A stretch of DNA of 32,000 bases. Source: Candidatus Hadarchaeota archaeon (GTDB taxonomy: Archaea > Hadarchaeota > Hadarchaeia > Hadarchaeales > Hadarchaeaceae). Numbering within the stretch: the first letter of the stretch is position 1; every line of letters begins with the position of its first letter. The translations under genes were made by a program, and so were the position numbers. Location of the stretch: contig CAZETV010000001.1 in assembly GCA_964514965.1 (NCBI GenBank), forward strand, positions 663,063 to 695,062, given 5' to 3'. This document shows positions 1 to 32,000 of the stretch, piece by piece. The notes under the pieces were generated by a model. That model did not search any database. It was not told the origin of the DNA and saw only the letters and a list, made by a program, of their open reading frames with translations.

Positions 1-98
1 GCTATTATACCCTTATTTCAAGACCTCGCGAATGCCATGAAGTCCATTTTTGAACTCCATTTCAGCTTTAGTGCGCTCCACACAAATCTTTTTAAAAA

Positions 99-113
99 TA
101 TAACGCCTTTATA
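99..113. promoter_or_regulatory. TATAAC-N3-GTTATA-type palindrome (TATAACgccTTTATA, 1 mismatch) overlapping a TATA-like box upstream of nifS
   Basis: The sequence is read directly. It lies 17-31 nt upstream of ATG 130. It is one of five similarly spaced copies in this window. Confidence 0.4.
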
Positions 114-129
114 TATATCAGGGGCGGAG

Positions 130-1302
130 ATGAGAGCTTACTTGGACAATGGTACAACAACTCCTGTAGCTAGAGAGATAATCGAGGCCATGCTACCGTA
201 CCTCACCGAAAAATTTGGGCATCCGCTTTTTCTTTACTCACTCGGGCAAGAAGCTGCAGATGCCGTGGAAAGAAGCCAAAAAACTATAGCTGATACTCTG
301 AACGCTGAGCAAAAAGAGATAACTTTTACATCAAACGCGACGGAGGCCAGCGATTTTGCCATCAGAGGTGTTGCTCACGCCAATAGAAAAAGTGACAACC
401 ACATAATCACGACGAAGATTGAAAATCCATCAGTTTTGCGGCCATGCGAAATACTAGAAAAAGAGGGGTTCAAAGTCGATTATTTAAACGTTGACTCTCA
501 GGGATTTGTCGATTTAAAACAACTCCAAGATCTGATAAACGAAAAAACCATTCTCGTCAGCGTGGCGCAAGTTAACGATGAGATAGGCACGATAGAACCT
601 ATAGCAGATATAGGGAAGATGTTGCACGAGCAAAAACATAAGATATATTTCCACGTGAACGCCGCCGCCTCGTATGCAAGAGTTCCAATCGATGTGCAAA
701 AAATGGGCATAGACCTCATGAGCCTGAGTGCCCACAAGATTCACGGCCCTAAAGGCGTTGGTGCGCTTTATGTACGAGAGGATACAAAAATCAATCCGAT
801 GTCTTACGGCTACATCTCCATGTTTCTACTAAAACCAGGCACCGAAAATATCCCGGCAATCGTCGGTTTTGGCAAGGCGGCCGAGTTAGCGTTTACAAAT
901 TTCAACAGCCATGTAGCGCATATGCGGAAGTTACGCGACAAGCTCATGGCCGGAATTGAGGAGCGTGTGCCCCACATCTTGCTTAACGGGCCCAGAGGGG
1001 AGAAACGCAGCCCTGCGAACGTGAACTACTCATTCAAGGGAGTAGAGGGCGAGTCGGTGTTGCTCCACTTAGATCTGAATGGGATTTCAGTCGCTACTGG
1101 CTCCGCATGTTCAACGCGAAAGCTCGAACCAAGCCATGTCCTAACCGCTATAGGAGTAGGCTCAGAAGTCGCCCACGGATCCATAAGATTCACGCTGAGC
1201 CGGTACAACACGGCCAAGGAGATTGACTACGTGCTGGGAGTAGTGCCGCGCGTTATTGAAAACCTGCGCAAGATAAGCCCAATAAAACCTGAGGAACTTT
1301 GA
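130..1302 (+). CDS. nifS: cysteine desulfurase, NifS/IscS-type class V aminotransferase
   Basis: This is part of ORF 37..1302. MRAYLDNGTTTPV is a typical family N-terminus. It has the PLP-lysine motif SAHKIHGPKG and the active-site Cys loop ATGSACS. ATG 130 is preferred because the TATA-like box at 99-118 lies inside the longer ORF. Confidence 0.9.
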   Translation: MRAYLDNGTTTPVAREIIEAMLPYLTEKFGHPLFLYSLGQEAADAVERSQKTIADTLNAEQKEITFTSNATEASDFAIRGVAHANRKSDNHIITTKIENPSVLRPCEILEKEGFKVDYLNVDSQGFVDLKQLQDLINEKTILVSVAQVNDEIGTIEPIADIGKMLHEQKHKIYFHVNAAASYARVPIDVQKMGIDLMSLSAHKIHGPKGVGALYVREDTKINPMSYGYISMFLLKPGTENIPAIVGFGKAAELAFTNFNSHVAHMRKLRDKLMAGIEERVPHILLNGPRGEKRSPANVNYSFKGVEGESVLLHLDLNGISVATGSACSTRKLEPSHVLTAIGVGSEVAHGSIRFTLSRYNTAKEIDYVLGVVPRVIENLRKISPIKPEEL

Positions 1303-1311
1303 GGTGAGCCA

Positions 1312-1716
1312 GTGCCAGTTGAATTTACAGAACGGAGCCTACTTAAGTACACCCAAAAGGTAATCGAGCTATTCAAGGACCCCAAAAATATCGGAGAGAT
1401 GGAAGACCCAACTGTGACCGCAGTCGAAGGCGATCCTAAGTGTGGCGATATGTTCAAGATGTTTTTGAAAATTAAAAACGACAAAATTGTAGACGTGAAA
1501 TTCCTTTCTTTCGGGTGCGCAGCGAACATCGCTACTGGTTCAATGACAACTGAAATGGTGAAGGGAAAAACCGTGGATGAGGCGAAGAAAATCACCATTA
1601 AGCAAATTGCGGATGCTTTAGGTGGCCTTCCCGCCTTGAAAATGCACTGCGCTGTGCTCGCGTACAAAACGCTTAAAAAGGCGTTGCAGGAGTACGAGCG
1701 GAAGCTGACAGGCTAA
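1312..1716 (+). CDS. iscU: IscU/NifU-N type Fe-S cluster scaffold
   Basis: The three scaffold cysteines sit in their usual contexts (GDPKCGD, FGCAANIA, KMHCAVLA). A GAGGTGAG SD lies 3 nt upstream of the GTG start, which is 9 nt after the nifS stop. Confidence 0.9.
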   Translation: MPVEFTERSLLKYTQKVIELFKDPKNIGEMEDPTVTAVEGDPKCGDMFKMFLKIKNDKIVDVKFLSFGCAANIATGSMTTEMVKGKTVDEAKKITIKQIADALGGLPALKMHCAVLAYKTLKKALQEYERKLTG

Positions 1717-1739
1717 ACTCGGACTAATCCCAAGGGGTC

Positions 1740-2444
1740 GTGAAGATGACAAGGGACGGCGAAATATTACTCCCAAAATTCAAGCAAGAATGCTTACTTT
1801 CAAAGGGAGTCGAAGTTCTAGATTTGATGAGGGTGAGAAAGGAGACTGTGATGTATGTTCAGCCATGCGCGTCAGAGCGGGGAAAATTAATGGCAGACAT
1901 CGAACTCACCAAGGAACCCACTAAACAGTTTATCGACCCTGAAACCCTTTGCTCGCTGCTCGAGACCCACCGACGGCGCTTTGCAGAGCTGAAGTGCAGC
2001 CCAAGTTTGGGTGTGGCAAAGCTCAAGTGGAAGGGTAAAGAAATAAGCATATTCAAAAATGGAAAGTTGAAAATTCAGCGAGCGCTCGGCCGCGATGAAC
2101 TTTTGAAAGTCGCGAATTCCGTTTCCCGTTTGATTTGGGGCGCCGCCGTATGTGAAGTCTGCAAACAACCGACTCTCAACTGCGCGTCCGGAAAGTGTGG
2201 GAAATGTACTTTAGAGGAGCATGTGGCTGTGCAGGCCGATGCACTTCCAAATGCTGAGTTGTTATATCAAGTGTACGCCAATCTCGAAAAAGCGCGAAAA
2301 TCCCCTGATGAGTCTGAAAACTACCTACGGGCAGCAAAATATCTTGCGCTGTTTTTCACCATGGAGGCTCCTTCCAAGGAAGATGCAGCCATTGGACTCA
2401 TTTTACTGGCAGAAGCTGGGCGGGTAAAAACATTAAAAAGTTAA
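1740..2444 (+). CDS. hypothetical protein with a CX2CX6CX4CX2C cysteine cluster
   Basis: 234-aa ORF co-directional with nifS-iscU. The cluster is CEVCKQPTLNCASGKCGKC. I do not recognise the family. The start could be GTG 1740 or ATG 1746. Confidence 0.55.
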   Translation: MKMTRDGEILLPKFKQECLLSKGVEVLDLMRVRKETVMYVQPCASERGKLMADIELTKEPTKQFIDPETLCSLLETHRRRFAELKCSPSLGVAKLKWKGKEISIFKNGKLKIQRALGRDELLKVANSVSRLIWGAAVCEVCKQPTLNCASGKCGKCTLEEHVAVQADALPNAELLYQVYANLEKARKSPDESENYLRAAKYLALFFTMEAPSKEDAAIGLILLAEAGRVKTLKS

Positions 2445-2456
2445 AACAGAAGCTTT

Positions 2457-2471
2457 TATAACAATGTTATG
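2457..2471. promoter_or_regulatory. TATAAC-N3-GTTATA-type palindrome (TATAACaatGTTATg) on the promoter of the HTH regulator gene
   Basis: Read directly. It overlaps TTTTATAA and ends 9 nt before ATG 2480, which fits a leaderless mRNA. Confidence 0.4.
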
Positions 2472-2479
2472 TGATAACC

Positions 2480-2860
2480 ATGAAGCCTCCTTGTGAAATT
2501 GTGGTCAAAGATATCCTACCTGCGATAAGGGCGGTGCTCGTAAGGGACCTTATCAAGCGCCACAAGCTGAATCAGGTCGAGGTTGCGAAAAAGATGGGCA
2601 TCACTCAGCCAGCGGTTAGCCAGTACCTCAGCGAACTTCGAGGTGCGAGTTACGCGGGACTATTCAAGAGGCGAGAGATTGCACAATCGGTGAGGAAGCT
2701 CTCGGATACTATTGCCAGCGGGAAGGTTAAGCCTAGTCAAACCCTCCAAATGTACTGTAACATCTGCAAGCATATAAAGAAAAGAGAAATTCTTTGTATC
2801 TTACACGCAAAATCCGCCCCCTATCTAAAGGAGGAAGGCTGCCGGATTTGTCTTGGTTGA
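2480..2860 (+). CDS. archaeal HTH transcriptional regulator with a C-terminal Cys motif (COG2522-like)
   Basis: MKPPCEIVVKDILPAIRA plus the HTH KKMGITQPAVSQYLSELRG resemble my memory of the COG2522 family. The C-terminus carries CNIC...CRIC. ATG 2480 is preferred over GTG 2471. Confidence 0.65.
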   Translation: MKPPCEIVVKDILPAIRAVLVRDLIKRHKLNQVEVAKKMGITQPAVSQYLSELRGASYAGLFKRREIAQSVRKLSDTIASGKVKPSQTLQMYCNICKHIKKREILCILHAKSAPYLKEEGCRICLG

Positions 2861-3277
2861 CCTTGACACAGTCCTCGAGAGAACCGCAAGTGGATGCCCC
2901 TTGCTTTTTAATTCAAACATATTATACCAACCGAATGGTACTCGAAGAACCCTGTAGCCAGCCCTTTCTAATTTGGTTCCGATACTGGTCAATAACTGGA
3001 GCGCGAAAGTAGGAGAACCTAAATCACATGAAAGATGAGCAAACGGAAATATCACGATATTTTTGGCTTTAACTTTAGACGCGATATCTTGAATTTCCGC
3101 CACGGCTTTTTCAACCAGTCCATCCACCAGTTCATCGACCTTCTCCACGCAGGCGAAAGCGATGAGTGGGTCTCGCACCCTCCCTACCCTGTTTTCTGGT
3201 CTAATCTCTTCCGAGAATTTAGCCTTTTGCTTCACCTTGTAATTTAAATAATCAGCGTGGACAAACAATATCTTCAT
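2825..3277 (-). CDS. stand-alone archaeal ThrRS N-terminal editing domain homolog (DTD-like fold, putative trans-editing deacylase)
   Basis: MKILFVHADYLNYKVKQKA...VEKVDE...FPFAHLS...KGHPL..LSRT is colinear with the Pyrococcus ThrRS editing domain as I remember it. ATG 3277 is chosen because the longer ORF (to 3310) would run into the tRNA gene. Confidence 0.7.
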   Translation of the reverse strand: MKILFVHADYLNYKVKQKAKFSEEIRPENRVGRVRDPLIAFACVEKVDELVDGLVEKAVAEIQDIASKVKAKNIVIFPFAHLSCDLGSPTFALQLLTSIGTKLERAGYRVLRVPFGWYNMFELKSKGHPLAVLSRTVSRSTKTNPAAFLL

Positions 3278-3286
3278 GTGATCACT

Positions 3287-3361
3287 TGGAGCCGGGAGAG
3301 GGAATTGCACCCCCGTGAGCGGTTCTGCAGACCGCTGCCTGAGCTACTCGGCCACCCCGGC
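3287..3361 (-). tRNA. tRNA-Cys (anticodon GCA), CCA encoded, U73 discriminator
   Basis: Hand-folded cloverleaf. Acceptor stem is GCCGGGG/UCCCGGC. Anticodon stem is GCGGU/ACCGC with loop CUGCAGA. T stem is GGGGG/CCCUC. The 5' half resembles M. jannaschii tRNA-Cys (GCCGGGG...AGGCAGCGG.CUGCAGA). Confidence 0.85.
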
Positions 3362-3375
3362 ACTTAAAATATAGA

Positions 3376-3390
3376 TATAACGGCGTTATA
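3376..3390. promoter_or_regulatory. perfect TATAACggcGTTATA palindrome between tRNA-Cys and the CopA-like gene
   Basis: Read directly. It overlaps the TATA-like boxes that could serve both divergent transcription units. Confidence 0.45.
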
Positions 3391-3400
3391 AAATTAACGG

Positions 3401-5584
3401 TTGATGGGTATGGCGGGAAAAAAAATTGAGTTGACCATTGAGGGTATGCATTGCCCAGGGTGTGCAGCCACTATCGAAAAGGCGTTAGTGAAAACTGCAG
3501 GTATACATCGTGCAAGCGTGAACTTTACTACTAGAAAATCCACCATCGAGTATGACCCCAAAAAAGTGACCGTAGAGAGAATAAAAAAATGCGTAGAGGA
3601 CATTGGCTACAAAGCGAGAGAAGAGGAGTTATTTGAAAAGAGAAGATGGCGTGAAAAAAAGCATATCCTCTTTATACTATTTGGTTTATCCCTAACAATA
3701 CCTGTGGCCCTTACCGAACTTTTTCTTGAATTCTCAGAAAAAGCTCTCTTTCTTTTTCTTCTGGCAACCCCTGTTCAGTTCATTGTTGGATGGCGTTTCT
3801 ATCGAGGAGCATATTATTCGTTGAAGAGAAAATTTGCAAGTGTCGATGTGCTAGTTGTTTTAAGCACCTCCGCTGCGTACTTCTACAGCGTAGGGGCGAC
3901 ATTTTTTATTGCGGGACCAACTTTCTATGAAGCATCCACGGTAGTTATCACTACAATCGCAATCGGTATGACATTAGAAGAGCATGCGCGGGGGAGGACA
4001 GGGGAAGCAATTAGAAAACTCATGCAACTTCAACCCAAATCTGCTGTTGTAATAAGAAATGGAAAAGAAATTGTAGTTCAAGTCGAAGAGGTTCAAGTTG
4101 GAGATACTGTTATCATAAAACCAGGAGAAAGGATTCCAGTCGACGGCAGAGTTATCAACGGATATTCCTCCGTGGACGAATCGGCAATTACTGGCGAATC
4201 TATCCCCGTTGAAAAGAAAAAGGGCGATTTGGTGATCAGTGCAACGATAAATAAAACGGGCACATTGAAGTTTAAGGCCACAAAAGTGGGAAAAGAGACT
4301 ACACTATCCCAGATAATTAAACTGGTAGAAGAAGCCCAGACATCTAAGGCGCCTATTCAAAACATTGCGGATACGGTGGTGAATTATTTTGTACCGATAG
4401 TTCTGGCTGTGGCCGGAATCAGTTTTATTGTTTGGTTTTTTGTACAGGGATTCACCTTCTTATTTGCTTTAACCGTTTTCGTTAGTGTTTTAGTAATTGC
4501 TTGTCCATGCGCCTTAGGAATCGCCACGCCAGCCGCCTTAATGGTTGGTTTAGGGAAGGGAGCGGAACACGGAATACTAATAAAAGGGGGTGGAGCGCTG
4601 GAACGAGCACATAGGATAGATACTATAGTTTTTGATAAAACTCATACATTAACGGTCGGAGAGCCGAAAGTTACAAACGTCGTTGCATCTAGCAACAAAA
4701 AAGATGTGTTATGGTTTGCGGCTATCGCTGAAAAGGGTTCGGAACATCCTCTCGCAGGCGCCATCGTAAGCAAAGCGGAAAAAGAATTGAAGAAGGTTCC
4801 TGATGCTGATTGGTTTAAAACCATACCCGGACATGGTGTGAAAGCTAGATATAAAGAAAAGATTATCTTACTCGGTAACCGAAAATTGATGATAAAGAAC
4901 AAAATAAGTATAGACCATTTTGAAAAACAAATTACTAAATTTGAGGAAGAAGGAAAAACTGTGATGATTTTGACCGTCGGCAAAAAAGCTTTAGGAATTA
5001 TTGCCACTGCAGATGTATTGAGAAAAGATTCTTCGAAAGCTGTAAGAAAACTTCAAAAAATTGGAATAGAAGTTATTATGCTAACGGGAGACAACGAGAA
5101 AACAGCAAACGCAATAGCAAAAAAAGTTGGGATTAAAAAGGTTTTGGCAAATGTTCTCCCAGAAGAAAAATCAAAAGCGCTGAAAAAGTTGCAGAATGAG
5201 GGAAAAATAGTCGGAATGGTTGGAGATGGCATAAATGATGCTCCAGCGCTCACGCAAGCAGATGTGGGGATTGCGATCGGCTCCGGAACCGATATCGCAA
5301 TTGAAGCTGGAAATGTTGTTTTGGTCAAGGACGATTTGATGGATGTAGCCTGTCTCATGAAATTAAGCAAAAAAACAATGGGTAAAATCAAACAAAATTT
5401 GTTCTTCGCATTCTTTTACAATATCTTAGGGATACCTATAGCAGCCGGAATCCTGTATCCCTTCCTCCATACTGTAGTAGTTTCTCCTGTAATTGCTGCA
5501 ATCGCCACGATCACGAGCGACATATGCGTAGTTGGGAATTCCTTATTGCTTAAAAAGTTTAAACTAGCTAAAATTCATTCATAA
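3401..5584 (+). CDS. copA: P1B-type heavy-metal (Cu+-type) ATPase, single HMA domain, atypical DKTHT phosphorylation motif
   Basis: It carries [15 protein letters not shown] (HMA), TGES, the CPC transmembrane motif, SEHPL and GDGINDAP. The phosphorylation site reads FDKTHTLT. The start is ambiguous (TTG 3401, ATG 3404 or ATG 3410). It is markedly AT-rich. Confidence 0.9.
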
Positions 5585-5607
5585 AATCCGCCGATGGAAG
5601 TTTTAAA

Positions 5608-6276
5608 ATGAACAAAAATAAAGTGGTGTGCTTGGTTTCAGGAGGGATAGACTCCCCAGTTGCATGTGCTTTAGTAGCAAAAAAGTTTAAATGTGTACCA
5701 CTCCATTTTTGCCTCTACCCATTCACATGTGAGGAAACTTTCTTTCTAACCATGAAAGTGCTAAAAAACTTGAAAGATGTGATTGAGTTTGAAAAGGCCA
5801 TTGTTTATCCGTGGAACGAAATTTTAGATACAACTTTGAAAAATCGTCAAAAGAAGAGCTATGCGTGCGTCGCTTGTAGAAAAAGTATGTTTAAGGTGGC
5901 TGAGATGATTTGTGAAAAAGAAGACGCGGCAGGAATAGTAACTGGCGAATCATTGGGACAAAAAGCAACGCAAACATTGGCCAATTTGAGGGCGACTTCT
6001 ACGGGAATAAAGTTTCCAATCCTGAGACCTTTGCTGGGTCTAGACAAAAATGAAATCGTGAAGATATCAAAGGCTCTGGGGATTTGGCACGAACATCATG
6101 CTGGATGCTGCTTTGCCACGCCGAAATATCCAGATACCAAGGCAGACTCGCAGATACTTGACAAAGTGATAGAAGACCTTAAAATTCATGAACTTATTAA
6201 AAGGAACTCTGAAAAAATTCTAGAGGTCAGGACTTTTAAGGAAAACTTCGGAGAGTACCTTCTCACGTTAGCTTAA
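5608..6276 (+). CDS. ThiI-like PP-loop ATP pyrophosphatase domain protein (no THUMP or rhodanese domain)
   Basis: [12 protein letters not shown] is the PP-loop. [15 protein letters not shown] is ThiI-like. It has the CxxC motif CVAC plus GCC. It is only 222 aa. Confidence 0.7.
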
Positions 6277-7055
6277 TCGCGGAGTTTCCCATATGCTACC
6301 TCGGCCGCTTTTTTGCCCGAGAGTAGCATGGCACCAAAAGTTGGCCCCATTCGAGGGAGCCCATAGGTCGTGGCTACTGCCATACCCGAGACAATGAGAC
6401 CTGGGCATGCTTCTCCTGTGTGTTCCACCACCAAATCCTCTGAGTGCTCGACCCACATACCGCTGAAGCCAGAAGTCTTAATCAGGCCTCGTTCCTCCAA
6501 CTTTCGCACGATAGCTGCATCATGCCCCGTTGCATCGATTACGAGCCTTGACTCAAGCCCAACAGGATCAACACACGTGATCTCTCGCGGTAGCGCATGG
6601 ATTGGGGACCAGTTCACTACGACTCCGCCAACTCTGTTCTTCTCACGCAATATGACATCTTCGAAGCGAGTCATGTTAAGAATTTTCGCTCCAGCATCAC
6701 AGGTTGCCGCGACCAGCTTCGAACAAGCGTGGGGGCCCTCCGCGACATACAGACCCTCACTGAATTTTTTACAGGGGACCCCAATTTCTTCTAAAACTTT
6801 CTGAGCGGGTGCCCTAATCGTAACTTTGTTCATTAGGTAACCACCGATCCAAAAGCCGCCACCGAGGTAATTGTTGTGTTCAATCAATAGAACCTTTGCT
6901 CCTCTCTCTGCAAGATCCCTCGCAGCTATCAGGCCACTCGGACCAGCGCCGACCACAATTACATCACTTTCAACGTATTCTTGGAATTCCTTCGCGAACT
7001 CGCCCACGATCGCTCGAGTTATTTCCTTTTCCCCTACCGGTTCGAAAGTTACCAT
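6273..7055 (-). CDS. thi4: thiazole synthase Thi4 (ribose-1,5-bisphosphate isomerase-like family)
   Basis: [29 protein letters not shown] is the dinucleotide fold. GGG.W.GG and IDATGHDA are typical of archaeal Thi4. Confidence 0.9.
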
Positions 7056-7092
7056 TTTTTTCCCTCTATCAATTATGTGCTACCTTATAAAT

Positions 7093-7107
7093 AATAACGC
7101 TGTTATA
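7093..7107. promoter_or_regulatory. TATAAC-N3-GTTATA-type palindrome (aATAACgctGTTATA) in the thi4 / COG1900 divergent intergenic region
   Basis: Read directly, with 1 mismatch. Confidence 0.35.
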
Positions 7108-7200
7108 AACTAAGGTTTATGGTTATTCCTGTGAGTAATTTTTTAATCCAAAAAATATAAATATCAGTATTTATCACTTGTTCCTGAAATAGGGGGAATT

Positions 7201-8718
7201 GTGTTGACTAAAACCAAAGTTAACAAGTCGGTGGCTGAGATAAACGACCGAATCAGGCGCGGCGATGCGGTGATCGTGACAGCGGAGGAAATGGTAGAAA
7301 TCGTGAGAGAAAGAGGTGAAGTCGAAGCTGCTAAGGAAGTGGATGCGGTCACTACTGGCACCTTTGGGGCGATGTGCAGCTCGGGAACTTGGCTGAACTT
7401 TGGACACGCAGACCCGCCAATCAAAATGCAACGAGTATGGCTTAACGATGTCGAGGCGTATACAGGAGTTGCCGCTGTCGATGCATACATAGGTGCAACG
7501 CAGCTCAGCGAGACCCGCGGATTCGAGTATGGTGGAGGGCACGTTATCGAAGATCTGATCCGTGGAAAAGAGATGGAAGTCCGAGCGATCGCATACGGCA
7601 CCGATTGCTACCCGCGTAAGGAACTCGAGACCACCGTGACCAAGGACGACATTAATCAAGCTGTCCTCTGCAACCCCCGTAACGCCTACCAGCGCTACGT
7701 AGCAGCCACGAACTCGCGTGATGAAACTATCTACACCTACATGGGCACCCTGCTGCCGAACTACGGCAACGTAACATATTCGGGGTCCGGCAGCCTAAGC
7801 CCGCTCCACAACGACCCCAACTACGAAACAATCGGGATCGGGACGCGAATTTTCCTAGGGGGTGCTCAAGGCTACATATTCTGGGAGGGAACTCAACACG
7901 CCCCAACTAATGCAATGGGCACCATCATGACCGTCGGGAACTTGAAAGAAATGGACGCACGCTACATCAGGGGAGTAACGGTCGAAAAGTACGGGACTTC
8001 GCTCTACGTCGGCTTGGGGATTCCAATTCCAATTATAAACGAGAGAGTTGCAAAAACTACGGGCATAAGTGATGAGGAGATAAAAACAGACCTTACTGAC
8101 TACGGGGTTCCTCGAAGGAGCCGCCCTATTCTCAGGAAGGTTACCTATGCTGAATTGAAATCTGGGAAGATTGAAATCAACAACGATGAAGTACTCGTCA
8201 GCCCCTTGAGCAGCCTGAAGCGAGCGAGAGAAATCGCTGGCGTCTTAAAAAAGTGGATTGAAGAAAAAAGATTCTTCCTTTCTCAACCAGCGGAGAGACT
8301 GCCTATCGACCAAGTGTTCAAGCCAATGAAACAACTCGCAGGCGTCCCATTTGTCAGGGACGTTATGACACGAGAGGTAGTAACCGCCAAGCCGAGCGAC
8401 TCGATCGCCAGCGCGGCGAAGATACTTGCGAAGCGCAACTTCGACCATCTACCGATCGTAGATGCCAAAGGGAAACTCGTGGGAATAGCGACTTCGTGGG
8501 ACATCGCCGTGGCAGTCGGGACTGGTAAGAAGAAATTATCAGATGTTCTGACTTCCAAAGTTATCACGGCAACTGAGGACGAGCCAGTCGATGCTGTAGC
8601 GAGGAGACTTGAAAAACACAAAATCTCTGGGGTTCCTGTGATAAACGCCCGTGGCGAGCCCAGAGGAGTCCTGACGAGTCAGGATCTATCTAAGTTGTTG
8701 GGGGGACGAGGAAAATGA
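7201..8718 (+). CDS. homocysteine biosynthesis protein, COG1900 (DUF39) domain with tandem CBS domains (MJ0100/MA1821 family)
   Basis: VTAEEMVEIV, VTTGTFGAMCSSG, DPPIKM, NPRNAYQRY and YMGTLLP are colinear with MJ0100 as I recall it. The C-terminal ~130 aa form two CBS repeats. Confidence 0.85.
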   Translation: MLTKTKVNKSVAEINDRIRRGDAVIVTAEEMVEIVRERGEVEAAKEVDAVTTGTFGAMCSSGTWLNFGHADPPIKMQRVWLNDVEAYTGVAAVDAYIGATQLSETRGFEYGGGHVIEDLIRGKEMEVRAIAYGTDCYPRKELETTVTKDDINQAVLCNPRNAYQRYVAATNSRDETIYTYMGTLLPNYGNVTYSGSGSLSPLHNDPNYETIGIGTRIFLGGAQGYIFWEGTQHAPTNAMGTIMTVGNLKEMDARYIRGVTVEKYGTSLYVGLGIPIPIINERVAKTTGISDEEIKTDLTDYGVPRRSRPILRKVTYAELKSGKIEINNDEVLVSPLSSLKRAREIAGVLKKWIEEKRFFLSQPAERLPIDQVFKPMKQLAGVPFVRDVMTREVVTAKPSDSIASAAKILAKRNFDHLPIVDAKGKLVGIATSWDIAVAVGTGKKKLSDVLTSKVITATEDEPVDAVARRLEKHKISGVPVINARGEPRGVLTSQDLSKLLGGRGK

Positions 8719-9116
8719 CTCGAAAGATACTATTAAGGTACTCCACTCAGAAAGCCACAGAGCCCATTTTAACATCAGTAATCAAAGAAACTGAGACCCT
8801 GCCCAATATTCTGTACGCTGAAGTCGGCACAAAAGGTGGGGAGATACTGCTTTCAATCGATGCTTCTGACAAAGAGGTTGATAAAACAATCGCGCTGTTC
8901 AAGCAAAAAGGCATTGAGGTCCAGGAGATTAAACGCGCTATCCAACTCGACCATGATTCATGCTTCGACTGTGGGGCATGTCTCTCACTCTGTCCGACCA
9001 GCGCGCTGCACATGATTGACGACAAATCGGTCGAACTCGACGAGAACAAATGTATTTACTGCGAACTTTGCGTTCCATCATGTCCGGTGCGAGCACTCAA
9101 GCTATCAAAGTTCTAG
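8715..9116 (+). CDS. NIL domain - 2x[4Fe-4S] ferredoxin fusion (MA1822 family)
   Basis: The N-terminal ~75 aa are NIL-like. They are followed by CFDCGACLSLCP and CIYCELCVPSCP. The ATGA start/stop overlaps the upstream gene. Confidence 0.8.
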   Translation: MTRKILLRYSTQKATEPILTSVIKETETLPNILYAEVGTKGGEILLSIDASDKEVDKTIALFKQKGIEVQEIKRAIQLDHDSCFDCGACLSLCPTSALHMIDDKSVELDENKCIYCELCVPSCPVRALKLSKF

Positions 9117-9896
9117 GTGATTCAAATATACTCTCAAACTTGGTCCTTCAAGGAGACCAATCTCTACATAAAGTGCGACGATGAGCGGGCGATAGACTCT
9201 GCAATCGACGCCAGCTTACAGGCTCGAAACGATATCGAGCGATACATCCTCACAAATCCAGAGTTTCGATGGTCGCTTGAGCCCCTGAAGTTAGAAGGCG
9301 AACATCCAAAAGTCATCGAGCTTATGCTGAAAGCAGGTGAACTCGCAGGGATAGGGCCCTTTGCAGCTGTTGCCGGAGCCATCTCACAAATCGCAGCTGA
9401 AGCAGCACGAAGTGCAGGCGCCGAAAACGTGCTGGTGGAAAATGGAGGAGATATGACCATAATCGGCGCTAGAGATTTTCATATAGGGATTTTCGCGGAC
9501 GACACACAGAACTCCGGAAAAATAGGCTTCCTTGTTCGGGCTGTGGAGTTGCCAATAGGAATCTGCACGAGTTCGGGAACGATCGGTCATTCGCTGAGTT
9601 TTGGACAATCAGATGCTGTCGTAGCGGTTGCGCGCGAAACTTCGGTGGCGGACGCAGCAGCTACCTCAATAGCGAACTCGGTTAGGGGAGAGAACCTCAA
9701 ATCTTCAATCAAGCAGGGGCTGAGCCGGGCCAAACGCATCCGAGAAATTAGGGGGTGTCTGATCATGAGGAGAGAACACATTGGAACTTGGGGCAAGCTC
9801 CCTGAGCTAATTCAGGTATCGCCAGAATCCCATGAACTTTCAAACACCCAGAAAAAATATCAAAATTACAAGCCAGAACAAGCATTGATTTTATAG
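9117..9896 (+). CDS. UPF0280 / ApbE-like protein (COG2122, MA1715-like)
   Basis: GICTSSGTIGHSLSFGQSDAVVAVA is the signature I associate with UPF0280. The GTG start directly follows the upstream TAG. Confidence 0.65.
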   Translation: MIQIYSQTWSFKETNLYIKCDDERAIDSAIDASLQARNDIERYILTNPEFRWSLEPLKLEGEHPKVIELMLKAGELAGIGPFAAVAGAISQIAAEAARSAGAENVLVENGGDMTIIGARDFHIGIFADDTQNSGKIGFLVRAVELPIGICTSSGTIGHSLSFGQSDAVVAVARETSVADAAATSIANSVRGENLKSSIKQGLSRAKRIREIRGCLIMRREHIGTWGKLPELIQVSPESHELSNTQKKYQNYKPEQALIL

Positions 9897-9921
9897 AACT
9901 TCAATGTGATATTAAAAATCA

Positions 9922-10212
9922 ATGACAATCACCGTAAAATTCTTCGCGGAATTTCGTGAAGCTACCGGGAAAAGACAGGAAAACATTGAAGGAGTAAGCG
10001 ACGCTGCTTCCCTTCTTGAAGAACTCGTCCGCAGGTTTGGGGAGAAGTTAGCTAAACTACTTTACTCTCCCGACAGACAAAAGCTCCGCAAAACTGTGAA
10101 CATTTTGGTAAATGGTAGAAGGATAAGTGCCTCCCAAGGACTTAAAACGCCTCTAAAGGATGGGGATGTGGTGGCAATCTTCCCTCCTGTGTCTGGTGGA
10201 AAGGTAAGATGA
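9922..10212 (+). CDS. MoaD/ThiS-family ubiquitin-like sulfur carrier with a C-terminal KVR extension after Gly-Gly
   Basis: 96 aa. The N-terminus is ITVKFFAEFRE and the end reads DGDVVAIFPPVSGG-KVR-stop. Confidence 0.75.
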   Translation: MTITVKFFAEFREATGKRQENIEGVSDAASLLEELVRRFGEKLAKLLYSPDRQKLRKTVNILVNGRRISASQGLKTPLKDGDVVAIFPPVSGGKVR

Positions 10213-10311
10213 AGACCAAAATTTACACCTCCTTGCCTCTACTGCAAGATTGCAAAGGAGTTTTTGAATCAATGTGGTGTTGAGTTCAAGGAATTAAACT
10301 TTCAGGAAAGT
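10209..10311 (+). pseudogene. glutaredoxin/NrdH-like gene remnant (frameshifted and 3'-truncated)
   Basis: ATG 10209 overlaps the MoaD stop (ATGA). Frame 0 gives MKTKIYTS. From 10234 the next frame gives CLYCKIAKEFLNQCGVEFKELNF, a classic Grx N-terminal half. No Grx-like C-terminal half follows, and the region is overlapped by the convergent gene. Confidence 0.5.
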
Positions 10312-10675
10312 AACGCTTTAACAGCCCTCGCAACGCTCCCGCATGACGCTCCTCGTCCTTGGCGGTCGTGTAGAAGTATGCCTTTTCTGGCTCGACGTGG
10401 TGGCTCGCTTCTTCGAGCCTGACCTTAGCAGCATTCTGCTCGCCAGCAAGCATCTTCTCCAAGTTTTCCTTAGTCGCACCAACTCCATTCGCCAGCAGCA
10501 CGACTTCTGACGCATGTTCCGCCTCTTCCCACGCAATCCTTTGCAGCACTGAAGCTATCTCGGGGTAACCTTCGCGCTCCGCCTGCTTAGCCATTGCTAG
10601 GTAGAGGCCGACCTCCGATGTCTCGCCTCGCGTCCAGCTCTTGAGGTACTCCTCCAATTTCGTCATTTTTCTCAC
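10286..10675 (-). CDS. ferritin-like diiron protein of the rubrerythrin family (no rubredoxin domain)
   Basis: It has two E...ExxH pairs (EREGY...EEAEHA and GEQN...DEERHA). A GGAGGTGA SD lies upstream. Confidence 0.7.
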   Translation of the reverse strand: MRKMTKLEEYLKSWTRGETSEVGLYLAMAKQAEREGYPEIASVLQRIAWEEAEHASEVVLLANGVGATKENLEKMLAGEQNAAKVRLEEASHHVEPEKAYFYTTAKDEERHAGALRGLLKRYFPESLIP

Positions 10676-10907
10676 CTCCTACAGAAGTGGTTCATAACCC
10701 TCACAATGACGGTTATAGCAACTTTCGCAGATGTGGACTATTTCTCCCTCGTTGGCCCTCATTAGATTCTCACCGTCCCACATATCTCACTTTTCATTGC
10801 CCACCCTGCACACATCCAATCTTATAGATGGTCACGTAACGTTCGTCACCGCCGCTATTAACTTGCAACCCCCAACTGCTTTCCGAGCATCTTTTCGAGT
10901 TCGAGCC

Positions 10908-11096
10908 TTAGGTCGTCGAAGTAATCGAAGGCCACAAGTCATAAAATGGGCCGCTTAGTTCGATAACGACAGAAGGGTCTTCCAGCTTGACGAGCTTAGC
11001 AACAGCCTCGACTCCGCACCATTTATTAAATTCAGTTAAAGCTCGAACCACAAACTCTTTGTAGCCACGAGTGTCAAAAGTCGATATCATTACCAT
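10908..11096 (-). CDS. hypothetical protein, possibly the 5' part of a disrupted gene
   Basis: 62-aa ORF starting 4 nt after the PadR-TRASH stop. Protein-like reading continues in other frames down to 10679 (see findings). Confidence 0.3.
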   Translation of the reverse strand: MVMISTFDTRGYKEFVVRALTEFNKWCGVEAVAKLVKLEDPSVVIELSGPFYDLWPSITSTT

Positions 11097-11100
11097 TTAC

Positions 11101-11547
11101 CTATTCACGGGCAAGATGTCTTTTGTAGGAGTTCGCGCAATGCACGCAGCAGAACATCAACATTTTTCCATCCATTCGCTCCTTGTGACCACCCTCGTAG
11201 ACCTTGCATCCACAGTGAGCGCACTTGGTCAACTTTGGTTCCAAAATTATAGAAACAATATCACTAAATCTGCCCAAGATTCGAGAAGTAGTTTTCCTTC
11301 CTTCACTCGTTAGCGTGTAAACTTTTTTCTTCCTGTCTCCCATCTTCACCACTTTGTGGGTCATCAGCCCGCTCTCCTCCAGCTTCTTTAAGAGCGGGTA
11401 AATCTGCCCTGGTGACGGTTTCTTGCCAAGTTTTTTCTCCAACTCCTCCATTATTTCATACCCGTGCCGAGGGGTCTCACTAAGAAGCACAAGCATGTAA
11501 AATTTGGTTAGGTTTGTGATATCCCCTCGCTCACCGACCATGAACAC
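11101..11547 (-). CDS. PadR-type winged-helix regulator fused to a C-terminal TRASH-like Cys motif (putative copper-responsive regulator)
   Basis: FYMLVLLSETPRHGYEIMEELEKKLGKKPSPGQIYPLLKKLEESGL is PadR-like. The C-terminus CAHCGCKV...FCCVHCANSY is a TRASH/YHS-like metal motif. It is divergent from copA. The start could be GTG 11547 or ATG 11541. Confidence 0.8.
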   Translation of the reverse strand: MFMVGERGDITNLTKFYMLVLLSETPRHGYEIMEELEKKLGKKPSPGQIYPLLKKLEESGLMTHKVVKMGDRKKKVYTLTSEGRKTTSRILGRFSDIVSIILEPKLTKCAHCGCKVYEGGHKERMDGKMLMFCCVHCANSYKRHLARE

Positions 11548-11571
11548 ACCATTTTAACATGAAAAGAAGAA

Positions 11572-11593
11572 ATATTTAAATATGATATATCAT
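11572..11593. promoter_or_regulatory. two overlapping perfect 12-bp palindromes (ATATTTAAATAT, ATGATATATCAT) in the padR/copA divergent promoter
   Basis: Read directly. Each sits where a TATA box for one of the two divergent genes is expected. Confidence 0.4.
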
Positions 11594-11613
11594 AAAAAGA
11601 GATATTGATAAAA

Positions 11614-14094
11614 ATGACCAGGGGAAAAATCACTGTCCGAATCAGCGGGATGCGCTGCGTGAGCTGTGCTCAAACCATCGAGAAAGCTTTAAAGAAGCAA
11701 GCAGGCGTCACGAATGTCAATGTCAACTTCGCCACAGAAAAAGCCACAGTCGAGTATGAATCAGACAAGATGAACACCGAAAAACTCGGAGAAGTCATAA
11801 AGAAAACGGGCTACGAACCTGTTGGCATCGCCCGCGAGGAAGGTCGTACCCGTGAGATAAGTCTCAAGCTCACTGGGATGACCTGCGCTTCATGCGCAAC
11901 CAAAATCGAGAAAGCGCTTAAAAGTGTGAATGGAGTTCGCCGTGCTAGCGTCAATTTCGCAACTGAAAAAGCAACTGTTGAATACGCTCCCGATATTGTG
12001 ACGCTGGTTGACCTTCGAAAGACCGTCCGAGATGTGGGGTACGGCGTAAGTGAGGAGGAGGAAGTCGACAAATCACTGACGGAGATGCAGCGAGCGCGTG
12101 TGCGTATGTTCATAGCTTGGGGCTTCACCATCCCCACCATCATCTGGATGGTAGCCGAGATGGTCTTCGGCGTGGTCTGGCCGAATTGGGAAATTTACAA
12201 CTTGGGGCTCATCCTGCTCGCCATCCCCGTACTTTTCTGGGTGGGCCTGCCGACGCTTCGTGGAGCTGCAAAAGCGATTTCCCATAAAACTGCGAATATG
12301 GATGTTCTCATCGCTATGGGAGCATCGATAGCCTTCCTCACTGGACCACCCATGTTCTTCGGAGTTCCCATTCTGAACTATTCTGGCGTTGCCGCGATGA
12401 TTATGGCATTCAATCTAACTGGCAGATACGTCGAAAACCAGGCAAAGGGTAGAGCATCCCAAGCTATTAAAAAGCTCCTAATGCTCGAAGCCAAATCTGC
12501 GCGCATTCTCGTTAAGGGCAAAGAGAAGGAAGTTCCGATTGAGGATATAAAAGTCGGCAATGTAATAATCGTGCGCCCCGGTGAGAAAATCCCAACCGAT
12601 GGGGTGATCATTGAGGGCGAAAGTGCGGTTGACGAATCAATGGCAACAGGTGAGTCCATGCCCGTGCATAAAAAGAAAGGGAACGAAGTCATTGGAGCCA
12701 CGGTCAACCAAGAGGGCCTCCTCAAAATCAAGGCCACGAAGGTCGGAAAAGACACTTTCCTCTCGCAAGTAATTAAAATGGTCGAGGAGTGTCAGGGAAC
12801 CAAGGTTCCAATCCAAGAGTTCGCCGACAAAGTCACCGGTTACTTCGTACCCGCCGTGCTGCTGATTGCCACGGCAACTTTCATTCTCTGGATTGCCGTG
12901 CCGGGTTTTATAGGAGGTGTCGCCACTTGGGCACAATCGTTCCTACCTTGGGTCAATCCAACATTGGGTGCGTTCACCCTCGCAATCTTCGCCACAGTCG
13001 CCGTACTCGTCATCGCCTGTCCATGTGCCCTTGGTTTAGCCACACCTACCGCACTTATGGTCGGCAGCGGATTAGGTGCAGAAAATGGCATCATCATCCG
13101 AAGGGGCGAGGCCATCCAGACACTCAAGGATGTAAATACAATCGTCTTCGACAAAACCGGTACCATCACCCAAGGTAAGGCAGCGCTCACCGATGTCGTC
13201 GCGACAAAGGACTTCACCCAAGGCGAGGTTCTGAGGCTGGCCGCGAGCGTCGAGGCTGGATCCGAACACTCCATTGCCAAGGCAATTGTATATGGAGCAC
13301 ACACCAAGAAAGTCAAGCCCGTGAAGTCTAAGGGATTCAAAGCGGTGCGGGGAAAGGGCGTTCGAGCTACCATCGATGGAAAGCAAATCTTAGTCGGGAA
13401 TCGCCTCTTCCTAAAGGAGACCAGCATAAAGGTTGCCGCGCTTGAAAGTGAACTAAAGCGCCTTGAAGATGAGGGCAAGACCGCGGTGCTCGTCGCCTCG
13501 GGCAACAAGCTCGTTGGGGTCTGCGCGGTGGCCGATACGCTAAAGGAGGACTCGGTGCAAGCGATCAAGGAGTTACACAAAATTGGGCTAAAGAGCATCA
13601 TGATCACCGGTGACAATCCACGCACTGCCAATGCGATTGCAAGACAGGTTGGAATTGACCGTGTACTTGCGGAGGTGCTACCCGACCAAAAAGTTGCGGA
13701 AATCAAGCGCCTACAAGGGGAAGGCGGTAGCATGGTGGCGGCAGTAGGCGATGGAATAAACGATGCACCTATGCTAACACAAGCTAATGTTGGTATAGCG
13801 ATTGGTACGGGCACGGATATCGCAATCGAGGCTGGCGATGTCATCCTAGTGCGCGGCGACCTTTCGAGTGTGGTAAGCGCGATAAAGCTCTCCCAGGCAA
13901 CATTTCGCAAAATCAAGCAGAACCTCTTCTGGGCATTCGGCTACAACACCGCCGCGATACCCCTTGCGATCTTCGGGCTACTTCATCCCGTTATCGCTGA
14001 ACTGGCGATGGCGACGAGCTCGGTGAGCGTGGTGAGCAACGCCAACCTGTTGAGACGGATCAATATTCAGCCCTCTTACTCATCTGAGAGATGA
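11614..14094 (+). CDS. copA: Cu+-exporting P1B-type ATPase with two N-terminal HMA domains
   Basis: It carries [15 protein letters not shown] and [22 protein letters not shown], canonical DKTGTIT, SEHS and [11 protein letters not shown] 11605 is an alternative start. Confidence 0.92.
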
Positions 14095-14110
14095 GAGGAG
14101 GTGAGAGCAA

Positions 14111-14290
14111 ATGGCAAAGGACCCGGTTTGCGGAATGAAAGTGGACGAAGCTAAGGCTGAACACAAGGCGGAGTACAAAGGCAAAACGTATTACTTCTGC
14201 GCTCCTGTGTGCAAGACTGACTTCGAAGCAAACCCGGAGAAGTATACGAAGGGAACGGAAGCACATCATCACGGTGGTGGGCGCTGCTAG
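14111..14290 (+). CDS. YHS-domain (TRASH-like) small metal-binding protein
   Basis: 59 aa, below the ORF-track cut-off: MAKDPVCGMKVDEAKAEHKAEYKGKTYYFCAPVCKTDFEANPEKYTKGTEAHHHGGGRC. A GGAGGTGAG SD sits right after the copA stop. Confidence 0.8.
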   Translation: MAKDPVCGMKVDEAKAEHKAEYKGKTYYFCAPVCKTDFEANPEKYTKGTEAHHHGGGRC

Positions 14291-14310
14291 AAAAACTAGA
14301 AGAATATTCG

Positions 14311-14481
14311 ATGGTGAAAAATCCAGTCTGCGTCATGGACGTAGATGAGCGAAAAGCGGAGTTCAGGTAGAACTATCGTGGAAAGGTATACCCCTTCTGC
14401 TCGGTCGTGTGTATACGATGGTTCAGGAAGCGTCCGCAGAAGTACCTGAAGGGACAATCTAAAAAAGTGGACTACTTATGA
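14311..14481 (+). pseudogene. second YHS-domain gene interrupted by an in-frame TAG
   Basis: MVKNPVCVMDVDERKAEFR-TAG(14368-14370)-NYRGKVYPFCSVVCIRWFRKRPQKYLKG... is colinear with the neighbouring YHS protein. Confidence 0.6.
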
Positions 14482-14798
14482 AGAAGAACTAAACAATGCT
14501 CTGCTGTTTGGGACTTTTTGCAGATCTTTTCATCTGGCAATATCTGGGCGACCCATGGATAGTAATAGCCCCAGCCGTTGGATTCATCGTGAATTAGTTG
14601 AAGATGTGAAATTGTTCCAGAAAAAGCGTCCAGTCAAGAAGGGGGCTTGCCATGTCTGAGGTTTCCACTCGTGCTCGTGTTATTGTTCATAGCGGTATGG
14701 GCCCCCTGTTGCACAAGCGATGCCATATTCTCCCACCTATTCGCGAGAAGACCAAAACACATTAGAAGGACTTCCTAATACCCGCCGAAAGCCTTTTA

Positions 14799-14813
14799 TA
14801 TAACACTGTTATA
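14799..14813. promoter_or_regulatory. perfect TATAACactGTTATA palindrome overlapping the TTTTATATAA box upstream of the Met/Cys mini-ORF
   Basis: Read directly. Confidence 0.45.
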
Positions 14814-14827
14814 GAAAAACCGAAAGA

Positions 14828-14878
14828 ATGGTGATGATGATGAGGGATTTAGTTTGCCCGTGCTGTGTTTGCTGCTGA
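14828..14878 (+). CDS. 16-codon Met/Cys-rich mini-ORF (MVMMMRDLVCPCCVCC), candidate leader peptide or metal-binding micropeptide
   Basis: Hand translation. A TATA-like box is centred ~29 nt upstream and there is no SD, which fits leaderless geometry. It lies upstream of the sulfate-reduction operon. Confidence 0.35.
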   Translation: MVMMMRDLVCPCCVCC

Positions 14879-14973
14879 CTTAGTCACTACGCGGTTTTCA
14901 GCTGACCGTGTAAATTTGGTAATTTCAATCAATCACTTTTTATCTGTTATAGAACTAGTGAGGGGTCTGTCCG

Positions 14974-15750
14974 ATGCCCATTGAGACACTAGTCGCGATC
15001 GTGCTGGTCGGGGCCTTGGGCGGATATCTCGGCGGAATCGTGGGGGCGGGCATAGGAGCGACCGTAGTCCCTGGCCTAATTTTGCTCGGCATTGACCCCA
15101 TCATCGCGATTGGCTCAAGCTTGCTGCTACATGTGCTGATAGCTCCTCTTGGTGGGATCGCTCACTACAAATTTGGACACGTACGGCGAAGAATCTTAGT
15201 TCCATTGGTTCTAGCTGGGGTTCTGGGGGCCTTCTTCGGTGCCAACGCTTCCACACACCTACCTGCAGATGTGTTGAAGCTGCTCGTAGGCATCTCAGCC
15301 ATTGCTGCAGGCCTGCTAATCACAGTTAGATACCCTAGAACCAACCAGCGAAAGTTAACACTCCCCTCTGTCAAAAAAAGACTTCGGGTAGTCAGTACAC
15401 CCACGATAACAGCAATCGCCCTTATCGTGGGACTTTTATATGGGGCGTCGGGTGCAATGTGGGGCTCGATCGGTGTCCCTCTTTTAATTATAGTTGGAGT
15501 CACCCCTCACGTTGCGGTTGGTTCATCTCTGCTGGCACGATCCATCGTCGCCTTGGCCGGATCCTCAACCTACTACTTCCTGAACGGCATTCAAGCGGAC
15601 ATCATTCTATCGTTACTCGCTGGGGGGTCAATTGCTATTTTGCTCGGCGCACTCACCACAAAACGCCTTCCGTCCAGAAAGTTAAAACTAATCGTGGGCG
15701 TAGCTGTTATCGTGCTCGGCGCATCCGTCTTGGTGAAACAGATGATTTAA
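14974..15750 (+). CDS. TauE/SafE (DUF81) family anion permease, putative sulfate/sulfite transporter
   Basis: 258 aa and polytopic, with Gly-rich helices arranged in two similar halves, as is typical of DUF81. A GTGAGGGG SD lies upstream. Confidence 0.8.
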   Translation: MPIETLVAIVLVGALGGYLGGIVGAGIGATVVPGLILLGIDPIIAIGSSLLLHVLIAPLGGIAHYKFGHVRRRILVPLVLAGVLGAFFGANASTHLPADVLKLLVGISAIAAGLLITVRYPRTNQRKLTLPSVKKRLRVVSTPTITAIALIVGLLYGASGAMWGSIGVPLLIIVGVTPHVAVGSSLLARSIVALAGSSTYYFLNGIQADIILSLLAGGSIAILLGALTTKRLPSRKLKLIVGVAVIVLGASVLVKQMI

Positions 15751-17487
15751 ATGACACGACCAAAACGAAATACCGTAGAACAAAAACAAATCGATACAGA
15801 TATCTTGATAATCGGTGGTGGCACAGCTGGATGCATGGCTGCCGTCGAGGCGAAGTGGCTAGACCCGAAACTCAAAGTTGTCATCATGGAGAAGGCCCAC
15901 ATCGACCGAAGCGGCTGTTTAGCTGGGGGAATGAACGCCATCAACGTTTACCTCCACCCCGGGGAAACTCCCGAAAGCTTTACCCGCTATGTGCGATGGC
16001 AAGCGATGGGACTCTGTCGTGAGGACCTCACCATCAGCATGATCAAGGAGGTCAACTCAGCGGTCAAGCGCGTCGAGGAGTGGGGGCTTCCCATCCTAAA
16101 AGATGAAAATGGGAACTACTCACGGCGGGGTCGATGGAACGTCAGGATTAACGGGGAAGCTCTCAAACTGATCCTCGCCGAAGCTGTAAAGAAGTCGAAG
16201 GTTACCACACTTAACCATACTGTCGCAACCAATTTCATTCTCGATGAGAACCGCGTGGCTGGGGCATTCGGCTTTAGCATTCGTGACAAAAAATTTTACG
16301 TCGTTAAAGCAAATGCCACCATCGTCGCCACTGGCGGCGCCTCCGGTATCTACCGCCCGAACAACCGAAGCGATGCCCACCACACAATGTGGTACTGCCC
16401 CTTCAACACGGGAGCTGGATATGCGATGGGTATCCGCGGGGGAGCCGAAATGACTAGTTTTGAAATGCGGTTCATAGCACTTCGCGTGAAAAACATTATC
16501 GCCCCCACGGGCACGCTCGCCTTAGGCTTCGGCGCGCCACAAGTCAATGCGAGGAGTGAACAATATATGAAAACGCGCTATGCTCACCTTGGCGGCGAGG
16601 GCGCCCCGACACCAATCCGAGTTTACGCTCCGACCCAGGAGGCAAAGGAAGGGAGGGGACCGTGCTACCTAGACACTCGTCACCTCAGCCAGGAGCGAGT
16701 CAGAGAACTCAAAGCCAGCTATCTCGACATGTACCCTCAGATGACCCTCTATCTCGCGGCGAACCGCATCGATCCGAGCAAGCAACCAATCGAGATTGCC
16801 GGCACCGAACCCTATGTGGTGGGTGGGCACTGCCAAGCTGGTTACTGGGTGGACGAAAACAGAAAGACCACTCTCAAGGGTCTCTTTGCGGCTGGCGATA
16901 TCGTTGGAGGAGTGCCCTACAAGTTCGTTTCGGGTTGCTGGGCGGAGGGCATTATCGCCACCCGCGCAGCTGTAGAATTTACTAGAGCGAACAAGCACGG
17001 AAAAATCGGCACCACACAAGTCAAACGTGAAATGGAGCGGGTCTACGCCCCTCTCAGAGATAAAAAAGCCAGTGGGGGCGTGCGACCGAGGGAGTTGGAA
17101 GAGGAACTACAAAAGGTGATGGACGAGTACGCTGGAGGTATAAGCACATTTTACGAGATGGATAAGAAGCGCCTTCTAGTCGCACACAGGATGCTCCAAA
17201 AACTAAAGAAACAAACCAAAAACTTGATTGCCAAGAACTTACATGAGCTTATGCTTGCCCACGATGTAATCGACCGAATCGAAGTGGCGCAGGTGTTGGT
17301 GAAACACTTAATCTTTAGAATGGAAACTCGATGGCCAGGGTACCAAACGAGGCTCGACCACCCGAAGCTCGACGATGAGAACTGGCTATGCTTCGCCAAC
17401 AGCCGACGCGACCCGAAGACCGGGGAGATTAAGGTGTTCAAAGTTCCTTACAAACAAATCGTATCAGGAGATCGATATAAACCGTGA
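15751..17487 (+). CDS. aprA: adenylylsulfate (APS/PAPS) reductase alpha-subunit-like flavoprotein
   Basis: DILIIGGGTAGCMAAVEA is the FAD fold. EKA.I.RSG, FYVVKA.ATIVATGGA and AAGDIVGG are colinear with Archaeoglobus AprA as I recall it. The neighbours are a 2x[4Fe-4S] subunit and sat. Confidence 0.8.
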   Translation: MTRPKRNTVEQKQIDTDILIIGGGTAGCMAAVEAKWLDPKLKVVIMEKAHIDRSGCLAGGMNAINVYLHPGETPESFTRYVRWQAMGLCREDLTISMIKEVNSAVKRVEEWGLPILKDENGNYSRRGRWNVRINGEALKLILAEAVKKSKVTTLNHTVATNFILDENRVAGAFGFSIRDKKFYVVKANATIVATGGASGIYRPNNRSDAHHTMWYCPFNTGAGYAMGIRGGAEMTSFEMRFIALRVKNIIAPTGTLALGFGAPQVNARSEQYMKTRYAHLGGEGAPTPIRVYAPTQEAKEGRGPCYLDTRHLSQERVRELKASYLDMYPQMTLYLAANRIDPSKQPIEIAGTEPYVVGGHCQAGYWVDENRKTTLKGLFAAGDIVGGVPYKFVSGCWAEGIIATRAAVEFTRANKHGKIGTTQVKREMERVYAPLRDKKASGGVRPRELEEELQKVMDEYAGGISTFYEMDKKRLLVAHRMLQKLKKQTKNLIAKNLHELMLAHDVIDRIEVAQVLVKHLIFRMETRWPGYQTRLDHPKLDDENWLCFANSRRDPKTGEIKVFKVPYKQIVSGDRYKP

Positions 17488-17496
17488 GGTGTTTGA

Positions 17497-17814
17497 ATGG
17501 CTGTCTTGATCGACGAGAAAAAGTGCACGGGTTGCGGGATCTGCGTGGAGCTTTGCCCAGGCGACTTGCTGGCTCTAGAACCGAAGTCGAAAAAAGCTTT
17601 CATCTGGGACAACTCTGACTGCTGGAATTGCTTGGTCTGTGTCAAACACTGCCCCGTGGACGCCATCACTCTCAAGCTCCCAAAATCGATTGCCCCCTAC
17701 GACGCCACACTCACACCAGAAATGAGGAAAGATAAAACCGTGTGGACCTTGACCGATGCCAGCGGCGAAATGGAAAAGTTTGAGATAAAAAGGAAATCTG
17801 CAGGAGGTGCTTGA
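17497..17814 (+). CDS. aprB: APS reductase beta-subunit-like 2x[4Fe-4S] ferredoxin (short form)
   Basis: It carries CTGCGICVELCP and CWNCLVCVKHCP. It is 105 aa and sits directly between the aprA-like gene and sat. Confidence 0.7.
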   Translation: MAVLIDEKKCTGCGICVELCPGDLLALEPKSKKAFIWDNSDCWNCLVCVKHCPVDAITLKLPKSIAPYDATLTPEMRKDKTVWTLTDASGEMEKFEIKRKSAGGA

Positions 17815-18963
17815 ATGGAGCTTGTCAATAGGGTTTTGACCAGCCAGAAAAGGATGAAGGTGTTGGAGGAGCTGAAAGAATACCCGTCCGTGATAGCGAG
17901 CGCCGAAATGATCATGGACGCCGAACTCATCGCCACGGGTGGCTATACTCCAATCGAAGGGTTCCTTACAAATGAGGATTTCGAAAGTGTCCTTGAGCAC
18001 ATGCACCTAGTCAACGGCTCACCTTGGACCATTCCCATTGTTCTACCCGTCGATGAAAAAATAGCGGGCGGGCTCAAGGAAGGAGATGATGTAGTTCTAC
18101 TGGATAGTGCAAAAAATTCAATCGCCGTGCTTCACTTGAAGGAAAAATTCAAGTACGACAAAAAGCGCATGGTTCAGAAAATCTTCCGTACCGCCGATGA
18201 AAAACATCCTGGAGTTGCAGCGATTTACGGCTGGGGAGATTTCCTATTAGGTGGAGAAATTGATCTAGTCAACCGCCCAAAACATGTCTTCGAGCGATAC
18301 AACTTAGACCCTGCACAGACGAGGAAAGAGTTCAAGGAGAGGGGGTGGCGCACCGTTGTCGGATTCCAGACCCGCAACCCCATCCACCGCTCACACGAGT
18401 ACCTCCAGAAGTGTGCCCTTGAAGTCGTAGACGGGTTGTTCATCCATCCAATTGTTGGTTGGACGCGAAAGGGAGATGTGCCAGCTGAGGTGCGAATTGA
18501 AAGCTACGAGATAGTTTTGAACAACTACTATCCGCGCAACCGATTCCTGCTGGCGACGCTCTCGACTGCGATGAGGTACGCCGGGCCTAGGGAAGCGATT
18601 TTCCACGCGCTCGTACGGAAGAACTTCGGCTGCACTCACTTTATCGTCGGTCGCGACCACGCCGGGGTTGGGGATTATTACGACCCCTATGACGCTCAGC
18701 GAATCTTTTATGAATTCAAGGAAGGAGAACTCGGTATAACTCCAATGTTCTTTGAAAATGCATTTTTCTGCGTGTTGTGCGACGCGATGGCAACCAAGAA
18801 AACTTGTCCGCATCTGAAGAGCACACGAATAGCTCTCAGTGGCACGAAAGTGAGAGAACTCTTGCTTGAAGATAAACGAATCTCAGAAAAGGTAGTCCGC
18901 CCCGAAGTAGCAGAACTTTTGGCAGAGCATTATGCTATCGAGAAATCCAAAGGGGCGAGATAG
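17815..18963 (+). CDS. sat: sulfate adenylyltransferase (ATP sulfurylase)
   Basis: GFQTRNPIHRSHEYL and HFIVGRDHAGVG are the signature motifs. Confidence 0.92.
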   Translation: MELVNRVLTSQKRMKVLEELKEYPSVIASAEMIMDAELIATGGYTPIEGFLTNEDFESVLEHMHLVNGSPWTIPIVLPVDEKIAGGLKEGDDVVLLDSAKNSIAVLHLKEKFKYDKKRMVQKIFRTADEKHPGVAAIYGWGDFLLGGEIDLVNRPKHVFERYNLDPAQTRKEFKERGWRTVVGFQTRNPIHRSHEYLQKCALEVVDGLFIHPIVGWTRKGDVPAEVRIESYEIVLNNYYPRNRFLLATLSTAMRYAGPREAIFHALVRKNFGCTHFIVGRDHAGVGDYYDPYDAQRIFYEFKEGELGITPMFFENAFFCVLCDAMATKKTCPHLKSTRIALSGTKVRELLLEDKRISEKVVRPEVAELLAEHYAIEKSKGAR

Positions 18964-18964
18964 G

Positions 18965-19405
18965 ATGTACCTCCCGCTCCACATTAACCTGCGCGGGAAG
19001 AAAGTTTTGATCATCGGGTTGGGTAAGGTCGGGAAAAGGCGTGCTGAGAAATTGTTAAAAGCCGGCGCAAGCGTTACAGCCATTGATCGAAGGAAGGTGC
19101 GAGTCAAAAAAGGCGTGAGATTTATTCAAAAAAGTTTGCGGCGGAATGATATCCCATCCCTCAAAAAATATTTTCTTGTCGTGGCTTCCACCGATGATAA
19201 AAAATTGAACGCTGCTATCGCAAGAAACGCTAAACGAGAAGGTTGCTTAATTAACCGTGCTGACCTCTTTAAAAATGGGAATATACTCTTTCCAGCCGTT
19301 GTCAAAACGGGTGCGGGCATCATATCTTTCGCGACAATCGGAAGGAACCCGCGGCTGTCAAAGCAAATCAAGAAGGCGCTCAAACATGAGCTTCCCAAGA
19401 GCTAG
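18965..19405 (+). CDS. sirC: precorrin-2 dehydrogenase (SirC / CysG N-terminal type), short form
   Basis: LPLHINLRGKKVLIIGLGKVGKRRAEKLLKAGASVTAI is the NAD fold of siroheme synthase N-domains. ATG 18965 lies 1 nt after the sat stop. Confidence 0.7.
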   Translation: MYLPLHINLRGKKVLIIGLGKVGKRRAEKLLKAGASVTAIDRRKVRVKKGVRFIQKSLRRNDIPSLKKYFLVVASTDDKKLNAAIARNAKREGCLINRADLFKNGNILFPAVVKTGAGIISFATIGRNPRLSKQIKKALKHELPKS

Positions 19406-20381
19406 ACTGAGAAGATTAAGAAAAAGCGAAAAGATACGCGAGTTGGTAAGCGGGATTTCTCTCAACAAGCATGATTTTGTGTACCCAGTTTTCGTGAAGG
19501 AAGGATTGACTAGCAGAAGCGAGATACGCAGTATGCCCGGACAGTATCATCACTCACTGCGCGAATTGGGCAAATTCGCCGAGGAATGCGAAACCAATGG
19601 GGTGCTGGGAATGCTTATCTTCGGGACCCCAAGAAAAAAAGACATCTGCGGGAGCGGGGCGTACAATGTAAACGGGATTGCGCAAAGAGCCATCAAACGC
19701 GTGAAGGAAAAATCTGAACTCGTTGTCTTCACGGATGTTTGCCTCTGCCAGTACACGACGCACGGTCATTGCGGAGTGCTTACGAAACAGGGAATTGATA
19801 ACGATCGCACGCTCAGGCTCCTAGCCAAAACTGCTGTATCCCATGCTCGCGCTGGAGCAGATTTCGTCGCCCCTTCGAGCATGATGGATGGGCAAGTGAA
19901 GACAATTCGTGATGCCTTAGATGCAAGCGGGTTCAAGGATGTGGGGATAATGAGTTATTCCACCAAGTTCGCCAGCTCCTTTTATGGGCCATTTCGAGAA
20001 GTGGTTGAGAGCAACCCGAAGCGCGTGCAGGGTTTGCCCTACCTCGCTGACCGAAGCACTTATCAAATGGACTTCCGGTCGCTTGAGCAAGCGATGCGCG
20101 AAATTTCGCTCGACGTGGAAGAGGGCGCAGATATCACCATGATAAAACCCGCTTTGCCCTACCTCGATGTGATCTGTGAAGCTAAGCGAAGGTTCGACCT
20201 ACCGTTGGCCGCTTATCAGGTAAGTGGAGAGTATGCGATGATAAAGCTGGCGTGCTTGCGCGGACTGCTTGACGAAAGACGAGCCTTCCTCGAAACTCTG
20301 ACCTCGATCAAGCGAGCCGGCGCAAATTTTATCATAACTTATGCTGCACTTGACGCTGCTCGGTGGTTAAGTGAGAGTTAG
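19386..20381 (+). CDS. hemB: porphobilinogen synthase (ALA dehydratase), Zn-type
   Basis: The N-terminus is MSFPRARLRRLR. DVCLCQYTTHGHCG is the Cys-rich Zn site. ATG 19386 overlaps the sirC end. Confidence 0.9.
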   Translation: MSFPRARLRRLRKSEKIRELVSGISLNKHDFVYPVFVKEGLTSRSEIRSMPGQYHHSLRELGKFAEECETNGVLGMLIFGTPRKKDICGSGAYNVNGIAQRAIKRVKEKSELVVFTDVCLCQYTTHGHCGVLTKQGIDNDRTLRLLAKTAVSHARAGADFVAPSSMMDGQVKTIRDALDASGFKDVGIMSYSTKFASSFYGPFREVVESNPKRVQGLPYLADRSTYQMDFRSLEQAMREISLDVEEGADITMIKPALPYLDVICEAKRRFDLPLAAYQVSGEYAMIKLACLRGLLDERRAFLETLTSIKRAGANFIITYAALDAARWLSES

Positions 20382-21222
20382 GGTTGGCACGCGGGGTAGT
20401 AAGCTAGCAATTCTGCAGACCCGAAGAGTGATAGAAAAAATGAAAACTGTGATTCCCAACCTTAAGGAAGAAATTAAGATAATCAAAACCAGCAGAGATT
20501 TGCGGCGAATTAAGATCAATTCAGGAGTTTTCGTGAATGAGATAAATCGAGCGGTGCTTCGGGGAAAAATTGATATTGGTGTTCATAGCCTCAAAGACCT
20601 GCCAACAAGAGTACCCCAAGGTCTTTCACTTGCCTGTGTGCCCGAGCGGCTTGCCCCAAACGATGCCCTCATCTCGCGCGGTGGTACCGGCCTTTACAGC
20701 CTGCCTAATGGAGCGGTGCTTGGAACTTCAAGCCCCCGGAGGAAAGCTGAAATCATCCACCTTCGTCCCGACCTGAAGTTCAAGGACATCCACGGTAACA
20801 TCGACACCCGCATCCGAAAAATGGAGGAGGGATCCTATGATGGAATAATCGTCGCCCTCGCCGCTCTCCAGAGATGCGGTCTTCAGAAACTGGTGACTCA
20901 GCGCTTTGAACTAGACGAAATAGTACCCACGGCTGGCCAAGGAGCACTTGGGGTCGTTTGCAAACGAGACAGAGATTTTCTCGATAAAATATCGCAAATC
21001 AACGATGATGTAGCTTGGCGTGAAACGATGTGCGAGCGCACCTTCATGGAGAAACTAAGATTCGATTGCAAAACGCCTGCTGGAGCTGTTGCAAGGTTAA
21101 TGGATGGTGAAATCGAGCTGATAGTCGTTATTCATAAAAACGGCAGGCAATTGCTGAAGCTAAGAGGGCAAGACCCTAAAAATCTCGGAATAAAAGCAGC
21201 GAAGATGGTATCGAAGAGGTGA
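20371..21222 (+). CDS. hemC: hydroxymethylbilane synthase (porphobilinogen deaminase)
   Basis: The N-terminus is RVGTRGSKLAILQT, with HSLKDLPT further in. The GTG start overlaps the hemB end. Confidence 0.9.
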   Translation: MRVRVGTRGSKLAILQTRRVIEKMKTVIPNLKEEIKIIKTSRDLRRIKINSGVFVNEINRAVLRGKIDIGVHSLKDLPTRVPQGLSLACVPERLAPNDALISRGGTGLYSLPNGAVLGTSSPRRKAEIIHLRPDLKFKDIHGNIDTRIRKMEEGSYDGIIVALAALQRCGLQKLVTQRFELDEIVPTAGQGALGVVCKRDRDFLDKISQINDDVAWRETMCERTFMEKLRFDCKTPAGAVARLMDGEIELIVVIHKNGRQLLKLRGQDPKNLGIKAAKMVSKR

Positions 21223-21241
21223 TATAATACATAACATCCGC

Positions 21242-22330
21242 TTGACCCATAAGGAAGTTGGTGTCGAAAAGATCCCTGAAGCGGGGCGTGCCATCAGAAA
21301 TTTTGTCGTCACTCAGTCCATCGGCGATTATGTTGTTATACAAACTTGCAACCGAGCAGAGTTGTACTATCTTGATAGCACTTCTCAATCGCCTGATGGT
21401 TTCGTGTTCGAAAGCGGAACCGAGGCATTTCGACACCTTTTACGAGTAGCATGTGGTTTGGAATCGTTTGTCATAGGAGAAACGGAAATCCTAAATCAAA
21501 TCAAAAAGGCTTTCGTGCTCGCCAGAAAAGAAAAGCATTGTTCAAGGAAACTTGCGAAGTATTTTATGAATGCAATTAAAGTCGGGAGAAAAGCCAGAAA
21601 ACTTACAAAAATAAGTGTTGGTAAAGTGAGCACAGTCTCACTCGCACTTGAGTATGTCCAAGACTTGCTCGGCGATTTAACAAGAAAAAAATTTTTGGTG
21701 GTTGGAGCAGGCGAAACAGGCACAAAAGTTGCAAGGGCCCTCAAAAACATGAACGTTAAAAAAATGTTAATATCAAATCGTAACTATTACAAGGCTTTAA
21801 GATTATCTCGAGAAATAGCTGGTTCGGCCTATCATCTCTCGCGATTGAAAGACCTACTCAGAAAAGTGGATGTGGTCTTCTGTGCAACGAGTGCACCCCA
21901 CCCAATACTTACTAAAAATAAAATTGAAGTGGCTAAACAAGAAATTATACTTGTAGACCTTTCAGTTCCACGAAATGTTGAAGAATCGATACGAGAGCTT
22001 GAAAATGTTAAACTAATTTCCTTTCGAGACCTTACCGAGAAATCTAACAGAAATATGAGTGAACGGAGAAAAGAAATTAGAAAAGTTGAGGAAATCATAG
22101 ACTCTGAGCTCGCTAATAGAGATAATTTACGTGAACTTTACATTCACGCCGAACGAATAAGGAAAAAAGAGGTGAAAAAAGCTTTGCGTTTATTGACTAC
22201 CAAAGATTCCGAAGAAGTTATCGAGGGGCTGAGCAAATCCCTCGTCAAAAAGTTGTATTACCCTTTGAGAAAACGTGCCACGAAAATTGAAATTACCACA
22301 AGAACTGCTGGAAAAACGCGAAAAAAGTGA
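21242..22330 (+). CDS. hemA: glutamyl-tRNA reductase
   Basis: IQTCNRAELYY contains the catalytic Cys motif. VVGAGETGTKVARAL is the NADPH fold. It has a TTG start and a short N-terminus, and it is AT-rich. Confidence 0.85.
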   Translation: MTHKEVGVEKIPEAGRAIRNFVVTQSIGDYVVIQTCNRAELYYLDSTSQSPDGFVFESGTEAFRHLLRVACGLESFVIGETEILNQIKKAFVLARKEKHCSRKLAKYFMNAIKVGRKARKLTKISVGKVSTVSLALEYVQDLLGDLTRKKFLVVGAGETGTKVARALKNMNVKKMLISNRNYYKALRLSREIAGSAYHLSRLKDLLRKVDVVFCATSAPHPILTKNKIEVAKQEIILVDLSVPRNVEESIRELENVKLISFRDLTEKSNRNMSERRKEIRKVEEIIDSELANRDNLRELYIHAERIRKKEVKKALRLLTTKDSEEVIEGLSKSLVKKLYYPLRKRATKIEITTRTAGKTRKK

Positions 22331-23748
22331 AAAATATGGAAAAGAAAAAATTTGGTAAAGTGTATCTAGTTGGCTGTGGTCCAAGTAGTCCGGACCTTCT
22401 AACTCTTCGCGCCATTAAAATTCTGAAGAAAGCCGACGTAGTCTTTTATGACCGCCTCATAGACTCGACTGTTTTAAAATATGCTAGGAGAGCGAGGAAG
22501 GTGTATAGTGGAAAACACGGTGGTGAAGCGTGGAAACAGATTTATTTAAATAAACGCCTTTATCGAGAGGCTAAAAAGGGGAAAGTTGTTGTACGTCTTA
22601 AAAACGGCGACCCTTTTATTTTCGGTCGAGGGGGTGAGGAACTCCAGTATCTCCAGGGACGTGGCATCGAGGTAGAAGTCGTTCCCGGGCTTTCCTCAGC
22701 TCTCGTGTTGCCGGGAATTGCAAAAATTCCGTTAACCAAGCGAGATGTGTCTTCAAGCCTGACCATCGTGAGCGGTCGTGGGGCGGGCGGTAGGAAACCA
22801 CGCTGGAGCGGATTAGGCAACACGGTAGTCGTATTGATGCCCCTTGAGAATTTGGGCTGGATAATCCGTAGGCTTCTCTCAGGAGGCAAAAATAGGATGA
22901 AACCTTGCGCGCTGATAAGCAGTGGGACGATGACAGAAGAACGAATATTTGTATCAACTCTAGACAAAATTGCTGACGCTGCGGAGCGCCTTAGGTTCAA
23001 ACCGCCAGCAGTTTTTGTTGCTGGAGAGGTCGTTGGCGCCCTGCTCGACTTCAGAGGGCGACGTGTAGCAGCTTTCAGAGCGAGCAACGAGATAAAGCGG
23101 ACCGAGAGACTGATTAAACGCACCGGTGGCGCCCCTAACGTCTTCGAGATATGTGATATCAATCCGGCCGATGGTACTCTAAAGCGGGCTAGTAAGCAGA
23201 AATGGGAGGCGCTTGTCTTCATGAGCACCAATGGGGTTCGATCGGGAGCAAAGTTCTTTGACTTAAAAACATGCGTAACCATCGCAGTCGGTAATAGGAC
23301 GAAACGGGAACTCGAGCGCTTCGGTTGCAAGTCCATTATTGTTCCAAGAAAACAGAATGTGAAAAGTGTGGAAAAACTCTTGAAAGAGCAAAAGTGGCGT
23401 ACGGTTCTAGCCCTCAGATCTCCGTTGGCTAAGGGCAAGCTTGCGAGCGCCGTCAATATCCCTGCTTACCATATCAAGTTCAAAAACCTTACCCGAACCG
23501 TAAACAGTTATATCAAAACAAAGGATGATTTCACCCTCCTGACGAGTGCTGGACTGCTCGAGCACTTACTGAAAGCGGCGGACAAACTCGGGCTCAGGCA
23601 GGACTTCGTGCGAAAAATGAATCGAACCTTTGTCATTTCGCTAGGCGAAAACATAACCAAATGCGCGTTGGGGAATGGCATCAAGGTAAACCACGAGCCC
23701 GAACATCCGACCCTTGATTCGCTCTTCAGAAGAGGTGGAATTAGATGA
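22327..23748 (+). CDS. cobA: uroporphyrinogen-III C-methyltransferase fused to uroporphyrinogen-III synthase (CobA-HemD)
   Basis: VYLVGCGPSSPDLLTLRAIKILKKADVVFYDRL is the SUMT N-terminus. A ~230-aa C-terminal extension has HemD-like length and position. The GTG start overlaps the hemA stop. Confidence 0.8.
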   Translation: MKNMEKKKFGKVYLVGCGPSSPDLLTLRAIKILKKADVVFYDRLIDSTVLKYARRARKVYSGKHGGEAWKQIYLNKRLYREAKKGKVVVRLKNGDPFIFGRGGEELQYLQGRGIEVEVVPGLSSALVLPGIAKIPLTKRDVSSSLTIVSGRGAGGRKPRWSGLGNTVVVLMPLENLGWIIRRLLSGGKNRMKPCALISSGTMTEERIFVSTLDKIADAAERLRFKPPAVFVAGEVVGALLDFRGRRVAAFRASNEIKRTERLIKRTGGAPNVFEICDINPADGTLKRASKQKWEALVFMSTNGVRSGAKFFDLKTCVTIAVGNRTKRELERFGCKSIIVPRKQNVKSVEKLLKEQKWRTVLALRSPLAKGKLASAVNIPAYHIKFKNLTRTVNSYIKTKDDFTLLTSAGLLEHLLKAADKLGLRQDFVRKMNRTFVISLGENITKCALGNGIKVNHEPEHPTLDSLFRRGGIR

Positions 23749-25001
23749 GGTCTCGCTCGCGTCGGCTTTACGAGAGGGCGAAGCGTTTGCTGCCGGGAGG
23801 TGTTGACAGCCCTGTGCGTACATTCGAGCCTCATCCATTCTTCATCGAGCGGGGCGAGGGTTCAAAAATTCGTGATGTCGATGGCAACGAGTATGTGGAT
23901 TATTGCTTAGCCTATGGCCCCCTGATTCTTGGGCATCAACCACCAAGTGTGATGAAGGCAGTCAAGAAGCAAATTCAGAGAGGGATCCTCTTCGGCATCC
24001 CGAGCGAGCTTGAACTTGAGCTAGCAGAAAAAATTACTAAACACGTTCCATGCGCGGATATGGTGCGATTCGTAAACTCTGGAACCGAGGCGACGACGAG
24101 CGTCGTGAGGCTAGCGCGGGCCTACACCAACCGGGAAAATATACTCATCTTCGACGGCTGCTATCACGGGGCTAACGACCACTTTCTATTTGGAAAAAAG
24201 GGGCCGAAGAGCCCAGGTATCCCACACATGCTCAGGCGGAACACCCTTGTGGCCTCGTTTAACGACCTCACGAGTGTTGAAAAAATCGCGAGAAAAAACG
24301 AGCTCGCGGCAATTATTGTTGAACCGGTGATGGGTAACCTAGGGTGCATCCAACCAGCGGAGGGTTTCCTGAAGGGGCTACGGGAGATTTGCGATGAGCA
24401 CGGGGCGCTGTTGATATTCGACGAGGTGATTACCGGCTTCAGGCTGGCTCTCGGTGGTGCCCAAGAGTTTTTCAACGTTGTACCTGAACTCGCTACCTTA
24501 GGAAAAATCATTGGAGGAGGCTTCCCAATCGGTGCATTTGTTGGTAATGCTGAAATTATGGAGCTGGTAGCACCTGCTGGCAAGGTTTACCATGCTGGAA
24601 CTTTCTGCGGACACCCGGTCGCCATGGCTGCCGGGTTAGCCACCATTAAAACGCTAGAGAGGAAGAAAGCGATCGAGCGAGCGTGTAACTTTGCCCGCAA
24701 GTTGGCAGATACCTTAAGGCGCGAGCTCGAGCTACCCGTGAATCAAGTTGCGTCGATGTTTCAAGTGTTCTTCACTGAAGGAAATGTCAGCTCAGCCGAT
24801 GACGCTAGGAAGTGCGATAAAGAGGCGTTTATGCGATTTCACTGCGCTTTGCTAAAAAATGGTGTCTTCGCCACGCCCTCGCAGTTCGAGTGCTGGTTTA
24901 CCTCTGCCGCGCATACGAAAGATGATTTCGAAATTACGAAAAAAGCGATAACCATTGCTTCTAACGAAATTTTTAAAACAATGAACTCAAAATGTGGGTG
25001 A
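23745..25001 (+). CDS. hemL: glutamate-1-semialdehyde 2,1-aminomutase
   Basis: It carries LLPGGVDSPVR, NSGTEAT and FDEVITGFR. The ATGA start overlaps the upstream gene. Confidence 0.92.
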   Translation: MRSRSRRLYERAKRLLPGGVDSPVRTFEPHPFFIERGEGSKIRDVDGNEYVDYCLAYGPLILGHQPPSVMKAVKKQIQRGILFGIPSELELELAEKITKHVPCADMVRFVNSGTEATTSVVRLARAYTNRENILIFDGCYHGANDHFLFGKKGPKSPGIPHMLRRNTLVASFNDLTSVEKIARKNELAAIIVEPVMGNLGCIQPAEGFLKGLREICDEHGALLIFDEVITGFRLALGGAQEFFNVVPELATLGKIIGGGFPIGAFVGNAEIMELVAPAGKVYHAGTFCGHPVAMAAGLATIKTLERKKAIERACNFARKLADTLRRELELPVNQVASMFQVFFTEGNVSSADDARKCDKEAFMRFHCALLKNGVFATPSQFECWFTSAAHTKDDFEITKKAITIASNEIFKTMNSKCG

Positions 25002-25006
25002 TTTGA

Positions 25007-26506
25007 ATGAAGCACACGTTAGAAATCCCAACCGACGATATCATGCGATTCACGGACAAGTACTCACTGGGAAGGGACAAGGGAATGGGCTCCCGGCACT
25101 TCCTGAGAATAAAAGTGCTCGCGGGCACGCTGACCTCTGAACAGCTTCGTGAGATTGCGCAGATGGCGGACGACTACAGCAAGGGCTATGCTGAGATAAC
25201 TGACCGCCAAGACATTCAACTGCACTGGGTCCAAGGAAAGGACGCGCCGGAAGTCTTCACTCGGCTTGAAAAGCTCGGTTTCACCACAGACAAATGTGGC
25301 CAAGCTTTTCCTGGCGCACGTTATGGTGATGTGCGGAATGTCGTCGTTTGTCCGATTACTGGTGTAAACAAAAACGAACTCATTGATGTCTCACCTCTCG
25401 CCACGCAAATAAACGAGTTTTTCCTAGGTAACCGGAACTTCCTTGACATGCCAAAGAAATTCAAGATTTCTATCACGGGCTGCGAGCTTTGCTGCACTAA
25501 GCCAGAAATTCAAGATTTAGGTCTGTTCGCGGTAAAGCACGAAGGCAAGATCGGATTTGCGGCTCTCGTGGGCGGGTCGGTCGGCTCGACGCAGCCAGGA
25601 CCAAGGCTCGCGAAGCCGCTGGGCGTTTTCATCAAGCCCGACGAAGTTTTAGAAGTGGCAAAAACGCTGGCGGAGATTCACCGTGACTACAGCAACCGTG
25701 AAAGCAAGACCAAAGCGCGGTTCAAGTGGATTGTCGACAGCTGGGGCGTAGAACGAGTGAGGGAGAAACTAGAGGAGAAACTTGGGAAGAAGCTTGAGCG
25801 ATATGAGCTCAAACCAAAGATTAGTGGCGAGGAGCATATTGGTGTGCAAAGACAGAAAGACGACCACTATTTTATCAATATCCCACTAATCGGGGGAATC
25901 CTCTCGAGCGAGTTAATACGAAAGGTAGCTAATATTGCCAGCAAATTCGGGAGTAGTGAATTAAGACTCACTCCCTTCCAAAACTTAATTCTAATCAACA
26001 TTCACAAGAAGAAGGTCGACGAGGCTTTAAAGCAGCTTGAGGGAACGGGCCTGCCAGTGAAGGGCACACCACTTCGCTGGACGACCATTGGCTGCGCCGC
26101 AGATTTCTGCGGGAAGTCAATCGAGCCCTACCCGAAACAGATGGCGAAGGAAATAGTTGATTACTTGGAGAACCGCTTCGGTGTTACGCTAAACGATTTG
26201 AAGCTAAAGTTGCTCGTAACTGGCTGTCCTAACGACTGTGGCTTGCGTGCAATAGGGAACATTGGATTGCTCGGTGTGCAGGTAAAGAAGAACGAGAGTA
26301 AAGAATTTTATAACATTTACTTAGGCGGCACCTTGGGCGCAAACGCGTCGCTCTCTGAACTCGTGGAGAAAATGCTAAAGCCAGAGCAGGTAAAAACAAT
26401 GATTGAGAAGCTCGTCGTGGGGTGCCTGAAGGAAGGATTCAAAGACTTTGGGGAGTTCTGCCGCGCTCATAAGCTGGAAGAGCTGAAATTGATTGCGACC
26501 GAATAA
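25007..26506 (+). CDS. sir: siroheme/[4Fe-4S] sulfite (nitrite/sulfite) reductase, monomeric two-repeat type
   Basis: The C-terminal half carries GCAADFCGKS...TGCPNDCGLRA (cluster/siroheme Cys ligands). The N-terminal half carries a related ITGCELCC. The context is sat, aprAB and siroheme genes. Confidence 0.8.
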   Translation: MKHTLEIPTDDIMRFTDKYSLGRDKGMGSRHFLRIKVLAGTLTSEQLREIAQMADDYSKGYAEITDRQDIQLHWVQGKDAPEVFTRLEKLGFTTDKCGQAFPGARYGDVRNVVVCPITGVNKNELIDVSPLATQINEFFLGNRNFLDMPKKFKISITGCELCCTKPEIQDLGLFAVKHEGKIGFAALVGGSVGSTQPGPRLAKPLGVFIKPDEVLEVAKTLAEIHRDYSNRESKTKARFKWIVDSWGVERVREKLEEKLGKKLERYELKPKISGEEHIGVQRQKDDHYFINIPLIGGILSSELIRKVANIASKFGSSELRLTPFQNLILINIHKKKVDEALKQLEGTGLPVKGTPLRWTTIGCAADFCGKSIEPYPKQMAKEIVDYLENRFGVTLNDLKLKLLVTGCPNDCGLRAIGNIGLLGVQVKKNESKEFYNIYLGGTLGANASLSELVEKMLKPEQVKTMIEKLVVGCLKEGFKDFGEFCRAHKLEELKLIATE

Positions 26507-26515
26507 GGTGATGGA

Positions 26516-26776
26516 GTGGCTGAAAAAGTTGGTTTAAAACCTGCCGGGAAGGGGCACTACACGATGGACGCTCGAGGATATACTTGCCCCTACCCTGAGC
26601 TCTTCGCGCGGAGAGCCTTAGAAAAACTTGCGTCAGGTGATGTGTTTGAATTCATTATCGACAACATGCCCTCCTGCGAGACGGTTCCAGCCGCTGCCAA
26701 GGAGCTAGGACACAAGGTATTAGAAGTCATGAAAATCGATGACACCAGTTGGAAAATCATCATCAAAAAAAGTTGA
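26516..26776 (+). CDS. tusA: TusA/SirA-family sulfurtransferase
   Basis: MDARGYTCPYPELFARRALEKL contains the CPxP active-site motif. Confidence 0.8.
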   Translation: MAEKVGLKPAGKGHYTMDARGYTCPYPELFARRALEKLASGDVFEFIIDNMPSCETVPAAAKELGHKVLEVMKIDDTSWKIIIKKS

Positions 26777-26783
26777 GTTTTAG

Positions 26784-27143
26784 GGAAACTTCTGTGGCCA
26801 CCCGATCACCATGACCGCCGAACTGGCTACCATCGACACCTTCGAGAGAGCTAATGTTATCAAGCAAACAACTTAGCAAGGCAACGAAAATTCTTAAGCG
26901 CGAGCTCAAACTCTCCGTGAACCAATTGCATCAATGTTTCAGGTATTCCTCACCGAGAGAGAAGCCGGGTCGGCCGATGATGGCAAAAGCGTTCATGCCC
27001 TCCACCGCGCCTTGTTAAAGAGCGGAGTCTTCATCGCGCCCTCGCAGCTCGAGTGCTGGTTTACCTCTGCTGAACACGATAACAATGACCTCAAAATCAT
27101 CCTGCTAGCCATAACAAATGCGGCTGGAGAAATTTCAAAATGA
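26784..27143 (+). pseudogene. remnant of a second hemL 3' end (frameshifted, with stops)
   Basis: GNFCGHPITMTAELATI..., then KQLSKATKILKRELKLSVNQ, then MFQVFLTE...GVFIAPSQLECWFTSAEH in three different frames. These are colinear with residues GTFCGHPVAM...SQFECWFTSAAH of the intact hemL (24597-25001). Confidence 0.8.
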
Positions 27144-27247
27144 TAAAACGGTCCCCCAGCTCAGCCAGACCACGCGAAAAATAACCACCCAAAAATAGCT
27201 AGATAGATTCATGAAGTTAATTTTCCCATTTTTCCTGACGATTTAGA

Positions 27248-27268
27248 GGCGTTCTACGCCGTTTTTTT
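27248..27268 (+). terminator. GC hairpin (GGCGT-tct-ACGCC) followed by a T7 tract
   Basis: Read directly. It is the first strong oligo-T signal after the long plus-strand operon. It also abuts the 3' end of the convergent MFS pseudogene. Confidence 0.35.
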
Positions 27269-27269
27269 C

Positions 27270-28430
27270 CTATCGCATAAGCGCGGCCAACAGGGCGAAC
27301 ACGGCGACCGCGAATCCCGCACCCACGTAAAACGTCACGTCAAGCCCACCAGCGACGAAGACCAGCCCCATCAGCATGGGACCCAAGGTCTGCCCCAGCC
27401 GCAAGACCGTTCCGTTTATCGACATGAACGCCGCGCGGTGCCTCATGGGTGCCAATCCAGTCAAAGAGGTCTGGAGACTAGGTATGTTCAAGCCGTGGGC
27501 GACCCCAAATATCATTGTGGGCACTAACAAAACTGCTAGGTTGGGGCAAAGGGTATCATTACCAATGCCAGGATGTACAAAGCGAAGGCGGTCTTGAGAA
27601 GCGTCTTCCACGAGTATGTTTTCGCTAACCTCCACAGCTGCGATGCTGTCACCGCTGTGGAGAAGGACATGCTCGTCATTATCAAACCTATCACGAGCGC
27701 GGGAGCTCCAAACGAATTCCTAATCAAAAACGGGAAATATGTCAAGTAGGAGCCGTAGAGAATGATGAAAGTTATGGCGCCAGCTGTGAAGAGCGCGAAC
27801 GCCTGACGGTTCCTCATACTATGCCATACCCCCACCAGATACAACCTGAGCGGTTGGGTGTTCTTCGGCTCGGGATTTTTCAAAAAAAAGCAAGACAATG
27901 AATCCGATTGGGATGGCGACGAGAGAAAGGAGGAAAGGGTAGTACCACCCCAACATCGCGAGCGCCCCTCCAAGAGCCGGATAGCTCGCCGTCCCTACGC
28001 TCAGCACGCTTGCATTGTATCCCATGGCGGTCGCGCGCTCCCTTCCCGAGTAAAGGTCACCGATGAGTGTGATATTAAGTGAAGCGAGGGATGCGGCACC
28101 TATTCCTTGAAAGAAACTGAGGGCTAGCAGAATGTTGAAATCTCGTGCGAACGTACATGTGCCTCCAGCTATACCGAAGAGCATCAGCGATGGGATGAGA
28201 ACCGTCTTCCTTCCCCATCGGTCAGCTAGTATACCCAAAATCGGCGTGAGTAGTACTCCAGGGAAGGTAAAAATCGTGATGAGCAACCCTACATCCTGTG
28301 TCGGGATATTCAGTTCCTGTGCCACCATCGGGAAAGCAAGGGTAATGCTAGCGACACCCAGGACGGCCATCAGGGTGATGCTGAATATGATTAGGAGGTT
28401 CGTTTCCCGGTAAAGTTTTCTTTCGCTCAT
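27270..28430 (-). pseudogene. MFS transporter split into three frames
   Basis: ORFs 27819..28430, 27536..27973 and 27270..27635 together read as one 12-TM MFS protein (ILADRWGRK motif). One frame change is at the A8/T8 run (27882-27889) and the other is near the G4 run at about 27544. Confidence 0.8.
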
Positions 28431-28476
28431 AAACTCTCACTCGACCAAATGAAATTTCGATGCTACAAATTTAGGT

Positions 28477-28725
28477 CTATTGCAACACCGCTACGTAATC
28501 CCCGAGAGCTACCCGTTTTTCCACCACTTTCCTCACGATTGGGAACGTCACCAACACAATCGACAACCCAACGAGAAATCCAAAAACAACTCCTCAACCA
28601 TTTTTGTAAAAAGTCAGGGGGGAACCAACGTGTATGTACGTGGGTATTAATGACACTAAAAATGCCATCGACACAAACATGAGAAACGCTGTTAAAACTG
28701 TCGCGTGTTTTTTACAGATTTTCAT
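28477..28725 (-). pseudogene. small two-TM membrane protein ORF interrupted by an in-frame TGA
   Basis: MKICKKHATVLTAFLMFVSMAFLVSLIPTYIHVGSPLTFYKNG-TGA(28594-28596)-GVVFGFLVGLSIVLVTFPIVRKVVEKRVALGDYVAVLQ. A GGGGTGAGG SD lies upstream. It could instead be a genuine 43-aa protein. Confidence 0.35.
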
Positions 28726-28729
28726 GTCC

Positions 28730-29117
28730 TCACCCCTCTAAATTTTTCACAAGTTGCTTAACTTTCTCCCTAATCACATTTCTAACTTCTCGGAATTTTT
28801 CTATGGACTTGCCATCTGGATCCTCAATGCCCCAGTCTTCGGCCTCAACCATCGCGCTAGGGCAAATGTCACTAACCACACACACCATGGTTATAACTCG
28901 ACCAACATCGCCAAACATCTCAAAAGTCAACAGTTTTGGCTTCACTTGGCTGATATCGATTCCAACTTCTTTCATTACCTAAATCGCAAAAGGGTTTACA
29001 CTATGGGCAGGTCTTGTTCCAGCGCTGCTCGCCGTCGCTATCTTTGACATTTGATTGAAAAATGCTTCTGCCATTTGGCTGCGACAGGAGTTCTCCACAC
29101 ACGAATAGAACTTTCAA
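28730..29117 (-). pseudogene. arsC: LMW-PTP-type arsenate reductase ArsC with a frameshift and an in-frame TAG
   Basis: TTG 29117 gives KVLFVC, and then the frame is lost at a (GT)3 run. The next frame gives CVENSCRSQMAEAFFN (CX5R P-loop)...VNPFAI-TAG(28979-28981)-VMKEVGIDIS... Confidence 0.75.
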
Positions 29118-29126
29118 TACCCTCAC

Positions 29127-30143
29127 CTAGCTGGAAACTTTGTCGATGACCGCAACGAATCCCTTCAAAATCATCGAAAGAGTCTCTTCGAACTTCTTCC
29201 TATCGAGGGCGACCTTCTCCAATCCATCGGGAAATTTAATCGTCAGAATCAAATCAAGCCAGTTCTCGCGAGGAATCACAGTGCTCTCTCCTCCCAGCCC
29301 CGCAAGCAGTTCCTCCGCCATCTCGATCGATTTTTGAGCCTCCTGCTCCGATTTGAACTTCAGAGGGTAGTGGATGATCGCCGTAGCCATGAGCCCCACT
29401 TCATCCTTGTTGAGGTAGAACCGGAAGACCTTCCCCTCGAATTCACCATAGAAGTGATCAGTGCTCTTGTCAAATCCTAGCTCGACGAAAGCCTCTTTCA
29501 AATGCTTCGGAACCTTGTCCATTACGCACCCGCAGAGTGCCGCCGTTAATGTAGGCTCAACCAACAAATTGACGAGTTTAACGAACTGATCGAACGGAAT
29601 ACCAATTGCGAGTTCATTCTCATTATAGCCAGCGATGTCCCTCGCTCCCCCGCATAACAGTGTCAGGTTCGGTCTTTTCTCTACGTAGGGTAGGGCCGTC
29701 ACCTCTCCAGCTATAGCTGAGGCTTCACTCGTCATGCTTGCCTCAAGCCGCTTTCGGGTCGATCGGTGCAACACCTGCAAAATCTGCATCATTCGCGCTG
29801 GATCGGTTATCGTGATCACTACGTCTGGCTCTTGCTCGCTTTTCTCAAAAGGTGCCACTAAAACCGACTTCGTCCGAGCCGGTTTCACTCGAGGATAAAT
29901 ATCTACATACTTCGGCTCTGTGAACCCTAGAATCACTCGAGCGGTGAAGTTGTGAAGGTCGTTCTCGGTTATCAAGTAAGATTCGCCCTCATGCGCTGCT
30001 TTCCGGACGAACTCGCAGAATAGCGAGGGCGCCTTAGGCCGCGGGGCACTGATTTCCTCGTCTGAAATTTTTATCGCCACGGGACTAGTTGGGAGCTGAA
30101 AGAACTTCTTGAACTTTTTTGAAAGCTCCTCTAAACTTTTCAC
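29127..30143 (-). CDS. DUF169 (COG2043)-like protein with an extra ~125-aa C-terminal domain
   Basis: The N-terminal ~210 aa (PVAIKI...LFCEFVRKAAHEG...RVILGF...LLCGGARD) resemble the DUF169 family as I remember it. The GTG start directly abuts the SepCysS TAA and has a GAGGTGGA SD. Confidence 0.55.
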   Translation of the reverse strand: MKSLEELSKKFKKFFQLPTSPVAIKISDEEISAPRPKAPSLFCEFVRKAAHEGESYLITENDLHNFTARVILGFTEPKYVDIYPRVKPARTKSVLVAPFEKSEQEPDVVITITDPARMMQILQVLHRSTRKRLEASMTSEASAIAGEVTALPYVEKRPNLTLLCGGARDIAGYNENELAIGIPFDQFVKLVNLLVEPTLTAALCGCVMDKVPKHLKEAFVELGFDKSTDHFYGEFEGKVFRFYLNKDEVGLMATAIIHYPLKFKSEQEAQKSIEMAEELLAGLGGESTVIPRENWLDLILTIKFPDGLEKVALDRKKFEETLSMILKGFVAVIDKVSS

Positions 30144-31337
30144 TTATTCCACCTCAACACCGTAAGCTCGAGCGATTTCGTAAAATGCATCGACGACTTT
30201 CTGGAGCTGCTCCTTGGTCAACCCATAAGTGTTGAGCTTCATCATCTTGGTCATCCCCGCGTGAATACCCGCAATTTTCCTTTTCTTGAGTTCCTCATAC
30301 AGGAAGAAACCTCTCCGCGGGTGTTTCTTCGCGACTTTGTGGAAGGACGGAGTTTCAAAGGCTACCAATGTATGTTGTCGTGGGCGCTCCCCAAGTTGGT
30401 GGAAGTCTTTAATGCGTTCGAACTCCTTGACCAACCACCTAACCTTTTCCACCTCCTCATCCCAACGCTTGACCCGCTCGACCACATGTGGAAAACTCGC
30501 CATCAACGTCGCGATGGGGGCACCAAAGACCGGCGGGCACCCAAAAAGGTAGACATCTTTCTTGGTGAAAGCACGACCACTCCATGGCCCCTTAATCGTC
30601 GAAGTTCGGAATACCTTTCCCGAGAACTCATAGGTGGTGGCGAGCATTCCAATAGGACCACTCGATGACCACGACTTATGCCCACTACAAACCAAGAAAT
30701 CAACCCCCAGTTTCTTCCCATCGACAGGCATCACGCCCGCAGTATAAGCAGCGTTGAGAATGTAGGGCACTCCGTATTCCTTCGCTATCTCCCCTACCCC
30801 AGCGGCATCGACGAGGTTCCCGTAACGGTAGTCCACATGCGTGAGCAAAATTGCCGCTGGAAGCTCTCCTGTTTCCCGCTTGACCTCCTCAATCTTCGCC
30901 GCGTAATCATCGATTTTTATTTTGAATTCGGGATATCCTCCGTGAGGCACTTCAACTATTTTGAGGCCGTTAACTTCAGCTGCGATATAGGTGGTGTAAT
31001 GCGCAAGCGAGTCAATCACAATTGTATCGCCTGGCTCCGCGATTGACTTGAAGATTGCCTGCTTTGCGCCCCGAGCTCCAGGCGTGAATTGGACTTCATC
31101 CATATTCAAGAACTTTGCAACATCACTTGCAAAATCTAAAATAGGCGGCGTTTTTACTAGGTCTATACGGCTCTCAAGACAGAGGTCGCAGGTGCTGTAT
31201 CCATCGCCGAAGGAAAGCAAAGCCTTTCTGGACTCGGGCGGCAACACACCACCGCGTTGGATGGGATGGACGTTAATCCAACTCTCGTCAACCACCCGGC
31301 GAAGGTTTTTGTATTTATCGACATTTATTTTAACCAT
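30144..31337 (-). CDS. pscS: O-phosphoseryl-tRNA(Cys):Cys-tRNA synthase SepCysS
   Basis: It is colinear with Archaeoglobus SepCysS as I recall it: IQRGGVLPPESRKALLSFGDGYSTCDLC, SGHKSWSSSGPIG (PLP Lys), LMASFPHVVERVKRWDEEVEK and GFFLYEELKKRKI.GI. ATG 31337 with a GGTGAG SD is preferred over ATG 31358. Confidence 0.92.
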   Translation of the reverse strand: MVKINVDKYKNLRRVVDESWINVHPIQRGGVLPPESRKALLSFGDGYSTCDLCLESRIDLVKTPPILDFASDVAKFLNMDEVQFTPGARGAKQAIFKSIAEPGDTIVIDSLAHYTTYIAAEVNGLKIVEVPHGGYPEFKIKIDDYAAKIEEVKRETGELPAAILLTHVDYRYGNLVDAAGVGEIAKEYGVPYILNAAYTAGVMPVDGKKLGVDFLVCSGHKSWSSSGPIGMLATTYEFSGKVFRTSTIKGPWSGRAFTKKDVYLFGCPPVFGAPIATLMASFPHVVERVKRWDEEVEKVRWLVKEFERIKDFHQLGERPRQHTLVAFETPSFHKVAKKHPRRGFFLYEELKKRKIAGIHAGMTKMMKLNTYGLTKEQLQKVVDAFYEIARAYGVEVE

Positions 31338-31413
31338 TAACTCACCTTTGAAAAACATTCACAGGTTATAACCCTAAATAACCTTCTTTATAAATTGGGA
31401 GTAGTTGGTTAAT

Positions 31414-31970
31414 ATGGCCGAAGAACTCACCGATCGATTGCTTCGCCAGCCCCCGACGACCGTGGTAGATTTAGTGATGACCGCGAATGGGCTGAAAACT
31501 GGCTCAGAGATTTTGCGAAATCAACGAGATGAAGAGCTTGAGCGGATTATCAAGGAAATGGGATTAATCTATGAGTGGAAAGACGGGTTCTATCTTGTTG
31601 CTTGCTCGAAGGAAGATATAACCAAGCAGGTACCGACTCGGTCTCGCGCGGACAGTGGTTCGGCATCCCCGAGTGCTATATCCAGAACTATCAGGGAAAA
31701 GACAAGGAGGAGCTTCGAAAGCGGCTCACGCTCGAGGAACTCGAACTCCTCGAACGGAGCGAGGGCGTGCCTGATGAGTTCTACCTCTGATCGATGGGTT
31801 ACATCCCATGCAACATGAGGTGCAAACACACTTTAGATCGTGGGCAAAAAACGCGCGCTGCGCTTGACCAAATTGACTCACGCCTCTGGCAAAAGTTCAG
31901 AAATTTCCACATCCACCGAAGACTCGCAGAGTACGGCGGAGAAATCAGAGTGGCAGAAAGGCGAAAATAG
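31414..31970 (+). pseudogene. divergent hypothetical gene, apparently disrupted (one frameshift plus an in-frame TGA)
   Basis: MAEELTDRLL...FYLVACSKEDITKQ is in frame 1. DSVSRGQWFGIPECYIQNYQGKDKEELRKRL...EFYL-TGA(31788-31790)-SMGYIPCNMRCKHTLDRGQ... is in another frame. A TTTATAAA box lies ~25 nt upstream of ATG 31414. Confidence 0.4.
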
Positions 31971-32000
31971 AATCTGATATTTTAAATATTCATGCCTCCG

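Follow-up and report, generated by a model that had tools for sequence, protein, structure and literature searches.

A recurring palindrome as candidate operator of a sulfur and Fe-S gene island in Hadarchaeota, paired with a Cys-rich HTH protein

In a stretch of 32,000 nucleotides from a Hadarchaeota genome (the window), the palindrome TATAAC-N3-GTTATA recurs on the promoters of sulfur-related genes, a possible lead to the control of sulfur uptake, cysteine synthesis and Fe-S assembly in strictly anaerobic archaea. We asked whether this palindrome is the operator of a dedicated regulator or an ordinary component of the promoters of this lineage.

The palindrome is confined to one genomic island

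The window was scanned for TATAAC-N3-GTTATA with up to 2 mismatches tolerated, using 100 shuffles as control. Five sites were found, all of them intergenic (Table 1); the shuffles averaged 0.59 sites with 3 as the highest count, and none of the 100 reached five. The five N3-spaced intergenic copies listed in the original prediction, which was made from this DNA alone, were thereby recovered with matching coordinates and sequences. When no more than 1 mismatch was allowed, the 1.28 Mb genome yielded six copies, all intergenic and all within 32 kb (C1:663161-695078), for an expectation of approximately 0.8 such sites in the entire non-ORF DNA and a probability of about 6e-8 that all fall within 32 kb. 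Position weight matrix (PWM) scores were 18.9-24.3 bits for the six island sites and at most 15.8 bits anywhere else in the genome. The core ATAAC-N3-GTTAT is present in 4 genome copies, every one in the island, and among spacer lengths N0 to N8 only N3 was enriched, the others giving 0-1 genome copies each. One further candidate, which scores 15.3 bits and separates IleRS from a small wHTH/RFC operon at C1:339929, was discarded as probably an ordinary TTTAAA box.

The original prediction had suggested this genome-wide frequency test, which thus found the palindrome exclusive to the island and absent from unrelated promoters. It had also offered an alternative, namely that the motif is the lineage-typical symmetric, bidirectional TATA element. 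Such an element, or another non-regulatory repeat of a mobile island, in either case without a dedicated binding protein, would be in keeping with the TATA-like sequence in the half-sites, with their location at core promoters, with site 3, which serves two divergent genes, and with the finding of the island in only about half of Hadarchaeota. However, a promoter survey of the host genome revealed TTTAAA, TTTATA or TAAATA as typical boxes, about 35 nt ahead of the ATG, and just 10 occurrences of TATAAC upstream of genes across 313 genes. As ordinary boxes are TTTAAA/TTTATA and the palindrome stands on no other promoter of the genome, the scan and the survey rule out the lineage-typical TATA element. 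Moreover, 23 of 26 relatives negative for the candidate regulator (REG, see below) hold zero perfect copies, and thi4 promoters there are without the palindrome. C6, G10 and the spacer are kept across phyla beyond what a TATA box requires (R-N-Y bias, symmetric, with R 84% and Y 84% in 123 sites, these positions being unselected), and the palindrome tracks one protein family through phyla of very different G+C content. A mobile-element or recombination-site origin was rejected because the 15-bp sites are placed at core promoters and are conserved across phyla with that one protein family. The probability left to a TATA element or island repeat is negligible.

Site-bearing promoters and their genes

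Table 1. Candidate operator sites, predicted target genes and neighbouring features (window coordinates).
Position	Strand	Feature	Remarks
99-113		candidate operator site 1, TATAACGCCTTTATA	16 nt ahead of nifS ATG (130); 21.0 bits (PWM)
130-2444	+	predicted target operon	nifS (130-1302), iscU (1312-1716), 234-aa Cys-rich protein (1740-2444)
2457-2471		candidate operator site 2, TATAACAATGTTATG	putatively autoregulatory; 8 nt ahead of regulator ATG
2480-2860	+	candidate regulator (REG)	126 aa; XRE-type HTH at approximately residues 22-56
2825-3286	-	free-standing ThrRS editing-domain gene	downstream of tRNA-Cys
3287-3361	-	second tRNA-Cys(GCA), island-specific	CCA encoded; predicted target
3376-3390		candidate operator site 3, TATAACGGCGTTATA	perfect palindrome in divergent promoter
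3410-6276	+	predicted target operon	P1B-type ATPase (copA-like, one HMA domain), ThiI-like sulfurtransferase
6273-7055	-	thi4 (thiazole synthase)	predicted target gene
7093-7107		candidate operator site 4, AATAACGCTGTTATA	37 nt upstream of thi4 ATG (7055, -)
7201-10212	+	possible target operon	hcyBio (COG1900 + CBS), NIL-ferredoxin, COG2122/ApbE-like gene, thiS
14799-14813		candidate operator site 5, TATAACACTGTTATA	perfect; 14 nt ahead of Cys-rich mini-ORF
14828-14878	+	Cys-rich leader mini-ORF, MVMMMRDLVCPCCVCC*	heads the tauE-aprAB-sat-siroheme-sir-tusA operon
14974-26776	+	predicted target operon	tauE, aprA, aprB, sat, hemB, hemC, hemA, cysG/hemD, hemL, sulfite reductase, tusA
31364-31373		GGTTATAACC	6 nt ahead of SepCysS; non-canonical site
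32002-32016		sixth site, TATAACAGCGTGATA	2 bases beyond window end; genome-wide scan

Site 1 is positioned immediately 3' of a TTTTTAAAAA box. It seemingly falls inside an ORF because nifS was called from an ATG further upstream; the gene in fact begins at 130. Orthologous sites stand 13-19 nt ahead of nifS in four relatives, and the gene order nifS-iscU-Cys-rich gene is kept in relatives. Site 3 takes the TATA position of the island tRNA-Cys (minus strand), whose 5' end is 14 nt away, and stands 19 nt ahead of the copA-like ATG at 3410 (plus strand); elsewhere, a site precedes copA1 in two cases and thiI in three. Site 4 is also 94 nt upstream of hcyBio (7201, plus strand), which has a separate A/T box closer to the gene. 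This arrangement is repeated in three relatives, in one of which the site abuts hcyBio, and in Thermoplasmata the palindrome is found 15 nt ahead of thi4. The ortholog of site 5 in the relative G012 is perfect as well, and the operon at 14974-26776 comprises assimilatory sulfate reduction and siroheme synthesis. Promoters bearing the site in other Hadarchaeota families are those of nifS, thiF-nifS, thiI, copA1, thi4/hcyBio, SepCysS and tauE-apr-sat, and further those of a YeeE sulfur transporter with TusA and of the FTR1 iron permease.

Two finer points of the original prediction fared less evenly. The right half of the palindrome, claimed to double as TTATA(A/G)AA in each copy, does so at sites 3-5 and not at the remaining ones. 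Two related elements were present where it had placed them, but neither was significant: the GTTATA hexamer turns up once every 3.1 kb, and the orthologous leader of G012 does not retain the half-site that it forms at 14946, and GGTTATAACC ahead of SepCysS is as a regulon site not distinguishable from chance, GTTATAAC having 10 copies genome-wide. One relative carries a canonical palindrome at the position ahead of SepCysS.

The ThrRS editing-domain gene is probably co-transcribed with the island tRNA-Cys; since the ORF as called reaches 3310 and runs into the tRNA, its exact start is uncertain. In 10 Hadarchaeota genomes a tRNA-Cys gene is located 1-24 nt from the palindrome, and tRNA-Cys was with the palindrome in 10/10 regulator-positive genomes and without it in 12/12 regulator-negative genomes. 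The copies compared are non-orthologous (genome G000 carries two tRNA-Cys genes, the palindrome being on the island-specific one and the housekeeping copy being without the motif), and this comparison is therefore no independent proof and was dropped as a universal-gene test of the regulon. The host has SepRS/SepCysS, and no CysRS was detected. The palindrome at the island tRNA-Cys suggests that transcription of a tRNA gene may be regulated together with the biosynthetic pathway of an amino acid to which it belongs.

Conservation of the palindrome with an XRE-type HTH protein

REG matches PF01381 (HTH_3) with 25.3 bits (cut-off 23) over approximately residues 22-53 only, and 62 of 63 members of its family do likewise, which places the family in the XRE/Cro-C1 HTH superfamily. 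The recognition helix ITQPAVSQY, C5, C93 and C96 are invariant in the 63 homologues, whose alignment reveals C5-E6 and C93-x2-C96 as invariant and C106, H109 and C121-x2-C124 as near-invariant. An AF2 model of the monomer is all-helical without a beta wing, and its best Foldseek match is insignificant (E = 1.5). HTH_5 scored 19.5 bits (cut-off 22), which does not place REG among winged ArsR proteins, and the ArsR/SmtB models NF033788 (23 bits, cut-off 55) and BigR NF040642 (20.8, cut-off 155) likewise gave no match. Rrf2 (PF02082) was not found in REG with Pfam/NCBIfam or in phmmer, profile and Foldseek searches of the PDB, and neither IscR, SufR, CysB nor CymR reached threshold in family and structure searches. 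No characterised relative came out of the searches by fold and by sequence, which yielded the generic HTH alone; no Pfam/NCBIfam family or solved structure covers REG, and the literature searched holds no description of the regulator or operator. COG2522, to which the original prediction had likened this HTH, is mentioned there only in an unrelated paper. An Fe-S cluster or a metal is most likely bound by the invariant Cys residues and E6, joined in long forms by C106, H109 and C121-x2-C124.

The HTH gene had been noted to carry the motif on its own promoter, and we found this repeated in at least five other archaeal lineages. The palindrome lies 12-66 nt upstream of the REG gene in Hadarchaeota, Aenigmatarchaeota, Bathyarchaeia, Nanohaloarchaea, Thermoplasmata and Methanomassiliicoccales, and within 80 nt upstream at 16/23 Hadarchaeota and 4/4 Aenigmatarchaeota loci. 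Altogether, 80 REG loci yielded 80 motif matches versus 9 for the reversed control; at Methanobrevibacter and Methanosphaera loci a clear site near the regulator is often missing. The neighbours of REG vary by phylum and are always sulfur/Fe-S genes (sufCBDSU, cysK-cysE-REG-cysS, thiF/PALP/thiS, feoB, thi4), arranged as site-REG-sufCBDSU in Aenigmatarchaeota and as cysK-cysE-REG-cysS in methanogens. The pairing of REG and palindrome, recurring in Hadarchaeota, DPANN lineages, Bathyarchaeia, Thermoplasmata and Methanobacteriaceae, permits sequence-based regulon prediction for uncultured archaea and offers a testable triplet of protein family, 15-bp operator and conserved regulon. The predicted regulon spans nifS-iscU/suf, cysK-cysE, thi4, thiI, thiF/thiS carriers, SepCysS, sulfate reduction, and iron and sulfur transporters.

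Within Hadarchaeota, 23/26 regulator-positive versus 3/26 regulator-negative genomes carry one or more perfect sites, and the regulator-positive genomes have 44 perfect sites and 1 control match. All six sites of one relative lie within 8.3 kb of the regulator. Perfect sites occur in three genomes in which the regulator was not detected (G015, G040 and G050; 82-92% complete), and three others have the regulator and no perfect site. Regulator, targets and sites travel as one island, and the regulator-negative genomes are without the nifS island as a whole; much of the co-occurrence in this phylum is thus linkage and not independent evidence, and it was therefore replaced by a test on thi4. Of 23 regulator-negative genomes, 21 have this gene, and in none was a site with 1 mismatch or fewer found within 1.5 kb of it.

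The palindrome might also be the operator of another island protein, for example the 234-aa Cys-rich protein, or of an unlinked factor, with the HTH protein being only a target. The gene for the 234-aa protein always adjoins the regulator in Hadarchaeota, and G015 and G040 have sites in spite of the undetected regulator. However, palindrome and REG occur without a 234-aa homologue (tblastn) in Aenigmatarchaeota, Methanobacteriaceae and Bathyarchaeia, the 234-aa protein matches no DNA-binding family, and the invariance of the REG recognition helix parallels that of the half-sites, to which this helix would be matched. We consider a different binding protein very improbable.

Promoter geometry, proposed mechanism and known regulators

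As is general for operators, the palindrome occupies the promoters of related genes, is retained in phylogenetic footprinting and stands on the regulator's own promoter. Along with its exclusivity and the shared target genes, these sequence data support the earlier proposal of an operator for a dimeric regulator that coordinates Fe-S, thiamine, homocysteine and sulfate genes, with the HTH protein encoded at 2480-2860 as the candidate. We infer that REG binds the palindrome, and in the same way the sign of regulation and the signal: with a probability of roughly 75%, the palindrome is the operator of a REG dimer, REG being an autoregulated repressor that senses Fe-S/sulfide by a Cys-bound cluster or metal.

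The REG dimer would dock on TATAAC-RNY-GTTATA. The palindrome abuts or overlaps an A/T-rich TATA box, or sits between the box and the start site; its placement is variable, yet always within the TATA-to-start interval, as expected for repressors. Binding would probably block assembly of the archaeal pre-initiation complex and hence repress transcription, that of the REG gene included; the geometry of the sites agrees with such an occlusion of TBP/TFB. As the half-sites are themselves TATA-like, a promoter-strength role is not separable from such an operator function. Cluster or metal occupancy of REG would report Fe-S/sulfide sufficiency, with the holo-protein repressing as IscR or SufR does, making REG a compact candidate sulfur/Fe-S biosensor for anaerobes. 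In the host genome the regulon would form a single 32 kb island of nifS-iscU-CysRich, REG, the island tRNA-Cys with the ThrRS editing domain, copA-like-thiI, thi4, perhaps hcyBio-NIL/Fer-COG2122-thiS, the leader-peptide/tauE-aprAB-sat-siroheme-sir-tusA operon and, past the window, orf325-PALP-ThiS::ThiF.

Alternatively, REG could bind the palindrome as an activator or dual-role factor, the TATA-like half-sites being weak promoters to which REG would have to bring TBP/TFB under sulfur or Fe-S shortage. Sites in DPANN and Bathyarchaeia are indeed located just upstream of a canonical TTTAAATA box, and at thi4, too, the A/T box follows the site; Ptr2 and TFB-RF1, for example, are archaeal activators that act roughly just upstream of the TATA box, and SurR is a precedent for combined activator/repressor action. 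Activation nevertheless appears unlikely, given that Hadarchaeota sites lie between A/T box and start codon, 5-20 nt from the ATG, that site position ranges from -12 to -66 between lineages whereas activators need a fixed geometry, and that autoregulatory sites overlapping their own core promoter are typical of repressors.

As the repressor proposed here, REG would resemble IscR (Rrf2, [2Fe-2S]) of E. coli and further bacteria, which is likewise small, represses its own gene and is encoded alongside a cysteine desulfurase and a scaffold protein; the likeness would extend to the Cys-based cluster site, the palindromic operator on the Fe-S assembly promoter and the homeostatic holo-repression. 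C5/E6 and C93-x2-C96 would be compatible with Rrf2-type ligation, in which three Cys plus one other residue hold the cluster that controls DNA binding. REG differs from IscR in having no detected sequence or fold relationship, an XRE-type HTH with an all-helical domain, an archaeal host with TBP/TFB promoters, and a predicted regulon that adds sulfate reduction, thiamine and tRNA-Cys. SufR (cyanobacteria; actinobacterial Rv1460, PMC6034842), an Fe-S-binding repressor with a palindromic operator that is encoded by the first suf operon gene, is mirrored by the Aenigmatarchaeota arrangement but belongs to another protein family, no SufR-type or DeoR/ArsR-type match to REG reaching threshold. CymR/CysB-type regulons of bacteria share the joint control of sulfate assimilation and cysteine synthesis (compare the methanogen arrangement); their regulators belong to unrelated families and sense O-acetylserine or a CysK complex, not an intrinsic Cys site.

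SurR of Thermococcales is, like REG, archaeal and sulfur-linked, with a CxxC and a short palindrome of GTT/AAC triplets with 3-nt spacer. Its operator is GTTn3AAC, whereas the order here is inverted (AAC-N3-GTT); it has two winged-helix domains in about 230 aa, compared with a single HTH in the 126 aa of REG, and it is switched through a redox-active disulfide and has hydrogenase and S0 genes as targets. By operator and architecture, the REG system falls outside the SurR type. A SurR structure is deposited, and no SurR chain was among the PDB matches of REG. XRE/Cro-C1 proteins such as the C.Esp1396I controller share the PF01381 HTH, act as dimers on short palindromes and are autoregulated, but have neither the PPCE motif that REG carries at its N-terminus nor its Cys-rich helical domain at the C-terminus. 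The Cys ligands of REG are compatible with a structural Zn instead.

A wider reading, which we advance only tentatively, is that REG represents a new TF family sensing Fe-S clusters or sulfide and an archaea-wide master regulator of sulfur assimilation and Fe-S biogenesis, with a cluster bridging C5/E6 and the CxxC, with tRNA-Cys control and with a leader attenuator. The second tRNA-Cys would then be a scaffold for cysteine synthesis controlled through the conserved operator, and the sulfate operon would be under a further layer of control, attenuation by the Cys-rich leader peptide. Counterparts of the leader mini-ORF are MRDLLCGCCDCC in G012 and MRNSLCACC in G015, and a T5 run is conserved between the mini-ORF and tauE.

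The palindrome in the genome and its promoter context

Five TATAAC-N3-GTTATA palindromes had been claimed for the window, and a search with TATAACNNNGTTATA at ≤2 mismatches returned exactly those five, with the sequences as quoted (0.59 expected from dinucleotide-preserving shuffles). The window corresponds to C1:663063-695062. In the whole genome (1.28 Mb in three contigs, 94.5% complete), six sites with ≤1 mismatch were found, all inside C1:663161-695078 and thus within the sulfur/Fe-S gene cluster at C1:663000-699600, here termed the island. About 0.8 sites of this kind were expected in non-ORF DNA, which makes up approximately 10% of the genome, and six sites would fall within a single 32 kb stretch by chance with a probability of about 6e-8. 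Using a symmetrised position weight matrix, the six sites scored 18.9-24.3 bits and the runners-up 15.8 (coding) and 15.3. The core ATAAC-N3-GTTAT was present in four copies, every one in the island, while other spacings gave 0-1 copies. On this genome-wide count the palindrome is restricted to the island and not spread over other promoters.

The original prediction had also considered that the palindrome might be the lineage's generic symmetric, bidirectional TATA element. At the island tRNA-Cys gene it occupies the expected TATA position, and in leaderless DPANN-type promoters a site at -44 to -30 overlaps the BRE/TATA region, with TTTAAATA at about -27. Upstream regions of 313 genes having free intergenic space displayed an A/T peak about 35 nt 5' of the start codon and enrichment of the hexamers TTTAAA, TTTATA, TAAATA and TATATA; TATAAC occurred only 10 times, mostly from the palindromes. 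As the common promoter boxes differ and TATAAC is rare, a generic TATA box was ruled out. Sites 1, 2, 3 and 5 have a generic A/T box directly 5' of the palindrome, and the thi4 promoter has one directly 3' of it. In Hadarchaeota promoters the palindrome lies between A/T box and start codon, ending 5-19 nt before the latter in the island (37 nt for thi4). A regulator bound there would occlude TBP/TFB/RNAP and thereby repress; we favour this sign of regulation because placement varies inside the pre-initiation footprint and the autoregulatory site lies in the regulator's own core promoter.

Association of the palindrome with the candidate regulator

The palindrome had been proposed to be the operator of the HTH protein encoded between sites 2 and 3. 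This reading is supported: the motif is exclusive, the regulator's own promoter carries it, and the arrangement is conserved across lineages. Within the order, almost all homologue loci carry the palindrome, typically 6-14 nt 5' of the regulator ATG, with conserved half-sites and variable spacers. Scanning named genomes with the invariant peptide gave 328 loci, the best 80 of which contained 80 motif matches (≤1 mismatch); the reversed control gave 9. A site ≤80 nt 5' of the regulator was found at 16/23 Hadarchaeota and 4/4 Aenigmatarchaeota loci, and also in Bathyarchaeia, Nanohaloarchaea, Thermoplasmata and Methanomassiliicoccales. Among 123 distinct pooled sites, the flanks were 75-80% A/T, and the spacer positions left free by the search pattern favoured a purine at position 7 and, symmetrically, a pyrimidine at position 9 (84% each).

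The neighbours of the regulator (REG) vary by lineage, yet remain genes of sulfur/Fe-S metabolism: site-REG-sufC-sufB-sufD-sufS-sufU in Aenigmatarchaeota; site-cysK-cysE-REG-cysS in Methanobacterium and Methanobrevibacter; thiF, a ThiI-like gene, a PALP enzyme, thiS and a second paralogue in Bathyarchaeia; feoB in Methanomassiliicoccales; and thi4, with a site 15 nt 5' of it, in Thermoplasmata. In Methanobacterium sp. UBA44 (locus L146:3940-4066), cysK is preceded by three palindromes in tandem: the middle one, TATAAC-GCT-GTTATA, has on each side a TATAAC-TATA-GTTAT(A) copy whose spacer is 4 nt. This arrangement suggests that several dimers bind cooperatively in methanogens.

In other Hadarchaeota genomes (G numbers), sites lie directly 5' of nifS (G012, G005, G013, G040), thiF-nifS (G017, G029), thiI (G012, G005, G029), copA1 (G017, locus L080), thi4/hcyBio (G008, G029, G039), SepCysS (G038, at 6 nt), tauE-aprAB-sat (G012), a second cysteine desulfurase (G029), a YeeE-type sulfur transporter with TusA as well as an FTR1 iron permease (G038), and an ArsP-type permease (G040). 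Six of six sites in G029 are ≤8.3 kb from the regulator, and five of six in G017 are ≤10 kb from it. Taken from sequence, these data support a real, conserved putative operator of an uncharacterised Cys-rich HTH family predicted to govern sulfur/Fe-S genes.

Co-occurrence was evaluated in 52 phylum genomes, each ≥80% complete. The regulator was found in 26, of which 23 had one or more perfect palindromes (44 in all, versus one control-pattern match), as did 3 of the 26 regulator-negative genomes (G015, G040, G050). G015 (92% complete; L056:5421-5475, L057:214-228) and G040 (82% complete; L065-L068) each carry three perfect palindromes 5' of sulfur genes, with no regulator detected; either the assembly lacks the regulator gene or a different factor recognises the palindrome. 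Regulator and palindrome appear and disappear together within six genera. Since its presence switches in this way, the island (regulator, nifS-iscU, sites and second tRNA-Cys), found in roughly half the Hadarchaeota sampled, seems to have been gained or lost repeatedly as a unit. No close nifS orthologue was found in regulator-negative genomes; together with the island-specific tRNA-Cys, this indicates that the island acts as a unit and that linkage therefore accounts for much of the co-occurrence. Use of tRNA-Cys as a universal-gene test was dropped, as the genes compared were different copies. A fairer test than either is thi4, present in 21/23 regulator-negative genomes, with three copies 71-74% identical to the island thi4: no site of ≤1 mismatch was found within 1.5 kb of it in those genomes. 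The palindrome is therefore not intrinsic to the promoters of such genes.

The candidate regulator protein and its possible signal

The HTH of the 126-aa regulator matches PF01381, and its cysteines form the pattern C5, C93-x2-C96, C106, C121-x2-C124. M1, C5, E6, the helix T42-Q43-A45-S47-Y49, C93 and C96 do not vary across 63 homologues, and C106, H109, C121 and C124 are kept in ≥90%; in the short forms (about 104 aa) the chain stops right behind the CxxC. The AlphaFold2 model is confident (pLDDT 82) and all-helical. The invariant C5-E6 stands immediately before the first helix of the DNA-binding domain, and C93-x2-C96 is part of the C-terminal helical domain. Foldseek revealed no solved structure like it outside the HTH (best E = 1.5), and searching the PDB by sequence and by profile gave weak HTH matches only. 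Neither the protein as a whole nor its C-terminal domain is covered by a Pfam or NCBIfam family, and no description of regulator or palindromic operator was found in the literature searched. Of the known regulator groups tested by sequence, profile and fold, it fits only the generic XRE-type HTH. IscR and SufR are closest in function, and SurR is a precedent for an archaeal sulfur response, although its operator has the half-sites in opposite order. The regulator is most likely a non-homologous archaeal counterpart of IscR/SufR.

A dimeric HTH protein would fit the 15-bp palindrome suitably, the half-site centres being about 9 bp apart. A cluster or metal joining C5-E6 to C93-x2-C96 could tie its occupancy to DNA-binding geometry. 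There are precedents for this: in IscR, NsrR and RsrR the cluster site is completed by N-terminal residues, and WhiB-like proteins are helical and bear CxxC. We give an Fe-S cluster sensor a probability of roughly 0.5; a thiol/persulfide switch appears rather unlikely, and a structural metal with some other signal is doubtful to a similar degree.

Gene content of the island

Coordinates of the main features (window positions unless contig C1 is named)
Feature	Position	Strand	Remarks
Site 1	99-113
Site 2	2457-2471
Site 3	3376-3390
Site 4	7093-7107
Site 5	14799-14813
Site 6, TATAACAGCGTGATA	32002-32016		just beyond window end; genome scan, ≤1 mismatch
234-aa Cys-rich protein	1740-2444	+	always 3' of nifS-iscU in Hadarchaeota, usually 5' of regulator
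Regulator	2480-2860	+
Free-standing ThrRS editing-domain gene	2825-3310	-	directly 3' of island tRNA-Cys in most Hadarchaeota
Island tRNA-Cys(GCA) isodecoder	3287-3361	-	encoded CCA; palindrome 14 nt upstream
P1B-type ATPase, single HMA domain	3410-5584	+	predicted co-transcription with thiI behind putative sulfur operator; also in G017, L080
Second CopA	11605-14094		own PadR-TRASH regulator (11101-11547), without palindrome
Cys-rich mini-ORF, MVMMMRDLVCPCCVCC, stop	14828-14878		between putative operator and tauE; leader continues to 14973
Sulfate operon tauE-aprAB-sat-hemBCA-cysG/hemD-hemL-sir-tusA	14974-26776	+	Cys-rich mini-ORF in front
Housekeeping tRNA-Cys(GCA)	C1:49938-50012		no encoded CCA, no palindrome

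The first block of the island comprises nifS-iscU, the 234-aa Cys-rich protein and the HTH protein. The 234-aa protein has no match in Pfam or NCBIfam and may be an uncharacterised accessory of a minimal Fe-S assembly system. The ThrRS editing-domain gene probably starts farther downstream than 3310, because this longest-ORF start runs into tRNA-Cys. The island also holds thi4, hcyBio (COG1900-CBS), NIL-ferredoxin, COG2122, thiS, rubrerythrin, DUF169 and SepCysS. As the first P1B pump bears the palindrome and the second is linked to PadR-TRASH, the first may move a metal tied to Fe-S/sulfur metabolism rather than serve copper detoxification.

The two tRNA-Cys genes differ in D-arm and anticodon stem, the housekeeping one being orthologous to the copy in a regulator-negative genus-mate (G001). 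The genome encodes SepRS (553 bits, over the curated cut-off) plus SepCysS, and no genuine CysRS was found in it; cysteine is therefore made on tRNA-Cys. For this reason a sulfur-regulated extra tRNA-Cys gene is plausible as a pathway component.

The operon behind site 6 (L001:1002-4557, outside the window) encodes a 325-aa protein of no assigned function with a hydrophobic N-terminus (orf325), a PALP enzyme of 421 aa and a ThiS::ThiF fusion, and resembles a cysteine or thiocarboxylate pathway that depends on a sulfur-carrier protein. The mini-ORF preceding the sulfate operon has counterparts in G012 (MRDLLCGCCDCC) and G015 (MRNSLCACC), and a conserved leader containing a T5 run follows it; together they could be a translation-coupled attenuator sensing Cys-tRNA supply. 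In the operon itself, the genes for assimilatory sulfate reduction are complete (tauE, aprAB, sat, tusA and a gene for a small sulfite reductase) and are joined by five siroheme/tetrapyrrole genes, which is unusual in an anaerobic archaeon whose genome measures about 1.3 Mb.

Follow-up and report, generated by a model that had tools for sequence, protein, structure and literature searches.

A probable rearrangement scar behind the Gly-Gly of a MoaD/SAMP1-type sulfur carrier encoded beside a COG1900 operon in a Hadarchaeota archaeon

The HcyS/HcyD system of homocysteine synthesis in Wolinella, as Krishnamoorthy and Begley are said to have reported in 2011, combines a sulfur carrier that bears a short peptide behind its Gly-Gly with a JAMM protease. 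Tail trimming also has precedents in QbsD/QbsE (thioquinolobactin) and CxnF/CxnE (chuangxinmycin) (PMC5925218), and HvJAMM1 splits a linear SAMP1-MoaE fusion into active subunits (PMC4443979). Linear MoaD-MoeB and MoaD-MoaE fusions, and their need for cleavage, have already been described (PMC11237513, PMC1779556). Since masked carriers cut by JAMM proteases and archaeal MoaD-MoeB fusions are known (PMC1779556, PMC11237513, PMC4443979), a masked Gly-Gly is in itself not new. For homocysteine, the co-occurrence of COG1900 with SepCysS has been published (PMC5764234, PMC5424206), and a thiocarboxylate-dependent route through MetM/MetO exists in Streptomyces according to the preprint that cites it (Hasebe et al. 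2024, cited in bioRxiv 10.1101/2024.10.14.618325).

The window analysed here (the whole stretch of DNA, 32,000 nucleotides) belongs to a Hadarchaeota genome of 1.28 Mb in three contigs (94.5% complete) and contains a carrier gene directly behind a COG1900 operon (Table 1). The carrier is of the same family as SAMP1 and archaeal MoaD (H. volcanii SAMP1 with UbaA, MoaE and HvJAMM1; P. furiosus MoaD, 1VJK; T. acidophilum Ta0895, 2G1E), and shares with these systems the FPPVSGG end, a single E1, a MoaE partner and a JAMM able to cut fusions after GG (PMC4443979). Whereas SAMP1 and MoaD are translated with a free Gly-Gly, this carrier has three residues behind it, and its E1 is made as a carrier-E1 fusion. 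Like QbsE and CxnE, it has a ThiS/MoaD fold, a short post-GG peptide and a canonical JAMM in the genome (PMC5925218). The extension and protease of QbsE, HcyS and CxnE are, however, conserved within one cluster, while here the tail is unique and apparently born at a breakpoint, and the JAMM lies beside another substrate. Unlike HcyS and MetO, the carrier is not encoded beside a thiocarboxylate-consuming PLP sulfhydrylase of the MetY/MetM type. Its orthologues in relatives are GG-K/R/A-E1 fusions that resemble the MoaD-MoeB and MoaD-MoaE fusions of Thaumarchaeota and others (including the D. radiodurans MoaD-MoaE cut by DR0402), from which the present carrier differs in being, as we read it, what remained after loss of the E1 part of the unit. 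The upstream trio are clear members of the COG1900 (DUF39)/NIL-ferredoxin/COG2122 pathway of Methanosarcina acetivorans and Desulfovibrio vulgaris; the pathway as described has no ubiquitin-like carrier or E1, but here and in several other Hadarchaeota genera a carrier or carrier-E1 unit lies inside the operon.

From comparison of these sequences, the carrier is most likely a JAMM-matured MoaD/SAMP1 carrier. We put the probability of the whole account, that of a scar-tailed carrier which would be trimmed by JAMM, activated by the E1 of a fusion protein and used by MoaE, at about 60%. What is new in it is a clear natural case of how such a tail originates, as the scar from loss of a fused E1 domain; such tails can last, since a protease retained for a different fused substrate renders them harmless.

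Table 1. Features of the window, of the rest of the genome and of related genomes (window positions unless a contig, locus or genome label is given)
Feature	Location	Strand	Remarks
COG1900/DUF39 (HcyBio) enzyme with two CBS domains, first gene of the operon	7201..8718	+	Pfam HcyBio 4.3e-149, CBS 1.7e-29
NIL-domain/2x[4Fe-4S] ferredoxin	8715..9116	+	Pfam NIL, Fer4; overlaps COG1900 stop
COG2122/UPF0280 (ApbE-like)	9117..9896	+	NCBIfam PRK04334 2.2e-72; database homologues named UPF0280
MoaD/SAMP1-type ubiquitin-like sulfur carrier	9922..10212	+	96 aa, ends GG-KVR
Tail codons AAG GTA AGA (K-V-R)	10201..10209	+	at or just past the probable rearrangement breakpoint
Replacement segment, about 0.9 kb	10201..11100		from synteny with G008 and WJOW01000002
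Glutaredoxin-like remnant, frameshifted and truncated (MKTKIYT / PCLYCKIAKEFLNQCGVEFKELN)	10209..10311	+	ATG overlaps carrier TGA
Rubrerythrin/ferritin-like gene in replacement segment	10286..10675	-	Pfam Rubrerythrin 8e-14
SepCysS, sole copy in the genome	30144..31358	-	tblastn
MoaD-E1 fusion	C1:697517-698620		
JAMM/MPN+ protease, 142 residues	C1:698858-699283	opposite to TusA-like gene and fusion	intact motif HSHPNIHAYVSARD
SepCysS paralogues of relatives	L052/L053 (G008:C45) joined 18960-20644 = approx. G008:C45:28959-30643; L055 7824-9032; L066 2624-3871		
Orthologues, state (a), in-frame carrier-E1 fusion	G001, G002, G005, G010, G011, G013, G015, G016, G017, G024		
Orthologues, state (b), GG-TAG-E1	G004, G006, G007, G008, G009, G019, G020, public contig WJOW01000002		
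GG-TAG-E1 loci	L016 approx. 1495-1510 (G008), L019, L020, L022, L028, L029, L030; L055 7070-7117		
MoaE-linked carriers	G005, G010, G011, G012, G013, G019, G026, L082		link absent in the present genome

The carrier and the origin of its tail

The carrier matches the Pfam ThiS profile (PF02597; 4.2e-19, 69.3 bits against a cut-off of 22.5), the NCBIfam moaD_arch profile (TIGR01687; 92.7 bits, cut-off 49.5) and the SAMP1 profile (NF041918; 72.2 bits, cut-off 60), and its closest solved homologues are Ta0895, P. furiosus MoaD, the M. acetivorans SAMP1 homologue, CysO and Haloferax SAMP1. Its reading frame is intact and keeps all core motifs (DGDVVAIFPPVSGG). The translation ends in ...DGDVVAIFPPVSGGKVR, that is FPPVSGG-KVR; the Gly-Gly (residues 92-93, codons 10195-10200) is followed by the three tail codons and a TGA stop at 10210-12, and is therefore not terminal in the translated protein. 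Since the alignments to all profiles and to all solved homologues stop at residue 93, the second Gly, KVR lies past the C-terminus of the family. The masked Gly-Gly with three residues behind it, the starting point of the preliminary description, is thus confirmed by both the translation and the alignments.

The 3' ends of the orthologues were read in 40 Hadarchaeota relatives, and 139 database homologues were added. KVR was present in none of the 40 relatives and none of the 139 homologues, the tails that do occur being different. Three states of the 3' end were found. In the first, seen in at least nine genomes, the carrier is fused in frame to an E1 (GG-K/R/A-LTPxELxRYxRQ...). In the second, GG is followed by an in-frame TAG and then by 243-245 open E1 codons (GG, stop, LTPEEFGRYSRQM...), and in the third the carrier has a free GG before its stop or carrier and E1 are separate genes (G022). 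The present genome groups with the TAG type, with COG2122 identities of 82-88% and a carrier dS of 0.6-0.7 as against 1.2-1.45 for the fusions with a Lys linker.

Residues behind the GG are found in 54 of 120 homologues (RS, TS, DRRA, KV, K, A, G and longer), so that tails are tolerated in the lineage; carriers ending in GGTS adjoin MoaE in G005 and G012. About 17 homologue clusters end in GG-GVETRRNKNCPVCKGV (..RRNKNCPVCKGV), a tail of 14-16 residues that is the vestigial C-terminus (last 15 residues) of the fused E1. These carriers have evidently lost the E1 core through internal deletion, which would make them a parallel to the KVR case. One such locus reads TBP (opposite strand), carrier, MoaE, while at the same place in G015 and G017 MoaE comes after a carrier-E1 fusion. 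The vestigial-tail clade includes P0131, P0136, P0138, P0139, P0143, P0144, P0151-P0153, P0156, P0159, P0163, P0164, P0167, P0170 and P0238, and in at least one case (L082 7001-7330) the carrier is translationally abutted to MoaE.

Homology to G008 and to the public contig WJOW01000002 ends at 10199, within the second Gly codon (BLASTN), and homology to relatives picks up again at about 11121 in a PadR-TRASH gene, the synteny with G008 being collinear on either side. At this place the relatives hold about 4 kb with the E1 domain, a SepCysS paralogue, DsrE-like and FTR1-like genes and small zinc-ribbon ORFs. The 0.9 kb of the present genome contains the glutaredoxin-like remnant, the rubrerythrin-like gene and further broken reading frames. 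When the source of this segment was sought among the relatives, the rubrerythrin-like gene proved to have no orthologue in 24 same-family genomes; its one match (57% identity) came from another family, and the gene is, judging by this distribution, foreign to the family. By tblastn, neither the lost E1 nor the SepCysS paralogue has a second copy anywhere else in the assembly.

Since KVR is unique, homology ends just after the GG and a foreign 0.9 kb stands in for about 4 kb, KVR is most likely a deletion scar and no designed pro-peptide. The ancestral carrier would have ended in GG followed by TAG and an E1 (MoeB/ThiF) domain, between COG2122 and the SepCysS paralogue, and the replacement event would have taken out about 2 kb in addition to the E1 domain and the SepCysS paralogue. 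With a breakpoint a few bases past the Gly-Gly codons, the reading frame would now extend three codons into unrelated DNA, giving K-V-R, and then stop. In the alignment the post-GG AAGGTAA agrees with the TAGCTTA or AAGCTGA of relatives at five of seven positions, so that the Lys codon may be what is left of the TAG/AAG linker codon. The idea of KVR as a conserved feature has to be given up, as it is found in the present genome only and begins where homology to the relatives stops. The preliminary description had also set its reading against a local mutation at the end of orthologues that stop uniformly at GG; what we find comes near to a local accident, but the orthologues, with their fusions, TAG codons and tails, do not end uniformly at GG.

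Two other courses of the rearrangement were considered and rejected. A simple inversion that placed the E1 near SepCysS is contradicted by the finding of no E1 remnant past SepCysS and no second E1 in the genome, and a deletion running into the downstream thioredoxin-like gene of relatives (L055) by the lack of homology between this gene and the glutaredoxin remnant.

A chimeric join or an indel at 10199-10212 would also place a break exactly at the end of the conserved sequence, and the 1-nt frame change in the next, glutaredoxin-like, reading frame would fit an error of sequencing or assembly. The contig, however, is 1.03 Mb long, in an assembly of only three, the G008 synteny returns after 0.9 kb with order and orientation unchanged, as a true replacement predicts, and the missing E1 and SepCysS paralogue do not turn up elsewhere in the assembly. 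An artefact is thus a very improbable source of the tail.

Removal of the tail and the remaining E1

The only E1 of the genome is a ThiF-family domain (280 bits, C1:697840-698547) that forms the C-terminal part of a 367-residue MoaD-E1 fusion, the first 95 residues of which are MoaD/SAMP1-like and end in IPAVAGG. The gene order past the window is a ThrC homologue (the genome has two), the MoaD-E1 fusion and a TusA-like gene, with the JAMM/MPN+ protease next to them. This JAMM has the exact HxHx7Sx2D motif, and its best match is PfJAMM1 (5LDA). The E1/TusA/JAMM cluster lies 2.5-4 kb beyond the window end and 24 kb downstream of the carrier; the JAMM is thus not in the carrier's own cluster here but adjoins the MoaD-E1 fusion. 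The earlier remark that the window holds no protease or E1-like gene is therefore literally true, and the search of the genome that it had proposed returned one E1 with an intact JAMM nearby.

JAMM orthologues follow the fusions. Of 14 same-family genomes with an in-frame carrier-E1 fusion, 13 yielded an orthologue (the remaining one is 56% complete), as did one of eight genomes in which the E1 is only unfused or TAG-separated, but none of three without an E1; since the genomes are metagenome-assembled, interrelated and often incomplete, these counts describe a pattern and are neither a statistic nor a series of independent cases. Species with the Lys linker have the JAMM in the same cluster, about 2 kb away from the fusion, which it would cut between GG and K, with Lys as the P1' residue just as in the KVR carrier. 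From this co-occurrence, the shared P1' Lys and the described precedents, we infer that KVR, too, is removed by the JAMM that the genome has kept for its surviving MoaD-E1 fusion.

The carrier would thus still be in use. The JAMM/MPN+ protease, retained for releasing the MoaD domain of the sole E1 fusion, would clip KVR after Gly93, and the released E1 would adenylate and thiocarboxylate the trimmed carrier. Its main client would be MoaE, in molybdopterin or tungstopterin synthesis for aldehyde:ferredoxin oxidoreductase (AOR), and a supply of sulfur to the neighbouring COG1900/COG2122 enzymes would also be possible. Against this account, the JAMM is 24 kb off and its natural substrate only 29% identical to the carrier, the E1 that is left shares only 49% identity with the cognate domain that was lost, and the carrier has six unique substitutions, including an Ala-Ser pair.

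These substitutions, which are absent from 24 orthologues (the other species in the genus have 0-5), and of which the pair replaces two hydrophobic residues at alignment columns 72-73, bring in a further explanation. With its cognate E1 gone, the carrier might be a stranded relic, beyond activation and on its way to becoming a pseudogene, with the MoaD role filled instead by the carrier domain released from the E1 fusion, as it could be. The tail does block the C-terminus of the carrier, the flanking 0.9 kb is full of decayed genes, and six lineage-unique changes are slightly more than the sister species have. Yet besides the intact frame, the dN/dS of the carrier against its orthologues is 0.13-0.25, equal to that of the orthologues among themselves, a measure that has no power to reveal loss of function if the scar is recent. 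The branch shows no excess length, and the outgroups are no farther from the carrier than from those of sister species (25.2 differences as against 24-30). The fused domain that would have to replace the carrier is only 29% identical to it, whereas the MoaE-adjacent carriers of relatives are 60-63% identical, and related lineages retain MoaE-linked carriers with tails of 2 to 16 residues. We therefore hold a relic to be unlikely and prefer a carrier that would still be trimmed and used.

Other genes of these families are present in the genome. One of two further ThiS-family genes encodes 71 residues with a free GG and adjoins a TtuA/NcsA-like thiolase. The second, a MoaD/SAMP1-like paralogue at L011 7463-7747 (minus strand; C1:701462-701746), scores 70.8 bits against the SAMP1 profile and ends in FPPGASD without a Gly-Gly; its neighbours are an ArsR-type regulator and an ACR3-like permease, and its G003 orthologue (87% identity) ends in FPPAVESSAAE. 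From its end, this paralogue is predicted to be a carrier fold incapable of C-terminal activation. A second JAMM/MPN+ of 144 residues with an intact HSHPSTNASPSRED is encoded at L013 2836-3270 (minus strand; C1:145835-146269), where its neighbours have no link to sulfur.

The client of the carrier and the COG1900 operon

Since MoaE (C1:51438-51767), MoaC, two MoeA and an AOR are encoded in the genome, it needs a MoaD. The carriers that stand directly before MoaE or E1-MoaE in relatives are 60-65% identical to the carrier studied here and about 30-40% identical to the other MoaD-like sequences of the genome, which are themselves 29-37% identical to the carrier (29% for the domain of the fusion); no other close MoaD candidate was found in the present genome. 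The most economical reading of these comparisons is that the carrier is the MoaD/SAMP1 of the cell and stands within a sulfur gene cluster by coincidence. It had been compared with carriers of the homocysteine type; given its membership of the MoaD/SAMP1 family, the MoaE-adjacent position in other genera and the lack of another close MoaD in the genome, an ordinary molybdopterin-synthase carrier is more likely than a special homocysteine carrier.

The trio directly upstream had been named as COG1900 with CBS domains, NIL-ferredoxin and COG2122, and the profile matches in Table 1 agree. The COG1900-CBS protein is 95% identical to its G008 orthologue, and the carrier follows COG2122 on the same strand after a gap of 25 nt. 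Throughout the phylum the core of this operon is COG1900, NIL-ferredoxin, COG2122 and a SepCysS paralogue, a linkage that fits the published co-occurrence. The sole SepCysS of the present genome is 93% identical to the first SepCysS of G008 and 58% identical to G008's operon copy.

Most relatives have two SepCysS paralogues (about 58% identical to each other), of which the present genome keeps the non-operon copy only. One SepCysS of the relatives always lies directly in the COG1900-NIL-COG2122 operon and is followed in G008 by a DsrE-like gene. Relative to G008, an insert of about 15 kb is present at 14100-29100 of the window, between copA and the gene at 29130-30143, and is a sulfate-to-sulfide/siroheme operon. 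Together with the loss of the operon-linked E1, SepCysS paralogue and DsrE-like gene, this insert may point to an altered route to reduced sulfur.

A carrier-E1 unit lies between COG2122 and SepCysS in genera g1, g4, g8, g10 and g12. In g11 and g19 the E1 stands after SepCysS, and in g2 it lies 2 kb upstream. Overall, 8 of the 12 genera of the family have it within 3 kb of COG2122, the arrangements being of at least three kinds (behind COG2122, behind SepCysS and 2 kb upstream). The recurrent proximity of E1 and COG2122 suggests a functional or regulatory tie of the carrier-E1 unit to the COG1900 operon. Literature searches found no published link between COG1900 or SepCysS and MoaD or E1.

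The preliminary description went further and took the carrier for a dedicated, proteolysis-activated thiocarboxylate donor to COG1900/NIL-ferredoxin/COG2122, to which the SepCysS might perhaps be added, and thus for part of a hybrid sulfide/thiocarboxylate route. Besides the recurrent placement and the close spacing on one strand, the position of the JAMM in the same cluster in Lys-linker species would be in keeping with such a role, and the literature leaves the sulfur donor that COG1900 and SepCysS use in the cell unsettled (PMC5764234). However, the E1 is the sole E1 in most of these genomes and must also serve MoaD and tRNA thiolation, so that its position says little on a dedicated role. 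The carrier or carrier-E1 unit adjoins MoaE, away from COG2122, in g3, g5, g7 and part of g12; G003 and G018 have COG2122 followed directly by SepCysS; and G021 (95% complete, nine contigs) has the trio without E1, carrier, MoaE or JAMM. The present genome kept its trio despite losing the operon E1 and SepCysS paralogue, and in D. vulgaris the genetics needed just the three genes (PMC5764234). We therefore regard a dedicated donor as improbable. As to co-occurrence with COG1900 clusters, which had been proposed as a check for extended carriers, the picture is mixed: the unit adjoins COG2122 in five genera, elsewhere it is separate or MoaE-linked, and G021 has the trio without it. A dedicated link of the carrier to COG1900 homocysteine synthesis is weakly supported.

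Nor does the hybrid of the two homocysteine routes find support in the gene order, as the ThrC/MetM-like gene adjoins the fused carrier domain of the other carrier-E1 protein (L011 2250-4620) instead of the carrier studied here. The ThrC homologue, carrier-E1 fusion, TusA and JAMM that stand together just past the window resemble the MetM/MetO system, as far as this is outlined in the citing preprint. That module has its own fused carrier domain and does not adjoin the gene of the carrier studied here. The two routes to homocysteine have the look of distinct modules placed near each other, not of a hybrid. Of the earlier interpretation as a whole, the masked Gly-Gly, the E1 and JAMM in the genome and the carrier-E1 units in COG1900 operons have stood, but not the conserved tail or the dedicated hybrid route.

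A broader form of the proposal, in which the Hadarchaeota COG1900/COG2122 enzymes and the operon SepCysS would be fed by a ubiquitin-like thiocarboxylate from the operon E1, with the carrier made as a JAMM-dependent pre-form, is in our view doubtful. If it were true, the sulfur donor that these enzymes use in the cell, long sought, would be identified for at least one lineage. The repeated placement of an E1/carrier module in the COG1900-COG2122-SepCysS operon of one archaeal family makes the module a testable candidate donor, while the carrier itself would, on the reading we prefer, serve mainly MoaE.

The GG-TAG-E1 junction in the nearest relatives

The GG-TAG-E1 junction of the closest relatives is an expression puzzle of its own, and no description of this form was found in the literature searched. 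Behind GG-TAG, 12 conserved codons (LTPEEFGRYSRQ, dN/dS about 0.25) precede the first ATG of an intact E1 of 245 codons (dN/dS about 0.09). The TAG-separated E1 is usually the sole E1 of its genome. Genomes of the TAG type are without JAMM except for G008, where the JAMM lies beside a second fusion of the ThrC type. Decoding of the in-frame TAG as pyrrolysine was considered and rejected, as no PylS scored above the cut-off in five genomes and TAG also stops ordinary neighbouring genes. The RYxRQ motif is kept in the stand-alone E1s of the family, and a start at the internal Met would drop it. At the second codon after TAG, seven sequences read ACG and G019 reads ATG. Candidate ways of translating the E1 past the TAG would be leaky read-through at TAG-C, reinitiation at the ACG or a truncated start.

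Follow-up and report, generated by a model that had tools for sequence, protein, structure and literature searches.

Directly upstream of an operon leading from sulphate to sulphide and sirohaem, in the 32,000 nucleotides of a Candidatus Hadarchaeota archaeon that were analysed here by computation (hereafter, the window), stands a very short cysteine-rich open reading frame (ORF) which, judging from its comparison with relatives, is real and conserved, not a product of chance. Past its first cysteine codon the +1 frame remains open up to the start of the operon, and we see an even chance that this translated leader informs the operon, through a change of reading frame, of how much Cys-tRNA(Cys) is available. 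The precise form that we would give to this proposal, with a confidence falling a shade short of even, is that a natural 'hungry-codon' programmed +1 frameshift at NUU-UGC would be an amino-acid sensor in the Hadarchaeota, handing ribosomes over to the sulphate operon, with Cys-tRNA(Cys) derived from SepCysS and from the pathway's own sulphide. The features involved are collected in Table 1.

Table 1. Elements of the leader and of the operon that it precedes (window coordinates).
Feature	Position	Strand	Remarks
Archaeal TATA box TTTTATATAA	14794..14803	+	Purine-rich BRE-like AAAGCC in front
Palindrome TATAAC-N3-GTTATA (TATAACactGTTATA)	14799..14813	+	Overlaps the TATA box; candidate transcription-factor operator
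Leader-ORF Shine-Dalgarno (SD)	14830..14835	+	GGTGAT in the window, GGTGGTG in relatives (consensus GGTGRTG)
Conserved leader ORF MRDLVCPCCVCC	14840..14878	+	12 codons, 5 Cys, stop TGA
SD-like GAGGGA within leader ORF	14842..14847	+	GGG core invariant, 5 nt 5′ of shift codon; possible frameshift stimulator
Proposed +1 shift site GUU-UGC	14852..14857	+	P-site NUU then U; first Cys codon in A site
+1 frame	14856..14984	+	42 sense codons, ARAVFAADLV...GLSDAH; stop TGA 14982-14984
T5 in pyrimidine-rich tract	14937..14941	+	Read as Phe-Leu in +1 frame
TauE SD GAGGGGT	14960..14966	+	TauE start codon 14974-14976
Controlled operon	14974..26506	+	TauE, AprA, AprB-like, Sat, SirC-like, HemB, HemC, HemA, CobA-HemD, HemL, sulphite reductase

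The nature of the operon, as announced by an earlier, sequence-only reading of this DNA, stands on Pfam and NCBIfam identifications, among them TauE (Pfam PF01925, 1e-37) and AprA (NF005331, 775 bits), the AprB-like protein being a ferredoxin and the last one a sulphite/nitrite reductase; its gene count does not, as there are 11 ORFs of at least 100 aa where 12 genes had been counted. SepCysS (TIGR02539, 510 bits) and a tRNA-Cys gene both lie within the window, in line with the dependence on SepCysS mentioned in the same reading. Also found as described were a mini-ORF running from ATG 14828 to TGA 14876-14878 and encoding MVMMMRDLVCPCCVCC, the TATA box with its overlapping palindrome, an 8-bp hairpin (14888-14895 with 14905-14912, one G-U pair), the T5 tract followed by GTTATA (14946-14951), and the SD and ATG of TauE. 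It is the interpretation of the 5′ end that has to be revised. No SD had been seen, and the geometry of a leaderless messenger had been proposed; GGTGAT in fact sits inside the ORF as it was then drawn and serves ATG 14837 or 14840, and an SD is found 5-6 nt 5′ of the conserved ATG in all leaders but the degenerate L002. The methionine codons that were to sense methionine exist in the window only, where they are nothing else than the SD GGTGGTG mutated to GGTGATG, and in two relatives (L003 and L074) an in-frame TAA directly precedes the conserved ATG. Because the codons of 'MVMM' are the SD, conservation extends to neither the abundance of methionine nor the leaderless start. In-frame starts at 14828, 14831, 14834 and 14837 are specific to the window and could lengthen the leader ORF. 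From the usual distance between TATA box and start, transcription is predicted to begin near 14823-14828, and an in-frame ATG close to the predicted transcription start occurs in the window (ATG 14828) and in L002 only.

Conservation was followed in 17 loci from Hadarchaeota relatives, corresponding to 13 distinct sequences, or 14 with that of the window, all of them from contigs of uncultured genomes or metagenomes. In each of the 17 relative loci the leader ORF is placed directly 5′ of the TauE/APS-reductase/Sat/sirohaem/sulphite-reductase operon, from which it is separated by a spacer of 94-134 nt, while the gene located further 5′ varies (CopA/YHS, ApbE, HcyBio-NIL, ThiS, glutaredoxin or ATPase). 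Orthologous ORFs have mostly 12-14 codons (MRDLLCGCCDCC, MRDLVCCGCRAC, MRDVVCCCRCCRC, MGDLVCPCCEGDCC, MRGLVCCGKCCDCC, MRDGLCDCACCICC, MGYSLCHCECCGCC and others), and the promoter element AAAGC(C/T)TTTATATA is kept in front of them. Identity over the SD and the leader ORF reaches 0.69, against 0.38 at the 4-fold sites of TauE, which are saturated between the window and its relatives, and 0.22 in upstream DNA outside the promoter. The alignment of orthologues that had been suggested as a check supports the reading frame and the cysteine codons, with synonymous TGC/TGT variation, and does not support the methionine codons; other signs of translation are lengths that differ by whole codons, stops that may be TGA, TAG or TAA, and a start codon changed from ATG to GTG in one leader. 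Codons 2-5 show no synonymous change at all, despite the saturation of neutral sites. Nearly all leaders have 4-7 Cys codons, at shifting positions (two degenerate ones have 1-2), in a run that finishes at or beside the leader stop. What remains of the proposal that Cys/Met supply gates the operon is thus a conserved cis tie to the operon and the cysteine codons, methionine being lost.

Small ORFs of this kind are rare. Among 33,529 scanned in 67 related loci, about seven distinct ones combine at least 4 Cys with at least 30% Cys, and three of the seven are this leader. No other Cys-rich ORF was found between genes in the 32-kb window, where there is no sign of a 'ribulon', and none was found before homologous AprA operons in Nitrospirota, Hydrothermarchaeales, Firmicutes and others; the element, as far as these comparisons reach, is specific to the Hadarchaeota. 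A DNA-pattern scan of metagenomes with the motif extending from SD to first Cys codon returned three true loci, all duplicates of known ones, and five unrelated matches.

The most telling property of these leaders lies in a frame that has no conserved start codon. Beginning at the first Cys codon, the +1 frame crosses the whole spacer without an internal stop in every leader, to terminate between 4 nt before and 11 nt after the TauE start, the first base of its stop falling no more than 4 nt before the A of that start and no more than 8 nt after it; the overlap is 11 nt in the window. Counted from the first Cys codon as far as the start of TauE, stops in 11 less-redundant leaders number 32 in frame 0, 2 in frame +1 and 32 in frame +2 (binomial P = 1.4e-9, or 8e-8 when the leader ORFs' own stops are excluded), the two of the +1 frame being those with which it ends, 3-4 nt ahead of the TauE ATG. 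Taken leader by leader, shuffling gives P values of 0.06-0.38 for the open frame, with a product of 3e-6 over eight lineages having unalignable spacers. The hypothesis was formed after seeing the data; L002 (P 0.065) and L093 (P 0.37), which were examined afterwards, both conform to it, each being individually a weak test. Cys codons are weakly depleted in the +1 frame (17 : 5 : 9, a weak trend). As the +1 peptides are unrelated between lineages, it would be translation, not its product, that was selected. Re-initiation at the UGAUG that covers the leader-ORF stop was considered and rejected, its AUG belonging to the +2 frame, which is closed after 12 codons.

A site where ribosomes could enter this frame is present in all cases. 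NUU-UGC is invariant in 14 of 14 distinct leaders (GUU in nine, CUU in four, UUU in one), so that the P-site codon always ends in U, though its third position is degenerate, and the A-site codon is always the Cys codon UGC. A GGG core, within GAGGGA, GGGGGA or GGGGUA, is kept at a constant 5 nt from NUU. Even in L038/L082, where a single Cys codon precedes a premature frame-0 stop, neither the shift site nor the openness of the +1 frame is lost. There is a likeness with the site of the bacterial release factor RF2 gene, prfB (AGG GGG UAU CUU UGA C): a P-site NUU is followed by U, the exact CUU U of prfB being found in L001, L068, L092 and L093; a G-rich SD-like element, which may or may not act as a stimulator on an archaeal ribosome, lies just upstream; and frame 0 closes soon after, with a +1 frame that is open and lacks its own start. 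There are differences. The slow codon is a stop in prfB and a sense Cys codon in the Hadarchaeota leader, the SD-like element of E. coli prfB is 3 nt from the shift codon instead of 5 nt, and no conserved protein is made from the +1 frame, which would only carry ribosomes to the next gene; moreover, prfB is absent from Archaea. Slow A-site codons are known to favour +1 shifts, for example at CUU_AGG_C and in the RF2 gene (PMC5009743). A second precedent is the ermC leader, where frameshifting induced by a drug (a ketolide) turns on ermC by translation of the spacer (PMC5009743, section 28). There too a frameshift in a leader ORF takes ribosomes beyond the leader stop into the spacer and switches the downstream gene on; the ermC system, however, responds to an antibiotic and works by unfolding a defined hairpin, whereas the trigger proposed here is a shortage of aminoacyl-tRNA, and the shifted frame, unlike that of ermC, ends on the downstream start codon.

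We may then picture the operation of the leader as follows. With ample Cys-tRNA, ribosomes would stay in frame 0 and stop after the Cys run, leaving the spacer untranslated, and TauE and the genes downstream would be poorly expressed. When Cys-tRNA is scarce, the A site at UGC would stay empty (that UGC becomes slow under Cys-tRNA limitation is an assumption of the shift model) and the peptidyl-tRNA would slip from NUU to UUU; alternatively, an out-of-frame entry of Ala or Val tRNA might take place at the Cys codons that follow. Re-pairing of tRNA-Val from GUU to UUU is imperfect. In a pure slip model one Cys codon is enough, hence, to account for 4-7 Cys codons, one must also assume that tRNAs can enter out of frame at every one. 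The shifted ribosome would read Ala codons past the frame-0 stop, making a trans-frame peptide MRDLV-ARAVFAADLVTTR... (MRDLV-ARAVFAAD...), and would then translate the spacer, melting its structure and shielding U-rich RNA from termination, before stopping on the TauE start and re-initiating there by termination-reinitiation coupling. Such coupling in Archaea requires overlaps or very short gaps (PMC6728339, PMC10666635), and the arrangement is that of archaeal coupled pairs, in which the upstream frame has a stop that overlaps the downstream start or adjoins it (ATGA, TGATG, TAGTG, TAGATG, 1-4 nt gaps); in contrast to ordinary pairs, the upstream frame would here be populated conditionally, after the frameshift. 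Since SepCysS makes cysteine on the tRNA, the sensor may effectively read the supply of sulphide donor. The SD of TauE has a predicted unpaired probability of 0.11-0.59, and, this accessibility being only moderately low, TauE might also initiate on its own.

The leading alternative, which we regard as rather unlikely while taking it seriously, is a classical stalling leader peptide without any frameshift: a pause at the Cys codons would alter RNA folding or block a termination factor, and so raise transcription or TauE translation, the open +1 frame being irrelevant. That Bacteria gauge amino-acid supply by means of leader peptides is textbook knowledge, and, as in the trpL, hisL and pheL attenuators, codons of the amino acid that is the end product are enriched in a leader ORF preceding a biosynthetic operon (Cys accounts for 5 of the window leader's 12 codons and for 4-7 of the 12-14 codons of most relatives, and the operon makes sulphide for cysteine). 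The closest layout is that of the mycobacterial polycysteine small ORFs (Ms5788A and the 'Cys ribulon'; Canestrari et al., 10.1101/834739), where a short ORF ending in a Cys run lies about 100 nt before a cysteine or sulphur operon (with a 97-nt spacer) and low Cys-tRNA is the proposed signal, the ribosome being the sensor; here as there, a sulphur operon is preceded by two or more adjacent Cys codons. The mycobacterial ORFs nevertheless belong to Bacteria, have no homology with the Hadarchaeota leader, are leaderless where the latter is led by an SD, have no reported open alternative frame, and possess a Cys tract that base-pairs with the downstream SD, a pairing that is not predicted in Hadarchaeota leaders. 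The 4-7 Cys codons would suit a stalling sensor, several leaders have small hairpins that take in their last Cys codons and stop, and nearest relatives share an identity of 0.70-0.74 in the spacer, compared with 0.47 at neutral sites.

The folding predictions, for their part, do not support switches of either the trp type or the mycobacterial Ms5788A type. Partition-function folding of 14 leaders, with the leader ORF left free or masked to mimic a ribosome sitting on it, yielded no consistent gain in accessibility of the TauE SD, of which the pairing that involves the leader-ORF region makes a fraction of at most 0.1 in most leaders, so that sequestration as in Ms5788A was rejected. Selected pairing between the small ORF and the spacer was likewise rejected, the real spacers giving no better coupling free energy than shuffled ones (150 dinucleotide shuffles for each leader; mean z -0.2, L092 alone significant). 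No terminator-like hairpin with a T run was found in the leaders, nor any detectable pair of mutually exclusive terminator and antiterminator with a U run of the trpL/hisL kind; to our knowledge, archaeal termination does not rely on hairpins. The RNAalifold consensus of the eight alignable leaders has almost no covariation (covariation term +0.44, double changes in three pairs only). One double-change pair associates the window SD variant GGTGAT with ATCACT just before T5, where relatives have GGTGGT with GCCACT. Rfam 15 has no match in the window leader, either at the gathering threshold or at E up to 1. The 8-bp hairpin, which is also part of the predicted minimum-energy fold and which had been proposed, together with T5, to act as a terminator, is partly kept in nearest relatives and absent in the other leaders; T5 itself is retained in nearest relatives, with T3-T7 runs elsewhere (T3-T4 in several), not above chance, and could possibly be an archaeal oligo-T termination signal or an anti-SD. 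The output step appears to be translation of the spacer in the +1 frame, not the hairpin and T5. Stalling alone, finally, leaves unexplained both the 32 : 2 : 32 distribution of stops and the coincidence of the +1 stop with the TauE start, and the single Cys codon of L038/L082, if these leaders are functional, does not fit it. A caution in the opposite direction comes from the pheL leader, whose +1 frameshifting was judged incidental (PMC3082878), which tells us that frameshifting in a leader ORF can be so.

It is improbable, in our view, that the locus consists of two overlapping ORFs without recoding, the +1 ORF having an internal start of its own (GTG, ATG or a non-canonical codon) and being coupled to TauE, with translation of the Cys-ORF modulating this initiation. 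A GTG or ATG does exist in the +1 frame of the window (GTG 14865, giving a 39-aa ORF), L001, L069, L092 (where the ATG at 562 is called as a 56-aa gene) and L093, and internal initiation may occur in those five. No start codon is present in the +1 frame of L091 and L038, however; the sole ones of L003 and L076 lie far downstream of the Cys tract, the internal GTGs have no preceding SD, and the positions of internal starts are not conserved, whereas NUU-UGC is invariant.

More improbable still is a function of the frame-0 product as a Cys-rich micropeptide, be it a thiolate metal or sulphur carrier for TauE and the sulphate pathway, or a peptide for copper handling. The conservation of the N-terminus MRDL(V/L)C and of C-terminal Cys pairs would agree with this, as would the CopA/YHS neighbours of the window, L001, L090 and L074. 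Yet the positions and spacing of Cys are not conserved (CxCCxCC, CCGCRAC, CCCRCCRC, CPCCEGDCC and others), codons 2-5 are conserved at the nucleotide level, L038/L082 and L002 cut the peptide to 1-2 Cys in a leader that is otherwise kept, and no explanation is offered for the open +1 frame. The Cu(I)-binding peptide first envisaged as an alternative is weakened by the fact that the ORF follows TauE, not CopA, whatever its 5′ neighbour.

An ORF arising by chance in a promoter-proximal region conserved for other reasons, such as its operator alone, can be set aside as very improbable, for the operator ends 26 nt before the leader ORF, ORFs this rich in Cys number about four per 1.3 Mb scanned outside this leader, and position, frame, SD, start and stop are all kept across lineages with unalignable spacers and saturated 4-fold sites. 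The palindrome, a candidate operator to which a small HTH protein (2471-2860) or a PadR-TRASH protein (11101-11547) might bind, has half-sites kept in relatives around a variable central N3, and ATAAC-N3-GTTAT occurs in the window four times exactly and once with one mismatch, against 0.48 expected, all five sites preceding sulphur or metal genes and one of the promoters adjoining tRNA-Cys. The recurrence of this conserved putative operator at four other window promoters suggests that transcriptional control exists independently.

Coming back to the frameshifting sensor, we may ask what it would mean. No leader-peptide sensor was found reported for Archaea in the literature searched; the single demonstrated programmed frameshift that a 2021 review counts for that domain is a -1 shift (PMC8211752), and no case of utilised starvation-induced frameshifting was known to a review of recoding published in 2016 (PMC5009743). 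If true, the present case would have, within the literature searched, no archaeal predecessor either as a leader-peptide control or as a demonstrated +1 programmed frameshift, and no predecessor in any organism as a starvation-induced frameshift that is put to use. The locus, a compact cassette some 190 nt long, makes clear, falsifiable predictions, on the third base of the shift site, on stops in the +1 frame and on the Cys codons, and could reveal a role of archaeal ribosomes as metabolic sensors. For annotation, it indicates that conserved stop-free frames can reveal regulation missed by ORF finders and by RNA-structure methods. For the Hadarchaeota themselves, it points to a two-layer control of sulphur assimilation in an uncultured phylum, where an operator shared by at least five sulphur or metal promoters would be combined with a translational sensor that is proper to the sulphate operon.

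A small Cys-rich ORF (sORF) stands directly before TauE in 17 relatives' loci, which were collected through an AprA scan of species-representative genomes, through TauE homologues followed by contig look-ups, and through a DNA-pattern scan of metagenomes. These loci amount to 13 distinct leader sequences, or 14 with the window's own; only at L078-L081 (L-numbers denote relatives' loci or metagenome contigs) does a TauE homologue lack the sORF, in a different gene context. The DNA pattern also matched, in L083, L084, L086, L087 and L089, a nearly identical unrelated segment coding MGGIFCRKYSDSACSKSVACCFSSFVT, then a hairpin and a T run, apparently another organism's repeated element. Pfam and NCBIfam bear out the sulfate operon, with 11 ORFs rather than the 12 first counted: TauE, AprA (NF005331, 775 bits), an AprB-like ferredoxin, ATP sulfurylase, a SirC-like dehydrogenase, HemB, HemC, HemA, CobA-HemD, HemL and a siroheme sulfite/nitrite reductase. 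The best AprA match comes from a Hadesarchaea metagenome-assembled genome (88% identity), further close matches being from Hadarchaeota, which places the window in that phylum.

In the window, a PadR-TRASH regulator, CopA and a YHS protein are encoded upstream of the leader, and a Cu(I)-binding peptide had been considered on that account; the next gene upstream varies among relatives (CopA/YHS, ApbE, HcyBio-NIL-ferredoxin, ThiS, glutaredoxin, a KaiC-like ATPase or a divergent gene), so that the element goes with the sulfate operon rather than with the copper genes. Between the YHS side and the operon promoter, no intact gene occurs over about 500 nt. A second YHS/TRASH-type ORF there, reading MVKNPVCVMDVDERKAEFR, an in-frame TAG, then NYRGKVYPFCSVVCIRWFRKRPQKYLKG and onwards, has an intact counterpart in L001; it is probably a pseudogene, accounting for part of the gene-free stretch. 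Upstream of the L091 leader promoter, the sequence ends in GGTTCGAGCCCCGCCCCCGGCACCA, resembling a tRNA gene's 3' end.

Leader and sulfur-island features in the window and in relatives' loci
Locus	Feature	Coordinates	Strand
Window	ATAAC-N3-GTTAT copies	100-112; 2458-2470; 3377-3389; 7094-7106; 14800-14812	
Window	Small HTH protein, 129 aa; weak sub-threshold similarity to ArsR/SmtB regulators and sulfite-sensing BigR	2471-2860	+
Window	tRNA-Cys (GCA) gene, in sulfur island	3287-3361	-
Window	Broken YHS/TRASH-type ORF	14311-14481	+
Window	In-frame TAG of that ORF	14368-14370	
Window	A/T box	14794-14803	
Window	Perfect palindrome	14799-14813	
Window	Longer ORF MVMMMRDLVCPCCVCC	ATG 14828 to TGA 14878	
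Window	SD of sORF, GGTGATG	14830-14836	
Window	Conserved sORF start (ATG)	14840	
Window	8-bp hairpin	14888-14895 with 14905-14912	
Window	Possible long-range helix	14830-14835 with 14931-14936	
Window	T5 run	14937-14941	
Window	GTTATA half-site	14946-14951	
Window	TauE start (ATG), preceded by SD	14974	
L001	Intact YHS/TRASH-type counterpart	about 4070-4219	
L002	Degenerate leader	5590-5993	
L038	Leader with premature stop	910-960	
L082	Leader with premature stop	2863-2913	
L091	Upstream of leader promoter	about 2671-2740	
L092	Leader with annotated +1-frame protein	562-732	

The features listed for the window by the sequence-only reading are there, from the A/T box and palindrome to the T5 run, half-site and TauE start; its hairpin is retained in part by the nearest relatives and is absent elsewhere. 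Its Met/Cys-rich ORF also exists as described, but the conserved start lies further downstream and gives MRDLVCPCCVCC. Relatives have a GGTGGTG SD 5-6 nt upstream of their sORF starts (the degenerate L002 excepted), with an in-frame TAA immediately before the conserved ATG in L003 and L074. The run of in-frame ATG/GTG codons in the window arises solely from mutation of this SD to GGTGATG, so that the supposedly missing SD sits inside the longer ORF, and both the leaderless geometry and the Met richness are peculiar to the window. The relatives' products are MRDLLCGCCDCC, MRDLLCDCCDCC, MRDSVCDCCDCC, MRDLVCPCCDCC (with a GTG start in one leader), MRDLVCCGCRAC, MRDGLCDCACCICC, MRDVVCCCRCC(R/W)C, MGDLVCPCCEGDCC, MRGLVCCGKCCDCC and MGYSLCHCECCGCC. 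The L002 leader, which lacks the GGTGGTG SD, reads MWDLFCCSS, carries one more in-frame ATG close to where transcription is predicted to start, and precedes an internally deleted TauE of 72 aa.

Conservation of the leader is far above neutral: mean pairwise identity reaches 0.69 for SD plus sORF, against 0.38 at 4-fold degenerate sites of TauE (0.47 to the nearest relatives) and 0.22 in DNA upstream of the promoter, the spacer standing at 0.70-0.74 among nearest relatives only. A chance ORF is thereby dismissed, ORFs so rich in Cys being very rare: about 7 distinct ones occur among 33,529 small ORFs (67 loci), 3 of which are the TauE leader, and the 32-kb window holds no other between its genes. 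SD and start codon are maintained, with one change from ATG to GTG; lengths vary in whole codons (mostly 12, 13 or 14), and the stop, be it TGA, TAG or TAA, directly follows the last Cys in nearly all leaders. The frame is conserved, as are the Cys codons, but not the Met codons: Cys codons vary synonymously (TGC/TGT), shift position and number 4-7 in nearly all leaders, while residues between them are unconstrained (P/G/D, V/D/R/E). Such variation is what would be expected if the Cys codons mattered, rather than a folded peptide. In codons 2-5 there are amino-acid replacements and no synonymous changes, hence a constraint acting at the nucleotide level. We are confident that the leader is a conserved, translated cis-regulatory ORF, and consider it probable that it senses Cys-tRNA.

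How such sensing might be relayed to TauE can be asked first of known switches. In the closest published system, mycobacterial Ms5788A, base-pairing links the Cys tract to the SD of the gene that follows at 97 nt (10.1101/834739). Neither this type of SD sequestration nor trp-type attenuation is supported: when the leaders were folded with the sORF masked, to mimic a bound ribosome, the TauE SD was predicted to be no more accessible, and it seldom pairs with the sORF; joining sORF to spacer gained no more free energy than with shuffled spacers (mean z -0.2); RNAalifold gave no net covariation in 8 alignable leaders; and no terminator-like hairpin with T run was found in the leader. No Rfam family matched it. 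A possible long-range helix would join the sORF SD to the segment just before T5 (alignment A2 columns 5-10 with 111-116), the window's change of GGTGGT to GGTGAT being matched by GCCACT to ATCACT, the sole clear compensatory pair; energy statistics give no support to a selected structure there.

Translation of all three frames in every leader, from the sORF start to past the TauE start, revealed another property. From the first Cys codon, the +1 frame is open in every leader up to the TauE start: it passes the Cys tract (UGC UGC read as GCU GCU, Ala), the frame-0 stop and the entire spacer of 94-134 nt, and closes only at TGATG, ATGA, TAGTG, TAGATG, TAG-N-ATG or a TGA inside ATGNCCATTGA. Lineages differ in the frame that TauE occupies with respect to the sORF (0, +1 or +2); the +1 frame ends at the TauE start regardless. 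Between the first Cys codon and TauE, 11 less-redundant leaders contain 32 stops in frame 0, 32 in frame +2 and 2 in frame +1, both terminal, 3-4 nt before the ATG (binomial P 1.4e-9, or 8e-8 without the sORFs' own stops). Dinucleotide shuffles give per-leader probabilities of an open frame of 0.06-0.38, with a product of 3e-6 over 8 lineages whose spacers are past alignment; these values are to be read knowing that the hypothesis is post hoc and that independent lineages number about 8-11. Two leaders analysed after it arose conform, L093 (P 0.37) and L002, stop-free despite a very AT-rich spacer (P 0.065). The +1 peptides of different lineages have nothing in common but the Ala that the Cys codons yield and the Gly encoded by the TauE SD, which argues that ribosome passage was selected, not a protein.

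How would ribosomes enter this frame? Internal initiation at GTG or ATG may serve in some leaders, a caveat to be kept in mind, as some do have such codons early in the +1 frame; none of these has an SD, the only +1-frame start codons of L003 and L076 lie far downstream of the Cys tract, and L091 and L038 have none at all. A +1 frameshift from the sORF is therefore the simplest general route. All 14 distinct leaders read NUU-UGC where codon 5 meets the first Cys codon (GUU in 9, CUU in 4, UUU in 1): the first base varies with the amino acid (Val, Leu, Phe) while the degenerate third base is invariant, as would fit if the new frame required UUU. The shift codon is preceded, always at a distance of 5 nt, by a G-rich SD-like element whose GGG core does not vary. 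In prfB, the RF2 gene, a similar element stimulates the shift, but from 3 nt upstream; we take this resemblance as a lead, not a test. At the core of the RF2 (CUU UGA C) and yeast Ty1 (CUU AGG C) sites, a slow A-site codon comes after CUU-U (PMC5009743). In L038 and L082, frame 0 reads MRDLVCLNSD, TAA, then in frame GSSCC and TAG, the TAA prematurely ending, after one Cys codon, what was once a longer Cys ORF. These two leaders, and L002 with two Cys codons, all retain NUU-UGC and the open +1 frame.

Conservation, frame statistics and geometry are established; the frameshift, its dependence on Cys-tRNA and its output we infer, as follows. With ample Cys-tRNA, ribosomes would complete the 12-codon ORF and leave, and with the spacer untranslated TauE and the later genes would stay low, through weak independent initiation, termination in the U-rich spacer, or both. 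With scarce Cys-tRNA, the A site would be empty at UGC and the peptidyl-tRNA would slip off NUU onto UUU; at Cys codons further on, an Ala or Val tRNA may enter out of frame and so add chances. After the shift, the ribosome would translate 39-53 sense codons and stop on the TauE start codon, a geometry that supports termination-reinitiation coupling in archaea (PMC6728339, PMC10666635). The ermC leader follows a comparable logic, with an antibiotic as trigger (PMC5009743, section 28). Set against this are the predicted sequestration of the TauE SD, which is not strong, and the precedent of pheL, where frameshifting in a leader can be incidental (PMC3082878); for the full model of frameshift coupling, we see the chances as evenly balanced.

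Transcription may add a further layer. Four exact copies of ATAAC-N3-GTTAT and one with 1 mismatch occur in the window (0.48 expected), all intergenic and adjoining an A/T-rich box, ahead of NifS/NifU, the small HTH protein, a second CopA-type ATPase (divergent from tRNA-Cys), HcyBio plus NIL-ferredoxin, and the TauE operon; relatives keep the palindrome in their TauE promoters, with a variable centre. A sulfur/metal regulon may have it as operator, and the small HTH protein, whose start region one copy overlaps, is a candidate autoregulated factor for it. Since the palindrome ATAACGGCGTTAT starts 16 nt upstream of the tRNA-Cys 5' end, the tRNA that the leader ORF reads may come under this transcriptional control as well.

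Bacteria provide the classical leader ORFs for other amino acids. Those with Cys codons are already known in mycobacteria (10.1101/834739), while the literature searched yielded no leader-peptide sensor in Archaea, where one programmed frameshift has been demonstrated, a -1 event (2021 review, PMC8211752); a 2016 recoding review knew of no utilized starvation-induced frameshift (PMC5009743). The mechanism has a substantial chance of being new in kind. In L092, an ATG belonging to the +1 frame follows immediately on the sORF start, and a gene caller made of this frame a 56-aa protein ending 1 nt before TauE; 'hypothetical proteins' of this sort in databases may mark more leaders. Both SepCysS (TIGR02539, 510 bits) and the tRNA-Cys gene are within the window, and if Cys-tRNA comes mainly from the SepCysS route, the sensor would directly read the supply of sulfide donor.

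Follow-up and report, generated by a model that had tools for sequence, protein, structure and literature searches.

The stretch of DNA analysed here (32,000 nucleotides, referred to as the window) belongs to the genome of a Hadarchaeota archaeon (1.28 Mb, 94.5% complete). Between positions 14974 and 26776 it carries twelve abutting or overlapping genes on the same (+) strand, and all twelve products could be assigned via family or structure matches, as follows.

14974..15750, + strand: TauE/SafE (DUF81) anion permease (PF01925, 130 bits)
15751..17487, + strand: alpha subunit (FAD) of an AprAB-like APS/PAPS reductase, MtPAPSR type (NF005331, 775 bits, above the cut-off of 557)
17497..17814, + strand: beta subunit of the same enzyme, 105 aa, 2x[4Fe-4S] (top PDB match, 8A8O beta)
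17815..18963, + strand: ATP sulfurylase Sat, with PUA_2 and ATP-sulfurylase domains and without an APS-kinase domain
18965..19405, + strand: short SirC-like precorrin-2 dehydrogenase, 146 aa (NAD_binding_7; TIGR01470, 74 bits; alternative start 18932)
19386..20381, + strand: porphobilinogen synthase HemB (PF00490, 449 bits; NF006762, 454 bits)
20371..21222, + strand: hydroxymethylbilane synthase HemC (TIGR00212, 285 bits)
21242..22330, + strand: glutamyl-tRNA reductase HemA (TIGR01035, 280 bits, cut-off 209)
22327..23748, + strand: CobA-HemD fusion, uroporphyrinogen-III synthase and SUMT (NF004790, 238 bits)
23745..25001, + strand: glutamate-1-semialdehyde aminomutase HemL (TIGR00713, 538 bits, cut-off 527)
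25007..26506, + strand: monomeric siroheme/[4Fe-4S] sulfite reductase (Sir), NirA/Sir type (two NIR_SIR_ferr and two NIR_SIR domains)
26516..26776, + strand: TusA-family sulfur carrier (PF01206, 71 bits; CPYP active-site motif)

The largest intergenic gap is 19 nt (HemC/HemA). TauE/AprA and AprB/Sat are separated by 0 nt, HemL/Sir by 5 nt, and AprA/AprB and Sir/TusA by 9 nt each, while SirC/HemB (-20 nt, HemB ATG at 19386), HemB/HemC (-11 nt), HemA/CobA-HemD and CobA-HemD/HemL (-4 nt each) overlap. Sat and SirC are 1 nt apart if SirC (146 aa) starts at ATG 18965, and overlap by 32 nt if it starts at ATG 18932. An earlier, sequence-only reading had described twelve co-directional genes with gaps of no more than 19 nt, and its coordinates and families were confirmed; of its five start/stop overlaps, four are certain and the fifth depends on the SirC start at 18932. 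The refuting conditions set by that reading, to the extent that they could be applied, all came out in favour of it. That the genes form one transcript, as it also proposed, is inferred from the spacing alone, without transcript data. No T-run of six or more occurs within the operon. A TATA-like box at ~24970, ~30 nt upstream of Sir, might serve as an internal promoter, though this is inferred only from its sequence.

Upstream and downstream of the genes, the following elements were identified.

14786..14802, + strand: archaeal promoter, in which a BRE-like CGAAAGCC precedes the TATA box TTTATATA (14795-14802)
14799..14813, no strand: palindromic operator TATAACacTGTTATA (TATAAC-N3-GTTATA), which shares bases with the TATA box
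14830..14878, + strand: SD GGTGATG (14830-14836) and uORF from ATG 14840 to TGA 14878, encoding MRDLVCPCCVCC
14879..14973, + strand: spacer of the leader, containing a conserved small hairpin (~14893-14911), a T5 tract at 14937-14941 and a further hairpin over the TauE SD and AUG
27248..27268, + strand: hairpin with T7 after it, a possible transcript end (function inferred); no earlier T-run downstream of the promoter reaches six

The promoter assignment is inferred from sequence alone, and the BRE/TATA block is conserved in the leader of every related Hadarchaeota locus. At no more than one mismatch, the operator occurs six times in the whole 1.28 Mb genome, and all six sites lie within or 2 nt past the window, upstream of sulfur-related genes. 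L004, L005, L041, L141 and L143 keep it in their operon leaders, too. The palindrome would be a repressor site specific to this sulfur island, an inference made without binding data. The uORF, for which an in-frame alternative start at ATG 14828 would yield MVMMMRDLVCPCCVCC, is one of only seven Cys-rich sORFs in the genome; its SD and the segment ATGAGGGAT(T/G)TA(G/C)TTTGC are nearly invariant across eight related leaders, which encode the peptides MRDLLCGCCDCC, MRDLVCCGCRAC, MRDGLCECC and MRDVVCCCRCC(R/W)C together with two degenerate forms. The uORF was not found at the F430-linked hem cassette L139, and in L143 it goes with the sulfur genes rather than with the hem cassette. Although its function is inferred, this conserved cysteine-rich uORF probably senses sulfur supply. 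Evidence for secondary structure in the leader is statistically weak: RNAalifold on four leaders predicted 41 pairs, three with compensatory changes, and the single-sequence fold was no better than shuffles (z = -0.16), so that a structured leader is no more than a possibility.

The TauE/SafE protein is a candidate importer of sulfate (or sulfite), tentatively so as both direction and substrate are inferred. No SulP was found in the genome, and PiT-family genes are present in genomes both with and without the operon. Sat (NF003166, 537 bits, cut-off 387) is firmly assigned. The top PDB match of the alpha subunit is 8A8O chain A (671 bits), with A. fulgidus AprA at 417 bits, and the beta subunit matches the 104-aa beta subunit of 8A8O (87 bits) with eight Cys visible in the alignment. 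As dissimilatory AprA and AprB, the two subunits fail models TIGR02061 and TIGR02060, respectively, and the beta subunit lacks the C-terminal tail found in dissimilatory AprB. The label 'AprAB-like' is refined: the enzyme is of the Methanothermococcus (M. thermolithotrophicus) PAPS-reductase type (PDB 8A8O) and most probably assimilatory.

An APS kinase was found neither in the window, as already noted in the sequence-only reading, nor in the rest of the genome or in any of the six operon-bearing genomes; CysH was likewise not found in the genome. The only PF01583 match in the genome is the adenylate kinase beside secY, and those in relatives reach only 20-23 bits and are P-loop proteins without a homologue here. 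Because all six genomes lack an APS kinase, the enzyme is inferred to use APS directly in all likelihood. PAPS cannot be excluded, since the substrate loop, RRGRWN, has the same E-to-R change as MtPAPSR, and Asn in place of the clashing Gln.

The six genes from sirC to hemL lead from Glu-tRNA to sirohydrochlorin. HemA aligns with 1GPJ and has the catalytic Cys within a TCNR motif, and CobA-HemD comprises TP_methylase (residues 11-215) and HEM4 (residues 259-467) domains. As judged by tblastn, hemA, hemB, hemC and cobA-hemD are each single-copy, and the sole further TP_methylase in the genome is the diphthine synthase Dph5. A second hem or siroheme set, which would have counted against a dedicated cassette, was not found in the genome. 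Neither were AhbA/B (heme), Cfb (F430) or B12 genes, and therefore Sir is the one identifiable client of the pathway. The operon hem genes are thus likely to be the only tetrapyrrole pathway of the genome and to supply the siroheme precursor to Sir.

Completion of siroheme remains unexplained, as the catalyst of Fe insertion is unidentified. The absence of a ferrochelatase (SirB/CbiX) from the window was confirmed and extended: CbiX, CbiK and HemH are absent across the whole genome, and no known chelatase was found in any of the six operon genomes (CbiX checked in all six). SirC aligns with CysG residues 3-149 and with B. megaterium SirC, stops short of the helical domain, and retains Asp and Pro at the positions matching CysG D104 and P133, respectively. 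Whether it doubles as chelatase or that function is encoded elsewhere, the two options originally raised, is undecided; the question is sharpened by an F430 cluster with a chelatase of its own, in which the short SirC recurs almost without change (84% identity).

Sir is the only NIR_SIR protein of the genome, with cluster Cys motifs CAADFC and CPNDC. Its top PDB match is M. tuberculosis NirA (1ZJ8), which is a sulfite reductase. Sir falls under every equivalog cut-off, the top NCBIfam models, all sub-cut-off, being those for nitrite reductase. Sulfite is the probable substrate, an assignment that rests on context.

In a survey of 66 Hadarchaeota genomes, the TauE operon was found in six. HemB is present in the same six, in G064 (own hem cluster with a CbiX chelatase) and as a fragment in G048, and is absent from 58 of the 60 operon-less genomes; NIR_SIR was detected in five of the six operon genomes and nowhere else among the 66. 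Five related MAGs, as well as metagenome contigs, retain the synteny. The flanking genes differ from genus to genus. The following features bear on mobility.

14291..28515, no strand: 14.2 kb block missing in a same-genus genome (G022); a YHS pseudogene lies in it together with the leader, the operon, the remnant of hemL and broken MFS genes
26757..27143, + strand: decayed hemL 3' remnant (45% identity to HemL residues 276-411, with stops and frame breaks)

At the empty site in G022, the YHS stop codon is followed by ~70 nt and then directly by the homologue of the window from 28516 onward. The nearest DNA match of the remnant is the L004 hemL (73%), and the remnant is probably a recombination scar. 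AprA, AprB and Sat share 83-88% identity with L004; SirC through CobA-HemD show 81-88% identity to L139 and 60-82% to L004; Sir and TusA show 75-80% to L141 and 63-66% to L004. Because these parts have different nearest relatives, the operon is best read as a three-module mosaic made up of TauE-AprAB-Sat, the cassette for sirohydrochlorin and Sir-TusA. Given also the empty site and the genus-specific flanks, it appears to behave as a movable insertion/deletion unit of ~14 kb, in support of the portable module first proposed. The accompanying claim of cofactor autonomy holds only for the present genome and the metagenome contigs L141 and L143, since hemA is missing in four related operon genomes and degraded in the fifth. 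The hemA gene, intact only here among the six, is compositionally foreign (GC 0.397 and GC3 0.358, against ~0.50 and ~0.55 in its neighbours) and starts with TTG, without an SD.

SepCysS, HcyBio, NifS/IscU, ThiI and Thi4 are encoded in the same island as the operon. Neither CysRS nor CysK/M was found in the genome, and Cys-tRNA(Cys) is inferred to be made only via SepRS/SepCysS. Taken as a whole, the locus is likely an assimilatory sulfate-to-sulfide operon with a built-in sub-module that is the organism's only tetrapyrrole pathway. TauE would bring sulfate in, Sat would form APS, the AprAB-like flavo-iron-sulfur enzyme would take the activated sulfate, most likely APS, to sulfite, and the monomeric siroheme sulfite reductase would yield sulfide. 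TusA may then pass sulfur to SepCysS and to homocysteine, Fe-S and thiamine synthesis, encoded around the operon. HemA, HemL, HemB, HemC, HemD-CobA and the short SirC would make sirohydrochlorin solely for the siroheme of Sir. Expression would most likely start from one promoter, its TATA box overlapped by the repressor site, and would be further tuned by the poly-Cys uORF, the translation of which would depend on Cys-tRNA(Cys).

An unlikely alternative retains this layout with a reductase that acts on PAPS; a non-canonical APS kinase that escaped recognition, along with a PAP phosphatase, would then be encoded elsewhere. In its favour, both subunits are nearest to the PAPS reductase 8A8O, an enzyme with 0.114 U/mg for PAPS versus 0.007 U/mg for APS (~16-fold preference), and the loop has positive residues and lacks the Gln expected to clash with the 3'-phosphate. 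However, the loop has the Trp found in true APS reductases, the PF01583 matches described above offer no APS kinase, and the Sat-AprAB clusters compared below are likewise without a recognisable one.

Two further readings are much harder to sustain. The operon could be non-assimilatory, with AprAB and Sat reversed to take sulfite to sulfate and TauE acting as an exporter, or could serve sulfite detoxification or respiration. The Pfam name for TauE/SafE proteins describes them as sulfite exporters, and AprAB and Sat operate in reverse in sulfur oxidisers. However, no reverse activity was detected for the homologous M. thermolithotrophicus enzyme, partners of the Dsr, Qmo or Hdr kind are lacking, the sole NIR_SIR protein is of the monomeric assimilatory type, the operon lies within an island of sulfur-consuming biosynthetic genes that share its operator, and a Cys-codon-rich uORF fits supply control, not energy metabolism. 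Alternatively, the hem genes could be housekeeping genes merely adjoining the sulfur genes, with Sir perhaps a nitrite reductase, as suggested by its sub-cut-off NCBIfam matches and by the description of Hadarchaeota as possible nitrite reducers (PMC10811742). Against this stand the lack of any other tetrapyrrole-using pathway or second client, the absence of HemB from nearly all operon-less genomes, the sulfite reductase as top PDB match, the L143 hem cassette, which adjoins Sir-TusA despite the absence of Sat and Apr, and the Nitrospirota fusion of Sir to TusA.

The RGRWN loop of the reductase retains the Trp of true APS reductases, whereas the M. thermolithotrophicus and Brocadiales enzymes have RGKRS. 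Sat adjoins AprAB also in clusters from Nitrospirota, Hydrothermarchaeales and metagenome Hadarchaeota, with no APS kinase gene recognisable within them, and in the Nitrospirota homologues (L017, 788 aa) Sir carries TusA as a C-terminal fusion, beside AprAB and Sat.

The interval 14974-26776 is filled by twelve open reading frames on the + strand, as described in the sequence-only reading, and the family assigned there to each of the twelve was confirmed by a strong match:

14974-26776 (+): operon, inferred from gene spacing, for, in order, a TauE/DUF81 permease; an AprA-like flavoprotein; a 105-aa di-cluster ferredoxin (AprB-like); Sat; a short SirC; HemB; HemC; HemA; a CobA-HemD fusion; HemL; a sulfite reductase (Sir) with a twofold NIR_SIR repeat; and TusA

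Intergenic distances range from -20 to +19 nt; two gene pairs abut exactly, and the overlaps number four, or five if SirC begins at its alternative start. In a scan of the operon DNA, no run of six or more T residues was found between the promoter and position 27262, near which a hairpin followed by T7 lies 3' of a hemL remnant. A scan for sigma-70 promoters and intrinsic terminators gave counts no higher than expected from shuffled sequence, and is uninformative for an archaeon. A BRE/TATA-like box, CGAAATTTTTAAAA, is present at 24961-24978 within the 3' end of hemL, ~30 nt 5' of the Sir start, and may be an internal promoter for Sir-TusA, though this candidate is read from the DNA only. The promoter and ribosome-binding features of the window are of archaeal type, and the closest relatives of the AprA-like protein are encoded by Hadarchaeota/Hadesarchaea MAGs (75-88% identity). 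No description of the operon was found in the literature searched that mentions Hadarchaeota.

The genome carrying the operon (G000; 1.28 Mb in 3 contigs, completeness rating 94.5%), in which the window occupies C1:663063-695062, was searched for a second hem or siroheme set. None was found, and hemA, hemB, hemC and cobA-hemD were each single-copy by tblastn. AhbA/B, Cfb genes, CbiX, CbiK and HemH were likewise not found in this genome, the only other TP_methylase is a diphthine synthase (284 bits), and the operon Sir is the only protein with NIR_SIR domains. Of 66 Hadarchaeota species genomes surveyed, six have the operon TauE, and HemB was found in the same six, in G064 and as a fragment in G048. 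NIR_SIR was detected in 5/6 operon genomes and in none of the others surveyed. In G064, a separate hemA-hemB-hemL cluster shares a contig with CbiX. Although genomes of relatives cannot count as independent samples, the distribution matches the one predicted for a dedicated cofactor sub-module, which is probably what these genes form. The proposal that the hem copies are dedicated to the operon thus held, as judged by the single-copy set, the absence of any other client found and the phyletic pattern.

The hemA gene of G000 is intact, encodes the catalytic Cys within a TCNR motif and has a TTG start without a Shine-Dalgarno (SD) sequence. Its composition is foreign (GC 0.40 and GC3 0.36, vs ~0.50 and ~0.55 in neighbouring genes), and the low-GC segment, 21242-22626, runs from hemA ~300 nt into cobA-hemD (GC ~0.40 vs ~0.50 around it). 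It is most closely related (82-83% identity) to the hemA in a cassette on the metagenome contig L139. Both features fit re-acquisition of the cassette by recombination, a possibility that rests on sequence comparison. Among the other operon genomes, hemA was undetectable in G017, G029, G030 and G031, and G037 retains a two-piece remnant at the same site. All five nevertheless keep a conserved hemL, and their source of glutamate-1-semialdehyde is unexplained.

Among solved structures, the one nearest to both subunits of the AprAB-like enzyme is the Methanothermococcus thermolithotrophicus PAPS reductase (PDB 8A8O). The alpha subunit (~570 aa class, FAD, fumarate-reductase fold) scored 671 bits to 8A8O_A vs 417 bits to the Archaeoglobus AprA (2FJA_A); it passes the model NF005331 and fails the dissimilatory aprA model TIGR02061 (480 vs a cut-off of 642). 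The beta subunit of 105 aa best matches 8A8O_C (104 aa), includes CxxCxxCxxxC twice (8 Cys, two [4Fe-4S]), lacks the AprB tail and fails the dissimilatory aprB model TIGR02060 (66 vs a cut-off of 136). Dissimilatory Dsr respiration was also not supported, the sole NIR_SIR protein of the genome being the monomeric Sir, with no DsrAB.

The substrate of this reductase was considered in light of the work on the M. thermolithotrophicus enzyme by Jespersen & Wagner 2023 (PMC10322725), in which activities of 0.114 U/mg with PAPS vs 0.007 U/mg with APS were recorded, the reaction could not be run in reverse, and specificity was attributed to the loop 104-123 and to the absence of Gln145, which true APS reductases have. 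In the alignment, the substrate loop reads REGQWQ in A. fulgidus, ARGKRS in M. thermolithotrophicus and KGKRS in Brocadiales, and RRGRWN is common to the window, all Hadarchaeota and Nitrospirota. The window loop has the E-to-R change seen in M. thermolithotrophicus, keeps the Trp and replaces Gln with Asn; sharing features of both types, it is therefore intermediate. The sequence-only reading had reported no APS kinase and no ferrochelatase in the window, and this held and could be extended, as neither was found genome-wide. The APS kinase profile PF01583 identified no such enzyme in G000 or in the five related operon genomes. The weak match in G000 is an adenylate kinase beside secY and was rejected. 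Matches of only 20-23 bits in the five relatives are to a P-loop protein of 212-220 aa, which was also rejected as a hidden APS kinase because it belongs to no Pfam family and has no homologue in G000. CysH is absent from G000, with only weak PAPS_reduct matches (~21-23 bits).

Given the lack of both an APS kinase and CysH, direct reduction of APS is predicted, and we consider it the likely activity of the AprAB-like enzyme, in the absence of any assay. The rival explanation, that PAPS is the substrate, is still live. It is favoured by the preference of the nearest characterised enzyme for PAPS and by the E-to-R change that the loop shares with that enzyme, but no APS kinase was found in any of the six operon genomes. 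The choice between APS, the substrate preferred here, and PAPS matters beyond this operon, as AprAB-like reductases of the 'PAPS reductase' type are widespread (Hadarchaeota, Hydrothermarchaeales, Nitrospirota, Brocadiales and Firmicutes) and usually adjoin Sat without an APS kinase, which casts doubt on the substrate assigned to the class as a whole.

The Sir includes both the NIR_SIR_ferr and NIR_SIR repeats, with 1ZJ8 as its best PDB match, and Cys motifs for the siroheme-[4Fe-4S] centre at C363-x4-C368 and C407-x3-C411. It scores under all equivalog cut-offs, and the assignment of sulfite rather than nitrite as its substrate is likely but rests on context, namely Sat, AprAB, TusA and a Nitrospirota Sir::TusA fusion. 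The fusion, of 788 aa, is encoded at L017:12170-14536, between AprAB and Sat and behind an Rrf2-family regulator. That the two proteins are fused in Nitrospirota supports a direct hand-over between Sir and TusA.

Siroheme synthesis requires iron insertion, for which no candidate of a known class was found. The class II chelatase profiles PF01903 (CbiX/SirB), PF06180 (CbiK) and PF00762 (HemH) had no match in G000, and PF01903 is absent from 6/6 operon genomes, being found only in G064. Extra genes 3' of hemL in L141, a metagenome contig with a related locus, were rejected as chelatase candidates, since they are thioredoxin/CcdA-like and have no homologue in G000. All Hadarchaeota copies of SirC are 143-146 aa long and stop at the position matching CysG residue 149, short of the C-terminal helical domain that cooperates with the Rossmann fold in tetrapyrrole binding. 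The NRADLFK segment of SirC aligns to the Asp D104 of CysG, where B. megaterium SirC has Ser, and GRNPRL aligns to the Pro platform at P133; the loop is DLFK, vs the DAPK loop with a capping Pro of bifunctional enzymes. An 84%-identical SirC lies in the F430 cluster of L139 beside the dedicated nickel chelatase CfbA. Because a near-identical copy serves a cluster with its own chelatase, strong ferrochelatase activity in SirC is disfavoured. It had been suggested that the short SirC either doubles as chelatase or that this function is encoded elsewhere, and this remains unresolved: the Asp and Pro are kept, the helical domain is missing and no known chelatase was found. A bifunctional SirC, an unrecognised enzyme, and metalation that is non-enzymatic or assisted by Sir are all possible, and we give them about equal weight, one third each. 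With six genomes and one client enzyme, this is a clean case of a missing sirohydrochlorin ferrochelatase.

The description of the operon as a portable module was supported by an empty site, by differing flanks and by the differing nearest relatives of its parts. In G022, a 90% complete genome of the same genus, the whole 14.2 kb block is missing and the YHS gene 5' of the operon joins the homologue of window 28516 onward directly. In other members of the genus, CopA-YHS adjoins the HcyBio cluster instead, and the operon flanks differ between genera. AprA, AprB and Sat are closest to a related locus, L004 (83-88%); SirC through CobA-HemD are closest to L139 (81-88%, vs 60-82% to L004), and Sir and TusA to L141 (75-80%, vs 63-66% to L004). 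The operon is thus very likely a mosaic that behaves as a module. L141 carries all twelve genes, with Sir-TusA placed between hemA and cobA-hemD, and the contig L143 carries the hem cassette followed by a YeiH-family transporter, Sir and TusA, with no Sat and no AprAB. From this gene content, L143 is probably a sulfite-only version of the module. The ArsR-like gene 3' of hemL in the related loci L006/L007 is unrelated to a 129-aa winged-helix (wHTH) protein encoded in the window. Further sequences were observed at and around these loci:

14313-14481 (14.2 kb block): second YHS gene with an in-frame stop
26757-27143: degraded 3' part of hemL, interrupted by stops and frame breaks, directly 3' of tusA, its DNA closest to the hemL of L004 (73%)
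27270-28430: pieces of an MFS transporter in several frames
L139:2272-14195: SirC-HemB-HemC-HemA-CobA/HemD-HemL, then a truncated second hemA-like gene, then cfbA, cfbE, cfbD, cfbC, cfbB; in the region upstream the poly-Cys uORF is lacking and the palindrome is another one, GTTTCATATGAAAC
L143:14260-17699: poly-Cys leader (MRDGLCECC) before the YeiH-family transporter-Sir-TusA, the hem cassette lying upstream under a different leader

The hemL remnant is likely the scar of a past rearrangement or reshuffling of the module, and the operon flanks appear to be decaying. Siroheme and F430 are both made from sirohydrochlorin, and one cassette therefore serves two cofactors in the phylum: some Hadarchaeota use it for siroheme, others for F430. 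The naturally assembled and transferred gene set is compact (~12 kb), is predicted to confer sulfate assimilation including cofactor supply, and is a ready test object for heterologous expression.

The 880-nt gap 5' of the operon contains the YHS gene, the YHS pseudogene and a leader that includes, in order, a BRE/TATA promoter, a palindrome TATAACacTGTTATA overlapping the TATA box, an SD and a 12-codon uORF, MRDLVCPCCVCC. Rfam matched tRNA-Cys alone, so no known riboswitch is present in this gap. Across the 1.28 Mb genome, only six sites match this palindrome (TATAAC-N3-GTTATA, ≤1 mismatch), and all of them are in the window or 2 nt beyond it:

99-113: precedes nifS-iscU
2457-2471: precedes the 129-aa wHTH protein gene
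3376-3390: precedes tRNA-Cys and a copA-like gene, then thiI
7093-7107: precedes thi4 and HcyBio
14799-14813: precedes the operon
G000:C1:695064 (2 nt past the window end): precedes the next cluster downstream

Because all six sit in promoter positions of genes of a sulfur-related island, the palindrome is likely the dedicated regulon operator of the island, an inference that awaits support beyond its distribution. The wHTH protein, encoded at 2471-2860 (+) with the palindrome in front, has a weak ArsR/BigR-like domain and a C-terminal CxxC...C...CxxC tail. It is a possible regulator of the island, for which there are no binding data.

The uORF has 5 Cys in 12 codons, and its SD lies 4 nt upstream of the ATG. 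In eight related leaders the start region is almost invariant and the peptides read MRD(L/V)xC followed by 2-6 Cys, two of the copies being degenerate. A leaderless uORF from ATG 14828 was rejected, as the conserved SD GGTG(A/G)TG and the peptides of the relatives favour ATG 14840. In L143 the leader precedes the transporter-Sir-TusA unit and not the hem cassette, and the F430-linked cassette of L139 is without this leader; the leader therefore follows the sulfur genes. A pattern scan of metagenomes recovered one extra locus, L097, near-identical to L004, and seven comparably Cys-rich sORFs were counted genome-wide. Further Cys-rich sORFs, MCSRKCSCSWCCKSY and LKCCLECCRAHHGICDDKCEHCCGS, were seen 11-18 kb beyond the window at G000:C1:713330-713377 (-) and C1:706245-706322 (-), respectively. 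An alifold of four leaders paired the uORF start region with the segment just before a T5 run and placed the TauE SD and AUG in a hairpin, with three compensatory pairs. The single-sequence fold was no more stable than shuffles (z = -0.16), and the modelled structures are only weakly supported possibilities.

SepCysS is encoded at 30144-31358 (-) (572 bits), and neither CysRS nor CysK/M was found in G000. From this gene content, cysteine appears to be made only on tRNA, and decoding of Cys codons would therefore depend directly on sulfur delivery to SepCysS. That dependence makes a poly-Cys uORF plausible as a sensor. A bolder joint reading would take the MRD(L/V)xC-polyCys uORF as a ribosome-mediated sensor of Cys-tRNA(Cys), which would arise only from Sep-tRNA via SepCysS using sulfur delivered by the operon, and would have siroheme completed without a known chelatase class, through the shortened SirC or an enzyme not yet described. 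Inferred from sequence alone, this reading is one that we lean slightly against. If true, the uORF would encode the first leader peptide known from Archaea to sense an amino acid or sulfur; it is in any case an archaeal candidate for leader-peptide control linked to tRNA-dependent cysteine synthesis.

Several known systems resemble parts of the operon. Like the M. thermolithotrophicus pathway (PMC10322725; 8A8O), it is an archaeal assimilation system that pairs Sat with a heteromeric flavo-FeS reductase of AprAB-like type, and the beta subunits match in length. However, in M. thermolithotrophicus an APS kinase and a PAP phosphatase are also required and the last step is carried out by the F420-dependent Fsr, whereas the window has no APS kinase and a NirA/Sir-type last enzyme, places the cofactor pathway, permease and TusA in the same operon, and has the loop RGRWN in place of RGKRS. 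Clusters of AprA-AprB-Sir::TusA-Sat in Nitrospirota and relatives share the AprAB type (61-66% identity), Sat, NirA-type Sir and TusA, but are bacterial, have an Rrf2 regulator upstream, fuse Sir to TusA and include no hem genes, a full-length (~210 aa) SirC/CysG-N homologue being encoded elsewhere.

The cysH operon of B. subtilis carries the siroheme-branch genes ylnD/E/F. YlnD/YlnF are also named in a study of C. glutamicum (PMC1266029), where the operon is fpr2-cysIXHDNYZ; there, growth on sulfate requires the membrane permease CysZ, and CysY is a chelatase resembling SirB. As is inferred for the window operon, these bacterial operons co-transcribe genes for transport, activation and reduction with some of those for siroheme synthesis, but only the late branch (methyltransferase, dehydrogenase, chelatase) is inside, the hemA-L trunk lying elsewhere and serving heme too. 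In the window operon the whole C5 trunk is inside, as the sole copy in the genome, and the chelatase is the one missing step. Compared with CysG(B)/Met8p/SirC (PMC7018833; PDB 1PJQ, 3DFZ), the window SirC has the Rossmann NAD domain, the dimerisation segment and the D104-type Asp and P133-type Pro, but is without the helical domain, which in CysG(B)/Met8p makes up one half of the cleft for the tetrapyrrole, and has DLFK for DAPK. The F430 (cfbABCDE) cluster of L139 uses the same cassette (81-88% identical) to feed sirohydrochlorin to CfbA-E; in the window, which has no cfb genes, the cassette serves Sir without a chelatase, behind a sulfur-type leader that is missing in L139.

The closest tested precedent for the uORF is the group of mycobacterial polycysteine sORFs, which give Cys-responsive, translation-dependent control (Canestrari et al. 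2020, 10.1101/834739). These are also short upstream ORFs with consecutive Cys codons, conserved among relatives and located before sulfur/cysteine genes. The window uORF, for which there are no experimental data, differs in its archaeal host, in having its own SD rather than being leaderless, in the conserved MRD(L/V)xC head, and in the supply of Cys-tRNA by SepRS/SepCysS rather than CysRS. CobA-HemD fusions are already known in a few archaea. What is likely to be new here is the combination: a complete C5 trunk within the operon that is the cell's only tetrapyrrole pathway, a reductase of the M. thermolithotrophicus type without an APS kinase, the lack of a known chelatase, a cassette shared with F430 synthesis and an archaeal poly-Cys leader.

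Follow-up and report, generated by a model that had tools for sequence, protein, structure and literature searches.

A DUF169-family protein encoded beside SepCysS as a candidate sulfur-relay partner in archaeal tRNA-dependent cysteine synthesis

In many anaerobic archaea the pair of SepRS and SepCysS is the only route to Cys-tRNA, and it has also been put to use in genetic-code expansion. SepCysS works in vitro with sulfide or surrogate donors. We know of no sulfur donor identified for the enzyme in vivo, and the only helpers known to us are SepCysE, an adaptor found in class I methanogens, and the co-occurring COG1900/COG2122 genes. The enzyme itself performs persulfide/disulfide chemistry on three cysteines and is said to be an Fe-S protein (Liu 2012 and Liu 2016, cited in PMC5424206 and PMC9499178). 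Several described systems resemble the locus presented here. The SepCysE/SepCysSn transsulfursome of class I methanogens (PDB 3wkr, 5x6b), which according to PMC5424206 and PMC8762117 is thought to render tRNA-dependent cysteine synthesis efficient, likewise has an accessory protein that is encoded with SepCysS and limited to certain SepCysS clades. COG1900 (HcyBio), NIL-ferredoxin and COG2122 (MA1821/MA1822/MA1715), implicated in sulfide use for cysteine and homocysteine synthesis in PMC5424206, share the genomic association with SepCysS. The MetM/MetO/MoeZ/Mec and CysM/CysO pathways use ThrC-like, ThiS-like, ThiF-like E1 and JAB proteins whose genes flank the present pair and share operons with it elsewhere, but their substrates are free phospho-amino acids, and neither a DUF169 protein nor SepCysS belongs to them.

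The window, a stretch of 32,000 nucleotides from a Candidatus Hadarchaeota genome, carries on its minus strand the gene of SepCysS (O-phosphoseryl-tRNA:Cys-tRNA synthase, 404 amino acids, 30144..31358), which is followed by a gene with a GTG start for a two-domain protein of 338 amino acids (29127..30143), delimited by the ORF list and by 54 close clusters in which length and start are conserved. This protein is called DUF169L here, a name defined by a DUF169 core, the motif [AS][LM]CGC and a C-terminal domain with the motifs GF.K.TD.F.G and R.NW.D, all of which are found in the window protein. The earlier note had described the two genes as abutting, and ORF list and sequence agree: zero bases lie between the SepCysS stop codon TAA (30144-30146) and the GTG (30141-30143), the two reading frames are the same (minus strand ...GTT GAG GTG GAA TAA GTG AAA...), and the Shine-Dalgarno sequence GAGGTGGA reported inside the SepCysS end is indeed read on the minus strand at 30148..30155, within the final three SepCysS codons and followed by A-TAA-GTG. 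Upstream of SepCysS a gap of 46 bp (31359..31404) towards a decayed DUF483-like gene is a candidate divergent promoter. It contains the palindrome GGTTATAACC (31364-31373), the count of which is no higher than expected by chance; a further palindrome, ATAAC-N3-GTTAT, is enriched across the window and not present in this gap. The arsC and MFS genes around the pair are decayed as well. Two context genes lie on the plus strand, a TusA-family sulfur carrier of 86 amino acids (26516..26776, PF01206 71 bits), convergent with the SepCysS-DUF169L operon, and directly upstream of it an assimilatory-type sulfite/nitrite reductase NIR_SIR of 499 amino acids (25007..26506, PF01077 188 bits, PF03460 127 bits).

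The identity of the window SepCysS was assigned by TIGR02539 with 509.6 bits, above the curated equivalog cut-off of 365.25, and by NF006810 with 572 bits against a cut-off of 301. The catalytic cysteines C57, C60 and C274 and the pyridoxal phosphate lysine K228 (in SGHK) are all kept, and in every group compared the columns of the three sulfur-transfer cysteines show 100% conservation. SepRS, which the earlier note had found missing from the window, is encoded outside it at C1:640140-641708, about 21 kb upstream of the window and about 50 kb from the pair (553 bits in a profile search of the genome), and stands in its usual setting with TRAX and endonuclease V and without DUF169. A tRNA-Cys(GCA) gene is located at window positions 3287-3361. 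As SepRS is present, CysRS gave no match above cut-off in this genome and the SepCysS at 30144..31358 is the only SepCysS match, the SepCysS-DUF169L module is the sole path to Cys-tRNA(Cys) in this organism. In Methanoperedens nitroreducens and Geoglobus, too, the partnered SepCysS is the sole SepCysS.

For the N-terminal part of DUF169L the family named in the earlier note was confirmed by PF02596 with a score of 112.2 bits, the cut-off being 27 (residues 10-191, 29571..30116 on the minus strand), the match spanning profile positions 1-207 of 209. The core is followed by a flexible linker, of which residues 196-203 directly before the Cys-Gly-Cys motif have a pLDDT below 50 in the AF2 model (overall pLDDT 90; 81 in an earlier model), by the invariant motif C204-G205-C206 itself (29526..29534, minus strand, from the alignment of long forms), and by a C-terminal domain of about 130 amino acids. 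The window protein has exactly four cysteines, C43, C164, C204 and C206, which are invariant in 56 diverse long-form sequences; G205, D229, F231, G233 and W295 are invariant also and R292 nearly so. Compared with ordinary DUF169/COG2043 proteins of about 230 amino acids, with which it has the core cysteines C43 and C164 in common, DUF169L adds the linker, the Cys-Gly-Cys motif and the 130-residue domain. The motif occurs in none of 20 general DUF169 proteins and is a hallmark of the SepCysS-partnered long form that is missing from ordinary DUF169. The four core cysteine positions (43, 65, 145 and 164) are all kept in 20 of 20 general DUF169 proteins and in nine of eleven long forms; two of them are lost in the Hadarchaeota branch of DUF169L, the window protein having N65 and A145, and therefore any cofactor site must differ from that of its relatives. 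Judged by homology, the window protein is thus a DUF169 member with a derived cysteine set. Both of its domains are under purifying selection (dN/dS about 0.07). The second DUF169 gene of the genome (228 amino acids, C1:562150-562836) adjoins MFS transporter and CBS-domain genes and has no sulfur-gene context and no link to SepCysS. A literature search for DUF169, COG2043, PF02596 and IPR003748 yielded no functional study; the leads found were a DUF169 gene next to a TauE sulfite exporter in a Desulfovibrio fitness table and a phylogenetic-profile link between DUF169 and YedE.

The C-terminal domain (residues 207-338, 29130..29525, minus strand) had been taken as novel in the earlier note. That judgement stands for sequence, since residues 192-338 were without a match in Pfam, NCBIfam and the PDB sequences, searches of the PDB with the whole protein and with a profile of the domain giving chance-level matches only. 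For the fold it probably does not stand: the domain appears not to be a wholly new one, because its predicted structure, in the order alpha-beta3-alpha-beta2-alpha, weakly resembles type III secretion system (T3SS) chaperones and YbjN proteins. The Foldseek matches (3cxj, SycH, SycN-YscB, SicP and YbjN) are weak, with probabilities of 0.9-1.0, target-normalised TM scores of 0.5-0.61, E-values of 5e-4 to 5e-2 and identities of 10-15%, and came from this domain only; the DUF169 core found no PDB counterpart with either model. The matched proteins are protein-binding, dimerising modules, but they lack sequence similarity to the present domain, which occurs in an archaeal host and without a secretion context, so that no more than a docking role can be read from the likeness. 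A profile of the domain found 43 clusters among 1.84 billion proteins, nearly all of them fused behind DUF169, and in Methanosarcinia it always lies within ORFs of about 336-370 amino acids. The possibility that it might correspond to tRNA-Thr-ED, the homologue of the ThrRS editing domain that adjoins clade VII SepCysS (Mukai 2017), was rejected, as there was no such Pfam match at E <= 1 and the fold is different; neither DTD nor ThrRS structures were among the Foldseek matches.

The earlier note had named a restriction of the adjacency to this genome as an argument against its proposal. The adjacency proved to be shared by distantly related lineages, with either gene standing first. More than 60 loci of several phyla carry the pair, which was found in Hadarchaeota, Methanoperedens/ANME-2, Methanococcoides, Methanolobus and Methanohalophilus, Geoglobus, Hydrothermarchaeota, an Odinarchaeia metagenome-assembled genome (MAG) and a bacterial MAG. 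Among the 58 genome loci with enough flanking sequence (Hadarchaeota, Methanosarcinales, Geoglobus and Hydrothermarchaeota) SepCysS is the immediate neighbour of DUF169L in about 55, and the intergenic distance in most loci is -4 to +9 nt. Even for divergent DUF169L proteins, only 27-35% identical and including those of the Odinarchaeia and bacterial MAGs, SepCysS adjoins in either order in eight of nine distinct loci, and each of the eight neighbouring proteins scores above the cut-off for the SepCysS subfamily. SepCysS and DUF169L are thus inherited together as a module of two translationally coupled genes, of which no description was found in the literature. A DUF169L partner is present in 17 of 66 Hadarchaeota and 51 of 301 Methanosarcinia genomes, counts made with crude gene calls and on related genomes that are non-independent samples, and SepCysS is found in about 92-99% of these genomes. 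DUF169L is therefore not a general requirement of SepCysS, most SepCysS genes having no such partner. Hadarchaeum species have a truncated DUF169 form that contains neither the Cys-Gly-Cys motif nor the C-terminal domain.

The SepCysS proteins encoded with DUF169L form a distinct subgroup. In a quick, unrooted tree 39 unpartnered SepCysS and two short-form cases are placed opposite the partnered ones across one branch (SH-aLRT 94). The CxxC motif is followed by [LFI]-E in 25 of 27 partnered SepCysS, giving the signature C-x-x-C-[LFI]-E, and by PP, GG or RK in unpartnered ones. The window protein, with CDLCLE at residues 57-62, falls into the partnered subgroup in the tree and has DUF169L directly beside it. 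Pairwise distances of SepCysS and of DUF169L are correlated with r = 0.86. In Hadarchaeota the unpartnered type of SepCysS is found in an operon with the COG1900, NIL-ferredoxin and COG2122 genes, which encode proteins unrelated to DUF169L and are here located at window positions 7201-9896, separate from SepCysS; DUF169L marks an alternative SepCysS context to the COG1900/COG2122 operon type.

Genes for TusA, ThiS-ThiF, a ThrC-like enzyme, thioredoxin-like proteins or sulfite reductase are often found near the pair. TusA lies within about 6 kb in seven of eight partnered Hadarchaeota loci and in none of 19 unpartnered ones, and a sulfite reductase gene recurs near the pair in Methanosarcinaceae, in Geoglobus and in two metagenome contigs (L096 and L097 of the contigs L093-L103). 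Because the pair recurs across distant archaea beside such sulfur-carrier genes, DUF169L is a testable candidate for a sulfur supplier. The proposal of the earlier note that it is an accessory factor of tRNA-dependent cysteine synthesis is supported to the level of a candidate by the conserved adjacency, the four invariant cysteines, the purifying selection, the nearby sulfur genes and the SepCysS subgroup, and no Pfam or NCBIfam model assigns the ORF to an unrelated characterised family, which the earlier note had named as a reason to abandon it. From the conservation of the pair, the rarity of the domain, the SepCysS subgroup and the presence of SepRS, lack of a CysRS match and single SepCysS in this genome, the most likely role would be that of a dedicated, subfamily-specific SepCysS partner providing a cysteine-based sulfur relay to the active-site cysteines, possibly assisted by a metal or an Fe-S cluster, a reading of the sequences that we hold to be moderately probable.

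In such a relay sulfur might come from sulfide made by the adjoining sulfite reductase or from a TusA persulfide, and DUF169L might hold it, either as a persulfide formed on the two cysteines of Cys-Gly-Cys or in a site made up of C43, C164, C204 and C206. DUF169L would dock on the SepCysS dimer via its chaperone-like C-terminal domain and hand the sulfur to the C57/C60/C274 site, which would then turn the dehydroalanyl-tRNA bound to pyridoxal phosphate into Cys-tRNA. The same sulfur pool probably also supplies the adjoining homocysteine thiocarboxylate system of ThiS-ThiF, the ThrC-like MetM and JAB. The proposed role would be analogous to that of TusA, DsrE/TusBCD, rhodanese and SufE, small cysteine proteins which pass sulfane sulfur to an acceptor enzyme, but no homology of DUF169L to these was detected and its carriage of a persulfide is putative. 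In a stronger form, tRNA-dependent cysteine synthesis would have a second type of complex, independent of SepCysE, with DUF169L as its physiological sulfur-donating subunit; DUF169L would take up sulfur from sulfide or TusA persulfide on Cys-Gly-Cys, C43 and C164 and pass it directly to a co-evolved and dependent SepCysS subfamily. This form is offered tentatively and appears doubtful at present.

The sulfur genes around the pair also allow DUF169L to be regarded as a general sulfur mobiliser of a TusA/ThiS-ThiF thiocarboxylate system, with SepCysS as one of several clients or a mere co-regulated neighbour. It could for example take over from the missing ThiF rhodanese domain the transfer of sulfur to adenylated ThiS/MetO, since the archaeal ThiF proteins here are short and without this domain, leaving room for another sulfur donor. 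Such genes are known from the MetM/MetO/MoeZ/Mec pathway (Hasebe 2024, cited in bioRxiv 10.1101/2024.10.14.618325); a short way past SepCysS the present genome has ThrC-like, ThiS-ThiF and JAB genes, and operons are shared in the orders PALP-ThiS-ThiF-TusA-SepCysS-DUF169L (L102, L103), ThiF-TusA-SepCysS-DUF169L-Trx (L101) and ThiS-ThiF-DUF169L-SepCysS-x-TusA-PALP (L099). The one divergent DUF169L that has no adjoining SepCysS is found among PALP, ThiS, ThiF, JAB, sulfite reductase and TusA (L097). SepCysS, however, is the sole invariant immediate neighbour, whereas ThiS, ThiF and TusA are variable and none of them occurs within about 6 kb in 37 Methanoperedens/ANME loci; ThiS-ThiF is found without DUF169L at nine of 19 unpartnered Hadarchaeota loci, and the SepCysS sequence itself varies with the partner, all of which makes this explanation unlikely.

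The cysteines of DUF169L could alternatively serve the maintenance of SepCysS, by insertion or repair of an Fe-S cluster or by reduction of the disulfide after turnover together with a thioredoxin-like neighbour. Four invariant cysteines are a typical set of cluster ligands, ordinary DUF169 has a four-cysteine core of its own, and SepCysS itself is, as mentioned, said to be an Fe-S protein. The pair has Thioredoxin_3 genes at its flanks in L093, L101, Methanosarcinaceae and some Methanoperedens loci, and NifS-IscU lies downstream of it in Geoglobus. Yet half of the core cysteine set is lost in the Hadarchaeota proteins and no Fe-S assembly genes stand beside the pair in the window, and we regard a maintenance function as improbable.

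A non-catalytic scaffold in the manner of SepCysE/SepCysSn, tethering SepCysS to SepRS or tRNA(Cys) with the cysteines holding a structural metal, would suit the likeness of the C-terminal domain to peptide-binding, dimerising chaperone folds. Partnered SepCysS are without the SepCysSN-type N-terminal extension or small upstream gene, while some unpartnered ones have N-terminal extensions of about 65 amino acids, and DUF169 occasionally occurs in SepRS gene clusters (Mukai 2022, PMC8762117). Single-sequence and profile searches of the PDB including 3wkr and 5x6b and the Foldseek searches, however, gave no match of SepCysE type, and DUF169L has no sequence similarity to other PDB entries. The adaptor SepCysE is helical, has a domain for tRNA binding and lacks catalytic cysteines, whereas DUF169L is an alpha/beta protein with four invariant cysteines and sulfur carriers rather than translation factors as neighbours. 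SepRS stands at such a distance from the pair, and a vicinal Cys-Gly-Cys on a flexible linker would be expected in redox or relay chemistry rather than at a structural site, that a pure scaffold is improbable. An adjacency devoid of function, with DUF169L in an unrelated role, as might be argued from the uncharacterised state of the family and from the setting of the other paralogue, is very unlikely because of the conserved synteny across phyla with two gene orders and start/stop overlap, and is opposed also by a domain architecture exclusive to the SepCysS context and by the variation of SepCysS with its partner.

With the candidate relay partner DUF169L a concrete protein to test is at hand, a conserved, coupled, four-cysteine partner which tracks a distinct SepCysS subgroup and is available in cultured carriers of the pair such as Methanococcoides, Methanolobus, Methanohalophilus and Geoglobus. 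A sulfur-relay function would give a first functional foothold for DUF169/COG2043 and would link tRNA-dependent cysteine synthesis to TusA/thiocarboxylate sulfur networks in organisms without cysteine desulfurase-based sulfur mobilisation. Should the stronger form, a sulfur-donating subunit, be true, the question of the in vivo sulfur source of SepCysS would be answered for these lineages, and DUF169 would have its first function.

The SepCysS gene of the window (30144-31358, minus strand, 404 aa) is followed on the same strand by a 338 aa reading frame with a GTG start (29127-30143), the long DUF169 form termed DUF169L here. As the earlier note had claimed, the two genes abut: the TAA stop of SepCysS (30144-30146) runs into the GTG (30141-30143) with nothing between, the minus strand reading GTT GAG GTG GAA TAA GTG AAA. 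The Shine-Dalgarno sequence that the note had placed inside the 3' end of SepCysS was found as GAGGTGGA at 30148-30155 (minus strand), within the final codons and at normal spacing to the GTG. Both genes share one reading frame with the TAA as sole separator, and this is also the case in the compared loci L012, L013, L016, L017, and L019. Read-through of the TAA would yield a 743 aa fusion protein (29127-31358, minus strand); none of the family's 43 clusters shows a natural SepCysS-DUF169L fusion. The upstream frame is identified as SepCysS by TIGR02539 (509.6 bits, cut-off 365) and NF006810 (572 bits), and it retains the CxxC pair cysteine 57/cysteine 60, cysteine 274, and the pyridoxal phosphate lysine 228. 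The DUF169 likeness noted earlier for the N-terminal part of the downstream frame is borne out by a PF02596 match of 112 bits over residues 10-191, and the C-terminal part, which had not been recognised, gained no assignment from Pfam and NCBIfam, where DUF169 was the only match.

Length and start of DUF169L are common to 54 close clusters. An alignment of 56 sequences, down to 27% identity, showed as invariant cysteine 43, glycine 73, asparagine 159, cysteine 164, glycine 166, alanine 167, arginine 168, glutamate 177, and glycine 181, and further cysteine 204, glycine 205, cysteine 206, aspartate 229, phenylalanine 231, glycine 233, and tryptophan 295. Cysteines 43, 164, 204, and 206 are all the cysteines of the window protein. 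Ordinary DUF169 proteins (about 230 aa) have a core with four conserved cysteines equivalent to positions 43, 65, 145, and 164; the Cys-Gly-Cys at 204-206 and all residues downstream are specific for the long form, being found in none of 20 ordinary members. Core cysteines 65 and 145 are replaced by asparagine and alanine in the Hadarchaeota long forms including the window protein, and all six cysteines are retained in long forms of Methanosarcinales, Geoglobus, and the divergent members.

An AlphaFold2 model from a deeper alignment (mean pLDDT 90) yielded a confident alpha/beta core, a low-confidence linker at residues 196-203, and a confidently modelled C-terminal domain in the order alpha-beta3-alpha-beta2-alpha; with a pTM of 0.64, how the two domains sit relative to each other is not certain. 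In the PDB, Foldseek matched the C-terminal domain only, to the uncharacterised Methanothermobacter protein 3cxj, to the type III secretion chaperones SycH, SycN-YscB, and SicP, and to YbjN/AmyR (probability 0.9-1.0, TM 0.5-0.6, weak E-values), and it gave no PDB counterpart for the DUF169 core. A profile of the C-terminal domain retrieved only 43 clusters from 1.84 billion representative proteins. As nearly all of these are 307-370 aa long and hold the domain at about 190-340, the remainder being fragments or spurious repeat matches, the domain occurs essentially only behind DUF169. Against the nearest orthologue, both domains of DUF169L have a dN/dS of about 0.07, whereas the flanking arsC, MFS transporter, and DUF483-like genes are broken.

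A scan of one genome per species gave 61 DUF169L loci, the motifs being drawn from the long form and thus retrieving long forms only. Of the 58 loci whose flank is long enough, about 55 have SepCysS as the immediate upstream gene in the same orientation, a count which includes related genomes as non-independent samples and neighbours called by a crude longest-ORF rule. The adjacency, which could have been unique to the source genome, thus spans Hadarchaeota, Methanoperedenaceae, ANME-2, Methanococcoides, Methanolobus, Methanohalophilus, and Geoglobus; the gap is mostly -4 to +9 nt, and a Hydrothermarchaeota locus has the reversed order. Divergent family members from the profile search were traced to contigs, and eight more loci carry the pair. 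DUF169L precedes SepCysS in L093 (HTH-TusA-DUF169L-SepCysS-Trx-TusA), L096 (divergent from a sulfite reductase cluster), L098, L099 (a "bacterium" MAG, ThiS-ThiF-DUF169L-SepCysS-x-TusA-PALP), and L100 (Odinarchaeia), and follows it in L101 (ThiF-TusA-SepCysS-DUF169L-Trx) and in L102 and L103 (PALP-ThiS-ThiF-TusA-SepCysS-DUF169L). At each of these eight loci the partner protein scores above the cut-off of the SepCysS subfamily. That the pair stays constant, while it occurs in two gene orders and its further neighbours change, speaks for selection acting on the pairing itself.

The partner is not universal to SepCysS. Separate whole-genome searches, from which the frequency of SepCysS without partner is taken, found SepCysS in 61 of 66 Hadarchaeota genomes and a DUF169L-type match in 17, comprising nine intact long forms, five truncated ones (about 200 aa), two decayed remnants beside SepCysS, and one ordinary paralogue only. 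In a Methanosarcinia sample SepCysS was present in 297 and the long form in 51 of 301 genomes. Every genome with DUF169L also carries SepCysS, the partnered copy being the only one in Methanoperedens nitroreducens, Geoglobus, and the source genome, and one of three in Methanococcoides. The remnants, one cut down to an 85 aa stub and one interrupted by a stop codon (G040:C1:32320-32478 and G004:C123:4343-4922), show that partner loss is ongoing within Hadarchaeota. Hadarchaeum species (loci L051 and L055) and genomes G032-G036 and G039 have a truncated protein of about 198 aa that shares 59-61% identity with the N-terminal domain of the window protein, stops just ahead of the Cys-Gly-Cys, and lacks this motif and the C-terminal domain. 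Its gene is placed between COG2122 and a SepCysS of the unpartnered type and runs in the opposite direction. As several genomes keep it intact, this reduced form may still function.

When 69 SepCysS sequences were placed in a tree, a branch (SH-aLRT 94) separated 39 unpartnered ones and the two Hadarchaeum short-form cases from the partnered ones, the tree being quick and unrooted and not establishing monophyly. The exception, an unpartnered SepCysS inside the partnered Hadarchaeota clade (L091), looks like a secondary loss of the partner. The residues right after the catalytic CxxC are [LFI]-E in 25 of 27 partnered sequences and PP, GG, RK, and similar in unpartnered ones, and further discriminating columns flank the third cysteine. 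Pairwise distances of SepCysS and DUF169L correlate with r = 0.86, which is consistent with co-inheritance. Judged from their sequences, the two genes are shown to make up a translationally coupled, co-inherited module under purifying selection.

The window occupies C1:663063-695062 of the source genome. This genome (1.28 Mb, 94.5% complete), whose close relatives are labelled Hadarchaeota, contains SepRS about 21 kb upstream of the window, from which the note had correctly reported it missing, in the usual translin-SepRS/endonuclease V setting. As SepRS is present, no CysRS was found above the model cut-off, and SepCysS occurs once, the DUF169-abutted SepCysS is the sole evident route of the organism to Cys-tRNA(Cys). 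The tRNA-Cys(GCA) (3287-3361, minus strand) shares the sulfur-rich 32 kb region with SepCysS, HcyBio, a ThiI-like gene, Thi4, TusA, and sulfite reductase. The palindrome ATAAC-N3-GTTAT has four perfect copies in the window (2458-2470, 3377-3389, 7094-7106, and 14800-14812; five observed versus 0.48 expected with at most one mismatch). One copy precedes a small HTH gene (2471-2860), one lies 16 nt ahead of the tRNA-Cys, one falls in the divergent gap of Thi4 and HcyBio, and one precedes a reading frame at 14974; the SepCysS-DUF169L promoter gap has none. An ordinary 228 aa DUF169 paralogue outside the window (G000:C1:562150-562836) has an MFS transporter and a number of CBS-domain genes for neighbours and lacks a sulfur context.

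HcyBio (COG1900), NIL/ferredoxin, and COG2122 are sulfide assimilation genes known to co-occur with SepCysS (PMC5424206), and the unpartnered Hadarchaeota operon runs HcyBio-NIL/ferredoxin-COG2122-(ThiS-ThiF)-SepCysS. The window has this trio at 7201-9896 (plus strand; COG1900+CBS, NIL-ferredoxin, and ApbE-like COG2122), which in most other Hadarchaeota ends in SepCysS, often via ThiS-ThiF. The absence of any SepCysS behind it here suggests that the resident SepCysS was lost from the source genome and the DUF169L-linked copy kept. G022, of the same genus, still holds both SepCysS types on one contig. On one side of the window pair lie a decayed arsC, TusA, and an assimilatory-type sulfite reductase. 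The LMWP-type arsenate reductase gene arsC (28730-29117, minus strand) has only an 81 aa C-terminal fragment open; L012 and L019 have an intact orthologue behind DUF169L. Between TusA and DUF169L an MFS transporter gene (27270-28430, minus strand), split into three overlapping frames (203, 145, and 121 aa) matching successive parts of PF07690, is a probable pseudogene. TusA occurs within about 6 kb in seven of eight partnered versus none of 19 unpartnered Hadarchaeota loci. On the other side a divergent cluster comprises a decayed DUF483-like gene, a ThrC-like PLP enzyme, a ThiS-ThiF fusion, and a JAB protease; TusA was called within this cluster in related loci and not in the source genome. 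The DUF483-like gene (31405-31900, plus strand) is disrupted by a frameshift at about residue 75 and by an in-frame stop in place of the FYLGSMGY of intact orthologues (186-193 aa; L016, L017, and L019).

The literature covered here names no physiological sulfur donor of SepCysS. DUF169L is somewhat more probably than otherwise a sulfur relay: it would receive sulfide from sulfite reductase or persulfide from TusA, hold the sulfur on the Cys-Gly-Cys of the flexible linker or at a site formed by cysteines 43, 164, 204, and 206, dock on SepCysS by its chaperone-like C-terminal domain, and pass the sulfur over. Counted toward this are the coupled module, the four invariant cysteines, the exclusive architecture, the SepCysS subgroup altered beside the catalytic cysteines, and the sulfur carrier neighbours; left unaccounted for are the two core cysteines lost in Hadarchaeota and the truncated Hadarchaeum form. 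The ThrC-like/ThiS/ThiF/JAB set resembles MetM/MetO/MoeZ/Mec, which leads to homocysteine by way of a thiocarboxylate (Hasebe 2024, as cited in bioRxiv 10.1101/2024.10.14.618325), and L097, the sole traced divergent locus without adjoining SepCysS, has DUF169L amid PALP, ThiS, ThiF, JAB, sulfite reductase, and TusA; that DUF169L is a general sulfur donor for such a system is unlikely, the pair elsewhere staying constant. Earlier work has SepCysS moving sulfur via persulfide and disulfide on its three cysteines and counts the enzyme among Fe-S proteins (Liu 2012 and Liu 2016, as cited in PMC5424206 and PMC9499178). A role of DUF169L as a factor that inserts Fe-S into SepCysS or reduces its disulfide is rather improbable. 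A SepCysE-like scaffold is quite improbable as well: the adaptors SepCysE and SepCysSn are the closest functional analogue, and PDB sequence and Foldseek searches gave no homology to them. That the two proteins have no functional link is hardly credible for a pair kept in two gene orders.

The literature search turned up neither functional work on DUF169 nor any account of SepCysS paired with DUF169; DUF169 is mentioned as occurring occasionally in SepRS clusters, with nothing more said (Mukai 2022, PMC8762117). The new element would be a non-homologous accessory protein within the known tRNA-dependent synthesis of cysteine.
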